Source: Planctomycetota bacterium (lineage in GTDB: Bacteria > Planctomycetota > GCA-002687715 > CAIWVZ01). From it: a DNA stretch of 64,000 bases. The stretch spans positions 544,001-608,000 of the forward strand of contig JBGANV010000002.1 of the NCBI GenBank assembly GCA_044222185.1, read 5' to 3'. Within the stretch, counting starts at the first letter, position 1. Every line of letters starts with the position of its first letter. This document shows, piece after piece, positions 1 through 64,000 of this stretch. The position numbers and the translations under genes were made by a program. The notes beneath the pieces were generated by a model. That model saw nothing but the letters and a program-made list of their open reading frames with translations, was not told the DNA's origin and searched no databases.

Positions 1-1
1 G

Positions 2-3000
2 ATTCGCGGCACGGCCACGGTGCACGATCTTCGATGGCGAGACGCCGCCTTGGATGTCGTGGCGATCGCCGGCGTCTGGAGCGGCGGTCACGGGAGCGTC
101 GACTCACTTTCCGTCACGCGCGGCAGTGCTCACGTCGACGCCACCGGCGTCTCCGTCGATGCTGCGGTCCCGTGGTTCGTGTCCCGCGTCGAGCACGCCA
201 AGGTCGCCGTTCCCGAGGTGGACGAGGTCGCGCACTGGCTCTCACTCGGCTCCGAAGTCCCCCAGTCCCTGGCCCGCGTGCGCGGCGTCGACGTCGAACT
301 CACGAGCGAGGACGGGCGACGCGTGACGGTCGCACGGGGCACCGTCGCGCTGATCGATGTGACGTGTGACGTCACGGGCACGGCCATCCTCCCCGCGCGG
401 CCGGACGCATGGCGCGAGACGGACGTCGGCCTGCGCATCGCGGCCGAAAACTGGGACCTGGAAACGACGCTCTCGACAGTGGGCGCGCTGCCGCCGGTGC
501 GCGGGCGCGTCGACGTGATCGCGAGGATCGATGGGCGCATCGCGGCGCCGCGCGCCTTCGCGACCCTCGCGGCGCGAGATCTTCTCGTCGCAGGCCACGC
601 GTTCGAGCACGCATCCGCCGAGATCGACGTGCAATGGCCGAGAGCCCGCGTGACGTGCATCGAGGTGCACGCGTCCGAGGGCTCGATCACGGGGACGGCG
701 GTCGCGGACCTCGAGCGGCAGCAGATCACGGGCGGCACCTTCGATGCCGACATCACGACGCTCGGGCCCCTCGTGGCTCTCGCAGGGGAGGCTCCGCAGT
801 TGCACGGGCGCGCTCGCGTCCACGGCGTGATCCGCCGACTCGGGCGCGACCAGGTCGCCCTCGATGCAGCCATCACTGCGGACGCGCTCGAGCTGGAGCG
901 CGTCGCCGTGGGCTCGCTGTCGGCACGCGCGAATCTCGATTGGCCGCGGCTGCAGGTCGCCGACTTGAGGGTCGACGGCCCCTCAGGAACGGCGGACGGG
1001 GCGATCGAGCTGGACGTTCGAGACGTCGCATCGACGTCAGGCCATGCGACGTTCGCGCTGGAGACGCCCGGAGTGCGCGCCATCCTCGGCTCGATCTCCG
1101 GCGCACCGGTGATGGCCGACGCGACGAGGCTCGACGGTCACCTGACGAGATCCGCAGACGCGCCCCCCGGATCCTGGGATGGCGACGTCAGGCTGCATTG
1201 CCCCAGGCTCACCGTCGCAGGTCGAACCTTCGACGACGTCGACGCGCACGCGACCTTCCGAGACGGAGGTCGACAGGTTCCGAACTTCACACTCCAGTGG
1301 AACGGCGGTCGTGTCGAGGGCGCGGCCGCGATCGGCGCGCACTCCTCGCTCAGCGCCGATGGCACGGACGTCGACCTTTCGGGGATCGTCGCCGGGCTTG
1401 GCGGCCGCGCATCGTTCCACCTGAGTGCCAGCGGGTCCGCAGCGCATCCCGAGATCGCGGCGCGCGTCGACTGTGACACGGTCACGTTCGAATCGCTGAC
1501 GGCCCGTGTCGGCTTCACGGTCCGACAGTCGGCGGGCGTCATGTCGATCCAGTCGTTGCTGATCGACGGCCCCGAGGTTCACGTCGAAGGGACGCTCGAC
1601 GTGCCGTGTGAAGTGGGAACGGAGGGGGTACGCCTCACTGACGGCGTGGGCCTCGCGGCCGCGATCGTCGGGCGGACGACGCTCCTCGCGCGTTCGAGCC
1701 CCGCCGTCGACGCCTTCCCGTTCTCCGTGCACGACGTCGAATTCCGGATCGACGCGGCCGGCGACGCGATGACCGCGACGGTCGCCGGTCGCGATCCGGG
1801 GTGGATCGACGCCGGCCACGCCACACGGCTCGCCGGGGGTCTGCGAATCGCGGCGCGCTGGACACCGGAGGTCGCGAACGTCGATGTCGTGTTGGGGGAT
1901 GGAGGCCCGGCCCTCGTCACCCTTCGCGCCGAATCGAAGGTGTCATTCGACCTCGTCCGCCTGCGCGAGTCCATCGCGTCGCTCGTGCGGGCCCCGATGC
2001 GAGGGTCCGTGACGTTCACGATCCCAGAGCTCGCGTCGTTCGAACGTCTGATCCCCGACGTCGAGCGGCTGTCGGGAAGTGCGACGGGGCATGTCGATTT
2101 CGAAGGCACGGCGTCGGACCCGCGGCTTGCGGGAGAAGCCACGCTCGGTCCCGCGTCCATTCGCTTCAAGACGGACGCGCCGGCGATCGACGCCACGGCC
2201 CGGCTTCGACTGGCCGACCGCAGGGTGACGATCGACGGGTTCGAGGGTCGGGTGGGCTATGCGCCGGTCTTTGCGCACGGCGCCATCACGTTCACCGACG
2301 CGCGAAACCCGACGGTCGAGCTCGAGACGTCGGGCGAGAACGTCCTGTTGACCCGGAGTGCGGACTTGCGAATCCGGGCCGACGTCCAGGCGACGATCGC
2401 CGGTCCGTTCGATGCGATGAAGGTCACTGGCGTCGTTCGCGTGACGGACGCGGTCTACTCACGACCGATCGATCCGGTTGCGGACGCCACGCCTCTCGTC
2501 GACGAGAACTTCAGACCGTTCCAACTCCGCGACAAGCCGCTCAACGGCATGCGCTTCGACGTCCGGGGAACGGCATCCGAGAGCGTACGCATCGACAACG
2601 GCCTCGTGCGAACGGTGCTCTCCGGAGATGTTCGCCTCCGCGGGACGGGCGAGGCGCCGCGGCTCGAGGGTCGGATCGCAACGAAGACGGGGAGCATCCG
2701 CCTGCCGTTCGCACGCCTGAAGATCGATCAGGCGGAGATCGTCTTTCGGCCGGAAGACGGATTCGCACCGAAGCTCGAGGCGACGGCGCACACGCGAGTG
2801 AAGACCTACGACCTCGCGGTTCGTGCGTCGGGGGTCATCCCGGACGTGGAGCTCGTCGTCGCATCACTTCCGCCGCTGCCGCAGCAGAACGCGTTCCTCC
2901 TCCTGGCGGCGGGTGTCGCGCCGTCGGACCTTCCCAGCGGCGCCGCCACGTGGTCCACGCTGCGACAGACGGGAACGCTCGCCGGGACGAAGCTCCTTTC

Positions 3001-3202
3001 GTCACTCATGGAATCCGCTGACGACGACGAGGAGACCGCGCTCGATCGCTTTTCGTTCGAGACCGGGCGCGACGGCACCCAGGGCGGCACGACGACGATC
3101 GACGCCGAGTTCAAGCTGAGTGAGCACCTGTTCCTCCGAGCCGAGAGGGATCGCTTCGAGGGCAACAACGTGGGTTTCGTGTGGAGGCTTCGCTTCAGAT
3201 GA
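2..3202 (+). CDS. tamB: TamB/AsmA-like translocation and assembly module protein (5'-truncated by window)
   Basis: Frame is open from base 2. Long beta-strand-rich repeats, and a DUF490-like C-terminus ending in amphipathic strands (...GNNVGFVWRLRFR). Stop overlaps the Omp85 gene start (ATGA). Confidence 0.8.
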   Translation: MRGTATVHDLRWRDAALDVVAIAGVWSGGHGSVDSLSVTRGSAHVDATGVSVDAAVPWFVSRVEHAKVAVPEVDEVAHWLSLGSEVPQSLARVRGVDVELTSEDGRRVTVARGTVALIDVTCDVTGTAILPARPDAWRETDVGLRIAAENWDLETTLSTVGALPPVRGRVDVIARIDGRIAAPRAFATLAARDLLVAGHAFEHASAEIDVQWPRARVTCIEVHASEGSITGTAVADLERQQITGGTFDADITTLGPLVALAGEAPQLHGRARVHGVIRRLGRDQVALDAAITADALELERVAVGSLSARANLDWPRLQVADLRVDGPSGTADGAIELDVRDVASTSGHATFALETPGVRAILGSISGAPVMADATRLDGHLTRSADAPPGSWDGDVRLHCPRLTVAGRTFDDVDAHATFRDGGRQVPNFTLQWNGGRVEGAAAIGAHSSLSADGTDVDLSGIVAGLGGRASFHLSASGSAAHPEIAARVDCDTVTFESLTARVGFTVRQSAGVMSIQSLLIDGPEVHVEGTLDVPCEVGTEGVRLTDGVGLAAAIVGRTTLLARSSPAVDAFPFSVHDVEFRIDAAGDAMTATVAGRDPGWIDAGHATRLAGGLRIAARWTPEVANVDVVLGDGGPALVTLRAESKVSFDLVRLRESIASLVRAPMRGSVTFTIPELASFERLIPDVERLSGSATGHVDFEGTASDPRLAGEATLGPASIRFKTDAPAIDATARLRLADRRVTIDGFEGRVGYAPVFAHGAITFTDARNPTVELETSGENVLLTRSADLRIRADVQATIAGPFDAMKVTGVVRVTDAVYSRPIDPVADATPLVDENFRPFQLRDKPLNGMRFDVRGTASESVRIDNGLVRTVLSGDVRLRGTGEAPRLEGRIATKTGSIRLPFARLKIDQAEIVFRPEDGFAPKLEATAHTRVKTYDLAVRASGVIPDVELVVASLPPLPQQNAFLLLAAGVAPSDLPSGAATWSTLRQTGTLAGTKLLSSLMESADDDEETALDRFSFETGRDGTQGGTTTIDAEFKLSEHLFLRAERDRFEGNNVGFVWRLRFR

Positions 3203-5271
3203 ACTGGCGATCCCCCACGTGGGCCGCGATCGTCCTGCTTCTCGCGGGATGCGCATCGCCGCCGCAGGCCGAATCGAGGCCCGACTCGCGATCGGCTCGG
3301 CCGCCGATTCCCATCATCGTCCAGGGACTCGGCTGCGCGACGACCGAGCAACTGCTCGACGCCGGGAAACGCGAGATCGCGGCGTTCCAGGAAGGCGACC
3401 GCCGGGCGACGGCTCTGGACGACGCGACGTTCGCCATGAAACGTTGGCTGCGGGAGAAGGGCCTGGCACACGCGGTCGTCGAATTCGCCATGGAGCCCCA
3501 TGAAGACTCCGTCCAACGAGTCGTCATCACGGTGACGGAAGGCCCACGAGCGACGCTGGCCGCGCTGGCGCTGCAAGGGAACACTTCGTTCTCGACCGCG
3601 CGCCTGATGGAGTTCTTCGACGTCCGCGACGAGGGCGCCGGCCCGGAGGAATCCGTCGTGTACCGGCAGCGCGACGTCGATGCGCGCGTCTCGAACTTGG
3701 AGAGTTTCTACCTCGGTGCGGGCTACTACCGCGTGCACGTCGGCCCTCCCCGCGTCGATTGGTCCGACGGTGACACCAAAGCCCACGTCGTCGTGCCGAT
3801 CGTCGAAGGGCGCCAGTATCTCGTAGGGCGGGTGGACGTCGTTCTCGATGGCCCTGACGATGAAGTCGAAGTGCTGCGGGAGCGAGTCCGCGGATTCGAG
3901 GGACGGCCATACTCGGTCGAGGTCCCCGCGGCCGCCGCGGCGGAAGTGCGCGCGCAGCTCGCAAGTGAGGGGCGGCTCCTCATGCGCGTGTTCGCGAGAA
4001 GCGCCGTCGACGACGACACGGGAATCGTCACGGTGGCGGTGCGAGTCCACGCGGGGCCGCGGGTTCGGGTCGACGGACTCGCGGTGCATGGCAACGAGCG
4101 CACGGACGGCGACTTCATCTTCGAGCAGTCGGGATTGACGTCGGGCGCGATCCTCACGCAAAGCACTCTCGACCGCGCCATCGACGGGCTCTACACGACC
4201 GGGCTGTTCAAGTCGGTGCGCGTGACGAAGTCGCCCGGGGAAGCGCGCGACGACGTGGCACCGACCGACATCGACATCGCCGTCGAGGAGCTCGACGCGC
4301 GGATCGTCGACTTCGAGGCCGGCTACGGAAGTTACGAGCAGCTTCGTGGCGCGGTCCGCTACCGCGATCGAAACCTGTTCGGGACAGGACGGGTGTTGGA
4401 GGCCGTCCCGAGCGTGAGTCTTAGGAGCTACGGCGCCGACGTGAAGTTCTTCGACAACTACCTCCTCGGTCGCGAGAACACGCTGGAGGTGACGGCCGCA
4501 TACGCGTTCCGCGAGGAGCCGTCTTTCGACAGCACGGCGGCGGCCGTGGAGGTCGCCGTGCGTCACCGCTTCGATCACGAGATGTCGGCGCGCGCGGGCT
4601 ATCGGTTCCGCCACTCGGACGCTTCGAACCTGGGACTCGTTCTTGCAGACACGCAGTCCGCCGAGGCCGGGATCACGTCCGGCCCGTTCGCCGAGGTCGA
4701 GTTCGACTCGCGCGACAACGTCTTCATCCCGCACCGTGGAGTGCTCATCAGGGCCGGCTCTGCCTGGAGTACGCCGTTGATCGGGGCCGAGCTCGACTTC
4801 CTCGAGGCGACCGCGTCGATCGCGGCGTTCTTCGAACTGGGGGACGGGACGGTTCTTGCCGCCAGATCTGGCGTGCGAACGCGCGCGATCCTCGACGGAC
4901 GGGCCGACCTTCCCATCCAGGAGCGGTACTTCCTCGGAGGTGAGCACAGCGTTCGTTCGTTTCACGAGAGCGAGCTCGGTCCGTCGGATGGAAACGGCCA
5001 TCCGACCGGCGGGCTTTCGTCTCTCGAGGCTTCGGTCGAGTTGCGACAGCGCCTCGTTGGCGATTTGGAATGCGCGGTTTTCGCAGACGCCGGCGTGGTG
5101 AACGCACGGAGTTGCACGTTTGCGGGTCCGTTCGGGTACGCCGTCGGCGTCGGGCTCAGGTACCTGCTTCCCTTTGGCCCCGTGCGACTCGACGTCGGGT
5201 TCAACCCGGGTGCCCGTTTTGCCGCCGATGATTCGTGGGCACTTCAGTTCTCATTCGGTTTCAGCTTCTGA
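3199..5271 (+). CDS. Omp85 family (TamA/BamA-like) outer-membrane protein with lipoprotein signal
   Basis: ATG 3199 overlaps the tamB TGA. Lipobox LLAG-C, POTRA-like repeats, loop-6 motif ERYFLGGEHSVRSF, GPVRLDVG, C-terminal FSFGFSF. Confidence 0.88.
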   Translation: MNWRSPTWAAIVLLLAGCASPPQAESRPDSRSARPPIPIIVQGLGCATTEQLLDAGKREIAAFQEGDRRATALDDATFAMKRWLREKGLAHAVVEFAMEPHEDSVQRVVITVTEGPRATLAALALQGNTSFSTARLMEFFDVRDEGAGPEESVVYRQRDVDARVSNLESFYLGAGYYRVHVGPPRVDWSDGDTKAHVVVPIVEGRQYLVGRVDVVLDGPDDEVEVLRERVRGFEGRPYSVEVPAAAAAEVRAQLASEGRLLMRVFARSAVDDDTGIVTVAVRVHAGPRVRVDGLAVHGNERTDGDFIFEQSGLTSGAILTQSTLDRAIDGLYTTGLFKSVRVTKSPGEARDDVAPTDIDIAVEELDARIVDFEAGYGSYEQLRGAVRYRDRNLFGTGRVLEAVPSVSLRSYGADVKFFDNYLLGRENTLEVTAAYAFREEPSFDSTAAAVEVAVRHRFDHEMSARAGYRFRHSDASNLGLVLADTQSAEAGITSGPFAEVEFDSRDNVFIPHRGVLIRAGSAWSTPLIGAELDFLEATASIAAFFELGDGTVLAARSGVRTRAILDGRADLPIQERYFLGGEHSVRSFHESELGPSDGNGHPTGGLSSLEASVELRQRLVGDLECAVFADAGVVNARSCTFAGPFGYAVGVGLRYLLPFGPVRLDVGFNPGARFAADDSWALQFSFGFSF

Positions 5272-5363
5272 AAGGACGACAGGCTCAGGTATCTGTGGTC
5301 AACGAAACACATTGCGGCCCGCCGCCCGCGTGATTCAATGACGCCTACGTAGGTGACGCGCGA

Positions 5364-6128
5364 GTGGCAATCGCGCTCATGATGGATCGGCGTGAGATGG
5401 ATCAGGCATCGGTCGAGGGCGTGCTCGCAGAGGTGACGGAGCGTGCGCGGAGCGCATTCCGCGAGAGCCTCTCGTCCATCGTTCTGTACGGCTCCGCCGC
5501 GGAGAACCGCCTCAGGCCCGTCTCGGACGTGAACATTCTTTTCGTGCTGAAGAGCTACGACGTGAATGTGGCCACGCCCTTCGCGGGAACTCTGCGCGGC
5601 GCCGGGGCGGCGATCAGGCTCGCACCCATGTTCATTCTCGAGTCGGAATTGCCGGACGCGATCGACGCGTTCACGGTGAAGTTCGCCGACGTTCTGAGGC
5701 GGCGTCGCGTGCTTTACGGCCACGATCCGTTCACGGACGTCACGATCGATCGGTCGGCGCAGATTCGCCGACTGCTGCAGGTCCTCGCGAACCTGACGCT
5801 CCGGCTGCGGTGTGAAATCACGGCGCACGCCGATCAGTCGAGCGCCCTGACTTCGCTCATCGCATCGTTCGCCGGGCCCCTGAGGTCGGCGGCCGTTTCC
5901 CTGCGGGACGTCCGCGGCGAAGCCACGATCGCGCCACGCGAGGCGCTGGCGGCCGTCGCTCGCAGTTTCGACCCCGAGAGCGCCGATGGATTCCTCGCGT
6001 GCATCACGGACGCGCGCGCGGAGCGGCCGGTTGCCCACGCCGAGGCTCTGCGAACGGCCGTCGGCCTGATGAACCTGGCGCGCGAGATGCACCGGAGCGT
6101 TCGCGTCGCGGCGGGGCCCGTCAGATGA
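5364..6128 (+). CDS. Nucleotidyltransferase-fold (Pol beta/MNT-like) protein
   Basis: Motif SIVLYGSAA...SDVNILFVL (GS...DxD-like, second Asp is Asn) followed by a helical domain. Start uncertain (5364/5379/5396 region). Confidence 0.7.
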   Translation: MAIALMMDRREMDQASVEGVLAEVTERARSAFRESLSSIVLYGSAAENRLRPVSDVNILFVLKSYDVNVATPFAGTLRGAGAAIRLAPMFILESELPDAIDAFTVKFADVLRRRRVLYGHDPFTDVTIDRSAQIRRLLQVLANLTLRLRCEITAHADQSSALTSLIASFAGPLRSAAVSLRDVRGEATIAPREALAAVARSFDPESADGFLACITDARAERPVAHAEALRTAVGLMNLAREMHRSVRVAAGPVR

Positions 6129-7006
6129 ACCCGTTCGACCTGCGGGGCCCCCAGTTTCTCGTGTTCTTCACCATCCTCAGTGCGGTGGTTTTCGCGTTGG
6201 TCTGGTGGCTCACGAGTCCCAGACGTCGGGGGTTCGGCCGGGTCGGCCGTCTGCCGATCCACGATCCACTCCAGATCGCACACCTGCGAGGCGGGGCTGG
6301 CGAGGTCGTCAGCGTGGTCGTTGCGTCCCTGCTCGATCGCGGGTTCCTGTCGACCGATGCCGTGGGACGCCTCCTGTCCGCGCCGAAGGACCGGTCGTCG
6401 CTCCGAGCGATCGAGAAGGCCGTGCTCGACGCGTGTAGGACTCCGAAGACCATCGACGGATGCCGCGTGGACACGGCGGTGCGCGCTCAATGCGCGGAAG
6501 TCGAACGGCAACTGGCGGACGCCGGGTTCTCTCCGACGGCGCCGAACCGATTGGGCGCGCTCATGGTCATCGGCGGGGGGACGCTCGGTCTGCTCGTCGT
6601 CGGCATCGTGAAAGTCGTCATCGCGCATCAGCGGGGCCGGTCGAATACGGGCATCCTGTTCGCCCTGCTCGCCATCGACGTCTCCATGGGGGTGTGGCTC
6701 GTTCGGACGCTGCACGCGCGCGTCGCGCGCCAGGTGATCGGCAGCATCAGGGTGCTGTTCTCGGACCTGCGTCGCCGCGCTGTCCGACTGAAGAGGGGAG
6801 AGTCGCCGGTCGACGTGGAGTTCTTCGTAGCCGTGTTCGGCCTGGGGCCCCTTCCGCGCACGTTGTGTCCCGAGCGCGACCATCTCACTCCGCGGCCCGC
6901 CGTGTCGGATCCCGCCGTGATCGGGGGCTGCTCGACCATCGACGTGAGCGGCTGCGGCGGTGGCGGCGATGGTGGTGGAGGAGGGTGCGGTGGATGTGGA
7001 AGCTGA
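6125..7006 (+). CDS. TIGR04222-type membrane protein with Gly/Cys-rich C-terminal tail
   Basis: N-terminus MNPFDLRGPQFLVFF, IAHLRGG motif, three hydrophobic segments, tail GGCSTIDVSGCGGGGDGGGGGCGGCGS. ATGA overlap with the upstream gene. Confidence 0.85.
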   Translation: MNPFDLRGPQFLVFFTILSAVVFALVWWLTSPRRRGFGRVGRLPIHDPLQIAHLRGGAGEVVSVVVASLLDRGFLSTDAVGRLLSAPKDRSSLRAIEKAVLDACRTPKTIDGCRVDTAVRAQCAEVERQLADAGFSPTAPNRLGALMVIGGGTLGLLVVGIVKVVIAHQRGRSNTGILFALLAIDVSMGVWLVRTLHARVARQVIGSIRVLFSDLRRRAVRLKRGESPVDVEFFVAVFGLGPLPRTLCPERDHLTPRPAVSDPAVIGGCSTIDVSGCGGGGDGGGGGCGGCGS

Positions 7007-7884
7007 CGTCGAGGGCCCCGCGCGCGCGCGCCGAGCTCTCGCGTGACGCGTTTGGGTTGAGCTATCGAAGCCAGCTCGTCGCCGGCGTCGCGGTGAATCT
7101 CCATCGGATCGACTGCCTCGAGATCCTGATGGACGATTGGATCGATCGGCCTGCTCGTGACCTCGACGGGCTGACGCTGCTGGCGGACCGCATTCCGATC
7201 ACGCTCCATGGCGTCGGGCTCGGCCTCGCGTCCGTCGAGCCCGTGGACGAGCGGCGGCTCGCAGCGACTGCGCGCCTCGTCGATCGACTGCGACCCGTGG
7301 CGTGGTCCGAACATCTCGCCTTCGTGCGGGCGGGCGGGATCGAGATCGGACACCTGGCGACCCCGCCGCGCACCAACGCCGTGCTCGACGGCACGATCCG
7401 CAACGTCGAGCGCGCGACGAAGGTCGTCGGAAGCGCACCGCTGCTCGAGAACGTCGCGTCGTTGATCGAGATGCCGTCGCGACTTGGTGAGACGGATTTC
7501 CTGCGCGCGGTGCTCGCCGCCACGCGCTCCGATCTCCTGATCGACCTGCACAACCTGCACGCCAATGCCAGCAATTTCGGCTTCGATCCGCTGGCGTTCC
7601 TCGCCGACCTGCCGCCCGATCGCATCAGGCAGGTCCATCTGGCCGGGGGCCGGATGATCGGAGATCCGGGTGCGCAGCGCGTGCTCGACGATCATCTGCA
7701 CGAGGTGCCTTCGGTGGTGTTCGAACTCCTGTCGTCGCTGACGGCTCGGATCACCGGGCCGCTCTTGGTGATCCTCGAGCGCGACGGCCGCTATCCGCCG
7801 ATCGAGTCCCTGATCGCCGAGCTCGACCACGCACGAGTCGTGGTCACACGAGCCCGCGCGCGAAAGCTCCTGACGACGCAATGA
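6994..7884 (+). CDS. DUF692 family multinuclear non-heme iron-dependent oxidative enzyme (MNIO)
   Basis: Motifs HGVGLGL, WSEHLAF, LLENV, DLHNLHAN, QVHLAGG, DDH, LERD. The likely start ATG 6994 overlaps the end of the upstream gene. Confidence 0.92.
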   Translation: MWKLTSRAPRARAELSRDAFGLSYRSQLVAGVAVNLHRIDCLEILMDDWIDRPARDLDGLTLLADRIPITLHGVGLGLASVEPVDERRLAATARLVDRLRPVAWSEHLAFVRAGGIEIGHLATPPRTNAVLDGTIRNVERATKVVGSAPLLENVASLIEMPSRLGETDFLRAVLAATRSDLLIDLHNLHANASNFGFDPLAFLADLPPDRIRQVHLAGGRMIGDPGAQRVLDDHLHEVPSVVFELLSSLTARITGPLLVILERDGRYPPIESLIAELDHARVVVTRARARKLLTTQ

Positions 7885-8096
7885 CGCTCCAGGAGTTCCT
7901 GGCTCGGCTCTACGTCGACGCCGCATTTCGCGCCGCCTTCCTCGCGGATCGGGAGCGCGTGGCGCGATCCGCAAACCTGCCCCCGGAGGAGATCCGAGAG
8001 GTCGTGCGCCTCGACGGCGCCGCACTGGAACTCGCCGCCGCGAGCTTCGCGCACAAGCGGGCACGCAAGTCCGTTCAGCGCCCGCGCGAGCGTTGA
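7881..8096 (+). CDS. Small helical MNIO-partner-like protein (71 aa)
   Basis: ATGA overlap with the MNIO gene. LARLYVDAAFRAAFLAD...LELAAASFAHKR resembles the small helical domains found beside DUF692 genes. Confidence 0.7.
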   Translation: MTLQEFLARLYVDAAFRAAFLADRERVARSANLPPEEIREVVRLDGAALELAAASFAHKRARKSVQRPRER

Positions 8097-8333
8097 CTCG
8101 GCTCCCGGTCGACCGCCGGGGTCCAAGCTCTGGCTATCGGTGCCCCGTCGCTCGATGCCAAGCTCGGCGAGCCGACGGACAAGCTGCTGGACGATCGAGA
8201 CGGCCTCTCCGCGAGGACGGGGGAGTCGGCGAGCGTCACTGAAGCGTGACGGATCTTGGAGTCGGCGGCGTGCCTCTTCCCGAGGATTCGTGGCTCCGTG
8301 CGGCGTGGTACGGGGCTTGCACCCGTTCGGGGC

Positions 8334-10151
8334 ATGAGTCGCTCGACACTCTGCGTCCTCGCGATCGTCACACTCCTGCTCGGCTCTCCGCTCACCGCGC
8401 AGTCGACCTGGGGCCGGCGCATGGTGACGGAGGGCGGACGGTCAATGCTGGTCGACGATCGCGATGCCCTCTTCCGCCTGATGACCGATCGGATCGGGAG
8501 CGGCGATGCCGACGAGCCCGCGATCTACCCGACGCTCGGCAAACTCGTGGCAGCCGCAAAGCCGGGCGAAACGGTGATCCAGTCGGTCGCGGTCCTCATG
8601 GCGGAGTCGAAGCGATTCGACGACCGCCTCGTCGCGACGATCGACCTGCTCCTCGAGCGGGGCTGGCCCGGCGGGCCCATGGGCAAGGCGGCGTTTCTCG
8701 CCGCGTTCGCCGACGCCCTGAACCGCGCGGCAGCGATCTCGGGCGACGGCGCGGCGGGAGACGAGGCGCTCGCGCGCGTCTGGGCCGCGCGAAGGCTCGG
8801 CGGAACCTCGGAGGAAGTCCCCGCTCGGGTCGCCGGTCGGGCGTCGGATCTCGTCGCCGCGTTCGACGCGAACGCGCTGATGAGCAAGCCCATCGGCTTC
8901 TACGAATGGACAGATGAACTGTCGCACCTGTTTCGCCAGGACCGCTTCCTGCAGCAGTCCGTCGACATGAAGGCGAATGGTGGGGCGTGGCTCACCGAAG
9001 CGTCGCGTGTCCTGTTGGAGGAGCCGGCGCTCCACGGTGCGTATTCCGCGTGGCGCAGGGTTGCGACGACGCTCTCGAATCCCCTCGCCATGGCGTCGCT
9101 CACGGATCTGAGCGCCGCGCCGCGTTCCGAGGCTGCGTTCTTCCCGCCGAGTCGGTCTCACGAGGCGGAGCTGCTCGTGAAGCTGTATGGCAACCGTCCC
9201 ATCCCGGACGGGCATGTGTTCATGGACGACCTCGTCGCTGGGATCCGAAGAGGCGCGGTCGACCTCACGCCGCAGGCGTCGTCCGGTTGGTACGACTGGC
9301 AAGGCTGGGCGCTGGAGCCGTTGATCCGGCGCAGCACGTCGCCGGAGGAGAAGAAGGTCGACTGGGAGTCGGGGTACGCGAAGCATTGCGAAGCGGTGTT
9401 TCGTGCGTTGCTGACGCAACGTCGCGAGACACATGCCAAGCAGCTTCTTTCTCCGCCCTGCGGCGGGTCGGCGGGCACGCGACGCGTCGTGATCCACGTG
9501 GCGCCGAGACTGACGGTCGAGCCGCACGTGACGCTTTACCGCCGGACGTCCGAGTCGTACGCGTTCGTTCGCAGGAGTCTCGAGCGACTCCTCGGACGTG
9601 ACGTGCTTGCGACGACGCGTCTCGTCTCGGCCGACGGAGCCGTCGGCGAAACGGTTCTTGGCGGACTGGAACGGCAAGAGCGTTGGTTCGCCGATCTCGC
9701 CGCCCTCGCGTGCCGCGAAGTCGGCGGGGAGGTCCGGTGGCTCGGTCAGGGCCTCGATGAAGCGGCAGCACTCCGCAGCGCGGATCGCGCGGCGGCAGCC
9801 CTGTCTGCGGGCCTCACCGCCGACGACCTCGCCCACGATCCACGCGTGATGGTTCCCGTCGGCTTCGACCTCGGGCGGAAGGAGGTCCGTTGCTGGGCCG
9901 TCGTCGGCGTCGCCACCTGCGAAGTCACCGCGTTCTATGCGCGGCCCCCCGAGTGCCGTTTGGAACCGTCCGCCACGGAGCGCGCTTCCGACGCCGTCAC
10001 CTCGTTCGCTACCGCCGTTCTCTCCGTGCCCTACGAAGTCCAGATCGAGTGCTCGCTGAAGCAACCGCTCACGCGCACCGAGCTGCGCAAACTCTGCGAC
10101 GCCTGCACGACGCTCGATCAGATCAAGAGGGCGCTGGGGGCGGTGAGGTAG
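8334..10151 (+). CDS. Secreted hypothetical protein, possibly distant DUF3160-like
   Basis: Signal peptide MSRSTLCVLAIVTLLLGSPLTA-Q. Motifs KPIGFYEW, GWYDWQGWAL and RETHAKQ are reminiscent of DUF3160; the family call is weak. Confidence 0.6.
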   Translation: MSRSTLCVLAIVTLLLGSPLTAQSTWGRRMVTEGGRSMLVDDRDALFRLMTDRIGSGDADEPAIYPTLGKLVAAAKPGETVIQSVAVLMAESKRFDDRLVATIDLLLERGWPGGPMGKAAFLAAFADALNRAAAISGDGAAGDEALARVWAARRLGGTSEEVPARVAGRASDLVAAFDANALMSKPIGFYEWTDELSHLFRQDRFLQQSVDMKANGGAWLTEASRVLLEEPALHGAYSAWRRVATTLSNPLAMASLTDLSAAPRSEAAFFPPSRSHEAELLVKLYGNRPIPDGHVFMDDLVAGIRRGAVDLTPQASSGWYDWQGWALEPLIRRSTSPEEKKVDWESGYAKHCEAVFRALLTQRRETHAKQLLSPPCGGSAGTRRVVIHVAPRLTVEPHVTLYRRTSESYAFVRRSLERLLGRDVLATTRLVSADGAVGETVLGGLERQERWFADLAALACREVGGEVRWLGQGLDEAAALRSADRAAAALSAGLTADDLAHDPRVMVPVGFDLGRKEVRCWAVVGVATCEVTAFYARPPECRLEPSATERASDAVTSFATAVLSVPYEVQIECSLKQPLTRTELRKLCDACTTLDQIKRALGAVR

Positions 10152-10268
10152 TGTTGGCGTGACACGAACACCTCATTCGAGGTTCGATCCGTGCGAGGAG
10201 TTCAGGACCTGATCACCCGTCACCGACCACGCCACCAGACCTGCGACGGATGATCCTCACGTCCGCCC

Positions 10269-10739
10269 TCACTTCGTCACCGGCCGCTGCGATGCCGCCA
10301 TCAGCGCGGCGACGTGGCGCTGGAAGTCGTCGTGCATGATCTTCATGGACGGACTCGTGAACATCTTGCGGAAGCCGGTCTCGCGCACCATGGAGTGCAT
10401 GCGGTTCGTCCAGCTCGCGAAGTAGTCGTCGGGGATCTGGCCGTGACGATGGGAGAACCACGCGATCTCGAAGAGCGAGAGCTGCATGAGATTCATGTAG
10501 TACTCGCGGACCTCCTGCGGCGTCGTGAAGTCCTCATCTTCGCGGTCGACCTCGGCCAGCGTGGGGTCGTCCACGCGCATGCGCCGAAGCTGCATCTGGA
10601 GCTCGACCAGCTTGGCGAAGTTCGCCACGTGTTGCGCCTTGCGGGCATCACGGAACTGGATGGCCGTGTAGATGAGACCTCCAGCGATGGCGAACGCGCT
10701 GAGGCCCTGCAGGATGATCTGGTAGTGGATGGGTTCCAT
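10269..10739 (-). CDS. Small membrane-anchored protein (DUF4760/DUF6082-like)
   Basis: N-terminal TM (IILQGLSAFAIAGGLIYTAIQ) then a helical domain. Strong GC3 codon bias. Confidence 0.7.
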   Translation of the reverse strand: MEPIHYQIILQGLSAFAIAGGLIYTAIQFRDARKAQHVANFAKLVELQMQLRRMRVDDPTLAEVDREDEDFTTPQEVREYYMNLMQLSLFEIAWFSHRHGQIPDDYFASWTNRMHSMVRETGFRKMFTSPSMKIMHDDFQRHVAALMAASQRPVTK

Positions 10740-10870
10740 GGTGGTTTCGTCGTCGCGGCTCGATCGAGGCGCAGACTGTAGCGGGATGACGCGCGGTTCG
10801 AACGGCGGCGGCGTATACTCGCGCCTCGAACGGAGGTCGTCGCATGGCACGGGATGAAGCGTCGCTCGGG

Positions 10871-12175
10871 ATGCGGTTGGTGTTCGCGGTCACGTTGGTC
10901 GCGAGTCTCGGCGTCCAGGCACAGAAGCCGGCGGGAGATCCCAAACCGGCCGGCGGAGCCGCACCGAAGGATGCCGCCGAGGTGATCGACACCATGCGCA
11001 CGACGCTCCTCGGCGCGAAGTCCGTGAGCTTCCACACGAAGTTCACGAGCGGGTTCGGGCCCATCGTGGCGCTCGGCGCCGACCTGCAGGCGACCGTTCG
11101 ACGGAGCGACGACGGCGCCATGACCGGCCTGCGCATGACCGGGAAGTTCCTGCCCGGCGGGCCCAACTTCGATGCGGCCTCCGACGGGACGCGCGTCCGC
11201 GCCATCGATCGCGACGCGAAGATCTACGAAGACGGTCCGTTCAGCGCCGACGCCATGGCCATGCAACCGCCGGGCATGGGCGGCGGACTCCCCATGCTGC
11301 TCTGGGCGTTCCCCGTCGAGTTCCTGCAAACGAAAGACCTGGCGATCCAGGAGGGCGACACGGCGCAGTTGAAGCCGCCGGTGACGATGGACGGCGTCCT
11401 GTGCGACGTCGTCGAAGTCGCACGCAAGGTGGAGATCAAGGGCATCCCGCCGCACACGACGATCTACATCTACACGGTGGGGCGTGGCGACCACCTGCTT
11501 CGCAAGATGAGCCGCGAGAACGTCACTTCCGAGCCGGGAAGTCTCCGCAGCCCGATCCCTCGCGAGTTCAACCAGTGGAAGGTGAACCCGGCCGTCGATG
11601 ACGCGACGTTCACGCTCGACGTCAGCGGACTGAAGGAAGGCGAGTTCCGCGTGAAGGGGCCGGGCTCGGGCGGCATGGACGGGCCTCCCGGCGGCATGCC
11701 CGCGGGACTCGGCAAGAGCGGTCCGTCGTTCGGTCTGAAGGCCGGCGACAAACCCTCGGACTTCGCGTTGAAGGACACGAGCGGCAAGGAGCAGAAGCTC
11801 GCGGCCTACGCCAAGAAGACGCTGATCGTGTGCTTCACCGAAGCATCCGACGCATCGGCCGAGGGGTTCGTCGGCAAGCTGAAGGCGAAGGTCGGCGACA
11901 AGGCGTCGCTTCTCGAACTGGTCGTGGACCACGGGTCTCCACCGGACACGAAGAGGATGAAGACGCCGGCGTGGCCGCGCTGCCTGTCGGCTGACGGTGT
12001 GGACGATGCGTGGAGCATCAACCTGTTTCCCATGCTCGTCGTGATCGGGGGAGATGGGAAGGTCGTGACGTCGATGCCCACGGGCCTTTCCGGCGGCGTG
12101 CCCGTCGACACCGTGATCGAAGGGTTCACGAAGAAGCTCAACGCCTACCTGAAGAACCCCGCGAAGGGCTGGTGA
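10871..12175 (+). CDS. Secreted protein with LolA/DUF2092-like N-domain and degenerate thioredoxin-like C-domain
   Basis: Signal peptide. ASDG..V..ID...K.Y and NP.VDDATF features. C-terminal GDKPSDFALKD...WSINLFPMLVVIGGDGKV lacks CxxC. Confidence 0.65.
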   Translation: MRLVFAVTLVASLGVQAQKPAGDPKPAGGAAPKDAAEVIDTMRTTLLGAKSVSFHTKFTSGFGPIVALGADLQATVRRSDDGAMTGLRMTGKFLPGGPNFDAASDGTRVRAIDRDAKIYEDGPFSADAMAMQPPGMGGGLPMLLWAFPVEFLQTKDLAIQEGDTAQLKPPVTMDGVLCDVVEVARKVEIKGIPPHTTIYIYTVGRGDHLLRKMSRENVTSEPGSLRSPIPREFNQWKVNPAVDDATFTLDVSGLKEGEFRVKGPGSGGMDGPPGGMPAGLGKSGPSFGLKAGDKPSDFALKDTSGKEQKLAAYAKKTLIVCFTEASDASAEGFVGKLKAKVGDKASLLELVVDHGSPPDTKRMKTPAWPRCLSADGVDDAWSINLFPMLVVIGGDGKVVTSMPTGLSGGVPVDTVIEGFTKKLNAYLKNPAKGW

Positions 12176-12513
12176 TGGCGCGGATCACTGCGGCGGCGTT
12201 TCGGAAGGCGGCGATGGCGATGCCGGAGGCGATCGAGGCGCCGCACTTCGAGCGCACGTCGTTTCGCGTGGGAAAGAAGATCTTCGCCACGATGACGGCC
12301 GACGGGACCGAGGCCATGGTGAAGGTCACGCCGAAGGAGCGGGTTCACGCGCTGCTCGACGCCCATCCGGGCGCGTTCTTCAGCTACGGCGGATGGACCG
12401 AGCGCCTCGGCGCTCTCGGCATCCGTCTGGGGAAGGCCGATTCCGCCATCGTGCGAGCACTCCTGATCGACGCGTGGCGTCAGGCCGCGCCGAAACGCCT
12501 CAGGTCGGAATGA
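12175..12513 (+). CDS. MmcQ/YjbR family DNA-binding protein
   Basis: AMAMPEAIEAPHFERTSFRVGKKIFA...LLIDAWRQAAPKRL. TGATG overlap with the upstream gene. Confidence 0.88.
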   Translation: MARITAAAFRKAAMAMPEAIEAPHFERTSFRVGKKIFATMTADGTEAMVKVTPKERVHALLDAHPGAFFSYGGWTERLGALGIRLGKADSAIVRALLIDAWRQAAPKRLRSE

Positions 12514-12521
12514 CGCCGTGA

Positions 12522-12608
12522 GTGGCGCGAACTCCGCCGCAGCCCCATAATCGTCGCCACATCGAGGAGACCGCCACGCGGGTTCGAACGCGGGCGGGAG
12601 TTCGCCAC
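12522..12608. repeat. Imperfect intergenic inverted repeat (about 87 bp)
   Basis: GTGGCGCGAACTCCGCCGC at 12522 versus the reverse complement of GCGGGCGGGAGTTCGCCAC ending at 12608. Confidence 0.55.
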
Positions 12609-12627
12609 ATAGGCACGAGGAGACGTC

Positions 12628-13947
12628 ATGGCTCATCGTTCGGCGGCGATACGGGCGGCGATTCTGATCGGCATTCTGGCGTGGGGTGGGCGAGCGCAGG
12701 CTCCGGCCGTCGGCGACGTGGCTCCATCATTCGAGCTGGAAGCGTGGACGAACCTGCCGGCGAACCTGAAGGTGCCGACGGCGGATGCGCTCAAGGGTCG
12801 CGTCGTCCTCATCGAGTTCTGGGGCACGTGGTGCGCGCCGTGCGTGCGCGCGATGCCGCGGATCCAAGCGTTGCACGACCGGTTCAAGGATCGCGGGCTG
12901 ACGGTCCTCGGCATCTCCTACGAGCCGCTCGACAAGACGAAGCCGTTCGTCCAGAAGGAGGGATACTCGTTCGCCATCGGGTCCGATCCGGCGAAACGCG
13001 TGGTGGAGGCCTACGGCGTGCGGAGCTGGCCCACGTCGATCGTGATCGGGAAGGACGGCAAGGTCGCGCACGTCGGCGATCCGTATTCGGCCGAGACCGC
13101 CGTGGAGTCGGCGCTCGGTCTCGAGACCAAGGCGGCGAAGATCCTCACGAACGCGCTGGATGCGCTCGCGTCGAAGGATAAGAAGCGGATCCGCGAGGAG
13201 CTGGGGCGCATCGCCGAGAAGGAAACGCTCGAGCTCGACCTGAAGGCTTGGGCGTTGGAGTTGGGCGGTGCGGCGAAGGGCGACGAGAAGCCGTCGACCT
13301 CGTTCGACGCACACGCCGAGCTGGCGAAGCTGGCGCAGGCCTGGATCGCCAAGGACGAAGCCCGCAAGAAGGCGCTGCTCGATCTCCTCGCCGGGAAGGC
13401 GCCGGTGGAGTTCGATGCGACACCGTGGGCGAAGAAGGCCTATGGCAAGGAGGTGCCGATCACGAAGGAGGAATATGCGGCGCTGTTGAAGGCTCAGCGC
13501 TACGACGAGGCCGTCGACGTCTTGTATCTGCGGTCGCCGCCGCCCGCGGTCGTCGCCGCGGCGACTCAGGACAAGGGACTCAAGGAGCACTGCGGCAAGA
13601 AGGCCGCCGATGCGCGACTCGAGGCGAAGAAGGCCCTGATGTGCGGCGACTACGTGCTGGCGGGGCGACAACCGAAGGACAACGACGGTTACTGGAAGGA
13701 GCTGTCGGTGTCCGGCATGCGGACGTCCGAGGATCGCAAGCGCATCACCGGCGTGCTGCTCGGTGATGGCACCGTCGGCGTGTCGAACGCTGCCTTCTAC
13801 GTCGAGCGGCATCTCGCTCGCTCGTTCGTGATGGAGGCTCTCTCGGCGGGAAAGGAGCCGTCCATCGGCGCGCTCCCCGAAAAGGTTCGCAAGGAGCGCG
13901 ACGAGATGCGAAAGGTGCTGGATCGGAAGTACGCGCCCGATCCCTGA
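12628..13947 (+). CDS. TlpA/ResA-like thiol-disulfide oxidoreductase with C-terminal helical extension
   Basis: AGGAG RBS, signal peptide, GRVVLIEFWGTWCAPC, cis-Pro motif VRSWPTSIVIGKDGKV. Confidence 0.88.
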   Translation: MAHRSAAIRAAILIGILAWGGRAQAPAVGDVAPSFELEAWTNLPANLKVPTADALKGRVVLIEFWGTWCAPCVRAMPRIQALHDRFKDRGLTVLGISYEPLDKTKPFVQKEGYSFAIGSDPAKRVVEAYGVRSWPTSIVIGKDGKVAHVGDPYSAETAVESALGLETKAAKILTNALDALASKDKKRIREELGRIAEKETLELDLKAWALELGGAAKGDEKPSTSFDAHAELAKLAQAWIAKDEARKKALLDLLAGKAPVEFDATPWAKKAYGKEVPITKEEYAALLKAQRYDEAVDVLYLRSPPPAVVAAATQDKGLKEHCGKKAADARLEAKKALMCGDYVLAGRQPKDNDGYWKELSVSGMRTSEDRKRITGVLLGDGTVGVSNAAFYVERHLARSFVMEALSAGKEPSIGALPEKVRKERDEMRKVLDRKYAPDP

Positions 13948-13962
13948 TCGGCCACGGAGACG

Positions 13963-15366
13963 TCACACTCCGAGCACGAGCGCCAGGGCGTTCGTCAGCG
14001 TGAGTCCGAGCGGTGCGCCGCCGTCGATCGTGACGGCTTGAACCGCCGGGGCCAGGCCCGCGACGCCCGGGTCCGGGGGAATGGGAACCGGGAAGGCGAC
14101 GCTGCCCGTGGGATTGGCCGTCCCCGCGAGGATCGGGTTCAGTCCGGCGTTGATGAAGCCCACGAGGCTCGGGACGTCGACCCAGATCGAGCAGCCTCCG
14201 CCGATCGGTGTTGGCGGTGCGATCGTCGCTGAAAGGAAGACCGCCACGCCAGCCGATGGGAGCGCGCCGCCGATGGCAAGTCCGAAACCGGCGTTGCCGA
14301 GCGTGGGCGTCCCGATGGCGGAGAGGACGGGCGTGTTCGCCGCGCTCCCCGTGCATCCCGATCCGTGCGGCAAGGCGACCGCGATCGGGTAGCCGACGAT
14401 GGGCGCACGGAAGACCGCGATGCGCACCGACGCAACCGTCACGCCGTGTCCCGTAGCCGGTCCGAATGCGATCGTCGCGGCACTGGGCCCGCTGGGCGCG
14501 TTGGCGACGACGACGTTGTCGTTGTTCGTCTGCACGCCGAAGGGAACGCCGCCGATGACGGCGCCACCGACGGCCACGCCGTACACGAGGCCCGTGGTCG
14601 GTTCGAACTTCGCTTCGCCGGTTCCAGTGATCTCCGGCGCGTCCATCACGGGGTTCTGGAGCAGCCCGGAGAACGACCATCGCGTCACGGATCCTGCAGT
14701 CGCGCTTCCCGCCGAGAGGAAGATGTCGCCGGACATGGGGCTCACGGCGAGGCCATTGCGGTTCGTCGGGCCGCCGACGAGCCGGTCCGGCGCGGGCGCA
14801 GTTGCGCCACTGCTCACGAACCACGTGGCGGTCGCCGAGGTGACGAGTACGTTCCCTCCCGGGAGCGCCGCGATGGCTGCGGCGGAGGTCTGGCCCGTGG
14901 CGAAGGCCTGCAATGTCGAGCCGACCCCGATGGGGGCCGCAAGTCGCATGATGTCGCCGTTGCCAAAGAGCACGTAGACGTCACCGCTCACGACGTCGGC
15001 GTCCAGATCGCGGACCTGTTTCGACGGCCCGTTCACGATCAGCGTGGACGTGGGGTTGGATAGCGACGCGGAGAAATCGAGCAGGTAGATCGAGTATCCG
15101 ACGACGGCGCCGAGGGGAGCCTGCGCGGTGCTCATGAGGGCGAAGTTCGACCCCGGCAAGTGCTCGATCTGGCGGCTCGTCGCGGTCGTGCTCAGGCTCG
15201 TTCCGACAGGTGCTGTGAATGGGGTCGAGCTGGAACCGCGGATGTGGACGGCGGTGCTGATGCCGGCCAGCAGGACATCGCCGGGTTGGAGCTGGGCACT
15301 CGCGGCGCAAGCGAGGATCACGGCGGTCGAAAGGAAGCGCAGGATCGGGACGGCGGTTTTCGTCAT
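13963..15366 (-). CDS. Secreted beta-propeller-like protein with shared C-terminal domain
   Basis: Signal peptide (...ACAASA-Q), beta-rich repeats, C-terminus IPPDPGVAGLAPAVQAV...TNALALVLGV. Confidence 0.75.
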   Translation of the reverse strand: MTKTAVPILRFLSTAVILACAASAQLQPGDVLLAGISTAVHIRGSSSTPFTAPVGTSLSTTATSRQIEHLPGSNFALMSTAQAPLGAVVGYSIYLLDFSASLSNPTSTLIVNGPSKQVRDLDADVVSGDVYVLFGNGDIMRLAAPIGVGSTLQAFATGQTSAAAIAALPGGNVLVTSATATWFVSSGATAPAPDRLVGGPTNRNGLAVSPMSGDIFLSAGSATAGSVTRWSFSGLLQNPVMDAPEITGTGEAKFEPTTGLVYGVAVGGAVIGGVPFGVQTNNDNVVVANAPSGPSAATIAFGPATGHGVTVASVRIAVFRAPIVGYPIAVALPHGSGCTGSAANTPVLSAIGTPTLGNAGFGLAIGGALPSAGVAVFLSATIAPPTPIGGGCSIWVDVPSLVGFINAGLNPILAGTANPTGSVAFPVPIPPDPGVAGLAPAVQAVTIDGGAPLGLTLTNALALVLGV

Positions 15367-15534
15367 GACGGCAACCCTCGGGGCAGGCTCGGGGGATCGT
15401 ACACGCAGAAATCCGGGCGTGGGTGGGGAACCTCCGGGCTCCGCGCCTCAGCCGGTGTGACGAGTTAAGTTCCCCGCCGCTCGGACCGTCGTGGCGCACG
15501 TGCGCCCGATCTCGGTGACTGGAAGATCGACTCG

Positions 15535-16248
15535 ATGAATTTGGACGCCGTTTCCTGGAATCTGATCGGGGCTGCGGTGGTGATCGCCATCACCCACACC
15601 GCGCTCGGTCCGGACCATTTTCTTCCGTTCATCATGCTGTCGAGGGCGCGGCGGTGGAGCGTCGCTCGGACGCTCTGGATCACCGCGGGATGCGGAGTGG
15701 CGCACGTGTCCTCGTCGCTGATGCTCGGGGTCGTCGGCGTCGCGGTCGGGATGGGGGTTGGCGCCATCCACGGGCTGGAAGATGTACGCGGGACGCTGGC
15801 GGGTTGGGCCATGCTCGCGTTTGGCCTGGCCTACGGGACGTGGGGGGTGCGGCGCGCGGTGCGCCACCAAGACGGCGTCGAGCTGCACGATCACGGCGGG
15901 CACGTTCACGTTCACCACGATGGCGGACCCGGGCACGTCCACGAAGGGCGACCGACTGCCGATCGGAACACGGCGTTCTGGACACTTTTCATTCTGTTCG
16001 TCCTCGGACCATGCGAGCCGTTGGTTCCATTGGTGATCCTGCCCGCGAGCCAGGGGCGCTGGCAGTTGGCGGGCCTCGTCTCGGCTGTGTTCGCCGCTGC
16101 AACCGTCGTCACGATGCTCGTCATCGTGGCGCTGGCGCACGCGGGCCTGGCGCACGTGCGCCGGGGGCGTCTGGAGCGCTGGTCGCACTCGCTGGCCGGA
16201 GCCGTGATCGCTGCGTCGGGTGCCGGGATGGTCTTCCTGGGAATGTGA
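15535..16248 (+). CDS. Nickel/cobalt transporter-like membrane protein (NiCoT/RcnA/UreH-like)
   Basis: About 6 TM. HTALGPDH resembles the NiCoT HxxxxDH signature; His-rich loop HDHGGHVHVHH; GPCEP motif. Confidence 0.75.
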   Translation: MNLDAVSWNLIGAAVVIAITHTALGPDHFLPFIMLSRARRWSVARTLWITAGCGVAHVSSSLMLGVVGVAVGMGVGAIHGLEDVRGTLAGWAMLAFGLAYGTWGVRRAVRHQDGVELHDHGGHVHVHHDGGPGHVHEGRPTADRNTAFWTLFILFVLGPCEPLVPLVILPASQGRWQLAGLVSAVFAAATVVTMLVIVALAHAGLAHVRRGRLERWSHSLAGAVIAASGAGMVFLGM

Positions 16249-16611
16249 CGCGCTCCGGTGCGCCCGGCCATGGGGGCGGCGCGCGGCATAGAACGCGCGA
16301 ACGTCGATGTCCATTTCTCGCACGCTCGCGGACCGGGCGGCGCGAACGCCAGCGTCCAGCAGTGTTGCGACGGACACGCAGGGTCGGAGGTGGAAGTCCG
16401 CAAGCGGGCGCCGGGTCCGCGCCCGGGGAGCCAAGGCTCCTCCTCACGCCCGACAGGGCGTCGAGGCCGACTGCCACGGTTCATTCGAGGCGCTGGTCGT
16501 CGGCGAGTGCCACGTCGCTCGCCGAGCCGTAGCGACCGAAGGGTGGCGCACACCCTCAGACGATCCGCCCTGATTCCGATCGCAGTCCCGCGCGTCGTGA
16601 CGCGCCGCACC

Positions 16612-16926
16612 TGGCGCGCGTGCGCCACTCAGCGATCCTCCAGCGGACGTCGGGCGTGACGATCGATCGGGGGACTGAGGCGTCGGTCGTCGGGCGCGCG
16701 GGACCGTCGGCGATCTTTGGCGCACGTGCGCCAGGACCGTGCGCCGGACCGTGCGCCAGGACCGTGCGCCACTCGGCCAGATTTCGGCGGGTGGCGGGCG
16801 TGACGAGAAACCAGCCAACTGCGGCGTCCGTCGTCGAGCATGTGGGGGCTTCGGCGATCGGTGGCGCGCGTGCGCCAGTCGGCGCGTTGGGCCATGCATC
16901 AAACCATGCGCCGGGCCATGCGCCGG
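16612..16926. repeat. REP/BIME-like cluster of TGGCGCRCGTGCGCCA palindromes with related spacers and short tandem repeats
   Basis: Palindromes at 16612, 16718 (perfect 16-bp) and 16862. Spacers share CGGGCGTGACGA, GGCGTCSGTCGTCG and TCGGCGATC. GGACCGTGCGCC occurs three times at about 16735-16770. Lies between convergent genes. Confidence 0.8.
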
Positions 16927-16960
16927 CAGTCGTCGAAGCCGACGAACCTTCGGCGCGGGG

Positions 16961-17971
16961 TTACCGCCCCCTGACCTTCTTCGCCCCGGCGAGAAACACC
17001 TCCCAATCGAAAGCGGGGCCGGGGTCGTACTTCTGATCGTCCAGGTGATAGTGACCGACGATCCCTTCGAACGACGATCGCAAGGGTTCGACGAGCTCAT
17101 TCGTGACGACCTTGCCCGATCGGTCGCGCGGCACCTCGAGCTTGATCCGCGGAAACACCGCCCTGAGCCCCGCGGCCAGACGCCACAGGGATTCGTATTG
17201 CGCCTTGGTGAAGTCGTACTGGACGAACTTGGAGCGCTGGATCGTTCCCGACAACAACTGTGGTCGCGCCGGCCTGGGGATCGCATCGCGACGAAACTGA
17301 AGCCCGAGCCGAGCCCGCTCGGGGAAGAGGTTGCGGATCTCGCCGGTCGCGTCGGGCGCATACCACTCTTCGAGAAGTTTGGGCGTCGACATCGCTCCGA
17401 TGTTCGCGATCTCGACGCCGATCGACCGATCGTTCGCGTCCTTGGCGTGGAACGCCCGGTCGCGAAGGTCCAGCGTCTGATAGATCGTCCCATCGAGGTC
17501 GAGCATGAAGTGGACGGAGAGCCCGCGGTTGTCGTGAAGGGCGCGGAAGCAACGCTCAGAACTTCCGACGGCGTCGTAGTGCAGGACGAACTGGTGGATC
17601 TGTTCTCGAAGCTCGGGGAGACCCCATCCATGGTCGCGCAGCCGCCTGAGCGCCGCGGCACCGAGTCCCACGGGCGCACGTGCGCCATACCGCAGGTTCG
17701 AAGCCGCGGGCCGGCTCGCCAGGTCGGACGGCAACTCCTGATTGCTGAAGCGGCACTTCGTCGAATACGCGTTGAACCCGACACGGTCGCTCCAAAGGAT
17801 CACGGGCGTGCCGATGTCGAATCGCTCGTCGCAGACCACGATCGCGGTGGTCGGGATGAAGGGCGGCTCCGGTGGCGGGGCGGGCGCCGGCACCGGTGCC
17901 GGCGTCTTTTTTCCGCATCCTGTGAGGGCGAGGGCGATCAGGAGCGCGAGAGACGGGATGCTGCAACGCAT
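16961..17971 (-). CDS. N-acetylmuramoyl-L-alanine amidase (Amidase_2) lipoprotein
   Basis: Lipobox ALTG-C, Pro linker, Zn-amidase motifs FVLHYD, SVHF, AFHA, NDRSIGVEI, VGHYH...KYDPG. Confidence 0.9.
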   Translation of the reverse strand: MRCSIPSLALLIALALTGCGKKTPAPVPAPAPPPEPPFIPTTAIVVCDERFDIGTPVILWSDRVGFNAYSTKCRFSNQELPSDLASRPAASNLRYGARAPVGLGAAALRRLRDHGWGLPELREQIHQFVLHYDAVGSSERCFRALHDNRGLSVHFMLDLDGTIYQTLDLRDRAFHAKDANDRSIGVEIANIGAMSTPKLLEEWYAPDATGEIRNLFPERARLGLQFRRDAIPRPARPQLLSGTIQRSKFVQYDFTKAQYESLWRLAAGLRAVFPRIKLEVPRDRSGKVVTNELVEPLRSSFEGIVGHYHLDDQKYDPGPAFDWEVFLAGAKKVRGR

Positions 17972-18143
17972 GGCGGTGAAAAGGCCGGCGATTGTAGCCG
18001 GCACGGGTCGGCGGGCACGGAGCGCCATTTCTCGCCGCCCGTAGGGGGAGAGCCACCCTCCGCACGTTCGGTCAGAATGTGTGCATCCCCGTGAAACGTT
18101 CGATCATCGGCGGGATGTCATGAACTGAACCCGGCGTGCACCC

Positions 18144-21100
18144 ATGTCGTCATCCATGCCATTTCGCAACCTCGAGGAAACCGTGCGCTCGCACGGCGCA
18201 TTCGTGCGCAATCTCGCGCGGCGACTCGTCCTCGGCGACGACAAGGCCGGCGACCTGGAGCAGCAGACCTGGCTCGCGGCCATGGAGAGCCCGCCGCGCC
18301 GCGCCGGTGTGCGCGGCTGGCTCGCGACGGTCGTGCGGAATTTCGCGCGACGCGCGCATCGCGCGGAGGTGCGGCGCGAGCACCGCGAGAGCGTAGCGGC
18401 CCGGCCCGAGGCGATCTCGTCCGCGGCGGACGTGGTGCAGCGGCAGGCCGTCATCCGACAGGTGATCGACGCCGTGTTCGCGCTGGAGGAGCCCTATCGC
18501 TCGACGCTCCTTCTACATTTCTACGAGAACCTGCAGCCGGCCGAGATCGCGGAGCAACTCGGCGTTCCGGCAGCCACCGTGCGCACGCGTTTGAAGCGCG
18601 GGCTCGACCAGCTACGCGACTGGTTCGACGCACGACACGGCGGCGATCGCGATCAGTGGACGATGGCGCTGATGCCCGTGGCACTTGGCGCGCTCAAGCC
18701 CGTCGTCGCGGCAGCCGCTGCGGCGGGCGCAGGCGCGGCACTCACCACGGCGGCGGCGTCAACCACGCCAATCACGGCACTCGGAGGCATCATCGTGGCG
18801 AAGAAGATCGGGATCGCGCTGGGCGCGTGTTGCGTGCTGGCCGTTTCAGTCATCGTGTGGAAGCAGATCGTGGTTGCCCCGGATCCCGTCGATCCGGGCA
18901 CCGTTTCGGTCCGCGAGGTTCCCTCGACGGAGCGCACGGCGTTCAACGACGGCGGGAAACCGGTGACGCCCATCGATGGCGCGAAGGTGACGGCCAAGCC
19001 ATTCGTCCCGACCGGCGATGAGATGACGCCCAGCGCCATGGCGATCGCGGCCGGCAAGCCCACGGCCCGCATCACCGGGCGCGTCGTCGATGAAGAGGGC
19101 CGGCCCGTGGCGGATGCGGCGGTCACGATGGACCTCTCGGAGAGCCGGTCGGGCGTGGATGCCGTGGTCGAGAACGTCGTCGAGGGCGGTGACAATCGCA
19201 CGACGCGGACGACGACGGACGGGCGCTTCCACTTCGCCGGAGTCCCCGTGGACTTCGACGCGAGCGTCCATGTGAAGCCGACGACGCTTTGTGACGCCAA
19301 CCGGACGGTGCCGGTGACCAAGCCCGTCGACGTGGACATGGGCGACCTCGTCGCAAAGCGCGGCGGGACGCTCGCGGGCCAGGTCCTCGGTCCGACGGGC
19401 GCACCGATCAAGGGCGCCAAGGTCCGCGCCTGGACGCCCGCCAAGAGCGGCAGCCCTGGGATCATGATCTTCGGTGGAGGATTCCCGGGCGGCGGCGAGG
19501 GCCGCAGCACCGTCACGGATGCAGATGGCCGTTATCGGATCGAAGGGATTGCGGAAGGCCCGTGCTCGGCCGCCGCCAGCGCCGAAGACTGCCAGGTCCT
19601 CACTCGCACCGGGCTTCGCGTGACGAAAGGCCAGGTGACGTGGGAGGCCGACTTCAAGCTCGCGGCCGGCACCGTCATCGAAGGCGTGGTGCGCAACCCC
19701 GACGGCAAGCCCGTGGCCGGAGCGCGCGTCAGCGCCCGGCCGGCGGCGCTCACCATCGGAGTGGATCGCGGCGGGCTGAGCGGCGAACGCCGCGAGGTCG
19801 TCACGGGCGCCGACGGGCGATTCGTCGTTCGCGGACTGAGTGACGAACCCCAGGCCGTTCGCGCCCGCGTTCCAGGTTTCCTTCCCGGCGACGCCGCATC
19901 CGTCCCGCCTGGGACGACGGATCTGGTGTTGGCGCTGCGCCCGAGCGCGCTCGTCTGGGGAATCCTCGCCGACTCGACCAATGGCAGGCCAGTCGCCGAC
20001 TTCACTGCCAGCACGGGAACGATGTTCTTCGGGCCGAACGGCGGACCGGGAACCCGCGTGTGGAAGGGCGCCGAGGCCGCTCAGGCGGCGAACGTCGCCG
20101 ACCAGCCCGGCCTCTTTGCGGTCACGGACGTCCCGGAATCGGGCATGACTCTGCGCTTCGTCGCCAAGGGCTACGGCACGACGTCGTTCGAGACCAAGCC
20201 GACGCCCGGCGAGAAGATCGAGATCAAGCCGCGCCTCATCCCCGAGTGCGTGGTCAGCGGGCTCGTCGTCGACCCGAGCGGCAACCCGGTGGCGGGAGCC
20301 CGCGTCGTCGTCGCGACCCTGAAGCCCGAGCGTGACGAGGCTCGCGATGCAGGTCCGACGGGCGTGCGGGTCGCGCGTCGCGTCGTGCGCCGGGAAGTCG
20401 TCGCGGGTTCCCCGGGCGGCGGCGGACTCAAGATCGAGGAAACGCCGTCGAATGGGAGCGCCGAGACGGGCCCCGATGGCAGCTTCAGGATCGGTGGTCT
20501 GCGGGAAGGCGAATTCACGATCGTTGCCATGCATCGCGAGTACGCCGACGTCAAAGGCGACAACATCACGCTGAAGCCCGGCGCGCCGCTCGAGAATCTC
20601 AAGCTGTCGTTGATGCCTGCAGGGAAGCTCGCGGGTACCGCACTCGACGCGGACGGTCGGCCGCTGGCCGGCGCCAAGGTGTATGCGGAGCGCCAGACGG
20701 AGGGCGGCGCGAACGGACCAGGCAACGAGTTCGACTTCGGCAGTGATCTGCGGCAGACCGCAGTCGCCGACGCCCGCGGGCACTACGAGATCACGGCGCT
20801 CATGCCAGGCGACTACCGTGCGGGCATCGTCGAGCGGCCACGGGGCGGCGGCATGGTCATGTTCATGGGCAACGGCAGTCGGGACGGCGCGAAGACCGGC
20901 ACGGAAGTGAAGATCGAGGCGGGCAAGACGACGACGCAGGATCTGCGGCAGGCGCCCAAGGGCGGCCTCGCCGGAGTGATCCGCGAAGCCGGCAAGCCGG
21001 CCGTCGGCGTGAAGGTCTCACTGGCTCAGGACGGCCTCGGCGGCTTCGTCTTCGGCGGCGGAATGAGCACGACCACGGACGACGCCGGCGCCTACTCGTT

Positions 21101-21833
21101 CGAGGGCGTCGACCCCGGCAACTACGACCTCAGCGTGGATCCTCCGGGAGCGGCGCAGCCGATCGCGCGCCCCACGACCATCGCCATGCGACAGGAAACG
21201 CGCCTCGACGTGGATCTGCCCACGGGATCCATCGAGGGCGTCATCGTCGACAAGAACACCCGCAAGCCGGTCGCGGGCCTCGAAGTGAAGGCACAACCCG
21301 CGAGCAAGCCGGGCGAGCAGACACGAACCGTGCGCGCGTTCGCCGTCAGCATCGCCAACAACGGCGACGAGCCGCAGTCGATCACGTTCGGCAGCGACAA
21401 CTCGAGCGTCCGGACGGACGAGGCCGGGCACTTCGTGCTGAAGTACCTGGAGGCGAAGGACTACGTCGTCTCCGCCGAAGGCAACGGGTACATGAAGACG
21501 TCGAAGGACTCGGTCACGGTGGAGGAGGGGAAGGCCACCAAGGGCGTGAACCTCGACACGGAGAAGGGGGCGACGATCATCGTGACGCCCGACCTCGGCG
21601 GCAAGACGGCGTCGTTCTTCCTCGGAGAGTTGTCCCTCGTCGATGCGAAGGATGAGGAGTCGAAGCACGAGAGCGGCAGCCCCCGCAAGCCCATCAAGTT
21701 CACGGGGCTGAAGGCGGGCCGGTATCGCATCCGCGTTCACGTGCCGCAGGATGGTGACGAAGAGCTGTCCGGCGAGACCACGATCGACGTGGCTCCGGGC
21801 GCAGAGATGAAGGTGCCACTCCGATTGAACTGA
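18144..21833 (+). CDS. ECF sigma-70 factor fused to a TM segment and multiple carboxypeptidase-regulatory-like beta-sandwich repeats
   Basis: Region 2 (DLEQQTWL, GWLATVVRN) and region 4 (LEEPYRSTLLLHFYENL...EIAEQLGVPAATVRTRLKRG), a TM near aa 222-240, then repeated G.V.D..G.PVAGA.V...T..DGRF units. Confidence 0.9.
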   Translation: MSSSMPFRNLEETVRSHGAFVRNLARRLVLGDDKAGDLEQQTWLAAMESPPRRAGVRGWLATVVRNFARRAHRAEVRREHRESVAARPEAISSAADVVQRQAVIRQVIDAVFALEEPYRSTLLLHFYENLQPAEIAEQLGVPAATVRTRLKRGLDQLRDWFDARHGGDRDQWTMALMPVALGALKPVVAAAAAAGAGAALTTAAASTTPITALGGIIVAKKIGIALGACCVLAVSVIVWKQIVVAPDPVDPGTVSVREVPSTERTAFNDGGKPVTPIDGAKVTAKPFVPTGDEMTPSAMAIAAGKPTARITGRVVDEEGRPVADAAVTMDLSESRSGVDAVVENVVEGGDNRTTRTTTDGRFHFAGVPVDFDASVHVKPTTLCDANRTVPVTKPVDVDMGDLVAKRGGTLAGQVLGPTGAPIKGAKVRAWTPAKSGSPGIMIFGGGFPGGGEGRSTVTDADGRYRIEGIAEGPCSAAASAEDCQVLTRTGLRVTKGQVTWEADFKLAAGTVIEGVVRNPDGKPVAGARVSARPAALTIGVDRGGLSGERREVVTGADGRFVVRGLSDEPQAVRARVPGFLPGDAASVPPGTTDLVLALRPSALVWGILADSTNGRPVADFTASTGTMFFGPNGGPGTRVWKGAEAAQAANVADQPGLFAVTDVPESGMTLRFVAKGYGTTSFETKPTPGEKIEIKPRLIPECVVSGLVVDPSGNPVAGARVVVATLKPERDEARDAGPTGVRVARRVVRREVVAGSPGGGGLKIEETPSNGSAETGPDGSFRIGGLREGEFTIVAMHREYADVKGDNITLKPGAPLENLKLSLMPAGKLAGTALDADGRPLAGAKVYAERQTEGGANGPGNEFDFGSDLRQTAVADARGHYEITALMPGDYRAGIVERPRGGGMVMFMGNGSRDGAKTGTEVKIEAGKTTTQDLRQAPKGGLAGVIREAGKPAVGVKVSLAQDGLGGFVFGGGMSTTTDDAGAYSFEGVDPGNYDLSVDPPGAAQPIARPTTIAMRQETRLDVDLPTGSIEGVIVDKNTRKPVAGLEVKAQPASKPGEQTRTVRAFAVSIANNGDEPQSITFGSDNSSVRTDEAGHFVLKYLEAKDYVVSAEGNGYMKTSKDSVTVEEGKATKGVNLDTEKGATIIVTPDLGGKTASFFLGELSLVDAKDEESKHESGSPRKPIKFTGLKAGRYRIRVHVPQDGDEELSGETTIDVAPGAEMKVPLRLN

Positions 21834-21843
21834 GAGATCGCGC

Positions 21844-22788
21844 TCAGTGTTCCGCGCAGCGGTTCACTTCCACGGTCACGTGGGTGAGCTCGTGGATGCC
21901 GGCCAGGCTCTCGCGGACGCGCTCGGGTTCGATCGCCTCGTGAGCGACCAGTGAGAGCTGGCACGCGAGCTGGCCCGGGCCGAACTCCCAGATGTGGACG
22001 TCGGCCACGTCCGCGTCCCAGCTCTGGCTGATCGTTTCCCGCACGGCCGACTCCACGCCGCAACTCGGGGTGAAGTCCAACAGCGTGCGGCTCGAATCGC
22101 GGATGAGGCCGATGGTCCACACGAGGACGAGCCCCATGCCCACGAGTCCGATCAGCGGATCGAGGAGCGTCCAGCCCATGGCGCGTCCGCCCCAGAGAGC
22201 GAGGATCGCGAGGACGCTCGTGCAGGCGTCGGCGACGACGTGGAGGAACGCCGCCCGATGGTTGTGGTCCCGTGCCGCATGCACGTGGCCGGTCGTGTGC
22301 GCGTGCCCGTGGTCCGCCTCGTGAGGCTCGTCGTCGCGAAGCAGCCACGCGCTCACGACGTTGACGAGGAGGCCGGCCACCGCCGTGGTCAGCGCCGCAT
22401 CGAATCCGATGGGGATGGGTCGGATCAGCCGCTCCACACTCTGCCAGCCCGTCGCGAGGGCGATGCCCCCAAGGATCAGCGCGGAGGTGTATCCGCCCAG
22501 CGCGTTGAGCTTCCCGGTCCCGAAGCTCATGCGGGACCGGAAGCGCGCACTGCGGCTCGCCACGTAGACGAGCCATGCCAGCGCCATCGCGACCGCGTGG
22601 GACGACATGTGCCAGCCGTCCGCGACGAGTGCCATGGAGCCCGTCGCATACCCGACCACCAGTTCGATGATCATCGTGACCACCGTTAGGATCAGCACCC
22701 AGCGCGTCGCACGTTCGCGTCCGGGAGCGTGGCTCGTGTGCGTGTCGTGGAGTCGACTCCACCGCTCGGTCTGCGTCGGGTGCTTCAC
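21844..22788 (-). CDS. dmeF: CDF family Co/Ni efflux transporter (DmeF-like)
   Basis: SMALVADGWHMSSH, FGTGKL..LGGYTSA, His-rich loop, DHNHRAAFLHVVADA, C-terminal HVTVEVN. Confidence 0.88.
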   Translation of the reverse strand: MKHPTQTERWSRLHDTHTSHAPGRERATRWVLILTVVTMIIELVVGYATGSMALVADGWHMSSHAVAMALAWLVYVASRSARFRSRMSFGTGKLNALGGYTSALILGGIALATGWQSVERLIRPIPIGFDAALTTAVAGLLVNVVSAWLLRDDEPHEADHGHAHTTGHVHAARDHNHRAAFLHVVADACTSVLAILALWGGRAMGWTLLDPLIGLVGMGLVLVWTIGLIRDSSRTLLDFTPSCGVESAVRETISQSWDADVADVHIWEFGPGQLACQLSLVAHEAIEPERVRESLAGIHELTHVTVEVNRCAEH

Positions 22789-22891
22789 GGTCTAGGCTTC
22801 GTCAGGGAACGGTGCGGCGCATGATAGCGGGGTGAGAACACTTCGCGTGTGACGGAGCGCGGGGTTTGATCCACGGAACAGTCCAAAACCG

Positions 22892-23704
22892 ATGCGGCTG
22901 AAGATCAATGACCTGGGGCTCTCCATTCTGGCCGAGGTCGGCGGGTTGGAGGACCTGCACTTCGGCTGGTTCGAGCCGGACGAACCGGCCACGCTCGACG
23001 CGTTGCGGGTGGCGCAGAAGCGATACACGCACAAGCTCCTCGATCAGATCCCATTGACCCGAGGCCGGGTTCTGGACGTGGGGTGCGGGACCGGAATCAT
23101 CACTGAGGAGTTGCGCCGGCGTGGCTTCGATGCCGAAGGGCTCGGCCCCAATCCGGACCTCATCGCGCGCGCGCGGGCCCGGCTCGGCCCTGGCGCTGTA
23201 CTCCACGAAACCACGCTCGAGAACTTCTCAGGAACTGGTCCGTACGACGTCATTCTGATGGCGGAGTCGGTCCAGTACCTCAATCGGGTGCGAGGACTCG
23301 CCAAGGCCGCCGCGCTACTGCGGCCCGGTGGCCATCTCGTTCTCGCAGACGTGTTTCGCGTGCGTGCCCTCGATCAACCGTGGCTGACGCGGGCCGGCCA
23401 TCGCCACGAGAATTTTCTCCGCACGGCCGCGGGTGCGGGGTTCCGCGTGGATTGTGACCAGGACATTACTTTCCAGGTCCTCCCGACTCTCACTCTCTAT
23501 CACGAGGTGCTCTCGCGGCGCGTGGTGCCCGCACTCGATCTCGTGGCCCGGGAGTTCCAGCGTTCCGCACCATTCATCACGAGGCTGGTCCGGCTCGTCA
23601 CGGGTTCCAAGCTGCGGTTGCTGCGCGAGCGCTACCTGCATCAGGATCCGGAGACGTTCCAGCGCTACCGGACCTATCGCCTGATGCGTCTCACGCGCGG
23701 GTGA
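22892..23704 (+). CDS. Class I SAM-dependent methyltransferase
   Basis: LHFGWF motif, VLDVGCGTG, ESVQYL, LRPGGHLVLAD. Confidence 0.88.
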   Translation: MRLKINDLGLSILAEVGGLEDLHFGWFEPDEPATLDALRVAQKRYTHKLLDQIPLTRGRVLDVGCGTGIITEELRRRGFDAEGLGPNPDLIARARARLGPGAVLHETTLENFSGTGPYDVILMAESVQYLNRVRGLAKAAALLRPGGHLVLADVFRVRALDQPWLTRAGHRHENFLRTAAGAGFRVDCDQDITFQVLPTLTLYHEVLSRRVVPALDLVAREFQRSAPFITRLVRLVTGSKLRLLRERYLHQDPETFQRYRTYRLMRLTRG

Positions 23705-24040
23705 AAGGAATGACCGCGAGGGAGTAATGGAGCCTGCCGCCCGTCTTGGGTGGTTGTTCTCCGCGTCGGCAGGTGCTCACCGAAAAAAGTGGACAAAGGA
23801 ATGTCCCTCGGCGATCACGAATCGACGTCGAGCCTTCTCGTCCGTCTGTAACGGTGAAGCCTCGACCCGAAGCATCGAGTGCGGACGGCGGCAGAGGCCG
23901 ATCACGCAACGAACGTCCGATCTGGAACGTCTCACGAAACAACGTGGGCTTCGGGATCACCCGAAGCCCATCGAACGAACACGCAGCTCCTGTGGCCCCC
24001 TTGACGGTTTTTTTTCCAACGCTTCACCTTACGTCTCGAC

Positions 24041-24218
24041 ACGGGTCCTGGGGCTGCGCAAACAGCGGCCGTACTCTACAGGCCTTGGGCGCGCGGTGTG
24101 GAATGTCGCGGTGACATTTTTTGCCGGCCCCTGACCTGGAACAGGCACAGCCAGATTCGCACCGATCGGCGGCCCGGGACCTTGACCCGGGCCGCCGATC
24201 AGCGTTTGCTGGGCCCGT
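24041..24218 (+). ncRNA. Candidate structured ncRNA (about 178 nt; 6S-like or leader)
   Basis: Nested complementarity seen by eye: ACGGGTCC/GGGCCCGT, GCAAAC/GTTTGC, CAGG/CCTG, GGGC/GCCC, AATGTCGC/GTGACATT, plus a perfect 15-bp hairpin at 24164-24200. TTGACG lies at 24001. Confidence 0.35.
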
Positions 24219-24227
24219 ACCGCGGCC

Positions 24228-25616
24228 ATGGCACGACCCAAATCCAGGACTGACGAGCGGATAGACCCACGGATCCCGGCCCCGGAAGGCGTTCGAAGGA
24301 TTGCGCGGGCGCACCTTCAGGCGGCGGATCGCGCCATGGACCGCCTGGCGGCCGGCGACGACCCCGAGGCGCTGCACGACGCGCGAGTCGCGGTCCGGCG
24401 GCTTCGAACCTGGCTTCGGGCCTTCCGCGACCATTCCCGGGACACCGTGAAAAAGCGTCAGTTGCGCGCGCTCGGAGACTGGATGGACCGGACGAACGCC
24501 GGGCGGGACGCCGAGGTCCACCTCATGCTGGCGCGGCGGCTGTTGCGGTTCGCCCCTCCCCGATCGCGTGCCGCCATGACGGGTTTCCTCGGCATGCTCC
24601 AACAGCAGGTCGTCGACGCGCGCCCGACGGGCGACGGGAACCTGAGCGCGCCGTGGCGCACGTTGCGCCTCCAGCTGCGCAAGGCGCTCGCGAAGTACCG
24701 GCGTGAGGTTCGCCTGGATGGTGACGTTCCGCCGACGGCGTTCGGGGCAGCCCATGGCGCGGCGATCCGCCGGGCAGCGGACGAGATGGCCGAATGCGCG
24801 GCGGAGGCGGGCGCGGCCGGCGGCGATGCGGCGCCCCTGCACGCCTTGAGGATCGCCGCCAAGCGTGCTCGATACGTGATCGAGCCGCTGCGGAACGAGC
24901 TCAAGTCGGCACGCTCGGCGATCCTCTCGCTCACGGAGCTGCAGGACGTCCTCGGCGAGACCCACGATCGCCAGCTGATGATCGCTCGATCGCTCCACGT
25001 CGATGCGCGCGCACTCGGCTGGCTTGCAACGCGGCTCCAGGCCGACGTGACGAAACGCACGGATGATCTCCGGACCACCTGGCTCGCGCGACGGATGCCG
25101 CGCCTCCTCGCGGCATTGCGGCGGATCGCCTCGGCGCGAGAGCAGGCGGGCCGCTCGGGCGTGGAGATCGAGCGGAAGTACCTCCTGAACGGCGTCCCGG
25201 ACGAGGTCGCGGGACGGGTGGTTCACCAGATCCGACAAGGCTGGCTGCCGGGGAAGATCCTGCGGGAGCGCCTCCGCGCCGTGAGGGCCGGCGACGGCCC
25301 GGAGCGGTTCTTCCGGACGGTGAAGGGCGGCGTGGGACTTTCCCGCATCGAACTGGAGGAAGAGGCCGACGCGGCCCTGTTCCGCCGCCTCTGGCCCCTC
25401 ACGCGCGGCCGGCGCGTCGTGAAGGACCGCATCCCGATCCCCGCGGGCGACTTCGTCTGGGAGATCGACGTGTTCCGCGATCGAGCGCTCGTTCTCGCGG
25501 AAGTCGAGCTGCCTTCGCCCGAAGTCGAGCCCGCGGTGCCGCCGTGGCTCGCGGGCCACGTCGTCCGCGACGTCACGGGCGATCCGCGGTATGCAAACAG
25601 CAATCTGGCCCGCTGA
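24228..25616 (+). CDS. CHAD-CYTH fusion protein (polyphosphate/triphosphate metabolism)
   Basis: CHAD motifs LHDARVAVRRLR, LHALRIAAKRARY, LQDVLGETHD. CYTH motifs EIERKYL, WEIDVF, LAEVEL, DVTGDPRYAN. Confidence 0.92.
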   Translation: MARPKSRTDERIDPRIPAPEGVRRIARAHLQAADRAMDRLAAGDDPEALHDARVAVRRLRTWLRAFRDHSRDTVKKRQLRALGDWMDRTNAGRDAEVHLMLARRLLRFAPPRSRAAMTGFLGMLQQQVVDARPTGDGNLSAPWRTLRLQLRKALAKYRREVRLDGDVPPTAFGAAHGAAIRRAADEMAECAAEAGAAGGDAAPLHALRIAAKRARYVIEPLRNELKSARSAILSLTELQDVLGETHDRQLMIARSLHVDARALGWLATRLQADVTKRTDDLRTTWLARRMPRLLAALRRIASAREQAGRSGVEIERKYLLNGVPDEVAGRVVHQIRQGWLPGKILRERLRAVRAGDGPERFFRTVKGGVGLSRIELEEEADAALFRRLWPLTRGRRVVKDRIPIPAGDFVWEIDVFRDRALVLAEVELPSPEVEPAVPPWLAGHVVRDVTGDPRYANSNLAR

Positions 25617-25667
25617 CGATCCGCGCTTGTCCGGCCAGGGGTCGATCACTACGCTTCCCCCCGGCGC

Positions 25668-26840
25668 ATGCGGGACTTGGATTTCGTCTACATCGATCGC
25701 CCCGAGCAGTTTCGGGAGGCCCTTCGCGAGCTGGAGGCTGCCCCGGCGCTCGGCATCGACACGGAGGCTGACAGCCTCTATCGCTATCGGGAGCGCGTCT
25801 GCTTCCTGCAGATCGGCATCGGCGAGCGGGCGTTCCTCATCGACACGCTCGCGGTCCGCGAGCTGGACGGGCTGCGGCCCATCTTCGAAAGTCCCGACCG
25901 GGTGAAGATCTTCCACGGCGCCGACTACGACGTGGCGTCCTTGTTCCGCGACTTCGGGTTCACGTTCACGAACGTATTCGACACCATGCTGGCGGCCCAG
26001 ATCCTGGGGCGCGAGCAGCTCGGGCTCGCGGCGCTCGTGCGCGAGTTCTTCGGTGTCGATCTGGACAAGTCCCTCACGAGGCATGACTGGGGCCGTCGTC
26101 CGCTGGACCCGCCCTACATCCGCTACCTGGCGGAAGACGTGATCTTCCTCGCCGAACTCCGCCGCAATCTCACGCGCGAACTGCGCGCCCACGACGTCGA
26201 GGAGGAGGCATCCATCGAATTTGGCCGCGTGGCGCGTCTGGCGACGCCGCGGGAGCCATTCGATCCGGAGGGCTTCCGCGACATCAAGGGTGCGCGGGAT
26301 CTGGATCACGACGGGCTTTCCATTCTCCGCGAGCTCTACCTCCTGCGTGATCGACTCGCGCGTGAGGCCGACCGTCCTCCGTTCAAGGTGCTGCTGAACC
26401 AGACGATGATCGACGCGGCAGCGCGAAAACCCCGGGACCTCTCCGAGTTGCGGCGGATCCCCGGGTTCAACGACTCCGTCGTGCGGCGCGTGGGGGACCT
26501 GGTGCTTCGCGCGATAGCCGACGGGCTGCGCAACCGTGCAGGTCTCGTGTTCCGGTTGCCGCGACAGGGGCAGCGACCGCCGGACGAGCAGCTCGCCTGC
26601 GGCGAGGCCCTGAAGGAGTGGCGACGCGCCACCGCCGAGCGCGACCGTCGAACGACGCTGGCGGTCCTGCCGAACCACCTGATCGCCCGGTTGGCGGAAA
26701 TCCGCCCGATGACGCGCGAGCAGCTCGCGGCGGTGCCCCACCTGGGCGCGCGCAGGGTCGAGCGGTACGGGGACGAGATCCTCGCCGTCGTCGCCAACCC
26801 GGGAAAGCCGCGTCATCCGCGGTCAGGCCGGCGGCGATAG
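25668..26840 (+). CDS. rnd: Ribonuclease D with HRDC domains
   Basis: DEDDy motifs GIDTE, FHGADYD, FDTMLA, YLAEDV, followed by two HRDC-like domains. Confidence 0.92.
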   Translation: MRDLDFVYIDRPEQFREALRELEAAPALGIDTEADSLYRYRERVCFLQIGIGERAFLIDTLAVRELDGLRPIFESPDRVKIFHGADYDVASLFRDFGFTFTNVFDTMLAAQILGREQLGLAALVREFFGVDLDKSLTRHDWGRRPLDPPYIRYLAEDVIFLAELRRNLTRELRAHDVEEEASIEFGRVARLATPREPFDPEGFRDIKGARDLDHDGLSILRELYLLRDRLAREADRPPFKVLLNQTMIDAAARKPRDLSELRRIPGFNDSVVRRVGDLVLRAIADGLRNRAGLVFRLPRQGQRPPDEQLACGEALKEWRRATAERDRRTTLAVLPNHLIARLAEIRPMTREQLAAVPHLGARRVERYGDEILAVVANPGKPRHPRSGRRR

Positions 26841-27014
26841 CCGCGGACCCCCGGCGATCGGGGATTTCGGCGGGGGTTCCTCGAGCCCGCGCCCCGACGC
26901 CCCGCCGGCGCGAGGTTTTTCCGACGCCCCGGTAATGCTTTGCACCGCTGGCACACGGTGTTGGTGCCAGACGACTGCATGACGCGGTCGCAGAAGAAGA
27001 CAAAGGAGCTCGCC

Positions 27015-27491
27015 ATGATCCGCAACACCCTCGTCGTCGCGTCCTTGATGCTCGCCCTCGTCGCCGTTCCCGCCGCAGCCCAGACCGTCGAAGCCGGTGG
27101 CATGCCGGGCTGCCATCTGGTCGACCTGACCCCGACAGACAGCTTCACGCTGGGCACGACCTCGATCTTCCAGATCCAGGCCGGCGCGGTCGGGATCGAA
27201 GGCTACTTCTGCACCGTGTGGCAGGAGTACGCGCCGTGGGACAACGTCCCCCACGCCATGGCCGGCATCGGCGGGGAGCTCCTGATCAACCAGAACCGGA
27301 ACTTCCGGATCTTCTCCGAGGGCGGCCCGCTCACCGGGGGCCTCTTCCCGGGTCAGTCGGTCGTGATGTCGTACACCTTCCCCCAGGACCCGTCGCTGAT
27401 CGGTGTGCAGTTCGTCGTCCAGGCCTACGTGACCAACGAAACCCGCACGACGCACAACTTCACGAACGCACTCGTCGGCACCGTGAAGTGA
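27015..27491 (+). CDS. Small secreted protein consisting mostly of the shared C-terminal domain
   Basis: AAGGAG RBS, signal peptide (...VPAAA-Q), C-terminus FPQDPSLIGVQFVVQAY...TNALVGTVK. Confidence 0.8.
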   Translation: MIRNTLVVASLMLALVAVPAAAQTVEAGGMPGCHLVDLTPTDSFTLGTTSIFQIQAGAVGIEGYFCTVWQEYAPWDNVPHAMAGIGGELLINQNRNFRIFSEGGPLTGGLFPGQSVVMSYTFPQDPSLIGVQFVVQAYVTNETRTTHNFTNALVGTVK

Positions 27492-27516
27492 TCGAAGATC
27501 GGGTCGACCGGTCGGC

Positions 27517-27551
27517 AGGCCTCCGCCCAGGCGGGGGCCTCGCTTCGTTTT
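27517..27551 (+). terminator. Putative intrinsic terminator
   Basis: Stem AGGCCTCCGC/GCGGGGGCCT followed by CGCTTCGTTTT, just downstream of the 27491 stop. Confidence 0.55.
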
Positions 27552-27935
27552 GCGGGCCAGTGGGCGTAGCTCCGCCCCTCCGGCCTACGCAGCCCTGCCC
27601 CCCGAGTGCTTCGCCGCATGTCGCGGTCCGCAAGCGACCACGCCGAGGCATGATCGGTTCGCTGCCGCTCCCGCGGCATCTCCCGCGCTTCGTCACCCCC
27701 TCGCTGCGCAGGAGTGCGATGCTCCCTCGACCGACCGAGAGTCCTGCCCGAAAGGGCGCCGTTCTGGATTCTCGTCGGGTGGCCGTACGATCCGGCCTAT
27801 GCCGTGTCGGCGGTCACGCCGGGTGGAGCATCGCTCTCGCGCGCAGCGGAACCTCGCGTGACCCCGGGCGTCTGAGGGCGGTCGCCGGCGGTGTCGGGTC
27901 ACCGATTCGGGCCGGCGCTGCCACGGAGCCCTCGC

Positions 27936-28784
27936 ATGAAAGCCTCGATCGCCTTGCTTCCCATCCTCCTGTTCCCGATGACCGGCGGAGCGCCAGGGAT
28001 CCCACGGATGCGCGACATCATCCCGCCGGGGATGAAGTCCGTGCGCTTCGAGCTCGTGTTCGAGGCCCCGGCCCCGGGCGCCAGCCTTTGCCGTGCCTAC
28101 GTGGTGCTCGCCGGTGACACGTTCGAGGGCATCGCGAGGAAGCAATGCGGGGACGCGCGGTGCAGCGACGAGATCGCGCTGCTCAACCCGAACATGAAGC
28201 CCGAGCGGCTGAAGCCAGGCTCCACGCTGGCGATCCCGCCGAAGCCATCTGCGGACTCCCGTCCAGCCTCGCGCCCCGATGGCGCATCCCGCGAGCCGCG
28301 TCTCCTCATGCACCTCACGCCGTCGGGGATTCTCCAGCCGAAGACGCCCGTCCCGATCCTGGAGGGGCAGATCCTGGGGGCGTTCCGCGGCCAATGCCGC
28401 GTGATCGCCGTTCCGCGGTCGGGGCTGCGTGCGGCCATGGCGTTGGACTGGACGACCGTCGACTTCGCGCATCCGCCCGCCGGCGTGAACGTATCTCCAC
28501 CGTTCACCGCCACCTCCCTTGTCGCGCACGAGGATCCGGCCGTCCGCGTCGAAGCCCGGATCGTCGTGACGTCGATCGAGGACGGGCAGGTGGCGCTCGA
28601 CCGTCACGAGCGGTGGTACGACGAGGACAAGAGGCTCACGCGCGAGAAGACGGTGCAGAACGGCGTCACGAAGACGCGGGGTGGGGCCGTGCCCTGGCCA
28701 CTCGCGCTGATCGGCGGCGGAGCGCTGATCGGAGTCCTCGGGATCGCGCGACGGCGGCGGACCCGCGCGGCCTGCTGCGCGTGA
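27936..28784 (+). CDS. LysM-domain surface protein with C-terminal TM and basic tail
   Basis: LysM YVVLAGDTFEGIARK...LNP...LKPGSTLAIP. C-terminus WPLALIGGGALIGVLGIARRRR. Confidence 0.82.
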   Translation: MKASIALLPILLFPMTGGAPGIPRMRDIIPPGMKSVRFELVFEAPAPGASLCRAYVVLAGDTFEGIARKQCGDARCSDEIALLNPNMKPERLKPGSTLAIPPKPSADSRPASRPDGASREPRLLMHLTPSGILQPKTPVPILEGQILGAFRGQCRVIAVPRSGLRAAMALDWTTVDFAHPPAGVNVSPPFTATSLVAHEDPAVRVEARIVVTSIEDGQVALDRHERWYDEDKRLTREKTVQNGVTKTRGGAVPWPLALIGGGALIGVLGIARRRRTRAACCA

Positions 28785-28812
28785 CATCGCGGCGACCTCC
28801 CCGAGCGCATCG

Positions 28813-29814
28813 ATGAGCCTCAGAACGACGTTGGCGATCGCAGCGGTCTCGTTGCTCCTGGCCCTCGGCTGCGCGGTGGCTCCCCTGTTCGCGTACGTGG
28901 CCACGTTGGCGACCTTCGGCCTGGCGCACGTGCTGCTGGAACTGCGCTACGTGGACCAGCGATTCACTCCACGCCTGGGCCGTGCGACCGTCGGCGCCAT
29001 CGTCACCCTGCTCGGCGCCACCGCGCTGCTCCGCGTCGTGGCGTACCTGCCCGGGACGCGGTCGCTGCCGCTTCGCGAGATGGAGCTCGGTGCGGTCGCC
29101 ATGCTGGCCGCCGTCGCGCTCGCCGTCGGGTTGCGGCGCGGCGACGCCATGGCCGGCGTGCTCGGTGCCGCGACCGTGTGCGCGATCGCGTGGGGATTGA
29201 TGGAGTCACCTTCGAGCACCCTCGTGGTGCTGGCCGTCCTCCACAACCTCACGCCCGTGGGATTCCTCGCCGAACGATTGCACGGACGCGAGCGGCGTGC
29301 GGCGATGGCGTCATGCGCGTTCGTCTTCGGCGTCGTCCCGGCGTTGATCGCGAGCGGCGTGGTCTCGGCGCTCGTGCAGCGGCTGGGCTCGTGGTCGCCG
29401 GATCTGACTCCCCTCGACGTGGGGACACTCGACCTCCACCTGGGCGTCTTCGTTCCGAGCCCGTGGATCGACGGCCCCTCGGCCATCGATTTGTTCTCGG
29501 CGGCGGCGTACCTGCAATGCGTTCACTACGCGGTCGTGATCGGAGTGTTGCCGCGGCTCGGAACAGCCCACGGCGAGGCCGGTCGCTCCAGCCTCGTCCG
29601 CTGGCCGCGCGGTGCGCCGTGGGCCCGGTACGTCGTCACGGCCTCAGTCCTGGGGTGTGCGGCGTTCGCGTCCGAATTCGTCGACGCGCGCCGCCTCTAC
29701 GGGATCGCATCCGCCGTTCATGCGTGGAGCGAGCTGCCGGTGCTGCTCCTGTCGGCTGGCGGAGGCATCTCCATGGGGCGGGCGCCGCGCCGCGGAAGCA
29801 TCGCTCCCGCATGA
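28813..29814 (+). CDS. Polytopic membrane protein with four spaced His motifs
   Basis: About 9 TM; motifs FGLAHVLLELRY, LHNLTP, QCVHY, HAWSELP. Confidence 0.75.
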   Translation: MSLRTTLAIAAVSLLLALGCAVAPLFAYVATLATFGLAHVLLELRYVDQRFTPRLGRATVGAIVTLLGATALLRVVAYLPGTRSLPLREMELGAVAMLAAVALAVGLRRGDAMAGVLGAATVCAIAWGLMESPSSTLVVLAVLHNLTPVGFLAERLHGRERRAAMASCAFVFGVVPALIASGVVSALVQRLGSWSPDLTPLDVGTLDLHLGVFVPSPWIDGPSAIDLFSAAAYLQCVHYAVVIGVLPRLGTAHGEAGRSSLVRWPRGAPWARYVVTASVLGCAAFASEFVDARRLYGIASAVHAWSELPVLLLSAGGGISMGRAPRRGSIAPA

Positions 29815-30116
29815 TTCACTACCTCGGCACCCTCGGGCTCACGCTCGCCGTGGAGGTCGTCGTCGCCCTCTTCGTCATCCCGCGCTCGATGTGGCGTCGC
29901 CGGATCGGGGACGTCGTGCTTGCGAACCTGGTGACCCACCCGTTGGCCACCCTCGCCGTTCGCGCCTTCCTGACCCCGTGGATCGTGGCCGAGATGTCGG
30001 TGATGGGGGCGGAGGCCGTGATCTATCGCTACCTCTCGGGGTTCGGCTGGCGCCGGGCGGTCACCCTCTCCGTCGCCTGCAATCTCGTGACGGCGTTGCT
30101 GTCGTTCCTCGTGTGA
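29811..30116 (+). CDS. Small 4-TM membrane protein (E...ANLVTHP...E..V...E...N)
   Basis: ATGA overlap with the upstream gene. 101 aa, hydrophobic, with intramembrane Glu/Asn/His residues. Confidence 0.75.
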   Translation: MIHYLGTLGLTLAVEVVVALFVIPRSMWRRRIGDVVLANLVTHPLATLAVRAFLTPWIVAEMSVMGAEAVIYRYLSGFGWRRAVTLSVACNLVTALLSFLV

Positions 30117-30189
30117 CGGCCAGAGGGTTCGAGGCGCAAACCGCCTCCGCCGCTCGTCGCGGGGGGCGACTGCGTACACAATGCGACCG

Positions 30190-31059
30190 ATGAGTGCCAC
30201 CGGGTTCCGCATCGGATACGCGACGAGCGGGTTCTCCTCACATCGCCTCGAGGATGCACTCGACGTGCTGGCGAGGCTCGGGTACGGGGGCGTCTCGCTC
30301 ACTCTCGACGTGCAGCACCTCGATCCGTTCGCACCGGACCTCGCCGCGCGCGTGGCCCACATCCGCGCGCGGCTCGACCGGCTCGGCCTCTCGGTCGTGG
30401 TGGAGACGGGCGCGCGCTTCATCCTCGATCCCATGCGCAAGCACCATCCGACGCTGCTCTCGCGCGAGGGTTCGGAGCGGCGGCGGGAGTTCCTGTGCCT
30501 TGCAATCGACGTCGCCCGCGATCTCGGCGCCGAGGGCGTATCGCTGTGGGCCGGCGCACGTCCGGCCGACATGAGTGACGGCGAGGCATGGGATCGATTG
30601 TTGATCGGGCTCGACCAGGTGCTCGATCACGGCTCGCGGGCGGGCGTTCGCGTGGGGCTCGAACCCGAGCCCGGGATGCTCGTCGACACCGTCGCGGGCT
30701 GGCGCAGGCTCGCAGAGCGGTTGGGCGGACGGGAGCGACTCGGGCTGAGCCTCGACATCGGACACTTGCTGGTGAACGGCGAGGCCGAACCGGCGGACGT
30801 CATCCGCGCCGAAGCTCCCCACCTCGTCACGGTCGCCATCGAGGACATGAAGCGGGGAATCCACGAACACCTTCCGTTCGGTGAAGGTGACCTGGACCTT
30901 CCGACCACGCTCGCTGCACTCCGCGACTGCGGATACGGCGGCCTCGTCGCCGTCGAACTGGCGAGGCATGGACACGACGCCGTGAGGGTGGCTACGGCCT
31001 GCCGGGAAGTCCTGGCGAAGCACGGCGTCTCATTCCGAGGTCGCTCCACGCACTCATGA
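30190..31059 (+). CDS. Sugar phosphate isomerase/epimerase (xylose isomerase-like TIM barrel)
   Basis: ETGARF, GLEPEPGM, LDIGH, IEDM...HEHLPFGEG, VEL. Resembles the isomerases of ebo-like inositol clusters. Start 30181 or 30190. Confidence 0.85.
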   Translation: MSATGFRIGYATSGFSSHRLEDALDVLARLGYGGVSLTLDVQHLDPFAPDLAARVAHIRARLDRLGLSVVVETGARFILDPMRKHHPTLLSREGSERRREFLCLAIDVARDLGAEGVSLWAGARPADMSDGEAWDRLLIGLDQVLDHGSRAGVRVGLEPEPGMLVDTVAGWRRLAERLGGRERLGLSLDIGHLLVNGEAEPADVIRAEAPHLVTVAIEDMKRGIHEHLPFGEGDLDLPTTLAALRDCGYGGLVAVELARHGHDAVRVATACREVLAKHGVSFRGRSTHS

Positions 31060-32117
31060 TTCCGCTCCTCGGCCTCGCGTTGTTCGCGATCTCGTTCGGT
31101 GTGGCCGCGGGACTGCTTCCGTGGATCCGCCGGCGCGCCGTCACGGCCGGCGCCGTCGACCGACCCGATGGGGGACGGAAGGACCACGCCGAAGCCGTCG
31201 CCTACGGCGGCGGAGTGGCCGTCCTCGCGGCGATCGCGGTTCCGGTCGGCCTGGGCATTCTCGTTGCGCTGATCGGGGGCGATGCCTCCTGGGTGCCGGA
31301 GGCGATCCGAATCCACTCGCCTGGAATCCGCCAGCAGGCACCGCAGGTCGCCGCCATCCTCGGTGGCGCGGCCGTGATGATGGTGATGGGCTGGATCGAC
31401 GATCGCCGGAGGCTCCCCGCGGTGCCGCGCCTCATCGTCGAGATTCTCGCGGCGCTCGCCCTGGCCCTCAGCGGGGTCCGTGTCACCGCCTTCCTGCCGG
31501 AGCCGTGGATGCACGTGGCGGCGACGGTCGTCTTCGTCGTGTTCGCGACGAACGCGACCAACTTCATCGACAACATGAACGGGCAGCTCACGGGGGTGGC
31601 GGCGATCCAGACCGCTGGCTTCCTCGCGATCGCCGCCAGCTCGGGCCAGCTCTTCGTGGCCGCGAGTCTCATCTGCCTTTTGGGAGGCCTTCTGGCCTTC
31701 CTGCCGTGGAATTTTCCCCGCGCGCGGATCTTCCTCGGCGATGCCGGCAGTCTGCCCATCGGGTTTCTACTCTCGGCGCTGACGATCACCTGCAGGTTCC
31801 AGGACGGCGGCATCACGGCGCGGCCCTTCGTCGTGCCGATCCTCCTTTTGTTCGTTCCGCTGGTCGACGGATGCGTCGTCGTCGTGTCACGGTTGCGGCG
31901 CGGAGTCCACCCGTTCACGGCAGGCCACGATCACCTGGCGCACCGCATCGCGGCGCGCGGGCGGACGCGGACTTCCGCCGTCGTCGTGTTGTGGGGTTTC
32001 AGCGCGGCGGCGGCGGCGCTCGCCCTGCTGGTGAGCCGTCCCGCTCCGCTCGTGACGCTCGTCTGTGTCGCGCCGGTCGCCGTGGTGTTGAGCGCCGTCG
32101 CGCGCCGCCCCCCGTGA
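31056..32117 (+). CDS. WecA/MraY-family polyprenyl-phosphate HexNAc-1-phosphate transferase
   Basis: RKDH...GGG, GWIDD, NATNFIDNMNG, IFLGDAGS, DHLAHR. Confidence 0.9.
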   Translation: MIPLLGLALFAISFGVAAGLLPWIRRRAVTAGAVDRPDGGRKDHAEAVAYGGGVAVLAAIAVPVGLGILVALIGGDASWVPEAIRIHSPGIRQQAPQVAAILGGAAVMMVMGWIDDRRRLPAVPRLIVEILAALALALSGVRVTAFLPEPWMHVAATVVFVVFATNATNFIDNMNGQLTGVAAIQTAGFLAIAASSGQLFVAASLICLLGGLLAFLPWNFPRARIFLGDAGSLPIGFLLSALTITCRFQDGGITARPFVVPILLLFVPLVDGCVVVVSRLRRGVHPFTAGHDHLAHRIAARGRTRTSAVVVLWGFSAAAAALALLVSRPAPLVTLVCVAPVAVVLSAVARRPP

Positions 32118-32175
32118 GTTCGCCGCGACCCCGGGGCTCGTCACCGGGACGACGCGCGCTCACAATGCTCGCCTG

Positions 32176-33930
32176 ATGACGCCGCGGCCCTCCAGTCTCC
32201 TCACCTCCGCTGCCATCGCCCTGCTCATGGCTGGCGTCGGCGCGCGCTTCCTGCTCGGTGACGACCTGAACCCGCTCGTCGAATCGTTCGCGACGGCGCT
32301 GATGCTCCTGGGCGGTGGCCTGGCGCTCCTGTGCGGCGTGATGGAAGGGCGGGCGCCTGCGCCCATCCTGGTCGTTCTCGTCGTCGTGCTGATGCTGCCG
32401 GCAGCGTCACCGATGGAGAGCTTCACGATCAAGCGCGCCGCGGACGTGCTGGCTGCGACGGTCGCGGGTTTGGCGCTCATGGACCTCGTGAGCGTTCGTC
32501 GGATGGGCAACCAGGTTCGACGAGTCCTCGTCGCTGCGGCCATCGCGTTGAGCTGGTTCGGTATCGCGCAGTCGGCGTGGCTGAACGCGTCGGCGGAGGC
32601 CGCGGCGCGCGCGGTGGGACACGCGCTCACGAAGACCGAGCGGGGCGAGGCGTTCCTCCACTCCTGGCGTGCCGCCGCCACGTTCACGTCGGCGAACCAC
32701 TTCGCCGGGTTCCTCCTGCTCGTGGCTCCCGCCGTCGTGGGTGCGTGGTTGAGGGGGCGCCGGCGTGCGGCGGCGTCGATCGCGGCAATTTCGTGCGTCG
32801 CGGCATTCGCATGCGCCGGATCCGCCGGTGGCGCGGGCGCCCTTGCGATCGGCGGTTGCGTGGCGACATGGCGGATGAGTCCGCCCGGGACGAACTCGCG
32901 CCGACGTTGGCGGATCGCGAGCGCTGGGGTTGCATTGGTCGGCCTCGGAATCGTCATCCTCGCGTCGGCCCACGTGGGCGGCGGCAAACTCGCCACGCTC
33001 GCAGAGAGGCTCGATTACCACCGCCTGGCGCTGCGCGTCCTCGCGGAGCACGTGCCGTTTGGGTGCGGGCTGGAGGCGACCCGCACGTGGATGTCCAGCG
33101 CCCACCGCGCAGGTGAGGCGTTCAGCCGATCCCCGCACGACTGGTGGCTGCAGGGACTGGTCGAGTGCGGCATCGTGTTCTTCGGCGTGGCCGCGATCCT
33201 CGTCCGGGTCGTTTGGCGTTCGCTGCAGGCGCCCCAGACCGAGCCGGTCGGGGACGGCGATCCGCCCTCGCGAGTCGTCGCCTGGGGACTGCTCGGAGGG
33301 GTGCTGCTGTCGGCGGCGCTGGCTCCGTTCGTCACATTCCTTCCTGCGACGGCGGGAATCGCTCAGGCAGTCGATGCCGGTGTCACACTCGCCGTGCTCG
33401 CAGGCGCGTGGTGCCTTGCGGGGGGCGTGGCGACGGACTCGCCGGGCTTTCGGTCGGGTCTGCGCGTCGGGCTCGCGGCGTTCCTCGTCCACGGGTTCCT
33501 GGATTCGGACCTCCTTCAGCCCGGGGTGATGATCACGCTGGCGCTCGTTCTTTCCGCCGTTCGCGGCCCCGCATCGCAGGACGTCGCACGCACGAGCGGG
33601 CGCGTCGCGACGATCGGGCTTGGCCTGGCGGCAATCCTCGCCGCGGTGCCCATCGTGCAGCTGGGCGCCGGGCGTCAACTGGTAGCGGACGTGGTCATCG
33701 AGGGGCCGCAGACCGAGATCACCTCCGATCACCTGGACCAGCTGTTTCGTGCCCCGCTCGGCCCCATTCCGGATTTGCGGGCCGCAGCGGCGGTGTGGCC
33801 TGACGATCCGACGAGCGCTCAGGCGATCGCGATGGCGCAGCGGATCGCTGATTCCTGGTCGCGCGGCATCCGCCGGCGCCCCGACGCGCGCGCGTTGATC
33901 GACCGGTTGGAGCGCCTGAAGGCGCGTTGA
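32176..33930 (+). CDS. O-antigen ligase (Wzy_C)-like membrane protein
   Basis: Multi-TM. ATFTSANHFAGFL, ERLDY, PFGCG, SPHDWWLQGLVECG. Confidence 0.78.
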   Translation: MTPRPSSLLTSAAIALLMAGVGARFLLGDDLNPLVESFATALMLLGGGLALLCGVMEGRAPAPILVVLVVVLMLPAASPMESFTIKRAADVLAATVAGLALMDLVSVRRMGNQVRRVLVAAAIALSWFGIAQSAWLNASAEAAARAVGHALTKTERGEAFLHSWRAAATFTSANHFAGFLLLVAPAVVGAWLRGRRRAAASIAAISCVAAFACAGSAGGAGALAIGGCVATWRMSPPGTNSRRRWRIASAGVALVGLGIVILASAHVGGGKLATLAERLDYHRLALRVLAEHVPFGCGLEATRTWMSSAHRAGEAFSRSPHDWWLQGLVECGIVFFGVAAILVRVVWRSLQAPQTEPVGDGDPPSRVVAWGLLGGVLLSAALAPFVTFLPATAGIAQAVDAGVTLAVLAGAWCLAGGVATDSPGFRSGLRVGLAAFLVHGFLDSDLLQPGVMITLALVLSAVRGPASQDVARTSGRVATIGLGLAAILAAVPIVQLGAGRQLVADVVIEGPQTEITSDHLDQLFRAPLGPIPDLRAAAAVWPDDPTSAQAIAMAQRIADSWSRGIRRRPDARALIDRLERLKAR

Positions 33931-33992
33931 GGTCCCTTCGATTCTCGGCGTTGCTGGCCGGTATACTCCCCGTCCCAACACGAGGGTTGAAC

Positions 33993-35447
33993 ATGCGAAC
34001 GCGACTCGTCGGGCTCGGTTGTGCATTCATGATGGCTCTCTCCGTGTCGGTGGCGGCTCAACAGAGCGTGCCCTTCACGCGCAGCGGAGATGTCCTCGTC
34101 GTCGACACGGTCGGTGATCGCATCGTCCGTCTACAGGACCTGGATTTGGACGGCGCTTTCACGAGCCCGGGCGAGTCGACCGTGTTCTTCCAGAGCGGCA
34201 CGAACGGGATCACGGTCACGAACGTGAACGCCATCGCCACGGCGGAGGACGGCACGGTCTACCTGTCGGATCCGACGGCGCATCTCGTGGTGCGCCTGAA
34301 GGACGTCGACGGCGACGGGGCGGCCATGGCAGCGAACGAAAGCCAGGTGTTCTTCAGCGCCGCCAACGGGTCGGGCATCTTCCTCGCGCTGAACTGGGCG
34401 TTGGCATGTTCGACGGACGGCTTCGTCTACGTCGCGCAGGCGAACAACGCGACCGGCGGCTTCGACTCCGTCATGCGTCTGCGCGACCTCAACAACGACG
34501 GCGATGCGGAAGATGCAGGCGAAGCGGTCGACTATGCGCGGTTCGCCGTCGGTGGTGCGGTTGCCGACTCCGTTCCCTCGGGCCTCGCCATCGGCAACGA
34601 CGGAACCCTCTACTACGTCAACAACGGAACGAGCGGAGCCGTCGCCAAGGGCGTCTATCGCATGCACGACGACGTGATCCCCAACGGCGTGTGCACCGAT
34701 CCGGGTGAAGTGTCGATCTTCTTCACACCGACGGCCGTCCCGAGCGTCACGTCGCAGTACTGGTCCCTCACGACCGACCGAAGCGGCAACTTCTTCCTGC
34801 ACGACACGGGCGCCGAGCGCATCATCAAGTTCAACGACCTGAACGCGGACCTGGTGATCCAGAACGCGTCCGAGTCCCTGATCTACTACTCGGTGCCGAG
34901 TGCGTCGAACATGTGGGGCTCGGCGCTCGCGTCCGACGGCACGCTGTTCGTCTGCGAAGATCAGTCACCGGACCGGGTGTACGCGTTGCGTGACCTCGAT
35001 CAGAACGGCGACTGCCTCGGCGTGAACGAGAAGACCGACGCGTTCACGTTCCCGACGTCGGGCACGAGCGCGATCTACTCGCCGCGGGCGATCACCACGA
35101 TGAAGGGGCCCGGGTTGCGCATGAATCCGTTGCCGATCCAGATCGGCAACAACGCCACCCTGACGATGGAGGGAACGGCCGGCGAAGCGATGAACGTCTA
35201 CATGTCGCTGGGGACGCTCAACCTGCCCGTCCCGCCGTTCGGAACCCTCGGCATCGACGTGTTCACGCCGGGCCTCTACCTGGAGTTCGTCCCGCTGTTC
35301 CCCACGAGCCCGCCGGGCTCCGACGCCCTCACGCTGGGCATCCCATCGGATCCGAACCTCCTCGCGCTCACGGTGTACCTGCAAGCGATCGGCGGCGCGC
35401 CGAGCCGGCTGCTGTTGTCGAACACGCTCACGGTGACGTTCCAGTAG
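33993..35447 (+). CDS. Secreted beta-propeller protein with DxDxDG Ca-binding-like loops and shared C-terminal domain
   Basis: Signal peptide; repeated RL.DLDxDG...GE motifs; C-terminus IPSDPNLLALTVYLQAI...SNTLTVTFQ. Confidence 0.8.
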   Translation: MRTRLVGLGCAFMMALSVSVAAQQSVPFTRSGDVLVVDTVGDRIVRLQDLDLDGAFTSPGESTVFFQSGTNGITVTNVNAIATAEDGTVYLSDPTAHLVVRLKDVDGDGAAMAANESQVFFSAANGSGIFLALNWALACSTDGFVYVAQANNATGGFDSVMRLRDLNNDGDAEDAGEAVDYARFAVGGAVADSVPSGLAIGNDGTLYYVNNGTSGAVAKGVYRMHDDVIPNGVCTDPGEVSIFFTPTAVPSVTSQYWSLTTDRSGNFFLHDTGAERIIKFNDLNADLVIQNASESLIYYSVPSASNMWGSALASDGTLFVCEDQSPDRVYALRDLDQNGDCLGVNEKTDAFTFPTSGTSAIYSPRAITTMKGPGLRMNPLPIQIGNNATLTMEGTAGEAMNVYMSLGTLNLPVPPFGTLGIDVFTPGLYLEFVPLFPTSPPGSDALTLGIPSDPNLLALTVYLQAIGGAPSRLLLSNTLTVTFQ

Positions 35448-35536
35448 TCGAGCCGCAGCGGTAGGGCCGGGGGCCGTGGTCGAGCTTCGGTGCGCCGCGG
35501 CGACGTGGCGTGCCCGCCTGGCTGGTGCGCCGCGGC

Positions 35537-36127
35537 TCAGAGGCGTTCGTTCAGCACTCCGTCGATGTCCTCGGTTCCGCTGCACGAAACGACCAGGTTC
35601 CGCCGCACCCAAACCGCGCACTCCTCCCGTGCCAGTCGATCGAGCGTCGCGCGCGCGGTCGCTTCGTCGACCAGCGCCAGCAGAACATCGCGGAGAACCG
35701 CCTCGGCATTCGACCAGGCCAGGTAGGAGAGCCGGAGGAACCAGCCATCGTCGTGCGCCATCGCCATGAAGTGATTGCCCACTGAAACCATGGCAGGCGC
35801 GGCTTCGGGTTGCCCGTGCTTCGCGAACCGACGAAGCCTGGCGACGTCCTCCGGGCTGAACTCCGATGGCGTTGCACCGGGCGCGAAGTCGACCCAGGCG
35901 AAGTCGCCGAAGCCGTAGATGTCGCATGCGGCGAGCTCCGGCATCCGATCCGCTGGAACGAAACGCAGGCGGCTCGGGCGCGCGACGACGGGATTACCAA
36001 AGCGGCTGCGCAGGAGGACGACTCCGCCACGCGCTGCGAGAGCCGGACGAAAGTCGCGGAACTCGATTCCCGACGCAACGAGGGTTCGTTCGGCCGGTCG
36101 GTTCCACAGGTACAGGTAGTTCCTCAT
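35537..36127 (-). CDS. Conserved hypothetical protein (GDFxWVDF / AHDDGW motifs)
   Basis: Protein-like composition filling the gap between neighbours; motifs DIYGFGDFAWVDF and MAHDDGWF. Confidence 0.65.
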   Translation of the reverse strand: MRNYLYLWNRPAERTLVASGIEFRDFRPALAARGGVVLLRSRFGNPVVARPSRLRFVPADRMPELAACDIYGFGDFAWVDFAPGATPSEFSPEDVARLRRFAKHGQPEAAPAMVSVGNHFMAMAHDDGWFLRLSYLAWSNAEAVLRDVLLALVDEATARATLDRLAREECAVWVRRNLVVSCSGTEDIDGVLNERL

Positions 36128-36269
36128 TGCCGCGTCGGCGAATCCATCGAGAGGGCAGGCGGAGATCACCCGGCGCCCGAGGTCGAGGCGCGGGTCGTTG
36201 CGGGCGACGAGGCATCATCGACCAGTCCTGTCGCGGCGTCAACGAGGGGGACGCGCTCGAGCTCACACC

Positions 36270-38540
36270 TCAGCCGATCTTCGCGGCCCAGCTCTCCAGT
36301 CGTTCCCGGATGGTCGCGCTGACGACGGGCGGGGAGAGGGTCCTGCGCACGTCGTCGGCTGCCTTGCGACCGCGGGCCCGGGCGCCGGCATGGTCGTCTC
36401 GCACTTCGAGCATGAGGCGACGCAGGTGCACGACGTCCGGTTCTGCCCACCGATGACCGGCGAACGTGGGGACTTCGCGCACTCCCTGCGGTGGCACGGG
36501 CACGAGCCGGTAATCGATCAGGTATGCGTTCGTCGCGTCCATGAAATCGACCTGGCCGCTCCAGTTGGTGCCGATCGTCGGAAGTCCGACGGCCATGGCT
36601 TCCGCGAACGGCCGCCCGAACCCTTCGCCTCGCGTGGGAAGCACGAACGCATTCACCGAGCGATAGAGCGCCGGAAGTTCGGCCTCGGCGAGGCGTCCGA
36701 CGAATTGCACGTCCGGGAGCGATCGCCCGCGGCGGCCGAAACGTGTCAGCGCCTCACGCACGATCTTCTTCACGGCGTCGAGCGGCATTCCGTTCGACAA
36801 CTGGAGCTTCAGCACGAGCGACACGTCCTGGGATCCGCTGAAGGCCTCCGCATAGGCACGAAGGAGGACGTCCCACCCCTTGCGCAGGTGCCAGTCGAAC
36901 ACCGACAGGAACGTGAATCGGTCCGACGGGATCGCGGGGAGCCGTGGGCCCTCCGGCGAATAGCCCGCGAAGTCGAGAGTCCCGGGAATCACGAACAGTT
37001 TGTGTCGGTCGACCCCCGCGCGTGTGAAGGACTCGACGTTGTGGCTGCACGGCACCCAGATCTCGTCCATGCGGTTGCAGGGATCGACCCAGCCCGCTGG
37101 GATCTGGTCGGTCTCGAACATCGTGCGGCCGATGGCGACGGCATGCCCCGCTTCGCGACGGAAATGCGACGGGAACATGTGCTGAACGCTCACGTGACGC
37201 GATGGCGTCGGGATGTGGCAGAGGCGATGGAAGAGCACGCGATCCTCGAGATCGAGGGTCGCCGCTCGCTGACTCCACACGTGAGGGACGACCCGGCACT
37301 CGAATCCCTCATCGGCCACGAGACTGCGGAGAAATCCCCGCGCCTCCGACGCGTACCCGCTCTGGTCGAACACCGGCGCGCGCCATGCGACGAGGGACGA
37401 GCGCCCCCCAGCACGTGGGCGCGTGATCGCCGGGTGGCAGCTCTCCGCGGCGACGAGTCGATGGGCGACGACGTCTCTCAGGCGTTGCACGGTCCAGTGC
37501 TTCGCGACCTCCGCACGCGCGACCGCCACGCGCCTGGCGCAGAGCCCGGGGTCGGCGACGACTCGCCGCATCTGCGCGCGGAGCGAATCGACCGACGGAA
37601 TGGCCCAGCGAGCACCGACGAGCAGTTCGTGCTCCGGAACGTCCTCGTTCCGGATCGTCTCCAGTCCCTCGATATCGACGAGAAACGCGTTCCGGTCGCC
37701 CAGGTACTCGAGCATCCCGCCGAAGCGCGTGGCGATCACCGGCAACCCCATGGCGAACGCGTCGAAGGCGGCCATGCCGATGGCTTCGCAGCGAGACGGG
37801 ATCACGAAGGCGTTGCTTTGCGCGTGGAGGTCGGCGAGGCCGGCGTCATCCAGCAACTCGTCGACGACGACGATCTCGGGAATCCTCTCCGGATCGTGTC
37901 CGAGTGCGACGATCATCCGCGCGATCTCCTCGATGGCAGCGGGCGGCGGAGTCTCCAGGCGATCGTCGGGTGGGGGCGTGCGCAGGACCAAGGCGACGTC
38001 GTCGTTCGGCTTGAACTCGGAGAGGTACGCCGAGAGCAGGAGATCCAAGCCGCGGCGCTTGTTCAGCTCCGTGACGGCCAGGAATCGAAACGACTTGGCC
38101 GTCTGGAGCGGATAGGTCTGGCCGGGAATCGCCGGTCGGAGGAGTGTGGGCGCCAGCGGCTGCACGACGGAGATCCTCGCGCGGTCGACGCCCGAGCGAG
38201 CGAAGGTCTCACGGTTGAAGCGGCTCGGGACCCACACGGCTTCCATGGAGTTCAGCCACGAAACCCAGGTCTTGGGAATGCGATCGGCAGGGAACTGCGT
38301 CCATGCCACGTGCATGAGGTGGCCAGGCGCCTGCGAGCGGAGGATCTCGTACAGATCGTGTCCGTCGCGGCACTGCGGCATGTGCGAGTGCAAGAGCACG
38401 TCGCGCCGCACGTCCTGCCGCGAGCTCAGTCGCAGCATCTGGTTGACGACCTGGCGTGGCAGGTCGAAGCGGACGTTAAGCTGCGATCCGTCGCTCCGGG
38501 GGATCGCTACGACCGTTCGCTCAATCTCCGTAACGGTCAT
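36270..38540 (-). CDS. Tandem GT4 (GT-B) glycosyltransferase; first domain lacks its N-terminus
   Basis: Two repeats of (A/E)(V/I)WVP(S/C)...R(R/K)GxD.LL.AY...FV(I/L)P(S/T)R.E..G....A.A.GLP.I.T. Confidence 0.88.
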   Translation of the reverse strand: MTVTEIERTVVAIPRSDGSQLNVRFDLPRQVVNQMLRLSSRQDVRRDVLLHSHMPQCRDGHDLYEILRSQAPGHLMHVAWTQFPADRIPKTWVSWLNSMEAVWVPSRFNRETFARSGVDRARISVVQPLAPTLLRPAIPGQTYPLQTAKSFRFLAVTELNKRRGLDLLLSAYLSEFKPNDDVALVLRTPPPDDRLETPPPAAIEEIARMIVALGHDPERIPEIVVVDELLDDAGLADLHAQSNAFVIPSRCEAIGMAAFDAFAMGLPVIATRFGGMLEYLGDRNAFLVDIEGLETIRNEDVPEHELLVGARWAIPSVDSLRAQMRRVVADPGLCARRVAVARAEVAKHWTVQRLRDVVAHRLVAAESCHPAITRPRAGGRSSLVAWRAPVFDQSGYASEARGFLRSLVADEGFECRVVPHVWSQRAATLDLEDRVLFHRLCHIPTPSRHVSVQHMFPSHFRREAGHAVAIGRTMFETDQIPAGWVDPCNRMDEIWVPCSHNVESFTRAGVDRHKLFVIPGTLDFAGYSPEGPRLPAIPSDRFTFLSVFDWHLRKGWDVLLRAYAEAFSGSQDVSLVLKLQLSNGMPLDAVKKIVREALTRFGRRGRSLPDVQFVGRLAEAELPALYRSVNAFVLPTRGEGFGRPFAEAMAVGLPTIGTNWSGQVDFMDATNAYLIDYRLVPVPPQGVREVPTFAGHRWAEPDVVHLRRLMLEVRDDHAGARARGRKAADDVRRTLSPPVVSATIRERLESWAAKIG

Positions 38541-39120
38541 CGAGGATCTCGAAGGTCGGGTGGACTCGAACCTTCATCCCGGCCTCGTCCAGCGCGAGGA
38601 CGACGGCCCGTCCGAGGCTTCCGGAGGGGCGGTTGTGGAGGAACGGACCGTGCCACGAGAGGTCGGCAATCGGGGCCGACGCGTCCGTGACCGGAGTCGC
38701 GACTGCTCCGAATGGGATGTCTCCACGAAGCGCCACGCCTTCGAGGCGTGACGGGTCGTCGTGCGACGGCTCCAGCATGACGATCTCGAAGCCGAGCTCG
38801 CCGAGGATCTGGGCGAACTGCGGCGCCACGGACTCGGGTCCGCACCCGAGCCGTCCCGTGCATGCACCCACGTCGGCGCGCGTGCGGAACTCGAGCAGGC
38901 CACCACTGTCGAGGACGCGTCGCCACTCGGTGAATGCGGGTACGGCGAGGGGCCACTGAGACGGTGCCGGGACGTCGTCGACCTCGAGCGCCATCGTGGA
39001 CTCGTCCTGCCACGGCAGGCGGGTCACGTCGAACGTCTCCCGATCGGCGTCGTTCGTCGTCGAGGTCAGGCGGGAAATCAGAACCGACCTGTCACCGTGC
39101 TGCGTCACGTCGAACCTCAT
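38521..39120 (-). CDS. Hypothetical ORF; probable N-terminal fragment of the downstream GT4
   Basis: C-terminal LSWHGPFLHNRPSGSLGRAVVLAL parallels VAWRAPVFDQSGYASEARGFLRSL at the start of the second GT domain. Confidence 0.6.
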   Translation of the reverse strand: MRFDVTQHGDRSVLISRLTSTTNDADRETFDVTRLPWQDESTMALEVDDVPAPSQWPLAVPAFTEWRRVLDSGGLLEFRTRADVGACTGRLGCGPESVAPQFAQILGELGFEIVMLEPSHDDPSRLEGVALRGDIPFGAVATPVTDASAPIADLSWHGPFLHNRPSGSLGRAVVLALDEAGMKVRVHPTFEILDDRYGD

Positions 39121-39159
39121 CGCGACCTCGTTCCTATCTGCGCCCGCGCGGGGCGATGC

Positions 39160-40326
<1,167 letters not shown>

Positions 40327-41004
40327 CTATCGCAGCCGCAGCACCCGTCCGACGATCGAGACGACCTCGACGTAGGCGTTGCCCCAGGCGTTCCAGCGGA
40401 AGAAATGCGTGGCGCGGCCGGGGTCTCCGATGAACGGGCGGAGGACCCACGCGAGCTGGATCGCGACGAACACGTAGAGCACGAGCCAGACGTTCCGTGC
40501 GAGTCGATGTCGTGGATCGATGCGGACCAGCTCGCGGTAATGCCGTGCGAGCGTGAACTGCCCGGCCAGCGCCGCGACGAGGAACGCGAAGCCGTTCAGC
40601 GTGGTCGCGAAGGGGTAGTCGTCCGTCGACGCGTAGCCCGTCAGCGTCACGGGTGCCAGCGCGGCGAGCGTGAGAGCGACCGTCGCTTGAGCCGCGAGGA
40701 CACCCCGACATGCCGCCGCGAAGTCGCTTCGCAGGCCGAGCACGGTGTTGATCACGTAGAAGTTCGGCAGGCAGATCAGCGTCGAGACGCCGATCAGCAT
40801 GGGAACCTTCACCGACGAATAGACGACCTGGAGCCAGCGCAGGCCGAACGTGCCCATGGCGGCACCGTAGACGAGACCGGCGGCACAAGTGATCGAGGCC
40901 AAATGGGCGATGGGAGCTCGGCCCACCCCCGGAGCGAAGGACCCGGTCGCTCGGAGCAGTGCGTCGACGACGCGGCCGACGCGGACGAGCGGCGCCGCGG
41001 TCAT
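40327..41004 (-). CDS. Membrane protein, Yip1-like (paralog 2)
   Basis: About 5 TM; KVPML...LPNFYV...QLAWVLRPFIG. ATGA-coupled to the upstream paralog. Confidence 0.75.
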   Translation of the reverse strand: MTAAPLVRVGRVVDALLRATGSFAPGVGRAPIAHLASITCAAGLVYGAAMGTFGLRWLQVVYSSVKVPMLIGVSTLICLPNFYVINTVLGLRSDFAAACRGVLAAQATVALTLAALAPVTLTGYASTDDYPFATTLNGFAFLVAALAGQFTLARHYRELVRIDPRHRLARNVWLVLYVFVAIQLAWVLRPFIGDPGRATHFFRWNAWGNAYVEVVSIVGRVLRLR

Positions 41005-41780
41005 TGGAAGAGGTGACGGAGCGCGCTCAGTACGGCCGCGAAGAAGTTCGACTGACGAGCGCGGAACCACTCGAACGGGAGCCCCGGAGCGCCGACGAAC
41101 GGCCGAAGGACCCACGCCATCTGCGCGCCGACGATGCCGAAGAGGATCGCCCAGACGCGGAAGACGAGGCCCGCGGGATCGGCGGGTGATGCCACCGGGG
41201 GTCGCGGCGCGGGTGGATGGGTCGCGATCGCCTCGTCCACTGGCGGCGGAGGCGTGGGCGCGGGCCGCGGGGGGCGCGCCGGAGCGAAGACGACCCTCAA
41301 CGCCTTGCGCAGGAAGGAGATTCCGATGAGCCCCGCAGTCCCGAAGAACACGACGTTCAGCACGATCATGAACGCGTAACTCGTGGTCGAGAGCGTGAAG
41401 AACCCCGTGATCGGACCGAAGCTCGCCAGGACGGCGAGGTTGATCGCGACGGCCGCGAGCAAGAGCCGCAAGGTGCTCGACGCAAACAGCCGCGAACGCG
41501 TGAGTGCCGAGAAGACGTAGAGGGATGGGAACGTGACGGCGAGCGTGAGCAGGAAGAGCAGTGGGACCTTCAGCGTCGTCGCCACGATCTGCATCGCGCT
41601 GCCTGGACCTCCGCGCATCAGCGTGAAGAGGCCCATGAACGCGCCATACAGGCCGCCGAGGATCAGACCGGTCGTGGCGAGCGTTCGGATCGGTACGCGA
41701 AGATTTCCGCTCTCCAGCTCTTCGCGTTCCGTGAAACCGCCTCGAAGGAGACGGTCGATGTCTGCGATGAACTTCCGCAT
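41001..41780 (-). CDS. Membrane protein, Yip1-like (paralog 1)
   Basis: GGAGG RBS; KVPLL...FPSLYV...QMAWVLRPFVG. Confidence 0.75.
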   Translation of the reverse strand: MRKFIADIDRLLRGGFTEREELESGNLRVPIRTLATTGLILGGLYGAFMGLFTLMRGGPGSAMQIVATTLKVPLLFLLTLAVTFPSLYVFSALTRSRLFASSTLRLLLAAVAINLAVLASFGPITGFFTLSTTSYAFMIVLNVVFFGTAGLIGISFLRKALRVVFAPARPPRPAPTPPPPVDEAIATHPPAPRPPVASPADPAGLVFRVWAILFGIVGAQMAWVLRPFVGAPGLPFEWFRARQSNFFAAVLSALRHLFQ

Positions 41781-42001
41781 GAGGACCTCCTGAAACGAGG
41801 GCACGAAGCGAGTTGGAGAACGCGACCTCTGACAGCGGCGTAACGCCATCGCGGATTCCGGTGCCGTCCGTTCGAGATCGAGTCGCCGGCGACTCAGCGA
41901 TCGATGGAGCAAAGGGCGTGGGATGCGAGCTGAGCCCCGTGTTTCCCGCGTGTTCCTGGCGTAGCGCGACGGCGTGATCGGCATCGTGTAGAACGTCGCC
42001 C

Positions 42002-44572
42002 ATGAACGACGCCAAGACACTCGACCTTCCGGAGAAGGCTGGTTGGGCTCAGCCGCGGAAATTCCTCGAGGTGAGCGGCCGGCGTGCGGCGCTCCTCGGT
42101 CACGAGAACGGGTCGTTCGAATGCTGGATGTGGCCCGTGAAGGTCTGCCACGACCTTTCGCTGCGGTTCCAGCTGGCATCGGGCGGAAGCGCGCTCGCGG
42201 GGCGCGACCTCGTATCGCACGTATCCGTGCGACCGGACCGCGTGGTTCTGACTTATGTCCACGAGGCGTTCACGGTCCGTCAGACCTTGTTCGCCGCACT
42301 CGATCATCGACTGATCGCCATGCTCATCGACGTGGATTCGCCACGTGACCTGGTGGTGCAAGTGACGTTCGCACCCGACATGCGCCCGATGTGGCCGGCC
42401 GGATTCGGCGGGCAGATCGCCACGCAGGATGCCGTGACGGGAGCGACGTTCCTCACCGAGGAACTGGGGAGGTTCGGCGTGCTGTTGGGTTCACCGGGGG
42501 CCCCGCGCGTCTCCATCGGCGCGGATCACGCGTTGCCCCGCGATCCCGTCACGATCCCGCTGACCTGGAGGGCGACGGACTCGGAGCCGCTCATCTTCCT
42601 GATCGCCGGCGCCGAGGTCGTCCCAGACCAGCTTCCCGCCTCGGCCGAAGTCGGGGAGCACGGGGCCGCGACGGGGCTGTCGCGCATCGACAAGGTGCGC
42701 GAGCACGCGCGAGCCGCGTACCGCGACGGCTCGACGAACTGGTCGGTCCGGCTCGCGGAGGTGCGCTCCCACTGGCGCCGGTTCCTCGATCGGACGACCC
42801 TCCTCCAGACGTCGGATCCTGCGGTGGACGATGCCTTCTTGTGGGCAAAGATCGCCATCGAGAAGTCGTGGGTCGAGGTTGACGGACTCGGCCGCAGCCT
42901 CGTCGCGGGGCTCGCACCCAGTGCCGGAAGCGATCGGCCCGGGTTCGGGTGGTTCTTCGACGGCGACGCGCTCTGCGCGGCTCGCGCCATGGCTGCCTAC
43001 GGCGACACGGAGGGACAGCTGCGCGTCCTGGGTGCCGCCGCGTCGCGCCAGCGCTCCGACGGCAAGCTGATGCACGAGCTGACGCTCTCGTCGCGCCTGT
43101 GCAACTGGCTCGAGGACTATCCGTACGCGTACTACAAGGCGCCGAACTCGCCCGACTTCGTCGCGGCCCTGGAGCTGTGCCTGCGCCACAACGGCGACCG
43201 ACCCACTCTCGAGCGGTTGTTCACGAATGCGAAGCGCGCGGTCCAGTGGTGCCACGCGTGCCTCGACCAGAACGGATTGATGACGAATCGGAAGGCCGGG
43301 CTCGCCGCCGTCGAAGCCGGATCGCTCGTGGGGGTCATCCGCTCCGAGGTCTACCTCCACGGCATGTACTTGAGCGCCTTGCGAGCGCTGGAGCGCCTCG
43401 CGGGATGGATCGGCGAGAAGGACGTCGCGCACTGGGCCACGACGAACCTCGCGCACGCGACTTCCGCGTTCGAATCGTTCTGGTCCGAGAAGGCCGGCCG
43501 GTATGGCTTCGCGCTCCTCACCGACGGGAAGTGGTTCGACGACCTGAATGCCTATCTCGCCGAGCCACTCGCCGCGGGGCACGGTGAAACGGCGCGCGCA
43601 CATGCCAGCGTCCAGGGGTTGAACGACCCCGCACTCTGCAGCGACTGGGGCGTGCGGATGTTCGCGCGGACCTCGGCGATCTACGACCCGGCCAACTACA
43701 ACACCGGCAGCGTATTCCCGTACCTGACCAACTTCGTGATCCTTGCGCACTACCGCCACGGACTGACGGCGGCCGGCTGGCAGATCTACAGGTCCCAGGT
43801 GGCGCTGAGCGACTTCTCCGGTCGCGGGTTCGTCCCCGAGCACCTGATCGGTGATCGCTGCACGGCGCCCGAACGGGGCGTCCCGCACCAGGTGTTCTCG
43901 TCCACGACGATCGTGCAGGGCGCGATCTTCGGCATCCTCGGCATCGAGGCGGATGCATTCGAGGGCGTCCTCCGCATCCGGCCGGCGCTCCCGCCGCACT
44001 GGCGGCGCGCGACGGTGACGCACATGCGCGTCGGGCCGACACTCCTGGATCTCCGGGTCGAGCGTGATCGAGGCGGCGACGGCACCACGTACCACGTGTG
44101 GGCGTTCATCCGCGAAGGCCCGAGCCTCGCGCTCGACATCACGCTGTCGTGCCCGCCGCTCACGCAGCTCGGCTCCGCGGTCGTCAACCGCAGGGACGTA
44201 CCGTCGGCCGCCGTGCGCCCTGCCGGCGGTTCGGTGGCGATCGAGGTGGGAAGACACGCGATCCTGCGCGAACTCGCCTGCACGGTCGTCGTGCGCGAGG
44301 GACCCCAGCTCTTGCTGGAGGCACCCGAGCTGCGCGAAGGCGCGCGTAGTCGATCCGTCCGCCTCACGCGAACGGAGATCATCGGCGCGACGTCCGTCCG
44401 GTGGACCTTGCAGGGGCTCTCGGGCTCGACGGCGCGCGCGCGCCTTTTCGCCGACCGCGAGATGCAGGTGCAGGGCGCGGCGGTCGAGGCTCGCGGCGAG
44501 GCCCACCTCGACTTCCCGGCCGGCGACGGCGACAGTTTCGTGTCGCACGTGGTCGAAGTGACGGTTGGTTAG
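42002..44572 (+). CDS. Amylo-alpha-1,6-glucosidase / six-hairpin glycoside hydrolase-like protein
   Basis: PGFGWFFDGD, DGKLMHE, SDWGVR, YNTGSVFP, VPEHL, VPHQ. Typical debranching-enzyme (alpha/alpha)6 pattern. Confidence 0.8.
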   Translation: MNDAKTLDLPEKAGWAQPRKFLEVSGRRAALLGHENGSFECWMWPVKVCHDLSLRFQLASGGSALAGRDLVSHVSVRPDRVVLTYVHEAFTVRQTLFAALDHRLIAMLIDVDSPRDLVVQVTFAPDMRPMWPAGFGGQIATQDAVTGATFLTEELGRFGVLLGSPGAPRVSIGADHALPRDPVTIPLTWRATDSEPLIFLIAGAEVVPDQLPASAEVGEHGAATGLSRIDKVREHARAAYRDGSTNWSVRLAEVRSHWRRFLDRTTLLQTSDPAVDDAFLWAKIAIEKSWVEVDGLGRSLVAGLAPSAGSDRPGFGWFFDGDALCAARAMAAYGDTEGQLRVLGAAASRQRSDGKLMHELTLSSRLCNWLEDYPYAYYKAPNSPDFVAALELCLRHNGDRPTLERLFTNAKRAVQWCHACLDQNGLMTNRKAGLAAVEAGSLVGVIRSEVYLHGMYLSALRALERLAGWIGEKDVAHWATTNLAHATSAFESFWSEKAGRYGFALLTDGKWFDDLNAYLAEPLAAGHGETARAHASVQGLNDPALCSDWGVRMFARTSAIYDPANYNTGSVFPYLTNFVILAHYRHGLTAAGWQIYRSQVALSDFSGRGFVPEHLIGDRCTAPERGVPHQVFSSTTIVQGAIFGILGIEADAFEGVLRIRPALPPHWRRATVTHMRVGPTLLDLRVERDRGGDGTTYHVWAFIREGPSLALDITLSCPPLTQLGSAVVNRRDVPSAAVRPAGGSVAIEVGRHAILRELACTVVVREGPQLLLEAPELREGARSRSVRLTRTEIIGATSVRWTLQGLSGSTARARLFADREMQVQGAAVEARGEAHLDFPAGDGDSFVSHVVEVTVG

Positions 44573-46787
44573 AACCCTCGCCATGACATCGCCTCACGAA
44601 ATCCGGATGAACCCTTGCGCGTGCGTCATTCCCATCGGCGCCAAGCCCGCCGTCGGCCCGGGCATCGGCCGTCTGCAGTGGTTCCGCATGCGCCCGCCCG
44701 TCTCGGACGTGACGGTGATCACCGTGCGTCCGATCCTGGACGATGGGACCGAGCCGGCCGCTTCGTTGGTGCTCGCGACGTCGCCGGACAAGGAGCCCAT
44801 GAGCCACGCACCGGACGGATTCCCTCCCGTCGCCTTCGAGGCGGATGGAGGCGTCGTTCGAGGCCAGGTCGCCTTGCCGGAAGGCTCGTCGTTCTACGGG
44901 ACCGGCGAGGTGACGGGGCCGCTCCTTCGAACGGGTCGCGCGACGATGCTGTGGAACACGGACGCCTGGGGCTACGCCGAGACGATGCCGGTGATGTATC
45001 AGTCGCACCCGTACGTACTCGGGGTCCTGCCTGACGGACGCGCCGTGGGCGTTCTCGCCGACACGATCCGCCGGGGGTGCGTGGTGTGCGCGCCGAATGG
45101 CGTCGAACTCCAGTTCGAAGAGGATCCGTACGACGTCCACGTCATCCTCGGGGAATCCCCGCTTGCCGTGTCCGAGGCGCTGTCCGCGTTGATCGGGCGC
45201 ATCCGGCTGCCGCCGCTCTACGCGCTCGGGTACCACCAGTGCCGCTGGTCCTACATGACCGCGGACGAAGTGCGCGACGTCGCCCGCAACTTCCGCGAGC
45301 GGAAGATCCCCTGCGACGTCATCTGGTTCGACATCGACTACATGGATGGCTACCGGTGCTTCACGTGGGATCCGGCCCGATTCGCCGACCCCCGCGGGCT
45401 GACCGACGAACTCCACCGATCCAACTTCCGTTCCATCGTCATGCTCGACCCGGGCCTCGCGGTCGGAGACGACCCGATCACGCGCTCCGGGCTCGACGGC
45501 GAGCATTTCGTGATCGACGCCAAGGGGCGGCCGTTCCAGGGGCGTGTCTGGCCTGGCATCTGCCACTTCCCGGATTTCACGCGCCCCGAGACCCGCCTGT
45601 GGTGGGGGACCATGGTCGGCGAGTTTGCCGACCGACATGGGATCGACGGCGTGTGGAACGACATGAACGAGCCCTCCGTGTTCGGGGTGCCGACGAAGAC
45701 CATGCCCGAGGACGTGCAGCACCGCGGCGCTGGCGGTGGTCCGCACAAGAAATTCCACAACGCGTACGGGATGTTCATGGCGCAGGCGTCCCACGAGGGG
45801 CTCGCCGCGGCACGGCCCGATCGGCGGCCGTTCGTGCTCACGCGATCGAATCACATCGCGGGTTCGCGGTTCGCGGCGACCTGGACCGGTGACAACCAGG
45901 CGCTCTGGGAAGACCTGCGTTGGTCGATCACGATGACTCTGAACCTGGGACTGTCGGGCCAGCCCTTCTCCGGCCCCGACATCGGTGGCTTCGCCGGCAA
46001 TCCGACGCCCGAGCTGTTCACGCGCTGGTTCGAACTCGGGGCCTACCTCCCGTTCTGCCGAGGGCACGGCCACAAGCACGACTGCCGGAAGGAGCCGTGG
46101 TCGTTCGGGCCCGAGGCGGAGGCGCACGTGCGCGCCGCGCTCGAGCGCCGCATGCGGCTCATGCCCTACCTCTACACGTTGTTCCGCAGCGCCGAGGTGC
46201 ACGGGCATCCCATCGTCCGACCGCTGTTCTTCGCGGACCCGCGGGACGCGGCGCTGCGCGCGATCGAGGACTGCTTCCTCCTCGGGGGTGACCTTCTCGT
46301 CGCCCCGGTGACCGAGCCCGGCCAGACCACGAAGCACGTCACCTTCCCCGGAGTCGGCTGGTATTTGTTCCCGAGCGGCGGCCCCATGCTGCTCGATCGG
46401 AAGATGAACGTGTCCGCTCCGCTGGGCTCGACACCCGTCTTCGCCCGTGCGGGCTCCATCGTCCCCGAGGGTCCCCTGCGCGAGTTCACCATGCCGTCGC
46501 TTCACGAGCCCATCACGCTCCACGTCTTCCTAGACGCCAAGGGGCGCGCCACCGGCCGGCTCTACGAAGACGACGGCGAATCCAACGCGCACCTGCGGGG
46601 TGAGTTCCGGGATACGCACTACGTAGCGCAACTGGACGGACGAAAGTTCACGCTGACGGCTTCGCGCACGGGGAAGGCCCCGGCTCCCTCGCGACGCCGC
46701 ACCGTCATCGTCCACGCCGCCAACGGCACGGTCGCGCGGCACGAGGATGACGACGGCGCGCGCACCGAGATCACGATCGAGGCGTGA
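44565..46787 (+). CDS. GH31 alpha-glucosidase
   Basis: YQSHP, ALGYHQCRWSY, IWFDIDYM, GVWNDMNEP nucleophile motif, WTGDN, GPDIGGF. Start uncertain. Confidence 0.95.
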   Translation: MVRTLAMTSPHEIRMNPCACVIPIGAKPAVGPGIGRLQWFRMRPPVSDVTVITVRPILDDGTEPAASLVLATSPDKEPMSHAPDGFPPVAFEADGGVVRGQVALPEGSSFYGTGEVTGPLLRTGRATMLWNTDAWGYAETMPVMYQSHPYVLGVLPDGRAVGVLADTIRRGCVVCAPNGVELQFEEDPYDVHVILGESPLAVSEALSALIGRIRLPPLYALGYHQCRWSYMTADEVRDVARNFRERKIPCDVIWFDIDYMDGYRCFTWDPARFADPRGLTDELHRSNFRSIVMLDPGLAVGDDPITRSGLDGEHFVIDAKGRPFQGRVWPGICHFPDFTRPETRLWWGTMVGEFADRHGIDGVWNDMNEPSVFGVPTKTMPEDVQHRGAGGGPHKKFHNAYGMFMAQASHEGLAAARPDRRPFVLTRSNHIAGSRFAATWTGDNQALWEDLRWSITMTLNLGLSGQPFSGPDIGGFAGNPTPELFTRWFELGAYLPFCRGHGHKHDCRKEPWSFGPEAEAHVRAALERRMRLMPYLYTLFRSAEVHGHPIVRPLFFADPRDAALRAIEDCFLLGGDLLVAPVTEPGQTTKHVTFPGVGWYLFPSGGPMLLDRKMNVSAPLGSTPVFARAGSIVPEGPLREFTMPSLHEPITLHVFLDAKGRATGRLYEDDGESNAHLRGEFRDTHYVAQLDGRKFTLTASRTGKAPAPSRRRTVIVHAANGTVARHEDDDGARTEITIEA

Positions 46788-46892
46788 AGATCCGCGCGGC
46801 TTCGGCCGCCACCAGGGACTGGCGCGGCCGGCGGACGTGCAATTCGCCCGCATCGTCGCGGCAGCGCGGTCGCGGCGCCGGACACGATCGGT

Positions 46893-47912
46893 TCACTGCA
46901 CACGCCAGCGGGCGTTGCGCAGCTTGCCGAAGGAGAGGCCGATCTCGGTCCAGGTGAGTCGCTCGAAGGAGAAGTTCCGCTGCGTCGCGCGCACGTGGGG
47001 ATGGAGCGTTTCCGCCAGTGCGCGGAAGAGTCCCTTCTCCTCGAGTTCGTCGAGCAGCGACTGGTAGTCGAGAAACACGTCGCGCACGAGGTGCTTGGCC
47101 AGGGCCTTCACCGAGAGCGCGGCCGCGGCGCCGGTGCCGATGACGAACTTCCCACCCTTGGCGGCGGCCTGCACGGCGAGCCCCGTGATGACCTCGAACA
47201 CGGACTGTCCCGTGTCCTTCGCCAGGCTCTCCACGCCCTCGGCCAGCTTGTCGATCTGCGCGACGTCGAAGATCGCGGTCTTCGATGCGGACGCCAGCTC
47301 GGCCCGGATCTCGGCGAGTTGGGCGCGCATGTCCTCGATGCGCAGCGGCGGCAGGTCCACGGCGTCACCCGCGCGATCGGAGAGATTCGCGAGCGCGCTG
47401 AAGAGGAGATCGACGTTGTCGACCCTCGAACCCGGTTTGACGAGGCCGGCGTTCTTCAGGTCTTCGATGACGTCGTGAACGACCGTGCGGGCGCCGTCGG
47501 CGATGTCTTTCGTTGCGAGCAGGATCCACAGCGGACTCGCATGGAGCGTGGCGATGCAGAGGTTGTCGATGACGCTGCCGACGCCGAGGCGCGCCACCAT
47601 GGTTCCCGTCATCGCTTGCGACGCCGGGAATCGGCGGGCGCCTCCCAGGTCGTCGGTCAGGATCCGCATGTAGCGCAGGACGACCGTGCGGTAGATCCGG
47701 CTCTCGCGGACGGGCCTGGGCAGCAGCCGCGCGGCCGCGAGCCCGATCATCCCCACGAATCCCGCAGTGCTGCGTGCGATCCGCTCGGGGAGCGACGCGA
47801 CGTAGAGGAAGTAGTTCCACACGGTGGCTGGGCGGACCTTCACCGACCCGGAAGGCGTGAGCTGGATCGGATCCGTCGTGAGCGTGGGTGATGTGGCGGG
47901 TTCTTCGGTCAC
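46893..47912 (-). CDS. Hypothetical helical protein
   Basis: Good codon bias; operonic with def. Motifs SLPER and HASPLWIL. Confidence 0.7.
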   Translation of the reverse strand: MTEEPATSPTLTTDPIQLTPSGSVKVRPATVWNYFLYVASLPERIARSTAGFVGMIGLAAARLLPRPVRESRIYRTVVLRYMRILTDDLGGARRFPASQAMTGTMVARLGVGSVIDNLCIATLHASPLWILLATKDIADGARTVVHDVIEDLKNAGLVKPGSRVDNVDLLFSALANLSDRAGDAVDLPPLRIEDMRAQLAEIRAELASASKTAIFDVAQIDKLAEGVESLAKDTGQSVFEVITGLAVQAAAKGGKFVIGTGAAAALSVKALAKHLVRDVFLDYQSLLDELEEKGLFRALAETLHPHVRATQRNFSFERLTWTEIGLSFGKLRNARWRVQ

Positions 47913-47942
47913 GGCTGTCGATCTGCTTCGCGCTGGAAGGGG

Positions 47943-48485
47943 TCAGCCCTTCGAGCGCTTGGCGCGGTACTTCAGGTGTTCGCGCAGGAAGCCGAGGGTT
48001 TTGATGTCGGTCAGTCGATCGATGTAGATGACGCCGTCCAGATGGTCGCACTCGTGCTGGGCGACGGCGGCCGCGAACCCGAGCAGGACCTCGTCCATGG
48101 GCTTGCCCTCGCGGTCCAACCCCTGGAGGCGGATCTTCGCGCAACGGGTGACTTCGCCCCGCAGGTCGGGAACGGACAGGCAGCCCTCGAAGTGAGTGAG
48201 GGTCTCGTCCGTCAGGAACGTGATCTCGGGGTTGACGACGATTCGCAGGGAGTCCGGCGGGGCGTCGGGATTCTTCGGGTCTCGCGCCCACTCCATCATG
48301 ACGATGCGCTTGAGGACGCCCACTTGCGGAGCCGCCAGACCCACGCCTTCGTTCGCGTAGCAGGTGTCGATGAGGTCGTCGATGAACCGCTGCGTTGCGT
48401 GCGAGCGGATCTCCTTCTTCGTGATGGGTGCGGAGACCTTGCGAAGGGTCGGGTCACCGATGCGGAGTATGTCGAGAACGGCCAT
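47943..48485 (-). CDS. def: Peptide deformylase
   Basis: GVGLAAPQVG, EGCLS, QHECDHLDG. Confidence 0.96.
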   Translation of the reverse strand: MAVLDILRIGDPTLRKVSAPITKKEIRSHATQRFIDDLIDTCYANEGVGLAAPQVGVLKRIVMMEWARDPKNPDAPPDSLRIVVNPEITFLTDETLTHFEGCLSVPDLRGEVTRCAKIRLQGLDREGKPMDEVLLGFAAAVAQHECDHLDGVIYIDRLTDIKTLGFLREHLKYRAKRSKG

Positions 48486-48486
48486 G

Positions 48487-49497
48487 TCAGTCGGCGTCCA
48501 GGGCTCGTACGGTTTTCGTGAGTGATTCGTAGGTGTGCAGGTGGTTGTAGAGGCTGAAGGCCGGCCCGTGGGCCAGCCGCTCGGCTGCGGCACGGAACGG
48601 ATCGACGATCAGCCCACACCGGCCCACGTCGGTGACGAGGAGGCCTTCATCGTCGTCGTTGCGCCAGTTGCCGCCGAGCAGCTTGATGAGCGTCCGGCCG
48701 AAGTACGCACCTGCGGCGTGCGCGAACGCTTCGTTCGCCGGGTCGTCCAAATCGGTCGACTCGCCGGGCTCATCCAGGTCGGAGAACAGGAGCTCGAGGT
48801 CGAAGATGCTCTCGCGTGAGCCGTCGAGGGTCGTCCCGAACCCTTGGAAGCGGGACAGCAGATCGGTTTCCAGCCGCGTGACGAGGTCGCGCTGATCGGC
48901 CTCGACGAACGTGAACTCGTCGCCCGCCTCGTCGTAGCGCGCCGCGAACGTGAACGGCCCGACGAGGAACCGCTCGCCGGGCTCCTTCTCGTCCTCGGTG
49001 ACGAGCCGCCAGATCACCCGCCATGCATCCGCCATGGTGCGCTCGAGTTCGGCACGGTCCTTCGTCGCGAAGTAGCCCGATTCGTCGTCCACCGTCAGGT
49101 TGGGGACGAACGCCTCCCTCATGCCCCGCAACAGCTCGCACACTTCGACGTGAACGTCCGGGCCGGCGAACTGTGTCTTCACGAGCGTCTTCTCGCTCAG
49201 CACCGGGGAGGCCCCCGTGCTCGCATCCACGTAATCGTCGACGAGCACGCCGCCGGGGACCGTCACGAGGATCGGCAGGCGCTCGCAGGCGAAGTGGGGC
49301 ATCAGGATCAGGCCGCGGGTCGCCACCTGCTCCAAGGCCTCGTCCGATCCCCCCGAGCGCAGCGCAGCCTGGTGGAACTTCCGCTCCGACGGCCAGACCG
49401 ACCAGTCGAGGTCGCGGGCCTTCTCTTCGACCCACTTGAGGAACGGGTCGAGCCGCTCCGGCTCGACGCTCCCGCCCACTTCGATCGTGATCCCCAT
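48487..49497 (-). CDS. Hypothetical acidic protein (C-terminal DUF3806-like GAYFG...GGxW)
   Basis: Abuts def with a 1-bp gap; strong codon bias; KTQFAG and DESGY motifs. Confidence 0.7.
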   Translation of the reverse strand: MGITIEVGGSVEPERLDPFLKWVEEKARDLDWSVWPSERKFHQAALRSGGSDEALEQVATRGLILMPHFACERLPILVTVPGGVLVDDYVDASTGASPVLSEKTLVKTQFAGPDVHVEVCELLRGMREAFVPNLTVDDESGYFATKDRAELERTMADAWRVIWRLVTEDEKEPGERFLVGPFTFAARYDEAGDEFTFVEADQRDLVTRLETDLLSRFQGFGTTLDGSRESIFDLELLFSDLDEPGESTDLDDPANEAFAHAAGAYFGRTLIKLLGGNWRNDDDEGLLVTDVGRCGLIVDPFRAAAERLAHGPAFSLYNHLHTYESLTKTVRALDAD

Positions 49498-49861
49498 GAG
49501 GCGAGGATCCTACGCAGCGGGCGTGTTCGTCCGAACGTTCGACGGATCGCCCGCGTCGCCTCATCTCGCGCCAGGCGCGACGGTTGAGGGCGGCGGCGGC
49601 GCGCTCGGTTCGTCGAGCCACGAATTCACGGGGATTTTTTGCGCCGTTTCTCGTCGCCACGCGGGCAATACCAGTGGGAAAAAAGGTGTTCTCAGGGCTC
49701 TTGATCGCGCCGGGGTTGTCAAGCCGCGGCGCGATCGCTTTTTGGGGACCCGTTTCCGGATGTGGGCCTTCGCGGGAGGCCCGTCCGCTGCCATGCGGCC
49801 CGCGTGCGCCTTTCGACAGCCATCGCCGTGGATACGATCGTGCCCTCGCGCGAGCGAACCC

Positions 49862-50554
49862 ATGGAACGGTCGAAACTTGGAGCAACCTTCCGCCGCCTG
49901 TACCAGCACACGGTCCGAGTGACCTGGACGGCGCTCCTGCGACTCTTCTTCGGCGCAGTGTTCGAGAACCCGCCGGATTGGAAGGCGCTCGGCCCGGTGA
50001 TCTTCGCTCCCAACCACACCTCCTACCTGGACCCGCTCTTCGTCCAGGCCGCGTCGCCCCGCCACTTGCGTTTCATGATGACGGAGACGATCTACCGGAT
50101 CCCCGCCATCTGCTGGTTCTTCAAGCTGTGGGATGCCATTCCCGTGCCCGACGGCGATGCGGTGAAGGTGGCCGCGATGAAGGACGCGCTCCGGGCGATC
50201 CGCAGTGGCGAGCCGCTCGTGATCTTCCCGGAGGGCGGCATCTCCCGAGACGGCTACCTGAAGTCCGGGAACCCGGGTGTCGTCAGCTTGATGGTGCGGG
50301 CGAAGGTGAAGGTCATCCCCGTGGCGATCCTCGGGGCGTACCAGATCCTCCCGTTCCGGGCGAACTTCCCCCGCGCAGGGCGCGTGAGGGTTCGGTTCGG
50401 CGAGCCGATCTCACCGCCGAGCGAGGATCTGGACCGCGAGGGCATTCGCAAGTTCGCCGCGACGATCATGGATGCGATCCACGCGCTCGGCGCCGCGCGC
50501 GAGGGTGAGCCGCTGCCCGCGATTCCGGCCGTCCCGGGTGCGTGCCCGGCCTGA
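49862..50554 (+). CDS. plsC: 1-acyl-sn-glycerol-3-phosphate acyltransferase (PlsC family)
   Basis: NHTSYLD (HxxxxD), IFPEGG, VIPVAI, VRFGEPI. Confidence 0.9.
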   Translation: MERSKLGATFRRLYQHTVRVTWTALLRLFFGAVFENPPDWKALGPVIFAPNHTSYLDPLFVQAASPRHLRFMMTETIYRIPAICWFFKLWDAIPVPDGDAVKVAAMKDALRAIRSGEPLVIFPEGGISRDGYLKSGNPGVVSLMVRAKVKVIPVAILGAYQILPFRANFPRAGRVRVRFGEPISPPSEDLDREGIRKFAATIMDAIHALGAAREGEPLPAIPAVPGACPA

Positions 50555-50562
50555 CGATCGCC

Positions 50563-51771
50563 TCACTTCACCGACGCGAAGAACTTGCGGATCCGATCCA
50601 AGCCCTTCTCGATGTTCGCACGCGAGCAGGTGTAGGTCAGGCGCAGGTTCGCCGGCGCACCGAACGAATCGCCGGGGATCGTCGCGACGAGTTCGTCCTC
50701 GAGCAGCGCTGCGGCGATGTCCGCGGCCGTGCGGAAGGTCCATTTGCCGCGGCCCTTGCCCAGGTAGGCGGAGACGTCGGGCATCACGTAGAACGCGCCC
50801 TTCGGCTCTGGGCAGCGCACACCTGGGATCGACGTCAGTCCCGCGTGGATGAGGTGACGGCGTGCGTCGAACTCGTCAACCATGGCGTGGTCGACGGCCT
50901 GCCCGCTCTTCAGCGCCGCGATCGCCGCGAGCTGCGTGATGGCGCTCGGGTGGCTGGTCGCCTGGCTCTGGAAGCGACCCATGGCGGTGATGATTTCCTT
51001 CGGTCCGCCGGCAAATCCGGCGCGCCACCCCGTCATGCAGTGCGACTTCGAGAGCCCGTTGATCACCACGACGCGGTCCTTCAGGTCCGGCGCCACGTGG
51101 AGAAGGCTGACGTACTTCGCACCGCCGTAGACGAGGTGCTGATAGATGTCGTCGGAGATCACCACGAGGTCGTGATCGCGCACGACTTGCGCCACCGCCT
51201 CCAGTGACTTGCGCGAGTACACGGCGCCCGTCGGGTTGTTCGGGCTGTTGATCAGGAGGCATCGCGACTTGGGCGTGATGGCCTTTCGGAGTTCGTCCGC
51301 ATCGACCTCGAAGCCCGTTTCGATCTTCGTGGGCACACCGACCGGGGTCGCCTCGACGGCGCGAACCATGTCCGGGTAGGAGTTCCAGTAGGGTGCCGGG
51401 AAGAGGACCTCGTCCCCCGGATTGCACACGGTGTAGAGCGTGTTGTAGATCGCGTGCTTCGCGCCGCTGCAGGCGATGACCTGGTCGGCCTCGAACGGGA
51501 AGCCGTCCTCCTTGAACTTGTTGGAGATCAGCCTCCGCAGATCCAGCAGTCCCATGGCGTGCGTGTACTTGCCGCGGCCGTCGCGGATCGCCTGGTAGGC
51601 GGCGTCCTTCACGTACTGGGGGACGTCGAAGTCGGGCTCGCCGGCGGCAAAGGCGACGACGTCGAGACCTTGCGCCCGCATCTCTGCGGCCTTGCTCGTG
51701 ATCTCGAGAGTGAGGGAATTCCCGACGAGGCCAACGCGACGGCTGGTGAGACTACGCGCGGTGTGGGACAC
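50563..51771 (-). CDS. aspC: PLP-dependent class I/II (aspartate) aminotransferase
   Basis: GEPDF, NSPNNPTG, SDDIY, SKSHCMTGWRAG. GTG start with an AGGAG RBS. Confidence 0.92.
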   Translation of the reverse strand: MSHTARSLTSRRVGLVGNSLTLEITSKAAEMRAQGLDVVAFAAGEPDFDVPQYVKDAAYQAIRDGRGKYTHAMGLLDLRRLISNKFKEDGFPFEADQVIACSGAKHAIYNTLYTVCNPGDEVLFPAPYWNSYPDMVRAVEATPVGVPTKIETGFEVDADELRKAITPKSRCLLINSPNNPTGAVYSRKSLEAVAQVVRDHDLVVISDDIYQHLVYGGAKYVSLLHVAPDLKDRVVVINGLSKSHCMTGWRAGFAGGPKEIITAMGRFQSQATSHPSAITQLAAIAALKSGQAVDHAMVDEFDARRHLIHAGLTSIPGVRCPEPKGAFYVMPDVSAYLGKGRGKWTFRTAADIAAALLEDELVATIPGDSFGAPANLRLTYTCSRANIEKGLDRIRKFFASVK

Positions 51772-51925
51772 GATCGCGACTCCTGCTCTGGTGCGACTTT
51801 GGGACCACAAGCGTCCGTCGCAAGGAAGGCGGCAAGCTATCAGAGCGGCGGAGTGCCGGCAATCGAGGTGTGCTGCGGCGGCTGATCCGGCCCGCGCGAC
51901 CGGGATTCCGGGAGTGGCGGAGTCC

Positions 51926-54900
51926 TCACGGGAGGGCCGCGATGAGCTTCAGATAGCGCAGTTCCGTGCGGGCGGCGTCGTCTTGGATCGGCACCACGGG
52001 CAGCGCCGAGAAATCGAATCGGTCGCAGCGCGTCGGGTCCTCCAGGAACCAGACGAGCTTGTTGCGGAGGTCCTCCGCGCTGCCCAGGTAGAAATGGAGC
52101 CCCGTCTGACCTTCGAGTACGTACTCGGCGAGGCCTCCCTGATCCGACGCGATGACCGGCACCCGTGCGAGCGCCGCCTCGTGGACCGTGAGCGGGGCGT
52201 TCTCGTACCAGAGCGAAGGCACCACGAGCACGTCGATCTGCGCCAGGATCGACTGGACGTCGTGATTGGGGAAGTGCCCCATGAATTGCGTTCGCGGGTT
52301 CCGGTTCAGGCGCGTGATCAGATCCGTGTACTCGACGAAGGCGCGGAGGTCGCCCCAGATCCTGCACTCGGCCCGCGTGTCCTCCGCGAGGCTGTTCATG
52401 GCCTCGATCAGCACGTGGATGCCCTTGTGCTCGCCTATGGTCCCGATGAAGCCGAACCGGACGACCGGTCCGCGCGTCCGAGCCGGGACGTCGCTGAATC
52501 GCGACGTGTCCTGACCGTTGTCGGAGACGATGATCCGATCGCTCGGGATGAACCCCGCGTCGACCATCGTCTTCGCGAGGAAGTGGCTGGGCGAGACGAA
52601 GAGGTCCACGAACTTCGCCGCGTTGCGCCAGGCCTCGATCCGCGACGCAGCCGCGCTCACGTAGAGCTGCGGAGCGAGCTCACCCGCGGGAGTGGGCGGA
52701 GCGACGGGCGCGATTCCCGCATTCACGCGACGGACGACCTCTTGAAGACGGGGCTCGATCCGCGACGTCGCTCCGATGGCGTGCCGAGAGGGGACGTGGT
52801 GAAGATCCAGCGGGAAGTGGCGGATGCAGTCGGCGCACTTCTCGGGGATCGGCTCCAGGCACAGTTCGCCGTCGGCGCGACGGAGCGTCCCGTCCCGTGC
52901 GCACAGGAGCGAGTAGTCGTGGAGCGTGTAGACGATCGGCAGCTCGCGCGCGTGTGCGATCGCGAGGAAGTTGGCGGAGAAGTAGTGCAGGTGCTGGACG
53001 TGCACGAGATCGGGTTTCTCCTCGTCGAGGACGCGCTCGAAGATGGCGTCCATCCGGGGGCAGTCGTAGGTCTCCTCGAACGAGTCCCAGCGGTAGTTGT
53101 GCACGATCTCGTGGATTCGAATCCCATCGAACTCGCGCCGGAGGTGCTCGTACGGGTTCATGTCGTGATGGGCTTCGCAGGTGAGGATCACGACGTCGTG
53201 GCCGCGCGCGCGCATCTCGCGGGCGAGCAGGTAGGTGTACAGCTCCGTCCCCGCCACGTGCCGGGGGAGGAACTGATGCAACACGTAGAGGAGTTTCAGG
53301 CGACCGACGCGCGGTTGCGTCGCTCCGCCGCCCCACAGCGTCTTCTTCACGCGTGAGAGCAGCGACGGCTCGGGGCTCGCGCTCGACGAGAGGTCGACGG
53401 GCGGGCGCATCGAGGGATCGGAGGATTGCGGGACCGGGAGAGCGCGGACGATGTCCACGATGATGCCGTCACGGATGGCGAGCTGGCGCTGGTGTTCCGA
53501 TTCGAGTTCAGCCAGCTTCTGGTCGCGCGCGGCGGACTCGGCTCGCGCCGCGGCGAGCTGCGCGGCGGCCTCGTTGCGGACCTCGGCCTCGCGCGCCCGC
53601 GCCTCCGCTTGCAGCCGGGCTTCCGACTCGCGTGCCTCGGCTCGCAGGCGCGCCGCGCGTTCCTCGGCCTCGACGCGCCCCATCGCGAGGCGCGCCTCGG
53701 CGTCCGTGGAGATCCGAGCCGCGAGGGCGGCCGCTTCGGCGGCGTGTTTCTCCTCCCGCTCGGAGGCCGCCGCGACGAGGAGGTTGTACTCGAGATGCGC
53801 GTCGCCGAGGTCGCCGAGCAGCCGTCGGACGAGGGTCTCGGATTCGGTCAGCCGCGCGGTCAGGTCGGCCTGGCTCGTCGAGGATTCGCCGCGCAGGGCT
53901 CCGAGCGCTTCGTTCAGGCCGGCGATGACCTTGTCCTTCTCCACGTGGAAGCGCTGCATCTCCTCCATCGTCTGGGACGCGCGTTGGACGTCGGATGTGA
54001 GGTTGCGCACCTCGCCAGCGATGAAATCGAGCCTGCGCGTCCGCGCCTCGACCTGCAGCGACCGCCACCGTGCGCGACGTGAACGGAGGGTTGCGGGCGA
54101 TTTCGGCAGCGGAGACTGGAGCGCCAGCACTTCACGGTAGATGTCGACGATCGAGCGCGTGTGCGATTGGAAGCTCTTCAGGTTCGGGATGGCCTGCCGC
54201 CAGCGGCCGACCGTGGACGGGTCCCTGATCACCTGGGCGAGCACTCGGGCCAGGTCCCGGGCATTTTCGGGTTCGAAGGTGGCACCCGCGCGACCGATCC
54301 GCTCGCCGAGCGCCCCGCGCGAGGGAACGATCGCGGGCATCCCCATCTGGAACGCCTCGTCGAGCACGAACGAGTACGACTCGCTGCACCGCGTCGGGAT
54401 GATCGCCACGTCCATGCGCGTGTCCGGCAGGTCCGTGGGCGTGAAGAGCCCGTGCATCGTGACCGGTCCGCGGGCGACGAGTTCGTCGACGCGCGCCCTC
54501 TCGTCCGGATAGACGACGGGGCCGAAAACGTGGAAGTGGGCGCGCGCCTTCAACTCGCCGGGGAGTGATGCCACGGCTTCGAGGAGGATGTCGATGCCCT
54601 TCAGGAACGAGAGGTTTCCCCAATGGCCGAAGTGGATCAGTCCGTCGCTCGGCGCAGCCGATGCGGGCCGCAGGTCGGTGATGCTCCCGTGGGGGACGAC
54701 TCGCAGTGAGCCCGTCACGTCCGGGTGGTGCTTGTGGATCACGCTGCGGTGCGCGGCGGAAGGCACGATCACGCGGCGCGTGAGTCGGACCTCGTTGCGC
54801 AGGTCTTCGCGGAACAGCTCGAGCCCTTCGGCGTTCTCCGCGTCGTCGGCCTCGAACGCGCGGGGCGCGCAGTCGTGGCAGGACGCGGCGCCGGCGGGAC

Positions 54901-55336
54901 GGTCGCAAAGCGACCAGTTGCGGACGCGGAACGCGATGGGGCACGTGGTCCACAGGTCATGGAGCGTGCAGACGGTAGGGATGCCGCGATCGTGGAACAG
55001 CTCGACCAGGTGCCGCGTGAGTCGGATCCAGTGGTGGATGTGCACGAGTTCGGGCTTGAACCGCGCCACGATCTGGTCGACGAGGTGCTCGATCTCCGGT
55101 GCGTACGACTTGTCCCAGTTGTCGACGTAGAGGCTGCTGCGGTGCAGGCGGTGCACGGTGATGCCGGCATGATCGAATGTCTCGATCACATCCGTCGGTC
55201 GGCCTTCGTGGGTCCCCGTCAGCACCTCGACGTGATGGCGGAGCGTCCGCAGCTCCCGAACGAGACGGAAAACGTACGACTCCGTCCCGCCCGAGCACTC
55301 CGGCGGAAAACCATGAACGACCTGCAGCACTCTCAT
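51926..55336 (-). CDS. Two-domain GT4 glycosyltransferase with central coiled coil
   Basis: Two HxF.P...GTE.Y / HDxW..C GT-B domains separated by about 200 aa of Ala/Glu/Arg heptad-like sequence. C-terminal PSLWYENAP motif. Confidence 0.9.
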   Translation of the reverse strand: MRVLQVVHGFPPECSGGTESYVFRLVRELRTLRHHVEVLTGTHEGRPTDVIETFDHAGITVHRLHRSSLYVDNWDKSYAPEIEHLVDQIVARFKPELVHIHHWIRLTRHLVELFHDRGIPTVCTLHDLWTTCPIAFRVRNWSLCDRPAGAASCHDCAPRAFEADDAENAEGLELFREDLRNEVRLTRRVIVPSAAHRSVIHKHHPDVTGSLRVVPHGSITDLRPASAAPSDGLIHFGHWGNLSFLKGIDILLEAVASLPGELKARAHFHVFGPVVYPDERARVDELVARGPVTMHGLFTPTDLPDTRMDVAIIPTRCSESYSFVLDEAFQMGMPAIVPSRGALGERIGRAGATFEPENARDLARVLAQVIRDPSTVGRWRQAIPNLKSFQSHTRSIVDIYREVLALQSPLPKSPATLRSRRARWRSLQVEARTRRLDFIAGEVRNLTSDVQRASQTMEEMQRFHVEKDKVIAGLNEALGALRGESSTSQADLTARLTESETLVRRLLGDLGDAHLEYNLLVAAASEREEKHAAEAAALAARISTDAEARLAMGRVEAEERAARLRAEARESEARLQAEARAREAEVRNEAAAQLAAARAESAARDQKLAELESEHQRQLAIRDGIIVDIVRALPVPQSSDPSMRPPVDLSSSASPEPSLLSRVKKTLWGGGATQPRVGRLKLLYVLHQFLPRHVAGTELYTYLLAREMRARGHDVVILTCEAHHDMNPYEHLRREFDGIRIHEIVHNYRWDSFEETYDCPRMDAIFERVLDEEKPDLVHVQHLHYFSANFLAIAHARELPIVYTLHDYSLLCARDGTLRRADGELCLEPIPEKCADCIRHFPLDLHHVPSRHAIGATSRIEPRLQEVVRRVNAGIAPVAPPTPAGELAPQLYVSAAASRIEAWRNAAKFVDLFVSPSHFLAKTMVDAGFIPSDRIIVSDNGQDTSRFSDVPARTRGPVVRFGFIGTIGEHKGIHVLIEAMNSLAEDTRAECRIWGDLRAFVEYTDLITRLNRNPRTQFMGHFPNHDVQSILAQIDVLVVPSLWYENAPLTVHEAALARVPVIASDQGGLAEYVLEGQTGLHFYLGSAEDLRNKLVWFLEDPTRCDRFDFSALPVVPIQDDAARTELRYLKLIAALP

Positions 55337-55398
55337 CGGGCCAGGATCCTGTCGTGAGGGCCGGAAGTGTAACGCATCGCTGCGTCCGTTCGCCGCCC

Positions 55399-55750
55399 GG
55401 AGCGCCAGGTTCCACCTGGCCGGACCGGCGGGGCTCCGCCCCGCCGCGAACGTCGTACGGCCTTGGTTCACGCCGGTGTGGCGAACGACGTGAGGTTGCC
55501 GATCGAGGCGGGTCCGGAGGCCCCGCCATCCGGCCGCGAAGATCGCGGCGGCGTGAGTTGGCCTGCGGGAGCGCCAGGTTCCACCTGGCCGGACCGGCGG
55601 GGCTCTGCCCCGCCGCGAACGTCGTACGGCGAAGGAGATCGCAACGCGCGTCGTACGGCGTTGGTTCACGCCGGTGTGACGAACGACGTGAGGTTGCCGA
55701 TCGAGGCGGGTCCGGAGGCCCCGCCATCCGGCCGCGGGGCGCGGCGGCGT
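55399..55750. repeat. Tandem duplicated hairpin-rich intergenic element (2 copies, starts 169 bp apart)
   Basis: Copies start at 55399 and 55568 and are near-identical; the second has an insertion of about 29 bp. Internal hairpins GCCAGG/CCTGGC, GGCGGGGC/GCCCCGCC, GGCGGG/CCCGCC. Confidence 0.92.
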
Positions 55751-58700
55751 CTACTTCGACCCGCTTCGCTTCGTCGTCGGGGCCGATTCGGGCTCGTTCG
55801 ACTTCCACGCCTTGCGGAAGACGATGCCGTCGCCGGCATATCGGGCTCGGGTGTTGCGGAAGAGAACGGTGAGATCGCCTTCCTTCTTCGCCGCCGGCAT
55901 CCCGACGCCGAGGAGGTTGATCGTCGTCTCCTCGCCGGGCAGCACGCCGTGTTCGAGGAACCGGTTCGTGACGTTCTTCTCGCGCTGGGTCTCGTGGAGC
56001 TTTCCGTCGGGGCCGATGAAGCGAACGCACAGCTCGACGGAGCCGGCGCACCAGCCGCCGTACCACGGTTGCGGTCCATCGTTGCGCAGCCGGAGGGACA
56101 TGGAGAACCAGTCACCGGGCTTGATGTACTCCGGCACCTTGTGGTCGAGCACCGTGAATTTGAGCTTGGACCCGTCGACGTCGCGCGGCCACGCCAGCTC
56201 TTCGCGCCGGCGCGCCACGAGCGACTTGTCCATGGGGATCGTCGCGAGCTTCTCGATCTCGTCGAGGACGCTGCGGGCCTTGGCGACGACGGCGGCGGCA
56301 TCGGGTCCGGCCGCGGCGAAATGAAGCGCGCGCGCCATGCGGAAGCGGGCGCCGACGTTCTTCAGGGTGCCACGCGCGAGCGCCGACTCGTACTTCTCGA
56401 CGGCGGCGAGCCACTGGCCGTTCAGGAGCTTGTCGTCCGCCGCCATCTCGTCGTCCTGGGCGCTGAGGTTCTTGTCGAGATCGGCTGGCGTCATGACCAG
56501 CGCGAGCGCGGCGCGGGCCCGGTCGCGGATGTCCTCCTCCTCGTTGCGCGCGAGCCGCAGGAGGATGAGCTTGGCGTCCTCGGACTCGTCGTTGCGCATG
56601 GCGTCGACGATCGCGCGGTTGACCTCGGGATGGCGGTAAGGCTCTTCGAAGACGCGATCTCGCAGGATGCGCGTCGGCGGCGGAAGCTTGTCGTTGTGCG
56701 CCGCCTCGACCATCACGCGCATGCGCGGCAGGCTGAGGATCGTCTCCCGCAGCGGGCGCCCGAACTTCACGCTCATGAGGTCCATGTAGAACCAATCCAG
56801 CGCCTTCGGACTGCCGAGGCGAATCAGGCTCCACCCCACGTCGCTCTTGTTGGGGAGCTGGGGCGCATCGACGGCGGCTTCGAGAAGCTCCTTGCCCGCG
56901 TCGTCGCCGATGGCGGCGAGCGCCGTGCAGGCGAGCAGCGTGGACTCGCCGCCCTGCTTCAGTTGACGCTTGAACAGGTCGGCGAATCGTGGACTCTCGC
57001 GGCGGGCGAGGGCCGACAGCACGGCGATCTTCGTGAGGCCTTTCAGCTTGGGATAGACCTCGGCGAGTCGGTCGAATACCGCGTCCATCTGCTCCATGGA
57101 GATCGACGCCAGCGTCTTCGGTTGCAGCTCGCCGTAGGAGTTGAAGAGGTGCTGGTAGATCTGCTCGGCCGCGGGCCGCGCGACCTTCTGGTCGGGATCG
57201 GTGATCTTGCCCAGGAGCGATTCGATCTCGTCCTTCACGGGACGGCTCTCGGCCGCGGCCGTGCCGAAGTAGGTGTCGATGGTCTTGTCCCAGGCCTCGA
57301 GCCAGCCGCGGAGCGTGCCTTCGTCCGCCTCGCCGCGGCCGATCAGCGATTGTCGCTCGCGCGCGTCGCGGTCCAGGTCGTACAGCTCGAAGGTGTTCTC
57401 CTGCACGCGGTAGATGAGCTTCCGCCGGCCGAAGATCACCGCGCGGCGGTCCTTCACGTGCTGCTCGGAGCGGATTCCGAAGACCTCCGAGTAGACGATG
57501 CCGCCTTCCTTCTCGTCACTCCCGAACATGAGCGGAAGCAGCGAGCGCCCCAAGCGGCGGACGGGATCTTTCACCGCGAGCAACTCGGTCATCGTCGGCA
57601 CGAGATCCATGAGCGAGACGTTCGTCTTGACGCGATGGCCCTTGATGCCCGGGATCCGGATCAGCAGCGGAACGTGGATCTGCTCTTCGTAGACCGTGGT
57701 TCCGTGCGTCGTGAAGCCGTGTTCGTTGAACTCCTCGCCGTGGTCGGCGAACAGCACGATGATCGTGTCCTTCAGTCGATCCTGCGCCGCGAGCTCGTCG
57801 AGAATGCGGCCAGCCGCGTGGTCCGAGAACGCGACCTCGCTGTCGTACTCGTCGATGTTCTCCTTGCCGAAGTCGAATTCGGGATGGCGAACGTAAGGCG
57901 CGTGGGGATCGATGAGGTGCGACCAGAGGAAGAAGGGCTTCGCCTTGTCGGCCAGATGACCGCGCAGGACCTTGATCGTCGAGTCGGCGATGTAGGCCCC
58001 GTCCGGAGCGGCGTCCGTCTGATCGGGATTGAAGACGTCGAACCCGTCCTTCAGATTGAGGAAGAGTCGGATGTTCTGCAGGTCGTCGCGATCGAACGAC
58101 GTGACCGCGCATGGCATGAACCCGGCCGTCTTCACGAGGGCCGGGAACGAGTGCAGCGGGTGGTACTCGTACGGCCGGTTGTACTTCTTGCCGAACACGA
58201 GGCTGATGCGGGCGGCCAGCGACGTCAACGTGGCCGAGAACGCGTAGTTGCTGGTCGGATACGGCGTGTACGCATGCTCGAACACGAACGCGTCTTCCGC
58301 GATGCGATCGAGTGTGGGCGTCGTCTTGCGCGGATAGCCGAGGAACCCGCAGTGATCACCCCGCAGCGTGTCGATCGCGAGCCACAGCACGTTGAGCTTG
58401 CGCCGATTGGGCAGGCGTTGGTCCAGCTCCTTCGCGATGTTGGCGCGGTCGGCGACGTTCATCGCCGTGCCGCCGGAGAGTTGCGGCGCGAGCCGGTTGA
58501 CGAGATCCGTCACGTTGACGGCCTCCGCCACCTCGGGCCCCTTGCGCCCGGCGACGCGCATGAGCGGCGCCGCCAGATCGGTGAGCTGGGCGAATCCCTG
58601 CGGGCGATTCGCCACGGCCTGGGCCGCGCGGTCCCACCCCTTCTTGAGCGGACCGACCTTGCGGCCGTGGATCGCGAGTTCGATTCCACCGAATGCCAGC

Positions 58701-59341
58701 AGAACGAGGATCGCCGTCACGATCCAGCTTCGGCCCGGATCGACCCGCGTGCGCGTCAGCGCCACGTGCGCGGCGAACACCAGCAGAGCGAACGCGAGCC
58801 CCGCGAGTTGGAGGTGCACGTCCAGGTAGAGCCCCGAGTACTTCGTCGCGTTCTGATGCAGCACGGCGCAGGCCAGGCCGACGAGCGGCAGCGCCAGCCA
58901 GCGGCGCGCGTCCATCCGTGAGAGGACGAGAACCCCGAACGCCGTGGCGATCGGGGCCACGATGCGGAATCCCCACTCCAGCGCCGGCCGGTACGGCTTG
59001 TCGTGGATGCCGCCGCCGGAGAAGAGGCCCAGGTTCAGCCATTCGACGGCGACGGCGGCGAGGATCGCGAGCACCCACGCGGTCCCGCTCGCGCGCCAGC
59101 GCAAGCGCCCGAGCGCGGCGTCGATCACGGCGAGCGCGAGTGCGGCGACGAGTCCGATCGCCGTGATCTCACCGGCGATCTGGAGGACGTACGCGGAAAG
59201 CTCGGACCCGCCGCGCAGCGGCTGCCCCGGTCGGAACTTCAGTCCGATGAATCCGTCGAGCAGGCTGAACAGAAGTCCGCCGAGGAGGATCGGGGCGACG
59301 CACCGAAGCCCGCGTCGAGGCTCGTCGGCAAACAGCTTCAT
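55751..59341 (-). CDS. Membrane-anchored sulfatase/alkaline-phosphatase-superfamily protein with HEAT/TPR-like and C-terminal Ig-like domains
   Basis: About 7 N-terminal TM; AIDTLRGDH, DPHAPY, YDSEV, ADHGEEF..HG...HG. ATG 59341 overlaps the upstream stop. Confidence 0.85.
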   Translation of the reverse strand: MKLFADEPRRGLRCVAPILLGGLLFSLLDGFIGLKFRPGQPLRGGSELSAYVLQIAGEITAIGLVAALALAVIDAALGRLRWRASGTAWVLAILAAVAVEWLNLGLFSGGGIHDKPYRPALEWGFRIVAPIATAFGVLVLSRMDARRWLALPLVGLACAVLHQNATKYSGLYLDVHLQLAGLAFALLVFAAHVALTRTRVDPGRSWIVTAILVLLAFGGIELAIHGRKVGPLKKGWDRAAQAVANRPQGFAQLTDLAAPLMRVAGRKGPEVAEAVNVTDLVNRLAPQLSGGTAMNVADRANIAKELDQRLPNRRKLNVLWLAIDTLRGDHCGFLGYPRKTTPTLDRIAEDAFVFEHAYTPYPTSNYAFSATLTSLAARISLVFGKKYNRPYEYHPLHSFPALVKTAGFMPCAVTSFDRDDLQNIRLFLNLKDGFDVFNPDQTDAAPDGAYIADSTIKVLRGHLADKAKPFFLWSHLIDPHAPYVRHPEFDFGKENIDEYDSEVAFSDHAAGRILDELAAQDRLKDTIIVLFADHGEEFNEHGFTTHGTTVYEEQIHVPLLIRIPGIKGHRVKTNVSLMDLVPTMTELLAVKDPVRRLGRSLLPLMFGSDEKEGGIVYSEVFGIRSEQHVKDRRAVIFGRRKLIYRVQENTFELYDLDRDARERQSLIGRGEADEGTLRGWLEAWDKTIDTYFGTAAAESRPVKDEIESLLGKITDPDQKVARPAAEQIYQHLFNSYGELQPKTLASISMEQMDAVFDRLAEVYPKLKGLTKIAVLSALARRESPRFADLFKRQLKQGGESTLLACTALAAIGDDAGKELLEAAVDAPQLPNKSDVGWSLIRLGSPKALDWFYMDLMSVKFGRPLRETILSLPRMRVMVEAAHNDKLPPPTRILRDRVFEEPYRHPEVNRAIVDAMRNDESEDAKLILLRLARNEEEDIRDRARAALALVMTPADLDKNLSAQDDEMAADDKLLNGQWLAAVEKYESALARGTLKNVGARFRMARALHFAAAGPDAAAVVAKARSVLDEIEKLATIPMDKSLVARRREELAWPRDVDGSKLKFTVLDHKVPEYIKPGDWFSMSLRLRNDGPQPWYGGWCAGSVELCVRFIGPDGKLHETQREKNVTNRFLEHGVLPGEETTINLLGVGMPAAKKEGDLTVLFRNTRARYAGDGIVFRKAWKSNEPESAPTTKRSGSK

Positions 59342-61392
59342 TTGGGTCTCGAGAGTCTGTCGACGGGGCACCGCCACATCTCGTGCGTGTCGTGGCCTCG
59401 GAGGATGTAGACGTACGTCTGGGCCTGGCCTTCGGCCTTCGGGTCGATGGACTTGGGGACGGACTCGACGACGATCCGATTCCCCTGAACCGAGGCCGAA
59501 TCGGGCAGGTCCACGAGTCGCTCGAACGTGCGCGTCGCGAGATCGAGCACGCCGAAATCCCGCGTGATCCCGCCGCGAACGATGAACGCGCTTCCCTTCG
59601 CCCCGTGCTTCATGGCGCAGGTGACCATTCCACCGTCCCACGAGATTGGGAACGGGAGCGTGGCGAACTTCGACCACGCGGATGTCGCCACGTCGAACTT
59701 CCAGACGGTCGCGTCGGGGATGGCGTAGACGTCCGTCCCGTCGGTGAACAACCCCGTGCCCACCTTGCCGACGGGCGTCGCCTCGTCGGGGAGCGGCGGT
59801 GCGACGGACCAGTTCTTCGTCGCGAGGTCGAACTTCCAGAACTCGCGAGTGCCGGCCCCACGCAGCGCCCAGAGCGACGTTCCCAACGCGACGAGCCGCG
59901 CCCCCTGGTCGACCTTCGCCGGTGCCGGCGCAAGCTCCTGGAACTTGCCGGACTCCAGCGTGATCACGCCGAAGAACGTGTCCTGGCCGGTGAAGTAGTA
60001 GATCCCGTCCTTGCCGGCGACGCCGGCAACGCCCGGCATGATCTTCTTGCCGAGCGGCGCGCCCGGGTAATCGGTCCACCGATCGCCGACGGCGTCGTAG
60101 CGGCGGATCTCCGCCTTGCGCATGACGAAGAACGACGGCGTGCCGCCGCCCGCCACCGCCGAATCCATCACGCCTTCGAGGCCGAGCGGTCCGGGGCGGC
60201 GTACGAGGCTCGACCCGTTCTGCTCGTGAAAGAGTTCCCACGGGCTGCTCACGTCCGCCGCGCGCGACGTGGCGCTGATCCGCTCGAGCTTGTCGAGGGG
60301 GATCCGCCACAGCGTGTTGCGCGGTCGCGGCAGGTAGACGTAGAGGAACTTGACGTCACCGACCTTCACGATGGCGGCGCGACTGCCCTCCACGGACGCC
60401 GGCTCGGGGAGGCGCGGCCGCAGGTAGTCGAACTTCTTCTTCGCGGGCTCGTAGACGCCGAGCGTCCGCGACGCCATGCCCTGGATCGCCCAGAGGAGGT
60501 GGGTCTCCGCATCGAAGGCGAAGCCGCCTCCGTCGCAGTTGGGGCGAAAGCCCATGGACGTCCACGTGCCCTTGCCCCAGCTTTGCGTCTTCGTGTCGAA
60601 GCGCTGCACGTGGTGATCGGGCCACGCGAAGATCGCGCCCGCGTCGCCCACGAGGAACCCCGTCGTGATGCCGCACGCCACGACCTTCACGTCGGGCAGT
60701 CCCACGTTCGTGAGCGTCGCCCACGCGTTCGTGGCCGGGTCGTACTTCCAGAACGTGAGCCGCTTCTTTCCCTGGAGCGCGTAGACCTTGCCACCCTCGA
60801 TCGCGAGGAAGCCTCCGCGGCCCACCGTGTCGGGCGCGCCCGCGACTTCCGCCACCTCGTCGGTCGCGAGCGAGTACTTCCAGAACCCACGGGATGAGCC
60901 GCGCAGGATGTAGATCACGTCCTGCGCCGCATCGAACGCCGCGGACGCACCCTCGCCGATCAAGGCCGGCATCTTCGCGTTGCGCGTCGACCAGCGGCTC
61001 GTCGCGGGATCGAACACGGCGATGCGCATGCCGTCGAAGAGCCAGAGCTTCTGATGAGCCTGGATCATGACGGCCGGTTCGGAGGGCGCCGGGTCCAGGC
61101 CCGCGATCGCCTCCCACGCCGTACCCGTCACGACGGGGACGTCGGTGCCGACGGGGAACCGCTCCGGGGGGAGATCCTGCGGTCTCGGCGCAGCGGGCGT
61201 CTTCGGGGCGGGCTTGCCGGCTGGCTTCGTCGTCGTCGAACCCTTCGGCGCGGGGGCCTCCTGCGTTGCTCCGGCAGGCGCCGGCTCCGGCGGCCCCGCG
61301 TCCTTGCCGCATCCTGCGGTCGCCAGCGCGACCACGAGCGCGACGCCGAGTTGCGCCGTCAGGCCACCGTGCGTGGGTCGCGCGTTCGACAT
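59338..61392 (-). CDS. Kelch-repeat beta-propeller lipoprotein
   Basis: Lipobox ATAG-C, Pro/Ala linker, repeated (I/V)Y.L.G....FW(K/R)Y(D/S)...W blades. Confidence 0.82.
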   Translation of the reverse strand: MSNARPTHGGLTAQLGVALVVALATAGCGKDAGPPEPAPAGATQEAPAPKGSTTTKPAGKPAPKTPAAPRPQDLPPERFPVGTDVPVVTGTAWEAIAGLDPAPSEPAVMIQAHQKLWLFDGMRIAVFDPATSRWSTRNAKMPALIGEGASAAFDAAQDVIYILRGSSRGFWKYSLATDEVAEVAGAPDTVGRGGFLAIEGGKVYALQGKKRLTFWKYDPATNAWATLTNVGLPDVKVVACGITTGFLVGDAGAIFAWPDHHVQRFDTKTQSWGKGTWTSMGFRPNCDGGGFAFDAETHLLWAIQGMASRTLGVYEPAKKKFDYLRPRLPEPASVEGSRAAIVKVGDVKFLYVYLPRPRNTLWRIPLDKLERISATSRAADVSSPWELFHEQNGSSLVRRPGPLGLEGVMDSAVAGGGTPSFFVMRKAEIRRYDAVGDRWTDYPGAPLGKKIMPGVAGVAGKDGIYYFTGQDTFFGVITLESGKFQELAPAPAKVDQGARLVALGTSLWALRGAGTREFWKFDLATKNWSVAPPLPDEATPVGKVGTGLFTDGTDVYAIPDATVWKFDVATSAWSKFATLPFPISWDGGMVTCAMKHGAKGSAFIVRGGITRDFGVLDLATRTFERLVDLPDSASVQGNRIVVESVPKSIDPKAEGQAQTYVYILRGHDTHEMWRCPVDRLSRPK

Positions 61393-61404
61393 GATTCCGA
61401 TGCT

Positions 61405-62883
61405 TCAGGCCTCGATCCGGGTGTCGGCCCGGGTCGTCCCGGTCCGCGTCGGGGTTCGCCACGTCCCGTCCAGCAACCGTTTGTAGATGGCAACCAGTTC
61501 CTCGGCGTTGTCCGCCACTGGCTTGATGCGCGGCGGGTTGCCGGCCAAGGTCGGCACCAGGGATCTATCGTTGGCGATCCGCAGCATCTTCCGCGCGAGA
61601 TCATCCTTGTCGCCGAGGCGGAAAGTCCAGCCGTAGTTGTTCGCCTGGGCGAACTCCAGCATCCCGCCCCGATCGGAGACGAGGATGGGCGTCCGGCTCA
61701 TGGCGGCTTCGTTGAGCGTGAGCGGTGCGTTCTCGAACCAGATCGACGGCAGGACGAGCACGTCGATGTTCTGGAGGACCTGGCTCACCTGCTTGTTGTC
61801 GAAGCGACCGTGGAACTTCACGTACGGGCAGTGTGACGACTTCGCCTTCTGCTCCTGGAAGTAGTCGCCGCTCCAGCGGTTGGGGGCGCCGTAGACGTGC
61901 AGTTCGATGTCGACCCGGCCGATCACCGCCTGCAGGAACGCATCCACGAGGACCTGCACGCCTTTCGTCTTGATCACCGACCCCATGAACCCGAAGCGAA
62001 GCCGCGGGCTCGGCGTCTTCGGAAGCTCCTGCACGTACGAGAAGTCCATCCCGTTCGCCGAGTGCATGATCTTGTCCGCGCCGACCCCGAACTTCTGGAC
62101 GAACTCGTCCCGAAGGAAGGCCGATGGCGTGATGAGAAGATCGCACTGGGCGAGCGCCGCCTGCATGTCGTGCCAGCGGTTGATGAACGGATTCGCGCTT
62201 TCCGGCGGTCGATGCGCGGCCGATGGAGCCACGAGGTTCCGGGCCGTCCGGGCGGCGGCGTACAGTGCGGCCCGCGGCCGTCGTCCCGCAACCCCCGGCG
62301 TCGCCGCGACTCGTTCACGGTAGAAGCGGTCGAAGACGTGCCGGACGCCCTTGGGCGACGCGCCATTCGACTGATCGTCGCCCGGGTCCTGCCAGCCGGC
62401 GCCGTAAACGCAGGGACCACACTTGCGGAAGTCGATGGGGTCGCAGATCTGGTAGTCCGTGTAGCACATGCGTTGACCCATGGGACACATGGCCCAGAAG
62501 TCATGCAACGTCATGAGCATCTTGATGCCGCGTTCACGGACAGCGGCTATACAGCCCATGCCCAATCCGACGAGGTGCTGGAAGTGGACGACGTCGGGTT
62601 TCACCTCGTCGAGGAACGCCTCGAAGATCTTGCGGACGTGATCGTCCTGGTAGGACCTGGTCAGCGGCGCCCATTCGAGATCGGCACAGTTGAAGAACCG
62701 GATCTTCAGGCCGTCGCGTTCTTCGTCGTGAATGCGATAGGTCTCGACCTTCGGGTCCTGGAGTCGGGCGAAGACGAAGACCTGGTGGTTGGCTGCCTGC
62801 GCGCGGGCGATGTTGTAGGTGTAGATCGCCGTGCCGGCGAGTTCGTACGGCGGCAGTTCGTGGGAGACGTGGACGATGCGCAT
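61405..62883 (-). CDS. GT4 glycosyltransferase
   Basis: HELPP...GT, HDFWAMCP, KGVQVL, PSIWFENAPL. Confidence 0.92.
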   Translation of the reverse strand: MRIVHVSHELPPYELAGTAIYTYNIARAQAANHQVFVFARLQDPKVETYRIHDEERDGLKIRFFNCADLEWAPLTRSYQDDHVRKIFEAFLDEVKPDVVHFQHLVGLGMGCIAAVRERGIKMLMTLHDFWAMCPMGQRMCYTDYQICDPIDFRKCGPCVYGAGWQDPGDDQSNGASPKGVRHVFDRFYRERVAATPGVAGRRPRAALYAAARTARNLVAPSAAHRPPESANPFINRWHDMQAALAQCDLLITPSAFLRDEFVQKFGVGADKIMHSANGMDFSYVQELPKTPSPRLRFGFMGSVIKTKGVQVLVDAFLQAVIGRVDIELHVYGAPNRWSGDYFQEQKAKSSHCPYVKFHGRFDNKQVSQVLQNIDVLVLPSIWFENAPLTLNEAAMSRTPILVSDRGGMLEFAQANNYGWTFRLGDKDDLARKMLRIANDRSLVPTLAGNPPRIKPVADNAEELVAIYKRLLDGTWRTPTRTGTTRADTRIEA

Positions 62884-62991
62884 GGAGGTGCCGGCAAGGG
62901 TGGAGGTCGCGAGCGCGGGGGGTGCACCCGGAAGGCGCCTGTTTTATCGACCGTCTTGCGCCTGCGCCATCCGGTCGGCCGGAAGTCGACA

Positions 62992-62997
62992 TATAAT
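62992..62997 (+). promoter_or_regulatory. Possible sigma-70 -10 box for the downstream GT4
   Basis: Perfect TATAAT in the divergent intergenic region of a GC-rich genome, about 80 bp upstream of ATG 63079. No good -35 box. Confidence 0.3.
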
Positions 62998-63078
62998 CGC
63001 GCACGAAGCGAGCGCATTTGGCCGCCTGACGTGGCGTACGAACCGACCGGATTCGAGAGGTCCCCTGGGAACGAACGG

Positions 63079-64000
63079 ATGAGAATCCTCTTTGCGTTGC
63101 ACACCTACCTGCCCGCAGGGCGAGGCGGGACGGAGATCCACGTTCATTCCCTGGCGCGGGTCCTGGCCCGCGAGCACGTGGTCCGGGTCGTCTGCCGGGA
63201 AGCAGATCCTCAGAAACCGGACGGGACCGTCACGCGCGACTCCATCGACGGGATCGACGTCGCGCGGATCAACTGCCGGTGGGACCACCCGCCGGAGTTC
63301 GAGTGGATCTACAAGAATCCGACGATCCACAGTCTCTTTGAGAAGGAGCTCGTCGAGTTCAAGCCTGACCTCGTCCACATCCACCACCTCACCGGCCTGT
63401 CGACGACCATCATCGAGACGATCAAGGCCGGCGGGCTCCCGCTGGTCTTCACGCTCCACGACTTCTGGACGATCTGCCCCCGCGGCCAGCGGATGACCAA
63501 GGAACTCACGATCTGCGACGACATCGATCGCAACATCTGCTTCCACTGCCTCACGGGGGTCTGGCCGGAGGTCTTCAGCAACCGCGACTCGCAACGCACC
63601 GTTCTCGACTCACGCGGACGACTTGCGCCGCAGAACCTGGCGGACTTCGACCGCCACATGGCCTACATCCTGGGACTGGTCGACGTGATGATCGCGCCGT
63701 CCTACTTCCACCGTGAGAGGATGCTCGACTTCCCGCTGCCGGGCGAGCGCATCGTGGCGCTGCCCCACGGGCTCGATCACAGCCCCTACCGCGGCGTGGT
63801 CCGCGCGGTCCGACCGGTGAAGCGGATCGGCTTCATCGGGTCCGTGATCCCGGTCAAGGGCTGCCACGTCCTCGTGGATGCGTTCAAGCGCCTTGCGCGG
63901 GCCGATCTCGAACTCCACATCCACGGGGAGGGGTTCCCGTTCCACGACGACCGCAACTACTTCGAGCGGCTGAAATCCCGGGTCATCGGCCAGCGGAACG
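63079..64000 (+). CDS. GT4 glycosyltransferase (3'-truncated; absent from the ORF track)
   Basis: Manual translation: MRILFALHTYLPAGRGGTEIHV...HDFWTICPRGQR...ICDD...ICFHC...GFIGSVIPVKG, open to the window end. Confidence 0.9.
   Translation, partial: MRILFALHTYLPAGRGGTEIHVHSLARVLAREHVVRVVCREADPQKPDGTVTRDSIDGIDVARINCRWDHPPEFEWIYKNPTIHSLFEKELVEFKPDLVHIHHLTGLSTTIIETIKAGGLPLVFTLHDFWTICPRGQRMTKELTICDDIDRNICFHCLTGVWPEVFSNRDSQRTVLDSRGRLAPQNLADFDRHMAYILGLVDVMIAPSYFHRERMLDFPLPGERIVALPHGLDHSPYRGVVRAVRPVKRIGFIGSVIPVKGCHVLVDAFKRLARADLELHIHGEGFPFHDDRNYFERLKSRVIGQRN

What the first reader, a model, noticed from the sequence alone, without database searches (positions are those of the whole stretch)
5364..8096. 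Coupled four-gene MNIO operon that may modify a membrane-tethered Gly/Cys tail
Seen: four overlapping genes (ATGA at 6125, 13-bp overlap at 6994-7006, ATGA at 7881). They encode a nucleotidyltransferase-fold protein, a TIGR04222-type membrane protein ending GGCSTIDVSGCGGGGDGGGGGCGGCGS (4 Cys), a DUF692 enzyme with its iron-ligand motifs apparently intact, and a 71-aa partner. Known: characterised DUF692/MNIO enzymes (MbnB, TglH, ChrH, bufferin and oxazolin maturases) oxidatively modify Cys in peptide substrates and need a partner protein; I know of no characterised product for TIGR04222 tails. Inference: no free precursor peptide is visible, so the substrate is probably the tail of the membrane protein. 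That would give a membrane-anchored RiPP-like modification, possibly a metal chelator.
Basis: partly seen in the sequence, partly recalled or inferred. Interest (0 to 1): 0.85.

Follow-up and report, generated by a model that had tools for sequence, protein, structure and literature searches.

The report
Membrane protein Cys-tail maturation cassette
Four tightly coupled genes form a widespread but untested cassette in which an iron enzyme most likely modifies the cysteine-rich tail of its neighbouring membrane protein, an idea already proposed in print in 2025.

Summary
Four overlapping genes at 5364-8096 encode:
- an NTase-fold protein;
- a TIGR04222 membrane protein ending ...CGGCGS;
- a PF05114 MNIO with all eight MbnB-type iron ligands;
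- a 71-aa protein.

The cassette is not a local accident. Of the 63 related loci with enough flank, 62 have the Cys-tail protein, 56 the small protein, 47 the NTase and 43 all four. No other gene recurs in more than 10 of 81 loci.

Tails are strongly conserved: 62 of 68 carry CGGCG in the last 13 residues, and Cys is followed by Gly in 368 of 409 cases.

The 71-aa protein has an NHLP/LigA leader-like fold. It has no conserved Cys. It matches the N-terminal module of 183-210-aa proteins that follow more distant MNIOs. It also occurs naturally fused to the C-terminus of a full MNIO, so it is most likely a partner, not a substrate.

The NTase has an invariant D-x-N where the second metal carboxylate should be.

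The positive-inside rule and an AF2 model suggest the tail faces the cytoplasm. The published view places it in the periplasm.

The central hypothesis (TIGR04222 tails as MNIO substrates) was published in Microbial Genomics in 2025. My searches found no experimental test. I rate this a new member of a known, uncharacterised kind, of moderate interest.

The parts
5364..6128 (+). NTase-fold protein (254 aa, P0001), AadA-like two-domain layout, with an invariant G43-S44 ... S54-D55-x-N57 ... E95 signature. Asn replaces the second metal-binding carboxylate.
   Evidence: Sub-threshold Polbeta/NTP_transf_2 and ANT/MntA hits. Profile against the PDB gives AadA 7uy4 at E 4.4e-6, with SDvN aligned to SDID. 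Asn is present in 49 of 49 aligned members and in 2 distant homologues. The gene is present in 47 of 63 loci with enough flank. AGGTGA lies 7 nt before GTG 5364.
6125..7006 (+). TIGR04222 membrane protein (293 aa, P0002). It has three transmembrane helices (8-30, 139-169, 176-211), a conserved soluble domain at 31-138, a basic loop at 194-230 and a short helix at 228-238.
   Evidence: TIGR04222 85.4 bits against a cut-off of 43. AF2 with 68 sequences gives pLDDT 87.2 and pTM 0.79. Present in 62 of 63 loci.
6887..7003 (+). Disordered C-terminal Gly/Cys tail (residues 255-293) ending CGGCGS. This is the proposed MNIO substrate.
   Evidence: pLDDT is below 50 for residues 268-287. Across the family, CGGCG lies within the last 13 residues in 62 of 68. 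Cys in the last 60 residues has a median of 6 (range 3-9), against a median of 1 in the rest of the protein. Cys is followed by Gly in 368 of 409 cases.
6994..7884 (+). MNIO / DUF692 enzyme (296 aa, P0003). It is BufB/HvfB-like but below both equivalog cut-offs. A GTG at 6985 is an alternative start.
   Evidence: PF05114 212.7 bits. BufB 184.5 against a cut-off of 310, HvfB 142.3 against 360. Eight of eight iron ligands are conserved.
7881..8096 (+). 71-aa five-helix protein (P0004) of the NHLP/LigA leader-like fold with a basic tail. It is the proposed minimal MNIO partner.
   Evidence: NF038399 36.6 bits against a cut-off of 40; 61 of 64 family members hit it. AF2 pLDDT 88.8. The best Foldseek matches are Os1348 6lk7 and SonA. 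It matches the N-terminal module of 183-210-aa post-MNIO proteins. Natural fusions to MNIO exist.

Best explanation
This is a self-contained four-gene maturation cassette. The MNIO, a cytoplasmic multi-iron oxidase, oxidatively converts cysteines of the [G/S]-C-G repeats in the disordered C-terminal tail of the TIGR04222 membrane protein encoded just upstream. By analogy with its nearest characterised relatives BufB and HvfB, the likely products are 5-thiooxazole (or oxazolone/thioamide) heterocycles.

The 71-aa NHLP/LigA-like protein acts as a minimal partner subunit of the enzyme. It takes the place of the DUF2063 partner of bufferin systems.

The NTase-fold protein is a third conserved component. 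It may perform a second modification, or it may be a non-catalytic scaffold that recognises the substrate.

The product stays tethered to the membrane, probably on the cytoplasmic face, and most plausibly binds copper or another soft metal.

Shown: gene content, coupling, conservation, intact iron ligands, the tail motif, and the homology and fusions of the partner.

Inferred: that the tail is the substrate, the chemistry, the topology, metal binding, and any role for the NTase.
For: Cassette conservation among MNIO relatives of 46-59% identity from many phyla:
- Of 63 loci with at least 1800 bp upstream and at least 350 bp downstream, 62 have the TIGR04222-like gene, 56 the small protein, 47 the NTase and 43 all four.
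- Only these four genes of window 1-14000 are shared with the loci.
- No other family recurs in more than 10 of 81 loci.

Tail conservation:
- 62 of 68 have CGGCG in the last 13 residues.
- There are 3-9 Cys in the last 60 residues, against a median of 1 elsewhere.
- Gly follows Cys in 368 of 409 cases.
- The commonest Cys spacing is 4 (142 of 341).

Enzyme competence:
- Eight of eight MbnB ligands are conserved.
- The best NCBIfam matches are the Cys-modifying BufB and HvfB.

Partner status of the 71-aa protein:
- It has no conserved Cys. Only L7 and K59 are invariant, and the C-terminal tail is variable and basic.
- Its profile hits the first ~65 residues of 183-210-aa proteins directly after more distant MNIOs (E 1.8e-11 to 6.6e-15). 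Three of these four cassettes (L103-L105) also contain CG-tail proteins; L102 shows none, and an NTase homologue was detected only in L103 and L104.
- Those long forms align collinearly with DUF2063 partners (hhalign E 2.3e-4, probability 44.6%, 177 columns).
- Natural fusions exist. P0149 is a complete MNIO (PF05114 residues 10-275) followed by the domain at residues 304-364, which is 46% identical to P0004. Its exact sequence is seen on 25 contigs, and a 363-aa cluster member on 12.
- In a reciprocal search, 9 of 13 non-own hits of the small-protein profile lie next to an MNIO.

Independent proposal: PMC12452194 reached the same substrate hypothesis for TIGR04222 proteins.
Against: - No experiment exists. 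Nothing here shows a mass change, binding or metal affinity.
- PMC12452194 reports that a third of genomes with TIGR04222 genes lack any MNIO, and that over a quarter of TIGR04222 proteins lack C-proximal Cys. The tail can therefore exist without this enzyme.
- The closest solved relatives of the 71-aa protein (Os1348, SonA, NHLP) are RiPP precursors, not partners. Enzyme-precursor fusions are known in borosins (recalled), so the fusion argument is not decisive.
- The small-protein family itself shows no similarity to DUF2063 (hhalign probability 0.2%). The long-form link is only 45% probable.
- The window's own tail is at the poor end of the family, with 4-5 Cys and no CGSS repeats.
- The MNIO is below the BufB and HvfB equivalog cut-offs, so the chemistry may differ.
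- The cytoplasmic topology contradicts the periplasmic placement stated in PMC12452194 for other family members. It rests on a crude charge count, in which the TM2-TM3 loop (RGR) goes against the rule.
Confidence: 0.6

Rival explanations
1. The 71-aa NHLP/LigA-like protein is the real RiPP precursor. Its variable basic C-terminus would be the core, modified by the MNIO on non-Cys residues. The TIGR04222 protein would be an accessory component, such as an export, immunity or metal-handling protein.
For: - Sequence and fold matches are all to RiPP precursor leader domains. NF038399 Os1348 is hit by 61 of 64 members. SonA and nitrile hydratase alpha are hit at E ~1e-3. Foldseek puts Os1348 and SonA at the top.
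- A conserved leader with a hypervariable tail is the usual precursor pattern.
- From the titles and abstracts listed, some MNIOs act on Asp, Tyr or homocitrulline.
Against: - After the invariant K59-R60 the tail can be as short as ~4 residues, for example KKQGHK or KRGRVA in the fusion.
- There is no double-Gly cleavage site and no conserved residue in the tail.
- The same module is the N-terminus of 183-210-aa proteins in the partner position.
- This reading does not explain the extremely conserved Cys tail next door.
- The nearest enzyme relatives are Cys-modifying.
Confidence: 0.08
2. The Gly/Cys tail is not enzymatically modified. It binds metal ions or an Fe-S cluster directly through its thiols. 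The MNIO then acts on another substrate, or supplies or receives iron, and the linkage reflects a shared metal-handling function.
For: - TIGR04222 genes occur without MNIO genes in 490 of 1372 complete genomes (Table 3 of PMC12452194).
- Cys-Gly repeats can chelate metals without modification (general knowledge).
Against: - In this MNIO subfamily the pairing is nearly obligate: 70 of 72 loci with room, translationally coupled.
- No alternative substrate gene is conserved.
- The invariant C-G context resembles the C-G sites of known MNIO substrates such as EGKCG (family name in PMC12452194).
Confidence: 0.12
3. The tail is modified as proposed, but the membrane protein is only a carrier. The modified tail is translocated to the periplasm or cleaved off and released as a free peptide metallophore.
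For: - PMC12452194 predicts periplasmic exposure of the C-terminal segments.
- A moderately hydrophobic segment at 231-244 precedes the tail.
- Bufferins act in the periplasm (abstract of PMC12452194).
Against: - No protease or exporter recurs with the cassette.
- AF2 models the fourth hydrophobic segment as an 11-residue helix, too short to span a membrane.
- K+R counts favour N-out / C-in: 6.66 in loop 194-230, against 0.40 in the N-tail and 1.66 in the TM2-TM3 loop.
Confidence: 0.12

Closest known systems
TIGR04222-MNIO gene clusters described bioinformatically in Microb Genom 2025 (PMC12452194)
   Same: A TIGR04222 membrane protein with a C-proximal Ser/Gly/Cys segment sits directly before an MNIO. 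There is no DUF2063 gene. The MNIO is close to bufferin/oxazolin enzymes. The tail is proposed as substrate.
   Different: - The main text names neither an NTase-fold gene nor an NHLP-like small protein: 0 occurrences of 'nucleotidyl', 'NHLP' or 'nitrile hydratase'.
[quoted passage not shown]
- It places the tails in the periplasm, whereas my charge analysis favours the cytoplasm.
Bufferins (BufA/BufB/BufC, with DoxX)
   Same: An MNIO of the same broad clade, with BufB the best NCBIfam match. Cys is the target and copper binding is the proposed role. The window's own genome carries a canonical MNIO-DUF2063-DoxX set on contig 15.
   Different: - In bufferins the substrate is a small Sec-exported peptide, not a 293-aa integral membrane protein.
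- The bufferin partner is a ~260-aa DUF2063-RRE protein, not a 71-aa helical domain.
- Bufferin clusters have no NTase.
- The BufB equivalog cut-off is not reached (184.5 against 310).
Oxazolins / HvfABC (EGKCG repeats) and methanobactin MbnABC
   Same: A multi-iron MNIO acts on Cys followed by a small residue, needs a partner protein, and gives a copper-binding product. The ligand set is identical to that of MbnB.
   Different: - HvfB scores 142.3 against a cut-off of 360, and MbnB 26.4 against 325.
- The precursors of those systems are soluble or secreted.
- Their partners (HvfC, MbnC) are unrelated by sequence to P0004.
NHLP / LigA-type RiPP leader domains (Os1348 of Pseudomonas sp. Os17, PDB 6lk7; SonA of the split borosin SonM-SonA)
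   Same: P0004 has the same small all-helical fold and sequence signature.
   Different: - Os1348 and SonA are precursors whose C-terminal core is modified. Os1348 lies with GNAT, HEXXH and SagB-like genes (PMC7726476, abstract and section 15).
- P0004 has no conserved core, follows an MNIO, and occurs fused to the enzyme or as the N-terminus of longer partner-like proteins.
AadA-type ANT(3'')(9) adenylyltransferases
   Same: About 250-aa two-domain layout with a GS...SD motif. The profile E-value is 4.4e-6 to 7uy4.
   Different: - Asn replaces the second Asp of the D-x-D pair in all 49 aligned members.
- All resistance-family scores are far below their cut-offs, for example ANT(9) at 21.4 against 340.
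- Nothing suggests aminoglycoside modification.
Microcin B17 precursor McbA (recalled)
   Same: A Gly/Ser/Cys-rich core converted to heterocycles. The tail profile touches 6grh only at E 4.7, which is not significant.
   Different: The enzymology differs (McbBCD cyclodehydratase/dehydrogenase, recalled). McbA is a free exported peptide that acts as a gyrase toxin.

Membership tests
MNIO / DUF692 (PF05114) | Pfam model above the gathering score over its full length | tested here: met
   212.7 bits against a cut-off of 25; residues 20-283 cover profile positions 2-261 of 263.
MNIO / DUF692 (PF05114) | The His/Glu/Asp ligand set for two to three iron ions (MbnB H54, H90, E133, D163, H192, E239, D208, H210; PMC9060507 passages) | tested here: met
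   Mapped to H72, H107, E152, D184, H215, E262, D232 and H234 through the 7dz9 alignment. All are invariant in 60 sequences except H215, which is at least 90% conserved.
MNIO / DUF692 (PF05114) | Oxidative modification of a peptide or protein substrate, with a partner protein | not testable with these tools
   Needs biochemistry. Only genomic linkage and natural fusions were seen.
BufB bufferin maturase (NF050167) / HvfB (NF003818) equivalogs | Score above the curated equivalog cut-off | tested here: not met
   184.5 against 310 for BufB, and 142.3 against 360 for HvfB. The enzyme is related but forms a separate subfamily.
TIGR04222 domain-containing membrane protein | Model above cut-off, plus a C-terminal low-complexity Gly/Ser/Cys region | tested here: met
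   85.4 bits against a cut-off of 43; residues 14-244 cover profile positions 1-229 of 229. The tail is shown.
Os1348 family NHLP clan protein (NF038399) | Score above the curated cut-off of 40 bits | tested here: not met
   P0004 scores 36.6 bits at E 3.5e-9, just under the cut-off. 61 of 64 relatives hit the model at E <= 0.01. The fold agrees with 6lk7 (probability 0.97, TM 0.57, E 0.11). It works like the clan but is a borderline member.
PME-type 1 partner (DUF2063, PF09836) | DUF2063 Pfam signature with an RRE-type C-terminal domain, ~260 aa | tested here: not met
   P0004 has no DUF2063 hit. hhalign of A1 against 28 DUF2063 proteins gives probability 0.2%. At 71 aa there is no room for an RRE.
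PME-type 2 partner (DUF2063-like by structure, no Pfam signature; PMC12452194) | Encoded after the MNIO, with an N-terminal helical domain related to NGO1945/TglI | tested here: inconclusive
   The position criterion is met. The long-form homologues align to DUF2063 at E 2.3e-4 with probability 44.6%. Foldseek on the P0004 model did not list 3dee or 8hi7, which does not exclude them.
Nucleotidyltransferase fold (Pol-beta superfamily; PF01909 / PF18765) | hG[GS] x9-13 Dh[DE]h motif plus a third carboxylate (motif recalled) | tested here: not met
   G43-S44 and D55 are present and E95 is invariant. The second carboxylate is Asn57 in 49 of 49 members. Pfam scores are below the cut-offs. The fold assignment rests on the AadA profile hit. 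No model of P0001 was made.
Bufferin-type BGC | Sec-signal precursor (DUF2282 / Buf_6/12Cys / EGKCG), DUF2063 and often DoxX | tested here: not met
   None of these is in the cassette. The genome's only DUF2063 lies on contig 15 beside another MNIO and a DoxX.

The most novel reading that the evidence does not exclude
The cassette builds a cytoplasm-facing, permanently membrane-tethered string of Cys-derived heterocycles on a full-length integral membrane protein. That would be a RiPP-type modification used as a protein post-translational modification rather than to make a peptide. The maturase would have three parts. In it, a domain that elsewhere serves as a RiPP leader (NHLP/LigA fold) has been recruited in trans, free or fused, as the enzyme's partner. 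An NTase-fold protein with an invariant D-x-N site would supply a second chemical step or recognise the substrate.
Probability: 0.2. Interest if true: 0.75.

Novelty: new member of a known kind. Interest (0 to 1): 0.5.

Why it matters
MNIOs are one of the largest enzyme families in peptide natural-product biosynthesis, and every characterised substrate is a soluble or exported peptide or small protein. Showing that an MNIO modifies the tail of an integral membrane protein would extend this chemistry to protein-level modification. It would also give TIGR04222 proteins a first function; PMC12452194 collected more than 3,500 of them.

This analysis turns the published hypothesis into a defined experiment:
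- a minimal four-gene set with no other conserved genes;
- a sharply defined target motif ([G/S]-C-G repeats ending CGGCG);
- a candidate minimal partner, for which natural fusions argue that it works together with the enzyme;
- an unexplained third component, the D-x-N NTase-fold protein;
- a testable disagreement about which side of the membrane the tail faces.

The small-protein family has 641 cluster representatives at E <= 1e-10 in 1.84 billion, so the system is widespread in soil and sediment phyla.

Tried and rejected
- **Complex prediction of MNIO (A2) with the 71-aa protein (A1).** The tool's verdict was 'no answer'. The scores were 0.88, 0.87 and 0.87, but one control (partner kept, MNIO replaced) scored 0.75. 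This is neither support nor evidence against binding.
- **Fold searches with the full TIGR04222 model.** Foldseek on the PDB gave nothing at E <= 0.001. VIA-align wide gave only generic three-helix-bundle matches over residues 3-210, with Z up to 10.9.
- **Profile of the TIGR04222 family against PDB sequences.** It hit only Gly/Ser linker artefacts.
- **The search for related loci with the small-protein alignment.** It failed because no stretch was conserved enough. I replaced it with a profile search of 401 genomes.
- **Promoter and terminator scan of 5000-8600.** It found none, which is uninformative in a 68% GC genome.
- **GC profile.** It shows no compositional island.
- **ESM Atlas look-up of the NTase.** It returned only hypothetical-protein clusters, with NTP_transf_2 on 14-30% of members.
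- **Free precursor in the intergenic regions.** The ORFs there have no homologues in the related loci, so I rejected this idea.
- **Earlier findings of this scan.** Nothing was returned.


Full report
**Observation**

Four ORFs lie on the + strand: 5364-6128, 6125-7006, 6994-7884 and 7881-8096.
- The overlaps are as described: ATGA at 6125-6128, ATG 6994 lying 13 bp before the stop at 7004-7006, and ATGA at 7881-7884.
- An in-frame GTG at 6985 is an alternative MNIO start. The genes overlap either way.
- AGGTGA sits 7 nt before the GTG at 5364.
- N2 and P3 of the membrane protein are at least 90% conserved, which fixes its start at ATG 6125 rather than the upstream GTG at 5999.

**What the four proteins are**

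*Gene 3* is an MNIO.
- PF05114 scores 212.7 bits against a cut-off of 25.
- Its best NCBIfam matches are BufB (184.5, cut-off 310) and HvfB (142.3, cut-off 360), so it is related to both but belongs to neither equivalog.
- PMC9060507 (passages) names the MbnB ligands His54, His90, Glu133, Asp163, His192 and Glu239, plus Asp208 and His210 for the third iron.
- Through the alignment to MbnB 7dz9 these map to H72, H107, E152, D184, H215, E262, D232 and H234.
- In 60 family members all are invariant except H215, which is at least 90% conserved.

*Gene 2* reaches TIGR04222 at 85.4 bits against a cut-off of 43.

*Gene 1* is only sub-threshold for the Pfam NTase models. A profile of 49 family members reaches the adenylyltransferase AadA (7uy4) at E 4.4e-6. 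In that alignment the family's GSaAegrlratSDvN lies on AadA's GSAVDGGLKPHSDID.

*Gene 4* (71 aa, no Cys) scores 36.6 bits on NF038399, 'Os1348 family NHLP clan protein', whose cut-off is 40. It also hits LigA weakly.

**Is the arrangement conserved?**

A scan of one genome per species with the MNIO gave 351 pattern matches. Of these, 119 encode relatives and the best 80 were kept (46-59% identity). They come from Acidobacteriota, Planctomycetota, Methylomirabilota/Rokubacteria, Myxococcota, Pseudomonadota, Chloroflexota, a Heliomicrobium and others.

By tblastn at E <= 1e-3, before allowing for cut contigs:
- TIGR04222-like gene: 73 of 80 loci
- small protein: 68 of 80
- NTase: 49 of 80

Among the 63 loci with at least 1800 bp upstream and 350 bp downstream:
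- TIGR04222-like gene: 62
- small protein: 56
- NTase: 47
- all four: 43

Among 72 loci with at least 950 bp upstream, 70 have the TIGR04222 gene.

Of all ORFs in window 1-14000, only the four cassette genes and their antisense shadows have homologues in these loci. After all-against-all clustering, no further family occurs in more than 10 of 81 loci. The cassette is therefore a self-contained module with no conserved protease, exporter or regulator.

Its distribution is patchy. The small-protein profile hit 13 of 401 genomes sampled from the window's phylum, the window's own genome included. It hit none of 4 genomes from the same family.

**The tail**

I aligned 68 TIGR04222 proteins: the window plus 67 loci. 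Six of the 73 loci with a hit were dropped by a 260-330 aa length filter; the frame read-throughs or fragments visible are L011, L020, L030, L051, L075 and L078. In one search:
- 62 have CGGCG within the last 13 residues.
- 45 end exactly in CGGCG[GSAL].
- The last 60 residues hold 3-9 Cys (median 6), against a median of 1 in the rest of the protein.
- Gly follows Cys in 368 of 409 cases.
- The residue before Cys is Gly (227) or Ser (164).
- The commonest Cys-to-Cys spacing is 4 (142 of 341).

The window's tail, with 4 Cys in the last 27 residues and ending CGGCGS, is a sparse example. C288 and G287-G290 are invariant. A strictly conserved [G/S]-C-G repeat next to a Cys-modifying type of MNIO is the main argument that the tail is the substrate.

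**The 71-aa protein**

In 64 aligned members:
- The first ~60 residues are conserved. The consensus is xxLEAFLARxYVDxxARARFLADPxGEAxxAGLxxxExxALxxIDRxGLELAAxSFxRKR, with L7 and K59 invariant.
- The rest is a variable basic tail.
- In the wider 65-protein set, 17 of the 65 proteins hold any Cys, and none is conserved.
- 61 of 64 hit NF038399, 41 of 64 hit LigA and 21 of 64 hit Frankia_peptide.

The family profile's best PDB sequence hits are SonA, the discrete borosin precursor with a LigA domain (E ~1e-3). Nitrile hydratase alpha subunits and Os1348 (6lk7) follow.

An AF2 model (pLDDT 88.8) has five helices. Foldseek puts Os1348 first (probability 0.97, TM 0.57, E 0.11) and then SonA in its SonM complexes. 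No E-value is significant. Os1348 is an 85-aa presumed precursor in a GNAT/HEXXH/SagB cluster (PMC7726476, abstract and section 15).

By fold alone, then, the protein looks like a RiPP leader domain. Three results argue that here it is a partner.

1. *It matches the start of longer proteins in the partner position.* In four more distant loci the gene after the MNIO (30-37% identical to ours) encodes 183-210 aa.
   - The first ~65 residues match the small-protein profile at E 1.8e-11 to 6.6e-15.
   - A shared extension follows (LPxTxxxLGxxF ... KHxxDAxxF ... YExxWLE).
   - Three of these four loci also hold a CG-tail protein and two hold the NTase.
2. *The long forms resemble known partners.* They align collinearly over 177 columns with 28 DUF2063 partners at E 2.3e-4, though the probability is only 44.6%. 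The short family alone shows no such similarity.
3. *Natural fusions exist.* An exhaustive search of 1.84 billion representatives found 1561 relatives at E <= 1e-3 and 641 at E <= 1e-10.
   - I fetched 4 of the 150 listed, choosing those where the domain lay far from the N-terminus.
   - P0149 is a complete MNIO (PF05114 residues 10-275, 225 bits) followed by a linker and the domain at residues 304-364, which is 46% identical to P0004.
   - P0029 and P0055 are N-terminally cut versions of the same layout. P0112 keeps only a remnant.
   - The exact P0149 sequence is on 25 contigs (longest 146,562 bp), and a 363-aa cluster member is on 12. This makes it unlikely to be a one-off sequencing or assembly error.
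   - The fusion ends four residues after the conserved KR, which leaves no room for a core peptide.
   - Five other listed proteins with an offset domain (P0008, P0060, P0083, P0084, P0098) were not examined.

In the reciprocal test, 9 of 13 non-own hits of the small-protein profile lie next to an MNIO. That includes all 5 hits with E <= 1e-15. Of the 4 without an MNIO, one sits at a contig end.

**The NTase-fold protein**

- G43, S44, S54, D55, N57, E95, K106, D109 and R113 are invariant in 49 sequences.
- The position that holds the second metal-binding Asp in AadA is Asn in 49 of 49 members. It is also Asn in two distant homologues (SDIN, SDHN).
- Whether this leaves an active enzyme with altered metal binding, or a pseudoenzyme used as a scaffold, cannot be decided here.
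- It is the least constant member: present in 47 of 63 loci.

**Topology**

- Family-averaged hydropathy gives three clear transmembrane segments and a fourth weaker hydrophobic stretch at 231-244.
- AF2 with 68 sequences (pLDDT 87.2, pTM 0.79) models helices 8-30, 139-169 and 176-211, a short helix 228-238, and a disordered tail from about 255.
- Mean K+R counts are 0.40 for the N-tail, 1.66 for the TM2-TM3 loop and 6.66 for loop 194-230.
- By the positive-inside rule this favours N-terminus out, with the 31-138 domain, loop 194-230 and the tail all in the cytoplasm, where the MNIO is.
- This is an inference. The RGR in the short loop goes against it. PMC12452194 states that the C-terminal segments of the family members it modelled are probably periplasmic.

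**Literature**

- 'TIGR04222' occurs in three held papers.
- PMC12452194 (passages and section 18 read) reports that 40% of signal-peptide-less Cys proteins encoded before MNIO genes are TIGR04222 proteins. It also reports that their MNIOs resemble bufferin/oxazolin enzymes, that no DUF2063 gene accompanies them, and that a subset is likely to be modified at the C-terminal segment.
- The same paper notes that a third of genomes with TIGR04222 lack an MNIO.
- Its main text does not contain 'nucleotidyl', 'NHLP' or 'nitrile hydratase'. It mentions 'adjamnio-V', very small proteins after MNIO genes without structural homology, which may be this family. The supplements that would settle this were closed.
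- Searches for MNIO with nucleotidyltransferase and with transmembrane or thiooxazole from 2025 onward (listing only) showed no experimental study of a TIGR04222 system.

**Verdict**

The central idea, however, is already published as a hypothesis. This work adds five points:
- the minimal conserved gene set;
- the sharply conserved tail motif;
- the identity and probable partner role of the 71-aa protein, including natural enzyme fusions;
- the invariant D-x-N of the NTase-fold protein;
- a topology reading that differs from the published one.

None of the biochemistry has been shown.

Noticed in passing
window 20-3202 and 3181-5271 (+): Directly upstream lie a TamB-domain protein (1060 aa, PF04357 at 101.7 bits) and an Omp85/POTRA protein (696 aa). 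They overlap by 22 bp and look like a TAM-type outer-membrane assembly pair, so the organism is diderm. They are not conserved with the cassette in other genomes.
   Followed up: partly
own genome contig 15, locus L086 (G000:C15:62098-65325): The same genome carries a canonical bufferin-type set: an MNIO (PF05114, 368 bits), a DUF2063 protein and a DoxX protein in a row. Two further MNIO loci lie on contigs 2 and 14. The genome holds only one TIGR04222 gene and one Os1348-like gene, both in this cassette.
   Followed up: partly
L023, L027, L054, L065: These four related loci carry two TIGR04222-like genes upstream of the MNIO, adjacent in L023 and L027, which suggests duplicated substrates.
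   Followed up: no
L102-L105 (G374, G362, G306, G176): More distant cassettes replace the ~70-aa protein with 183-210-aa proteins that share its N-terminal module. L102 has the MNIO and a long partner but no visible CG-tail protein; a 530-aa membrane protein lies upstream of the MNIO instead.
   Followed up: partly
P0149, P0029, P0055 (metagenome proteins): These are natural fusions of an MNIO with the small NHLP-like domain through a 25-40-residue linker. The exact P0149 sequence is seen on 25 contigs.
   Followed up: yes
window 8256-10151 (+) and 10269-10850 (-): Downstream is a 631-aa ORF with no Pfam family and a signal-peptide-like stretch (…LCVLAIVTLLLGSPLTAQS) near its N-terminus. Next comes a DUF6082 protein on the opposite strand. 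Neither is linked to the cassette in other genomes.
   Followed up: no
P0002 residues 47-72 (window 6263-6340): The soluble domain of the membrane protein has a nearly invariant DPY..A.LRGG..E........L..R motif, in a helix-helix-beta-hairpin unit of the AF2 model. Its role is unknown. It may be a docking site for the maturase. It could not be fold-searched alone.
   Followed up: partly

Follow-up and report, generated by a model that had tools for sequence, protein, structure and literature searches.

In PEP-CTERM and LPXTG-type signals a short motif, a transmembrane helix and a basic tail stand at the C-terminus, and SLH and LysM domains hold exported proteins on a wall polymer, from either protein end. 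The dockerin (PF00404) of cellulosomal bacteria docks on cohesins, and serves docking, not translocation. The T9SS CTD of Bacteroidota cargo comes in two types (A, Por_Secre_tail, PF18962/TIGR04183; B, TIGR04131); in type A, PorU takes off the CTD and the cargo is joined to anionic lipopolysaccharide. The CTD is described as a compact Ig-like 3+4 beta-sandwich of seven strands (PMC11285876). For the sulfatase Amuc_0953 of Akkermansia muciniphila, the authors of a second report state that the last domain, as modelled with AF3, is similar to T9SS CTDs, that the enzyme stays cell-bound, and that a comparable system may exist in Akkermansia (PMC13524802).

We analyzed a window of 64,000 nucleotides from a Planctomycetota genome (GCA_044222185.1, contig JBGANV010000002.1, positions 544,001 to 608,000) in which three proteins, P0001, P0002 and P0003, share a terminal domain that can be compared with the T9SS CTD. 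Both are small Ig-like beta-sandwiches, by prediction in our case, that stand last on many unrelated signal-peptide proteins. Each has a conserved strand at its C-terminus, numbers tens to hundreds of copies in a genome, follows lineage in its presence or absence, and shares its genome with a second tail family. However, the T9SS CTD has no sequence match to the planctomycete domain in Pfam or NCBIfam, and the hosts differ. The planctomycete domain is also longer (115-135 aa, with eight strands and a helix in the P0001 model against the seven strands cited above), and lies off the C-terminus in about 18% of genes or stands alone, whereas the T9SS CTD is always the last domain. SprA and PorP/SprF of the T9SS gave no match in the planctomycete genome, the control genomes being silent too. 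As to the type B tail, TIGR04131 gave no NCBIfam hit on the three proteins, and no CHU_C-type tail appeared in the Pfam scans.

Dockerins resemble the domain as small modules on many unrelated exported proteins, mostly C-terminal and sometimes N-terminal or internal, but their fold is a calcium-binding helical duplication whereas ours is a predicted beta-sandwich without a Pfam match, and no counterpart of the cohesin receptor was found. SLH and LysM would be alike in a retention role if the domain docks; their fold differs and Pfam scans gave no sequence match to them. The final domain of Amuc_0953 comes from a bacterium of the PVC superphylum; a profile search of PDB sequences with the planctomycete family gave at best antibody light chains (E 0.16; see below). 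A PEP-CTERM, LPXTG-type or other short C-terminal sorting signal was rejected, since the proteins end in an amphipathic beta-strand whose last residue is uncharged, without a terminal hydrophobic helix or an Arg/Lys cluster.

The three window proteins and their terminal domain

P0001 (13963..15366, reverse strand, 467 aa) consists of a signal peptide (15295..15366, reverse strand, residues 1-24, ending ASA|Q, read from the translation and by our heuristic), a cargo of ~308 aa and the terminal domain (13966..14370, reverse strand, residues 333-467). The cargo gave no Pfam match, and P0001 as a whole belongs to no family in Pfam or NCBIfam; the one lead for the cargo, a weak one (scores of at most 0.84), is to a beta-propeller of NHL/DUF6923 type. 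In P0002 (27015..27491, forward strand, 158 aa) the signal peptide (27015..27080, forward strand, residues 1-22, ending AAA|Q, read from the translation) is followed after ~6 residues by a divergent domain copy (27096..27488, forward strand, residues 28-158, with Cys33 and Cys66); three paralogues occur elsewhere in the genome. P0003 (33993..35447, forward strand, 484 aa) has a signal peptide (33993..34058, forward strand, residues 1-22, ending VAA|Q, likewise read from the translation), a repeat-rich cargo with weak N-terminal matches to DUF7133 and TIGR02604, both under cut-off, and a terminal domain without cysteines (35103..35444, forward strand, residues 371-484). The signal peptides and the common C-terminal domain that the first-pass annotation had proposed for all three thus hold up, with translations and all three quoted tails verified. 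The N-terminal region that it had also proposed for each is absent from P0002, which is signal peptide and domain only.

Pairwise similarity among the three is weak (BLASTP E 1e-4, 0.013 and 0.056), as would be expected of a chance resemblance or of an artefact of composition in a genome with 68% G+C. A profile HMM made from 24 further genome copies, with P0001-P0003 and their paralogues excluded (Z=4066), nevertheless matched P0001 at E 6e-26 (residues 351-466), P0003 at E 1.5e-10 (residues 383-484) and P0002 at E 3e-7 (residues 115-156 only). Because of these values the similarity of the three tails is real and far beyond chance, and P0002, with the weakest and partial alignment, is the most divergent copy. 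The three ORFs have a third-position G+C of 0.84-0.89, a coding pattern, and a library of 1.84 billion representative proteins contains 11,876 matches at E<=1e-3, 926 of them at E<=1e-10. The leave-out profile, the library matches and a confident fold prediction (see below) refute the artefact, to which we assign next to no probability.

The length of the domain, given earlier as 110-130 aa, was corrected to about 115-135 aa, since many copies begin at a GxGC motif that lies ~25 aa nearer the N-terminus. The conserved pattern reads [G]xGC ... PxLG ... GGC ... IPxDPxLxG-x5-QA ... [ST]N[AG]L-x-L-x-[LVIF]-G-x, normally with the last element at the end of the protein. Of 168 copies, 61 and 63 have Cys at the two main cysteine columns, to which Cys338 and Cys392 of P0001 belong, and 58 have it at both; this co-varying pair in about a third of copies suggests a disulfide bond. 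In 147 of 168 copies, only 1-5 residues follow the last strand. The proteins finish in P, L, F, Q or Y, and G stands at -2 in 68 of 168, where the background has R at 18% and K at 9%; no terminal aromatic beta-signal was seen. This avoidance of charge hints that a free C-terminus matters.

For P0001 residues 349-467, AlphaFold2 predicts an Ig-like sandwich of eight strands and one helix (pLDDT 93, pTM 0.80), in line with the beta-sandwich anticipated for the domain; the P0002 model is all-beta and of low confidence (pLDDT 63). Foldseek returned no structural match at E<=1e-3, and structural comparison placed the P0001 model among macroglobulin, FN3 and Ig domains (best Z 7.4), a generic fold that would suit an ordinary lineage-specific Ig-like module acting as a spacer or in adhesion or oligomerisation, without a shared partner or pathway. 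The CTD of PorU (chain 6za2_B; Z 5.7, rmsd 3.5, 88 residues) was also matched, as would befit a true secretion signal of the T9SS CTD kind, at rank 46 and amid the same generic crowd.

None of the three proteins gave a hit to a named family over the domain in Pfam or NCBIfam (E<=1 for T9SS tails), and Pfam scans of 111 library relatives and 105 genome proteins listed no match on it. A profile search of PDB sequences reached E 0.16 at best, with antibody light chains, and the nearest ESM Atlas clusters are all annotated as hypothetical proteins without a Pfam family. In these searches no characterized ligand-binding module matched the domain; such a match would have spoken against a sorting role. 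Full-text literature searches returned no description of it, the nearest being the Akkermansia remark (PMC13524802).

Abundance across the genome and the phylum

The domain was found in 204 of ~4,066 called genes (about 5%), with 209 copies in total; gene calls and signal-peptide calls were made with our own crude heuristics. A non-iterated profile (A2) recovered 152 genes, 128 of them with a C-terminal domain. The large genome-wide family predicted from the window is therefore real. Three copies in 64 kb are close to the genome average (~1.8 expected from 204 genes in 7.08 Mb), and no further copies were found within the window. In a survey of the phylum, 62 of 301 genomes, this one included, had a match, and 48 of the other 61 had at least 10, with at most 15 scored per genome. 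Some families were positive throughout (f2, 5/5; f3, 6/6; f8, 7/7; f25, 6/6) and others negative throughout (f7, 0/15; f24, 0/10; f28, 0/10), so that within the phylum the domain is abundant or not found, family by family. It is, in short, a real, very large and uncatalogued family in part of the Planctomycetota.

This pattern of many copies or none, together with the share of genes that carry the domain, argues against an ordinary module whose C-terminal bias and high copy number came from domain shuffling and paralogue expansion, and the abundant-or-absent distribution is in keeping with a secretion signal. The same can be said of a second tail family in this genome, comprising 78 proteins, all with the tail at the C-terminus and at best remotely related to the domain, a situation reminiscent of the two T9SS CTD types, A and B.

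Little is understood of how planctomycetes distribute their very large exported proteomes within an envelope of unusual complexity, and one unnamed domain, on about 1 in 20 genes here and with 11,876 matches in the metagenome library, offers a handle on envelope sorting, usable as a reporter fusion, as a partner bait and as a probe for phylogenetic profiling. A family entry in the domain databases is deserved, and would make thousands of "hypothetical proteins" recognizable as envelope proteins.

Position, cargo and possible role

From architecture, the domain probably serves to retain or sort exported proteins within the cell envelope. We tentatively favor, at slightly less than even confidence, a docking or retention module. 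According to this hypothesis the three window proteins would be exported by Sec, each with one copy of the Ig-like domain, which would fold outside the cytoplasm and dock its carrier on a common envelope component, be it peptidoglycan or some other polymer of the wall, part of the outer membrane or a scaffold protein. The domain would then not serve as a cleaved tag for crossing the outer membrane through a translocon. A rival reading holds that it is a true C-terminal secretion signal like the T9SS CTD, recognized by a putative outer-membrane translocon, possibly with cleavage and a surface anchor put in its place.

Position bears on all of these readings. In 168 of the 204 genes the domain lies at the extreme C-terminus (within 15 aa of the end), and the best 150 of the 11,876 library matches all end within 5 aa of the C-terminus, as a secretion signal should. 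However, it is N-terminal or internal in 36 genes, in about 20 of them immediately after the signal peptide, and such copies preserve the conserved residues as well as the C-terminal ones do (Q in 142/168 C-terminal copies and 31/41 others; P in 140/168 and 31/41). The expectation that the domain is always C-terminal is accordingly true of most carriers and fails for about 18% of them; internal occurrence, which the first-pass annotation had named as a ground for refuting its reading, is thus seen in part. Cargo-less proteins made of signal peptide and domain occur as well (P0002 and its paralogues; P0041, P0049 and P0146 in the library) and are a poor fit to a pure secretion signal. Tandem copies exist, up to three in one protein, which together with the N-terminal and internal copies would be natural for an ordinary Ig-like module. 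Such modules usually come in arrays and at any position, whereas nearly all copies here are single, with 168 as the very last domain.

Some features of position point away from docking. The C-terminal bias is as strong as a recognized C-terminal signal would show, and the uncharged ends fit a free C-terminus that is perhaps important. Four paralogue groups hold 22 of the 36 non-C-terminal genes, and copies so clustered may be secondary re-uses.

Carriers are exported proteins by and large, as had been proposed. A signal-peptide-like start was called by our heuristic in 195 of 222 ORFs of the family, compared with 133 of 600 controls, and under a stricter rule in 146 of 204 genes of the family, compared with 923 of 3,785 others. 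A glutamine follows the signal peptide in carriers, as in Bacteroidota. The cargo falls into at least 105 groups (74 singletons), so that its unrelatedness is confirmed, and the conservation of polar and turn residues (G, PxDP, Q, N) across these groups counts against an ordinary Ig-like module. Export signals, unrelated cargo and the glutamine would all be expected of a secretion signal, and so would the conserved C-terminal strand with its uncharged end, given the conserved C-terminal motif of the T9SS CTD (PMC11285876) and the CTD-recognizing system that, as the Akkermansia report suggests, a PVC bacterium may have (PMC13524802).

The cargo Pfam families include FG-GAP, Kelch, TIG, CBM_2, LamG and the proteases M10, M14, S8 and trypsin. 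Much of the cargo looks extracellular (proteases, lectin-like and carbohydrate-binding modules), and PF23759 (GBD_T9SS_assoc), which otherwise goes with T9SS cargo, was found on 6 of 111 library proteins, in 5 over cut-off; both observations count against docking. Other carriers are a di-haem cytochrome c peroxidase, a multicopper oxidase, a soluble glucose/sorbosone dehydrogenase and an Amidase_3 peptidoglycan amidase, four enzyme families that in model Gram-negative bacteria reside in the periplasm. In one carrier a Ser/Thr kinase domain on the cytoplasmic side is joined through a transmembrane helix (~377-400) to the domain, which sits at the outer end; a protein anchored in the inner membrane in this way is at odds with a secretion signal, and was also counted for docking over translocation.

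Docking is favored over a translocation signal because conservation is independent of position, because the domain occurs alone and because part of the cargo is of periplasmic type. Of the pathway for export or surface attachment that the first-pass annotation had envisaged, attachment to the surface or envelope is still live and export across the outer membrane is less likely; we consider a true secretion signal quite improbable and an ordinary module without a shared partner unlikely. It is somewhat unlikely that the domain and the second tail family are the address labels of an undiscovered sorting or surface-anchoring machinery in part of the Planctomycetota, which would parallel the T9SS in function with unrelated parts and handle 5-8% of the proteome.

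Candidate machinery and related loci

Searches of the genome (93.8% complete) with TIGR04189, PF14349 and PF11751, and with PF18962 for the tail itself, gave no match; this speaks weakly against a T9SS-like signal, as control genomes (14 for the first three) were equally silent. Beside carrier genes, none of 146 non-carrier paralogue families was enriched (best p 0.005 before multiple-test correction), and P0002 shares nothing of its neighborhood with its one called paralogue, the other two being outside the gene call.

Outer-membrane candidates were picked by C-terminal beta-signal-like ends; 13 were scanned against Pfam and three were profiled over 40 genomes, 21 with the domain and 19 without. 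Neither a FadL-like protein encoded between two carrier genes (2/21 with, 4/19 without) nor the barrel candidates L054 (8/21, 3/19) and L057 (7/21, 3/19) follow the distribution of the domain. Secretins, with eight matches in this genome, are present in 40 of 40 genomes at similar match counts in the two groups (about 7.3 and 6.0), and do not discriminate. The co-occurring outer-membrane machinery suggested earlier thus failed to appear among these candidates. That no machinery emerged from genome searches, neighborhoods or profiling tells against a secretion signal and suits an ordinary module.

In a search for related loci an orthologue of a single query protein was found in one MAG, and homologues of P0003 were found in 7 of 22 further genomes from its order. 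Eight of nine distinct P0003 homologues, checked for tail swapping, keep the domain as a stable part of the protein, as an ordinary module would also be kept, and the remaining one bears an unrecognized tail.

Three window proteins and a terminal domain family

Our results show a real, very large and uncatalogued domain family that comes last on otherwise unrelated proteins with signal peptides. Translation confirmed the three ORFs reported in the first-pass annotation, P0001 (467 aa; 13963..15366, minus strand), P0002 (158 aa; 27015..27491, plus strand) and P0003 (484 aa; 33993..35447, plus strand): each is real, opens with a signal peptide and ends in the quoted tail. The signal peptides (15295-15366, minus strand; 27015-27080 and 33993-34058, plus strand) are typical and of the Q-type pattern, a small-x-small motif (ASA, AAA and VAA, respectively) being followed directly by glutamine. 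Although pairwise BLASTP between the three proteins is weak (E 1e-4, 0.013 and 0.056), the shared C-terminal domain was established decisively by a family profile made from 24 further copies of this genome, none of them from the three proteins or their paralogues, which scored P0001, P0003 and P0002 at E 6e-26, 1.5e-10 and 3e-7, respectively. P0002 is an outlier, of which just the last 42 residues align to this profile and whose structure was predicted with low confidence (pLDDT 63). Each protein had been thought to carry a different N-terminal region; P0002 has none, as only about 6 residues lie between its signal peptide and the domain. Among homologues of P0003 in the order, the domain is kept in 8 of 9.

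A five-round profile search of every stop-to-stop ORF in the 7.08-Mb, 68% G+C assembly, in which the window is G000:C6:544001-608000, retrieved 225 domains in 222 ORFs; the distance from the domain end to the stop is at most 5 aa for 160 of the domains and at most 15 aa for 185. In a crude, home-made gene call (4,066 genes picked by third-position G+C) the domain is present in 204 genes, which bears out the large genome-wide family anticipated from the window; with its three copies in 64 kb, the window is about as dense as the genome overall. The expectation that the domain is always C-terminal holds for 168 of the 204 genes, at whose extreme C-terminus it lies, but not for the other 36. A non-iterated profile (A2) gave 128 C-terminal genes out of 152, and the pattern was therefore not created by iteration. 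The profile still misses some divergent members, such as a 3,343-aa protein ending in ...SNALRVRLGF. A third tail group, with 48 members, shows a clear relationship to the domain (hhalign probability 94%). The genome also holds a second C-terminal tail family, spread over many contigs with none within the window, in which the tail (e.g. ...NVASVTFQ) stands at the very end of all 78 proteins; its relationship to the domain is at best remote (hhalign probability 47%).

Outside the domain, the 204 carriers fall into at least 105 groups without mutual similarity, 74 of them singletons. When one representative of each of the 105 groups was scanned against Pfam (E<=1e-7), 43 carried a family, including FG-GAP, Kelch, TIG, CHRD and CARDB; peptidases M10, M14 and S8; multicopper oxidase, di-haem cytochrome c peroxidase, multihaem cytochromes and glucose/sorbosone dehydrogenase; and arylsulfotransferase, CotH, CBM_2, LamG and the peptidoglycan amidase Amidase_3. 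Pfam scans of the carriers listed no match on the terminal domain itself, and full-text literature searches found no description of the family.

In a library of 1.84 billion cluster representatives (50% identity) the profile matched 11,876 proteins at E<=1e-3, of which 926 reached E<=1e-10. The domain lies within 5 aa of the C-terminus in all of the 150 best matches, and the names and taxa, where given, are those of Planctomycetota. The 111 of these 150 that reach 200 aa showed a Pfam family in 46 cases, with a mix similar to that of our genome and including trypsin, astacin and RCC1; PF23759 (GBD_T9SS_assoc) was found on 6, 5 of them over the cut-off. Across a phylum-wide sample of Planctomycetota, 62 of 301 genomes had a match, a count that ignores kinship. 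Besides the genome studied here, 48 of the 61 positive genomes had at least 10 matches (at most 15 were scored), 6 had 3-8, and 7 had a single weak match. Among the families of sampled genomes, f1 (3/3), f2 (5/5), f3 (6/6), f8 (7/7) and f25 (6/6) were positive throughout, f7 (0/15), f24 (0/10) and f28 (0/10) were negative, and f15 had one positive genome in 15.

Predicted fold and export

AlphaFold2, run on a 31-copy alignment, predicted eight strands and one helix (pLDDT 93, pTM 0.80). Neither Foldseek against the PDB (at E<=1e-3) nor a profile search of PDB sequences (lowest E 0.16) produced a match. In an exhaustive structural comparison the top hit was the macroglobulin domain of TEP1r (Z 7.4), followed by many Ig, FN3 and macroglobulin domains, with the CTD of PorU at rank 46 (Z 5.7). 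Because the matches run over this long list, the predicted fold is a generic Ig-like sandwich, compatible with the terminal sorting domain of T9SS cargo in Bacteroidota (T9SS CTD) without resembling it in particular.

The proposed pairing with signal peptides held up under a heuristic check, since 195 of the 222 family ORFs have signal-peptide-like starts by a home-made rule, the figure for control ORFs (at least 300 aa) being 133 of 600. A stricter home-made rule gave 146 of 204 family genes versus 923 of 3,785 others. We aligned the 168 C-terminal copies together with 30 upstream residues, which showed that the domain starts about 25 aa ahead of the boundaries first drawn for it. Cysteine occupies one column in 61 copies, another in 63 and both in 58; in P0001 the two residues are Cys338 and Cys392. 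The co-variation suggests, from sequence, that an upstream GxGC motif and a GGC motif are linked by a disulfide bond, and such a bond would mean that the domain folds outside the cytoplasm.

Signal peptides of this genome resemble the Q-rule pattern of Bacteroidetes, a rule described as specific to that group in PMC5837995, a paper whose text does not contain the word 'Planctomycetes'. Past the hydrophobic core, the polar residue that comes first is glutamine in 103 of the 146 carriers and in 45 of 60 members of the second tail family, compared with 391 of 923 other signal-peptide-like proteins, and glutamine makes up just 9% of polar residues overall. A search of the genome for type I glutaminyl cyclase (PF05096) gave no match.

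Docking, sorting signal or partner-less module

We hypothesize that carrier proteins would cross the cytoplasmic membrane by Sec, that the domain would then fold in the envelope, where about one copy in three would form a disulfide bond, and that it may attach its carrier to a shared component of the envelope. Such a docking or retention role is the likeliest of the readings, though a tentative one. In its mostly terminal but sometimes other position and in its putative docking role, the domain behaves like dockerins or wall-binding modules.

The closest functional analogue of the domain is the T9SS CTD. Measured against the defining features given in PMC11285876, the domain falls outside that class in its sequence and in not being strictly C-terminal. 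That it acts as a T9SS-like translocation signal seems unlikely to us, despite its terminal position, the signal peptides, the diversity of cargo, a distribution in which it is abundant or absent, and a second tail family that is C-terminal in all of its 78 proteins. A sorting signal would also be consistent with the strand at the C-terminus, which is conserved and uncharged: G stands at -2 in 68 of 168 copies and the last residue is P, L, F, Q or Y, against a background of 18% R and 9% K. Yet 36 genes, in about 18 cargo groups (22 of them in four paralogue groups), carry the domain elsewhere, and these non-terminal copies retain the conserved G, P, P, L, G and Q as well as terminal ones do. 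In about 20 of the 36 the domain directly follows the signal peptide and precedes a Kelch propeller or other module; one protein has three tandem copies. Stand-alone copies argue against a sorting signal too, as do periplasm-type enzymes among the cargo, of families that are periplasmic in other bacteria (general knowledge, not a result for this organism), and a membrane-anchored carrier. The latter, the Ser/Thr kinase P0020, has a transmembrane helix at about 377-400 and an outer region of about 780 aa with the domain at its distal end, and is the only carrier among 122 kinases. The genome is rich in Ser/Thr protein kinases: PF00069 gave 162 matches, some being two pieces of one gene, and a kinase query matched 122 called genes, most of them open frames of 850-1,500 aa.

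Searches of the genome for T9SS families, run without a positive control, gave no match, and no family is enriched among the neighbour genes of carriers. A FadL/Toluene_X outer-membrane protein (L056, G000:C1:1663341-1664777, minus strand; PF03349, E 1.3e-21) is encoded between two carrier genes. As a partner it was rejected, being present in 2 of 21 carrier and 4 of 19 non-carrier genomes, a distribution unlinked to the domain. The co-occurring outer-membrane machinery that had been expected did not emerge: none of three candidates, L056 included, tracked the domain across these genomes (kinship ignored), and secretins are universal and multiple, with 2 to 13 in each of 40 Planctomycetota genomes checked. 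PF00263, the secretin family, has eight matches in the assembly. A partner-less Ig module, which would dock to nothing, we also regard as unlikely, if slightly less so than a translocation signal, and a role other than docking, translocation or a partner-less module takes the small remaining share of our expectation.

Other genes of the window

At 20-5271 (plus strand) a TamB-like gene (1,060 aa) overlaps a following Omp85/POTRA gene (696 aa) by 22 bases, an arrangement that resembles a TAM-type pair for outer-membrane assembly. In a 1,229-aa ORF at 18144-21833 (plus strand), ECF sigma-70 regions 2 and 4, at residues ~14-158, are joined to a long series of CarboxypepD_reg-type beta-sandwich repeats, an unusual fusion of a sigma factor to an apparently extracytoplasmic repeat region. 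On the minus strand, a 1,519-aa sulfatase-containing frame (55751-60310) overlaps a 684-aa Kelch-repeat frame (59338-61392) by about 970 bases, and the true start of one frame or of both must therefore be downstream of the listed position.
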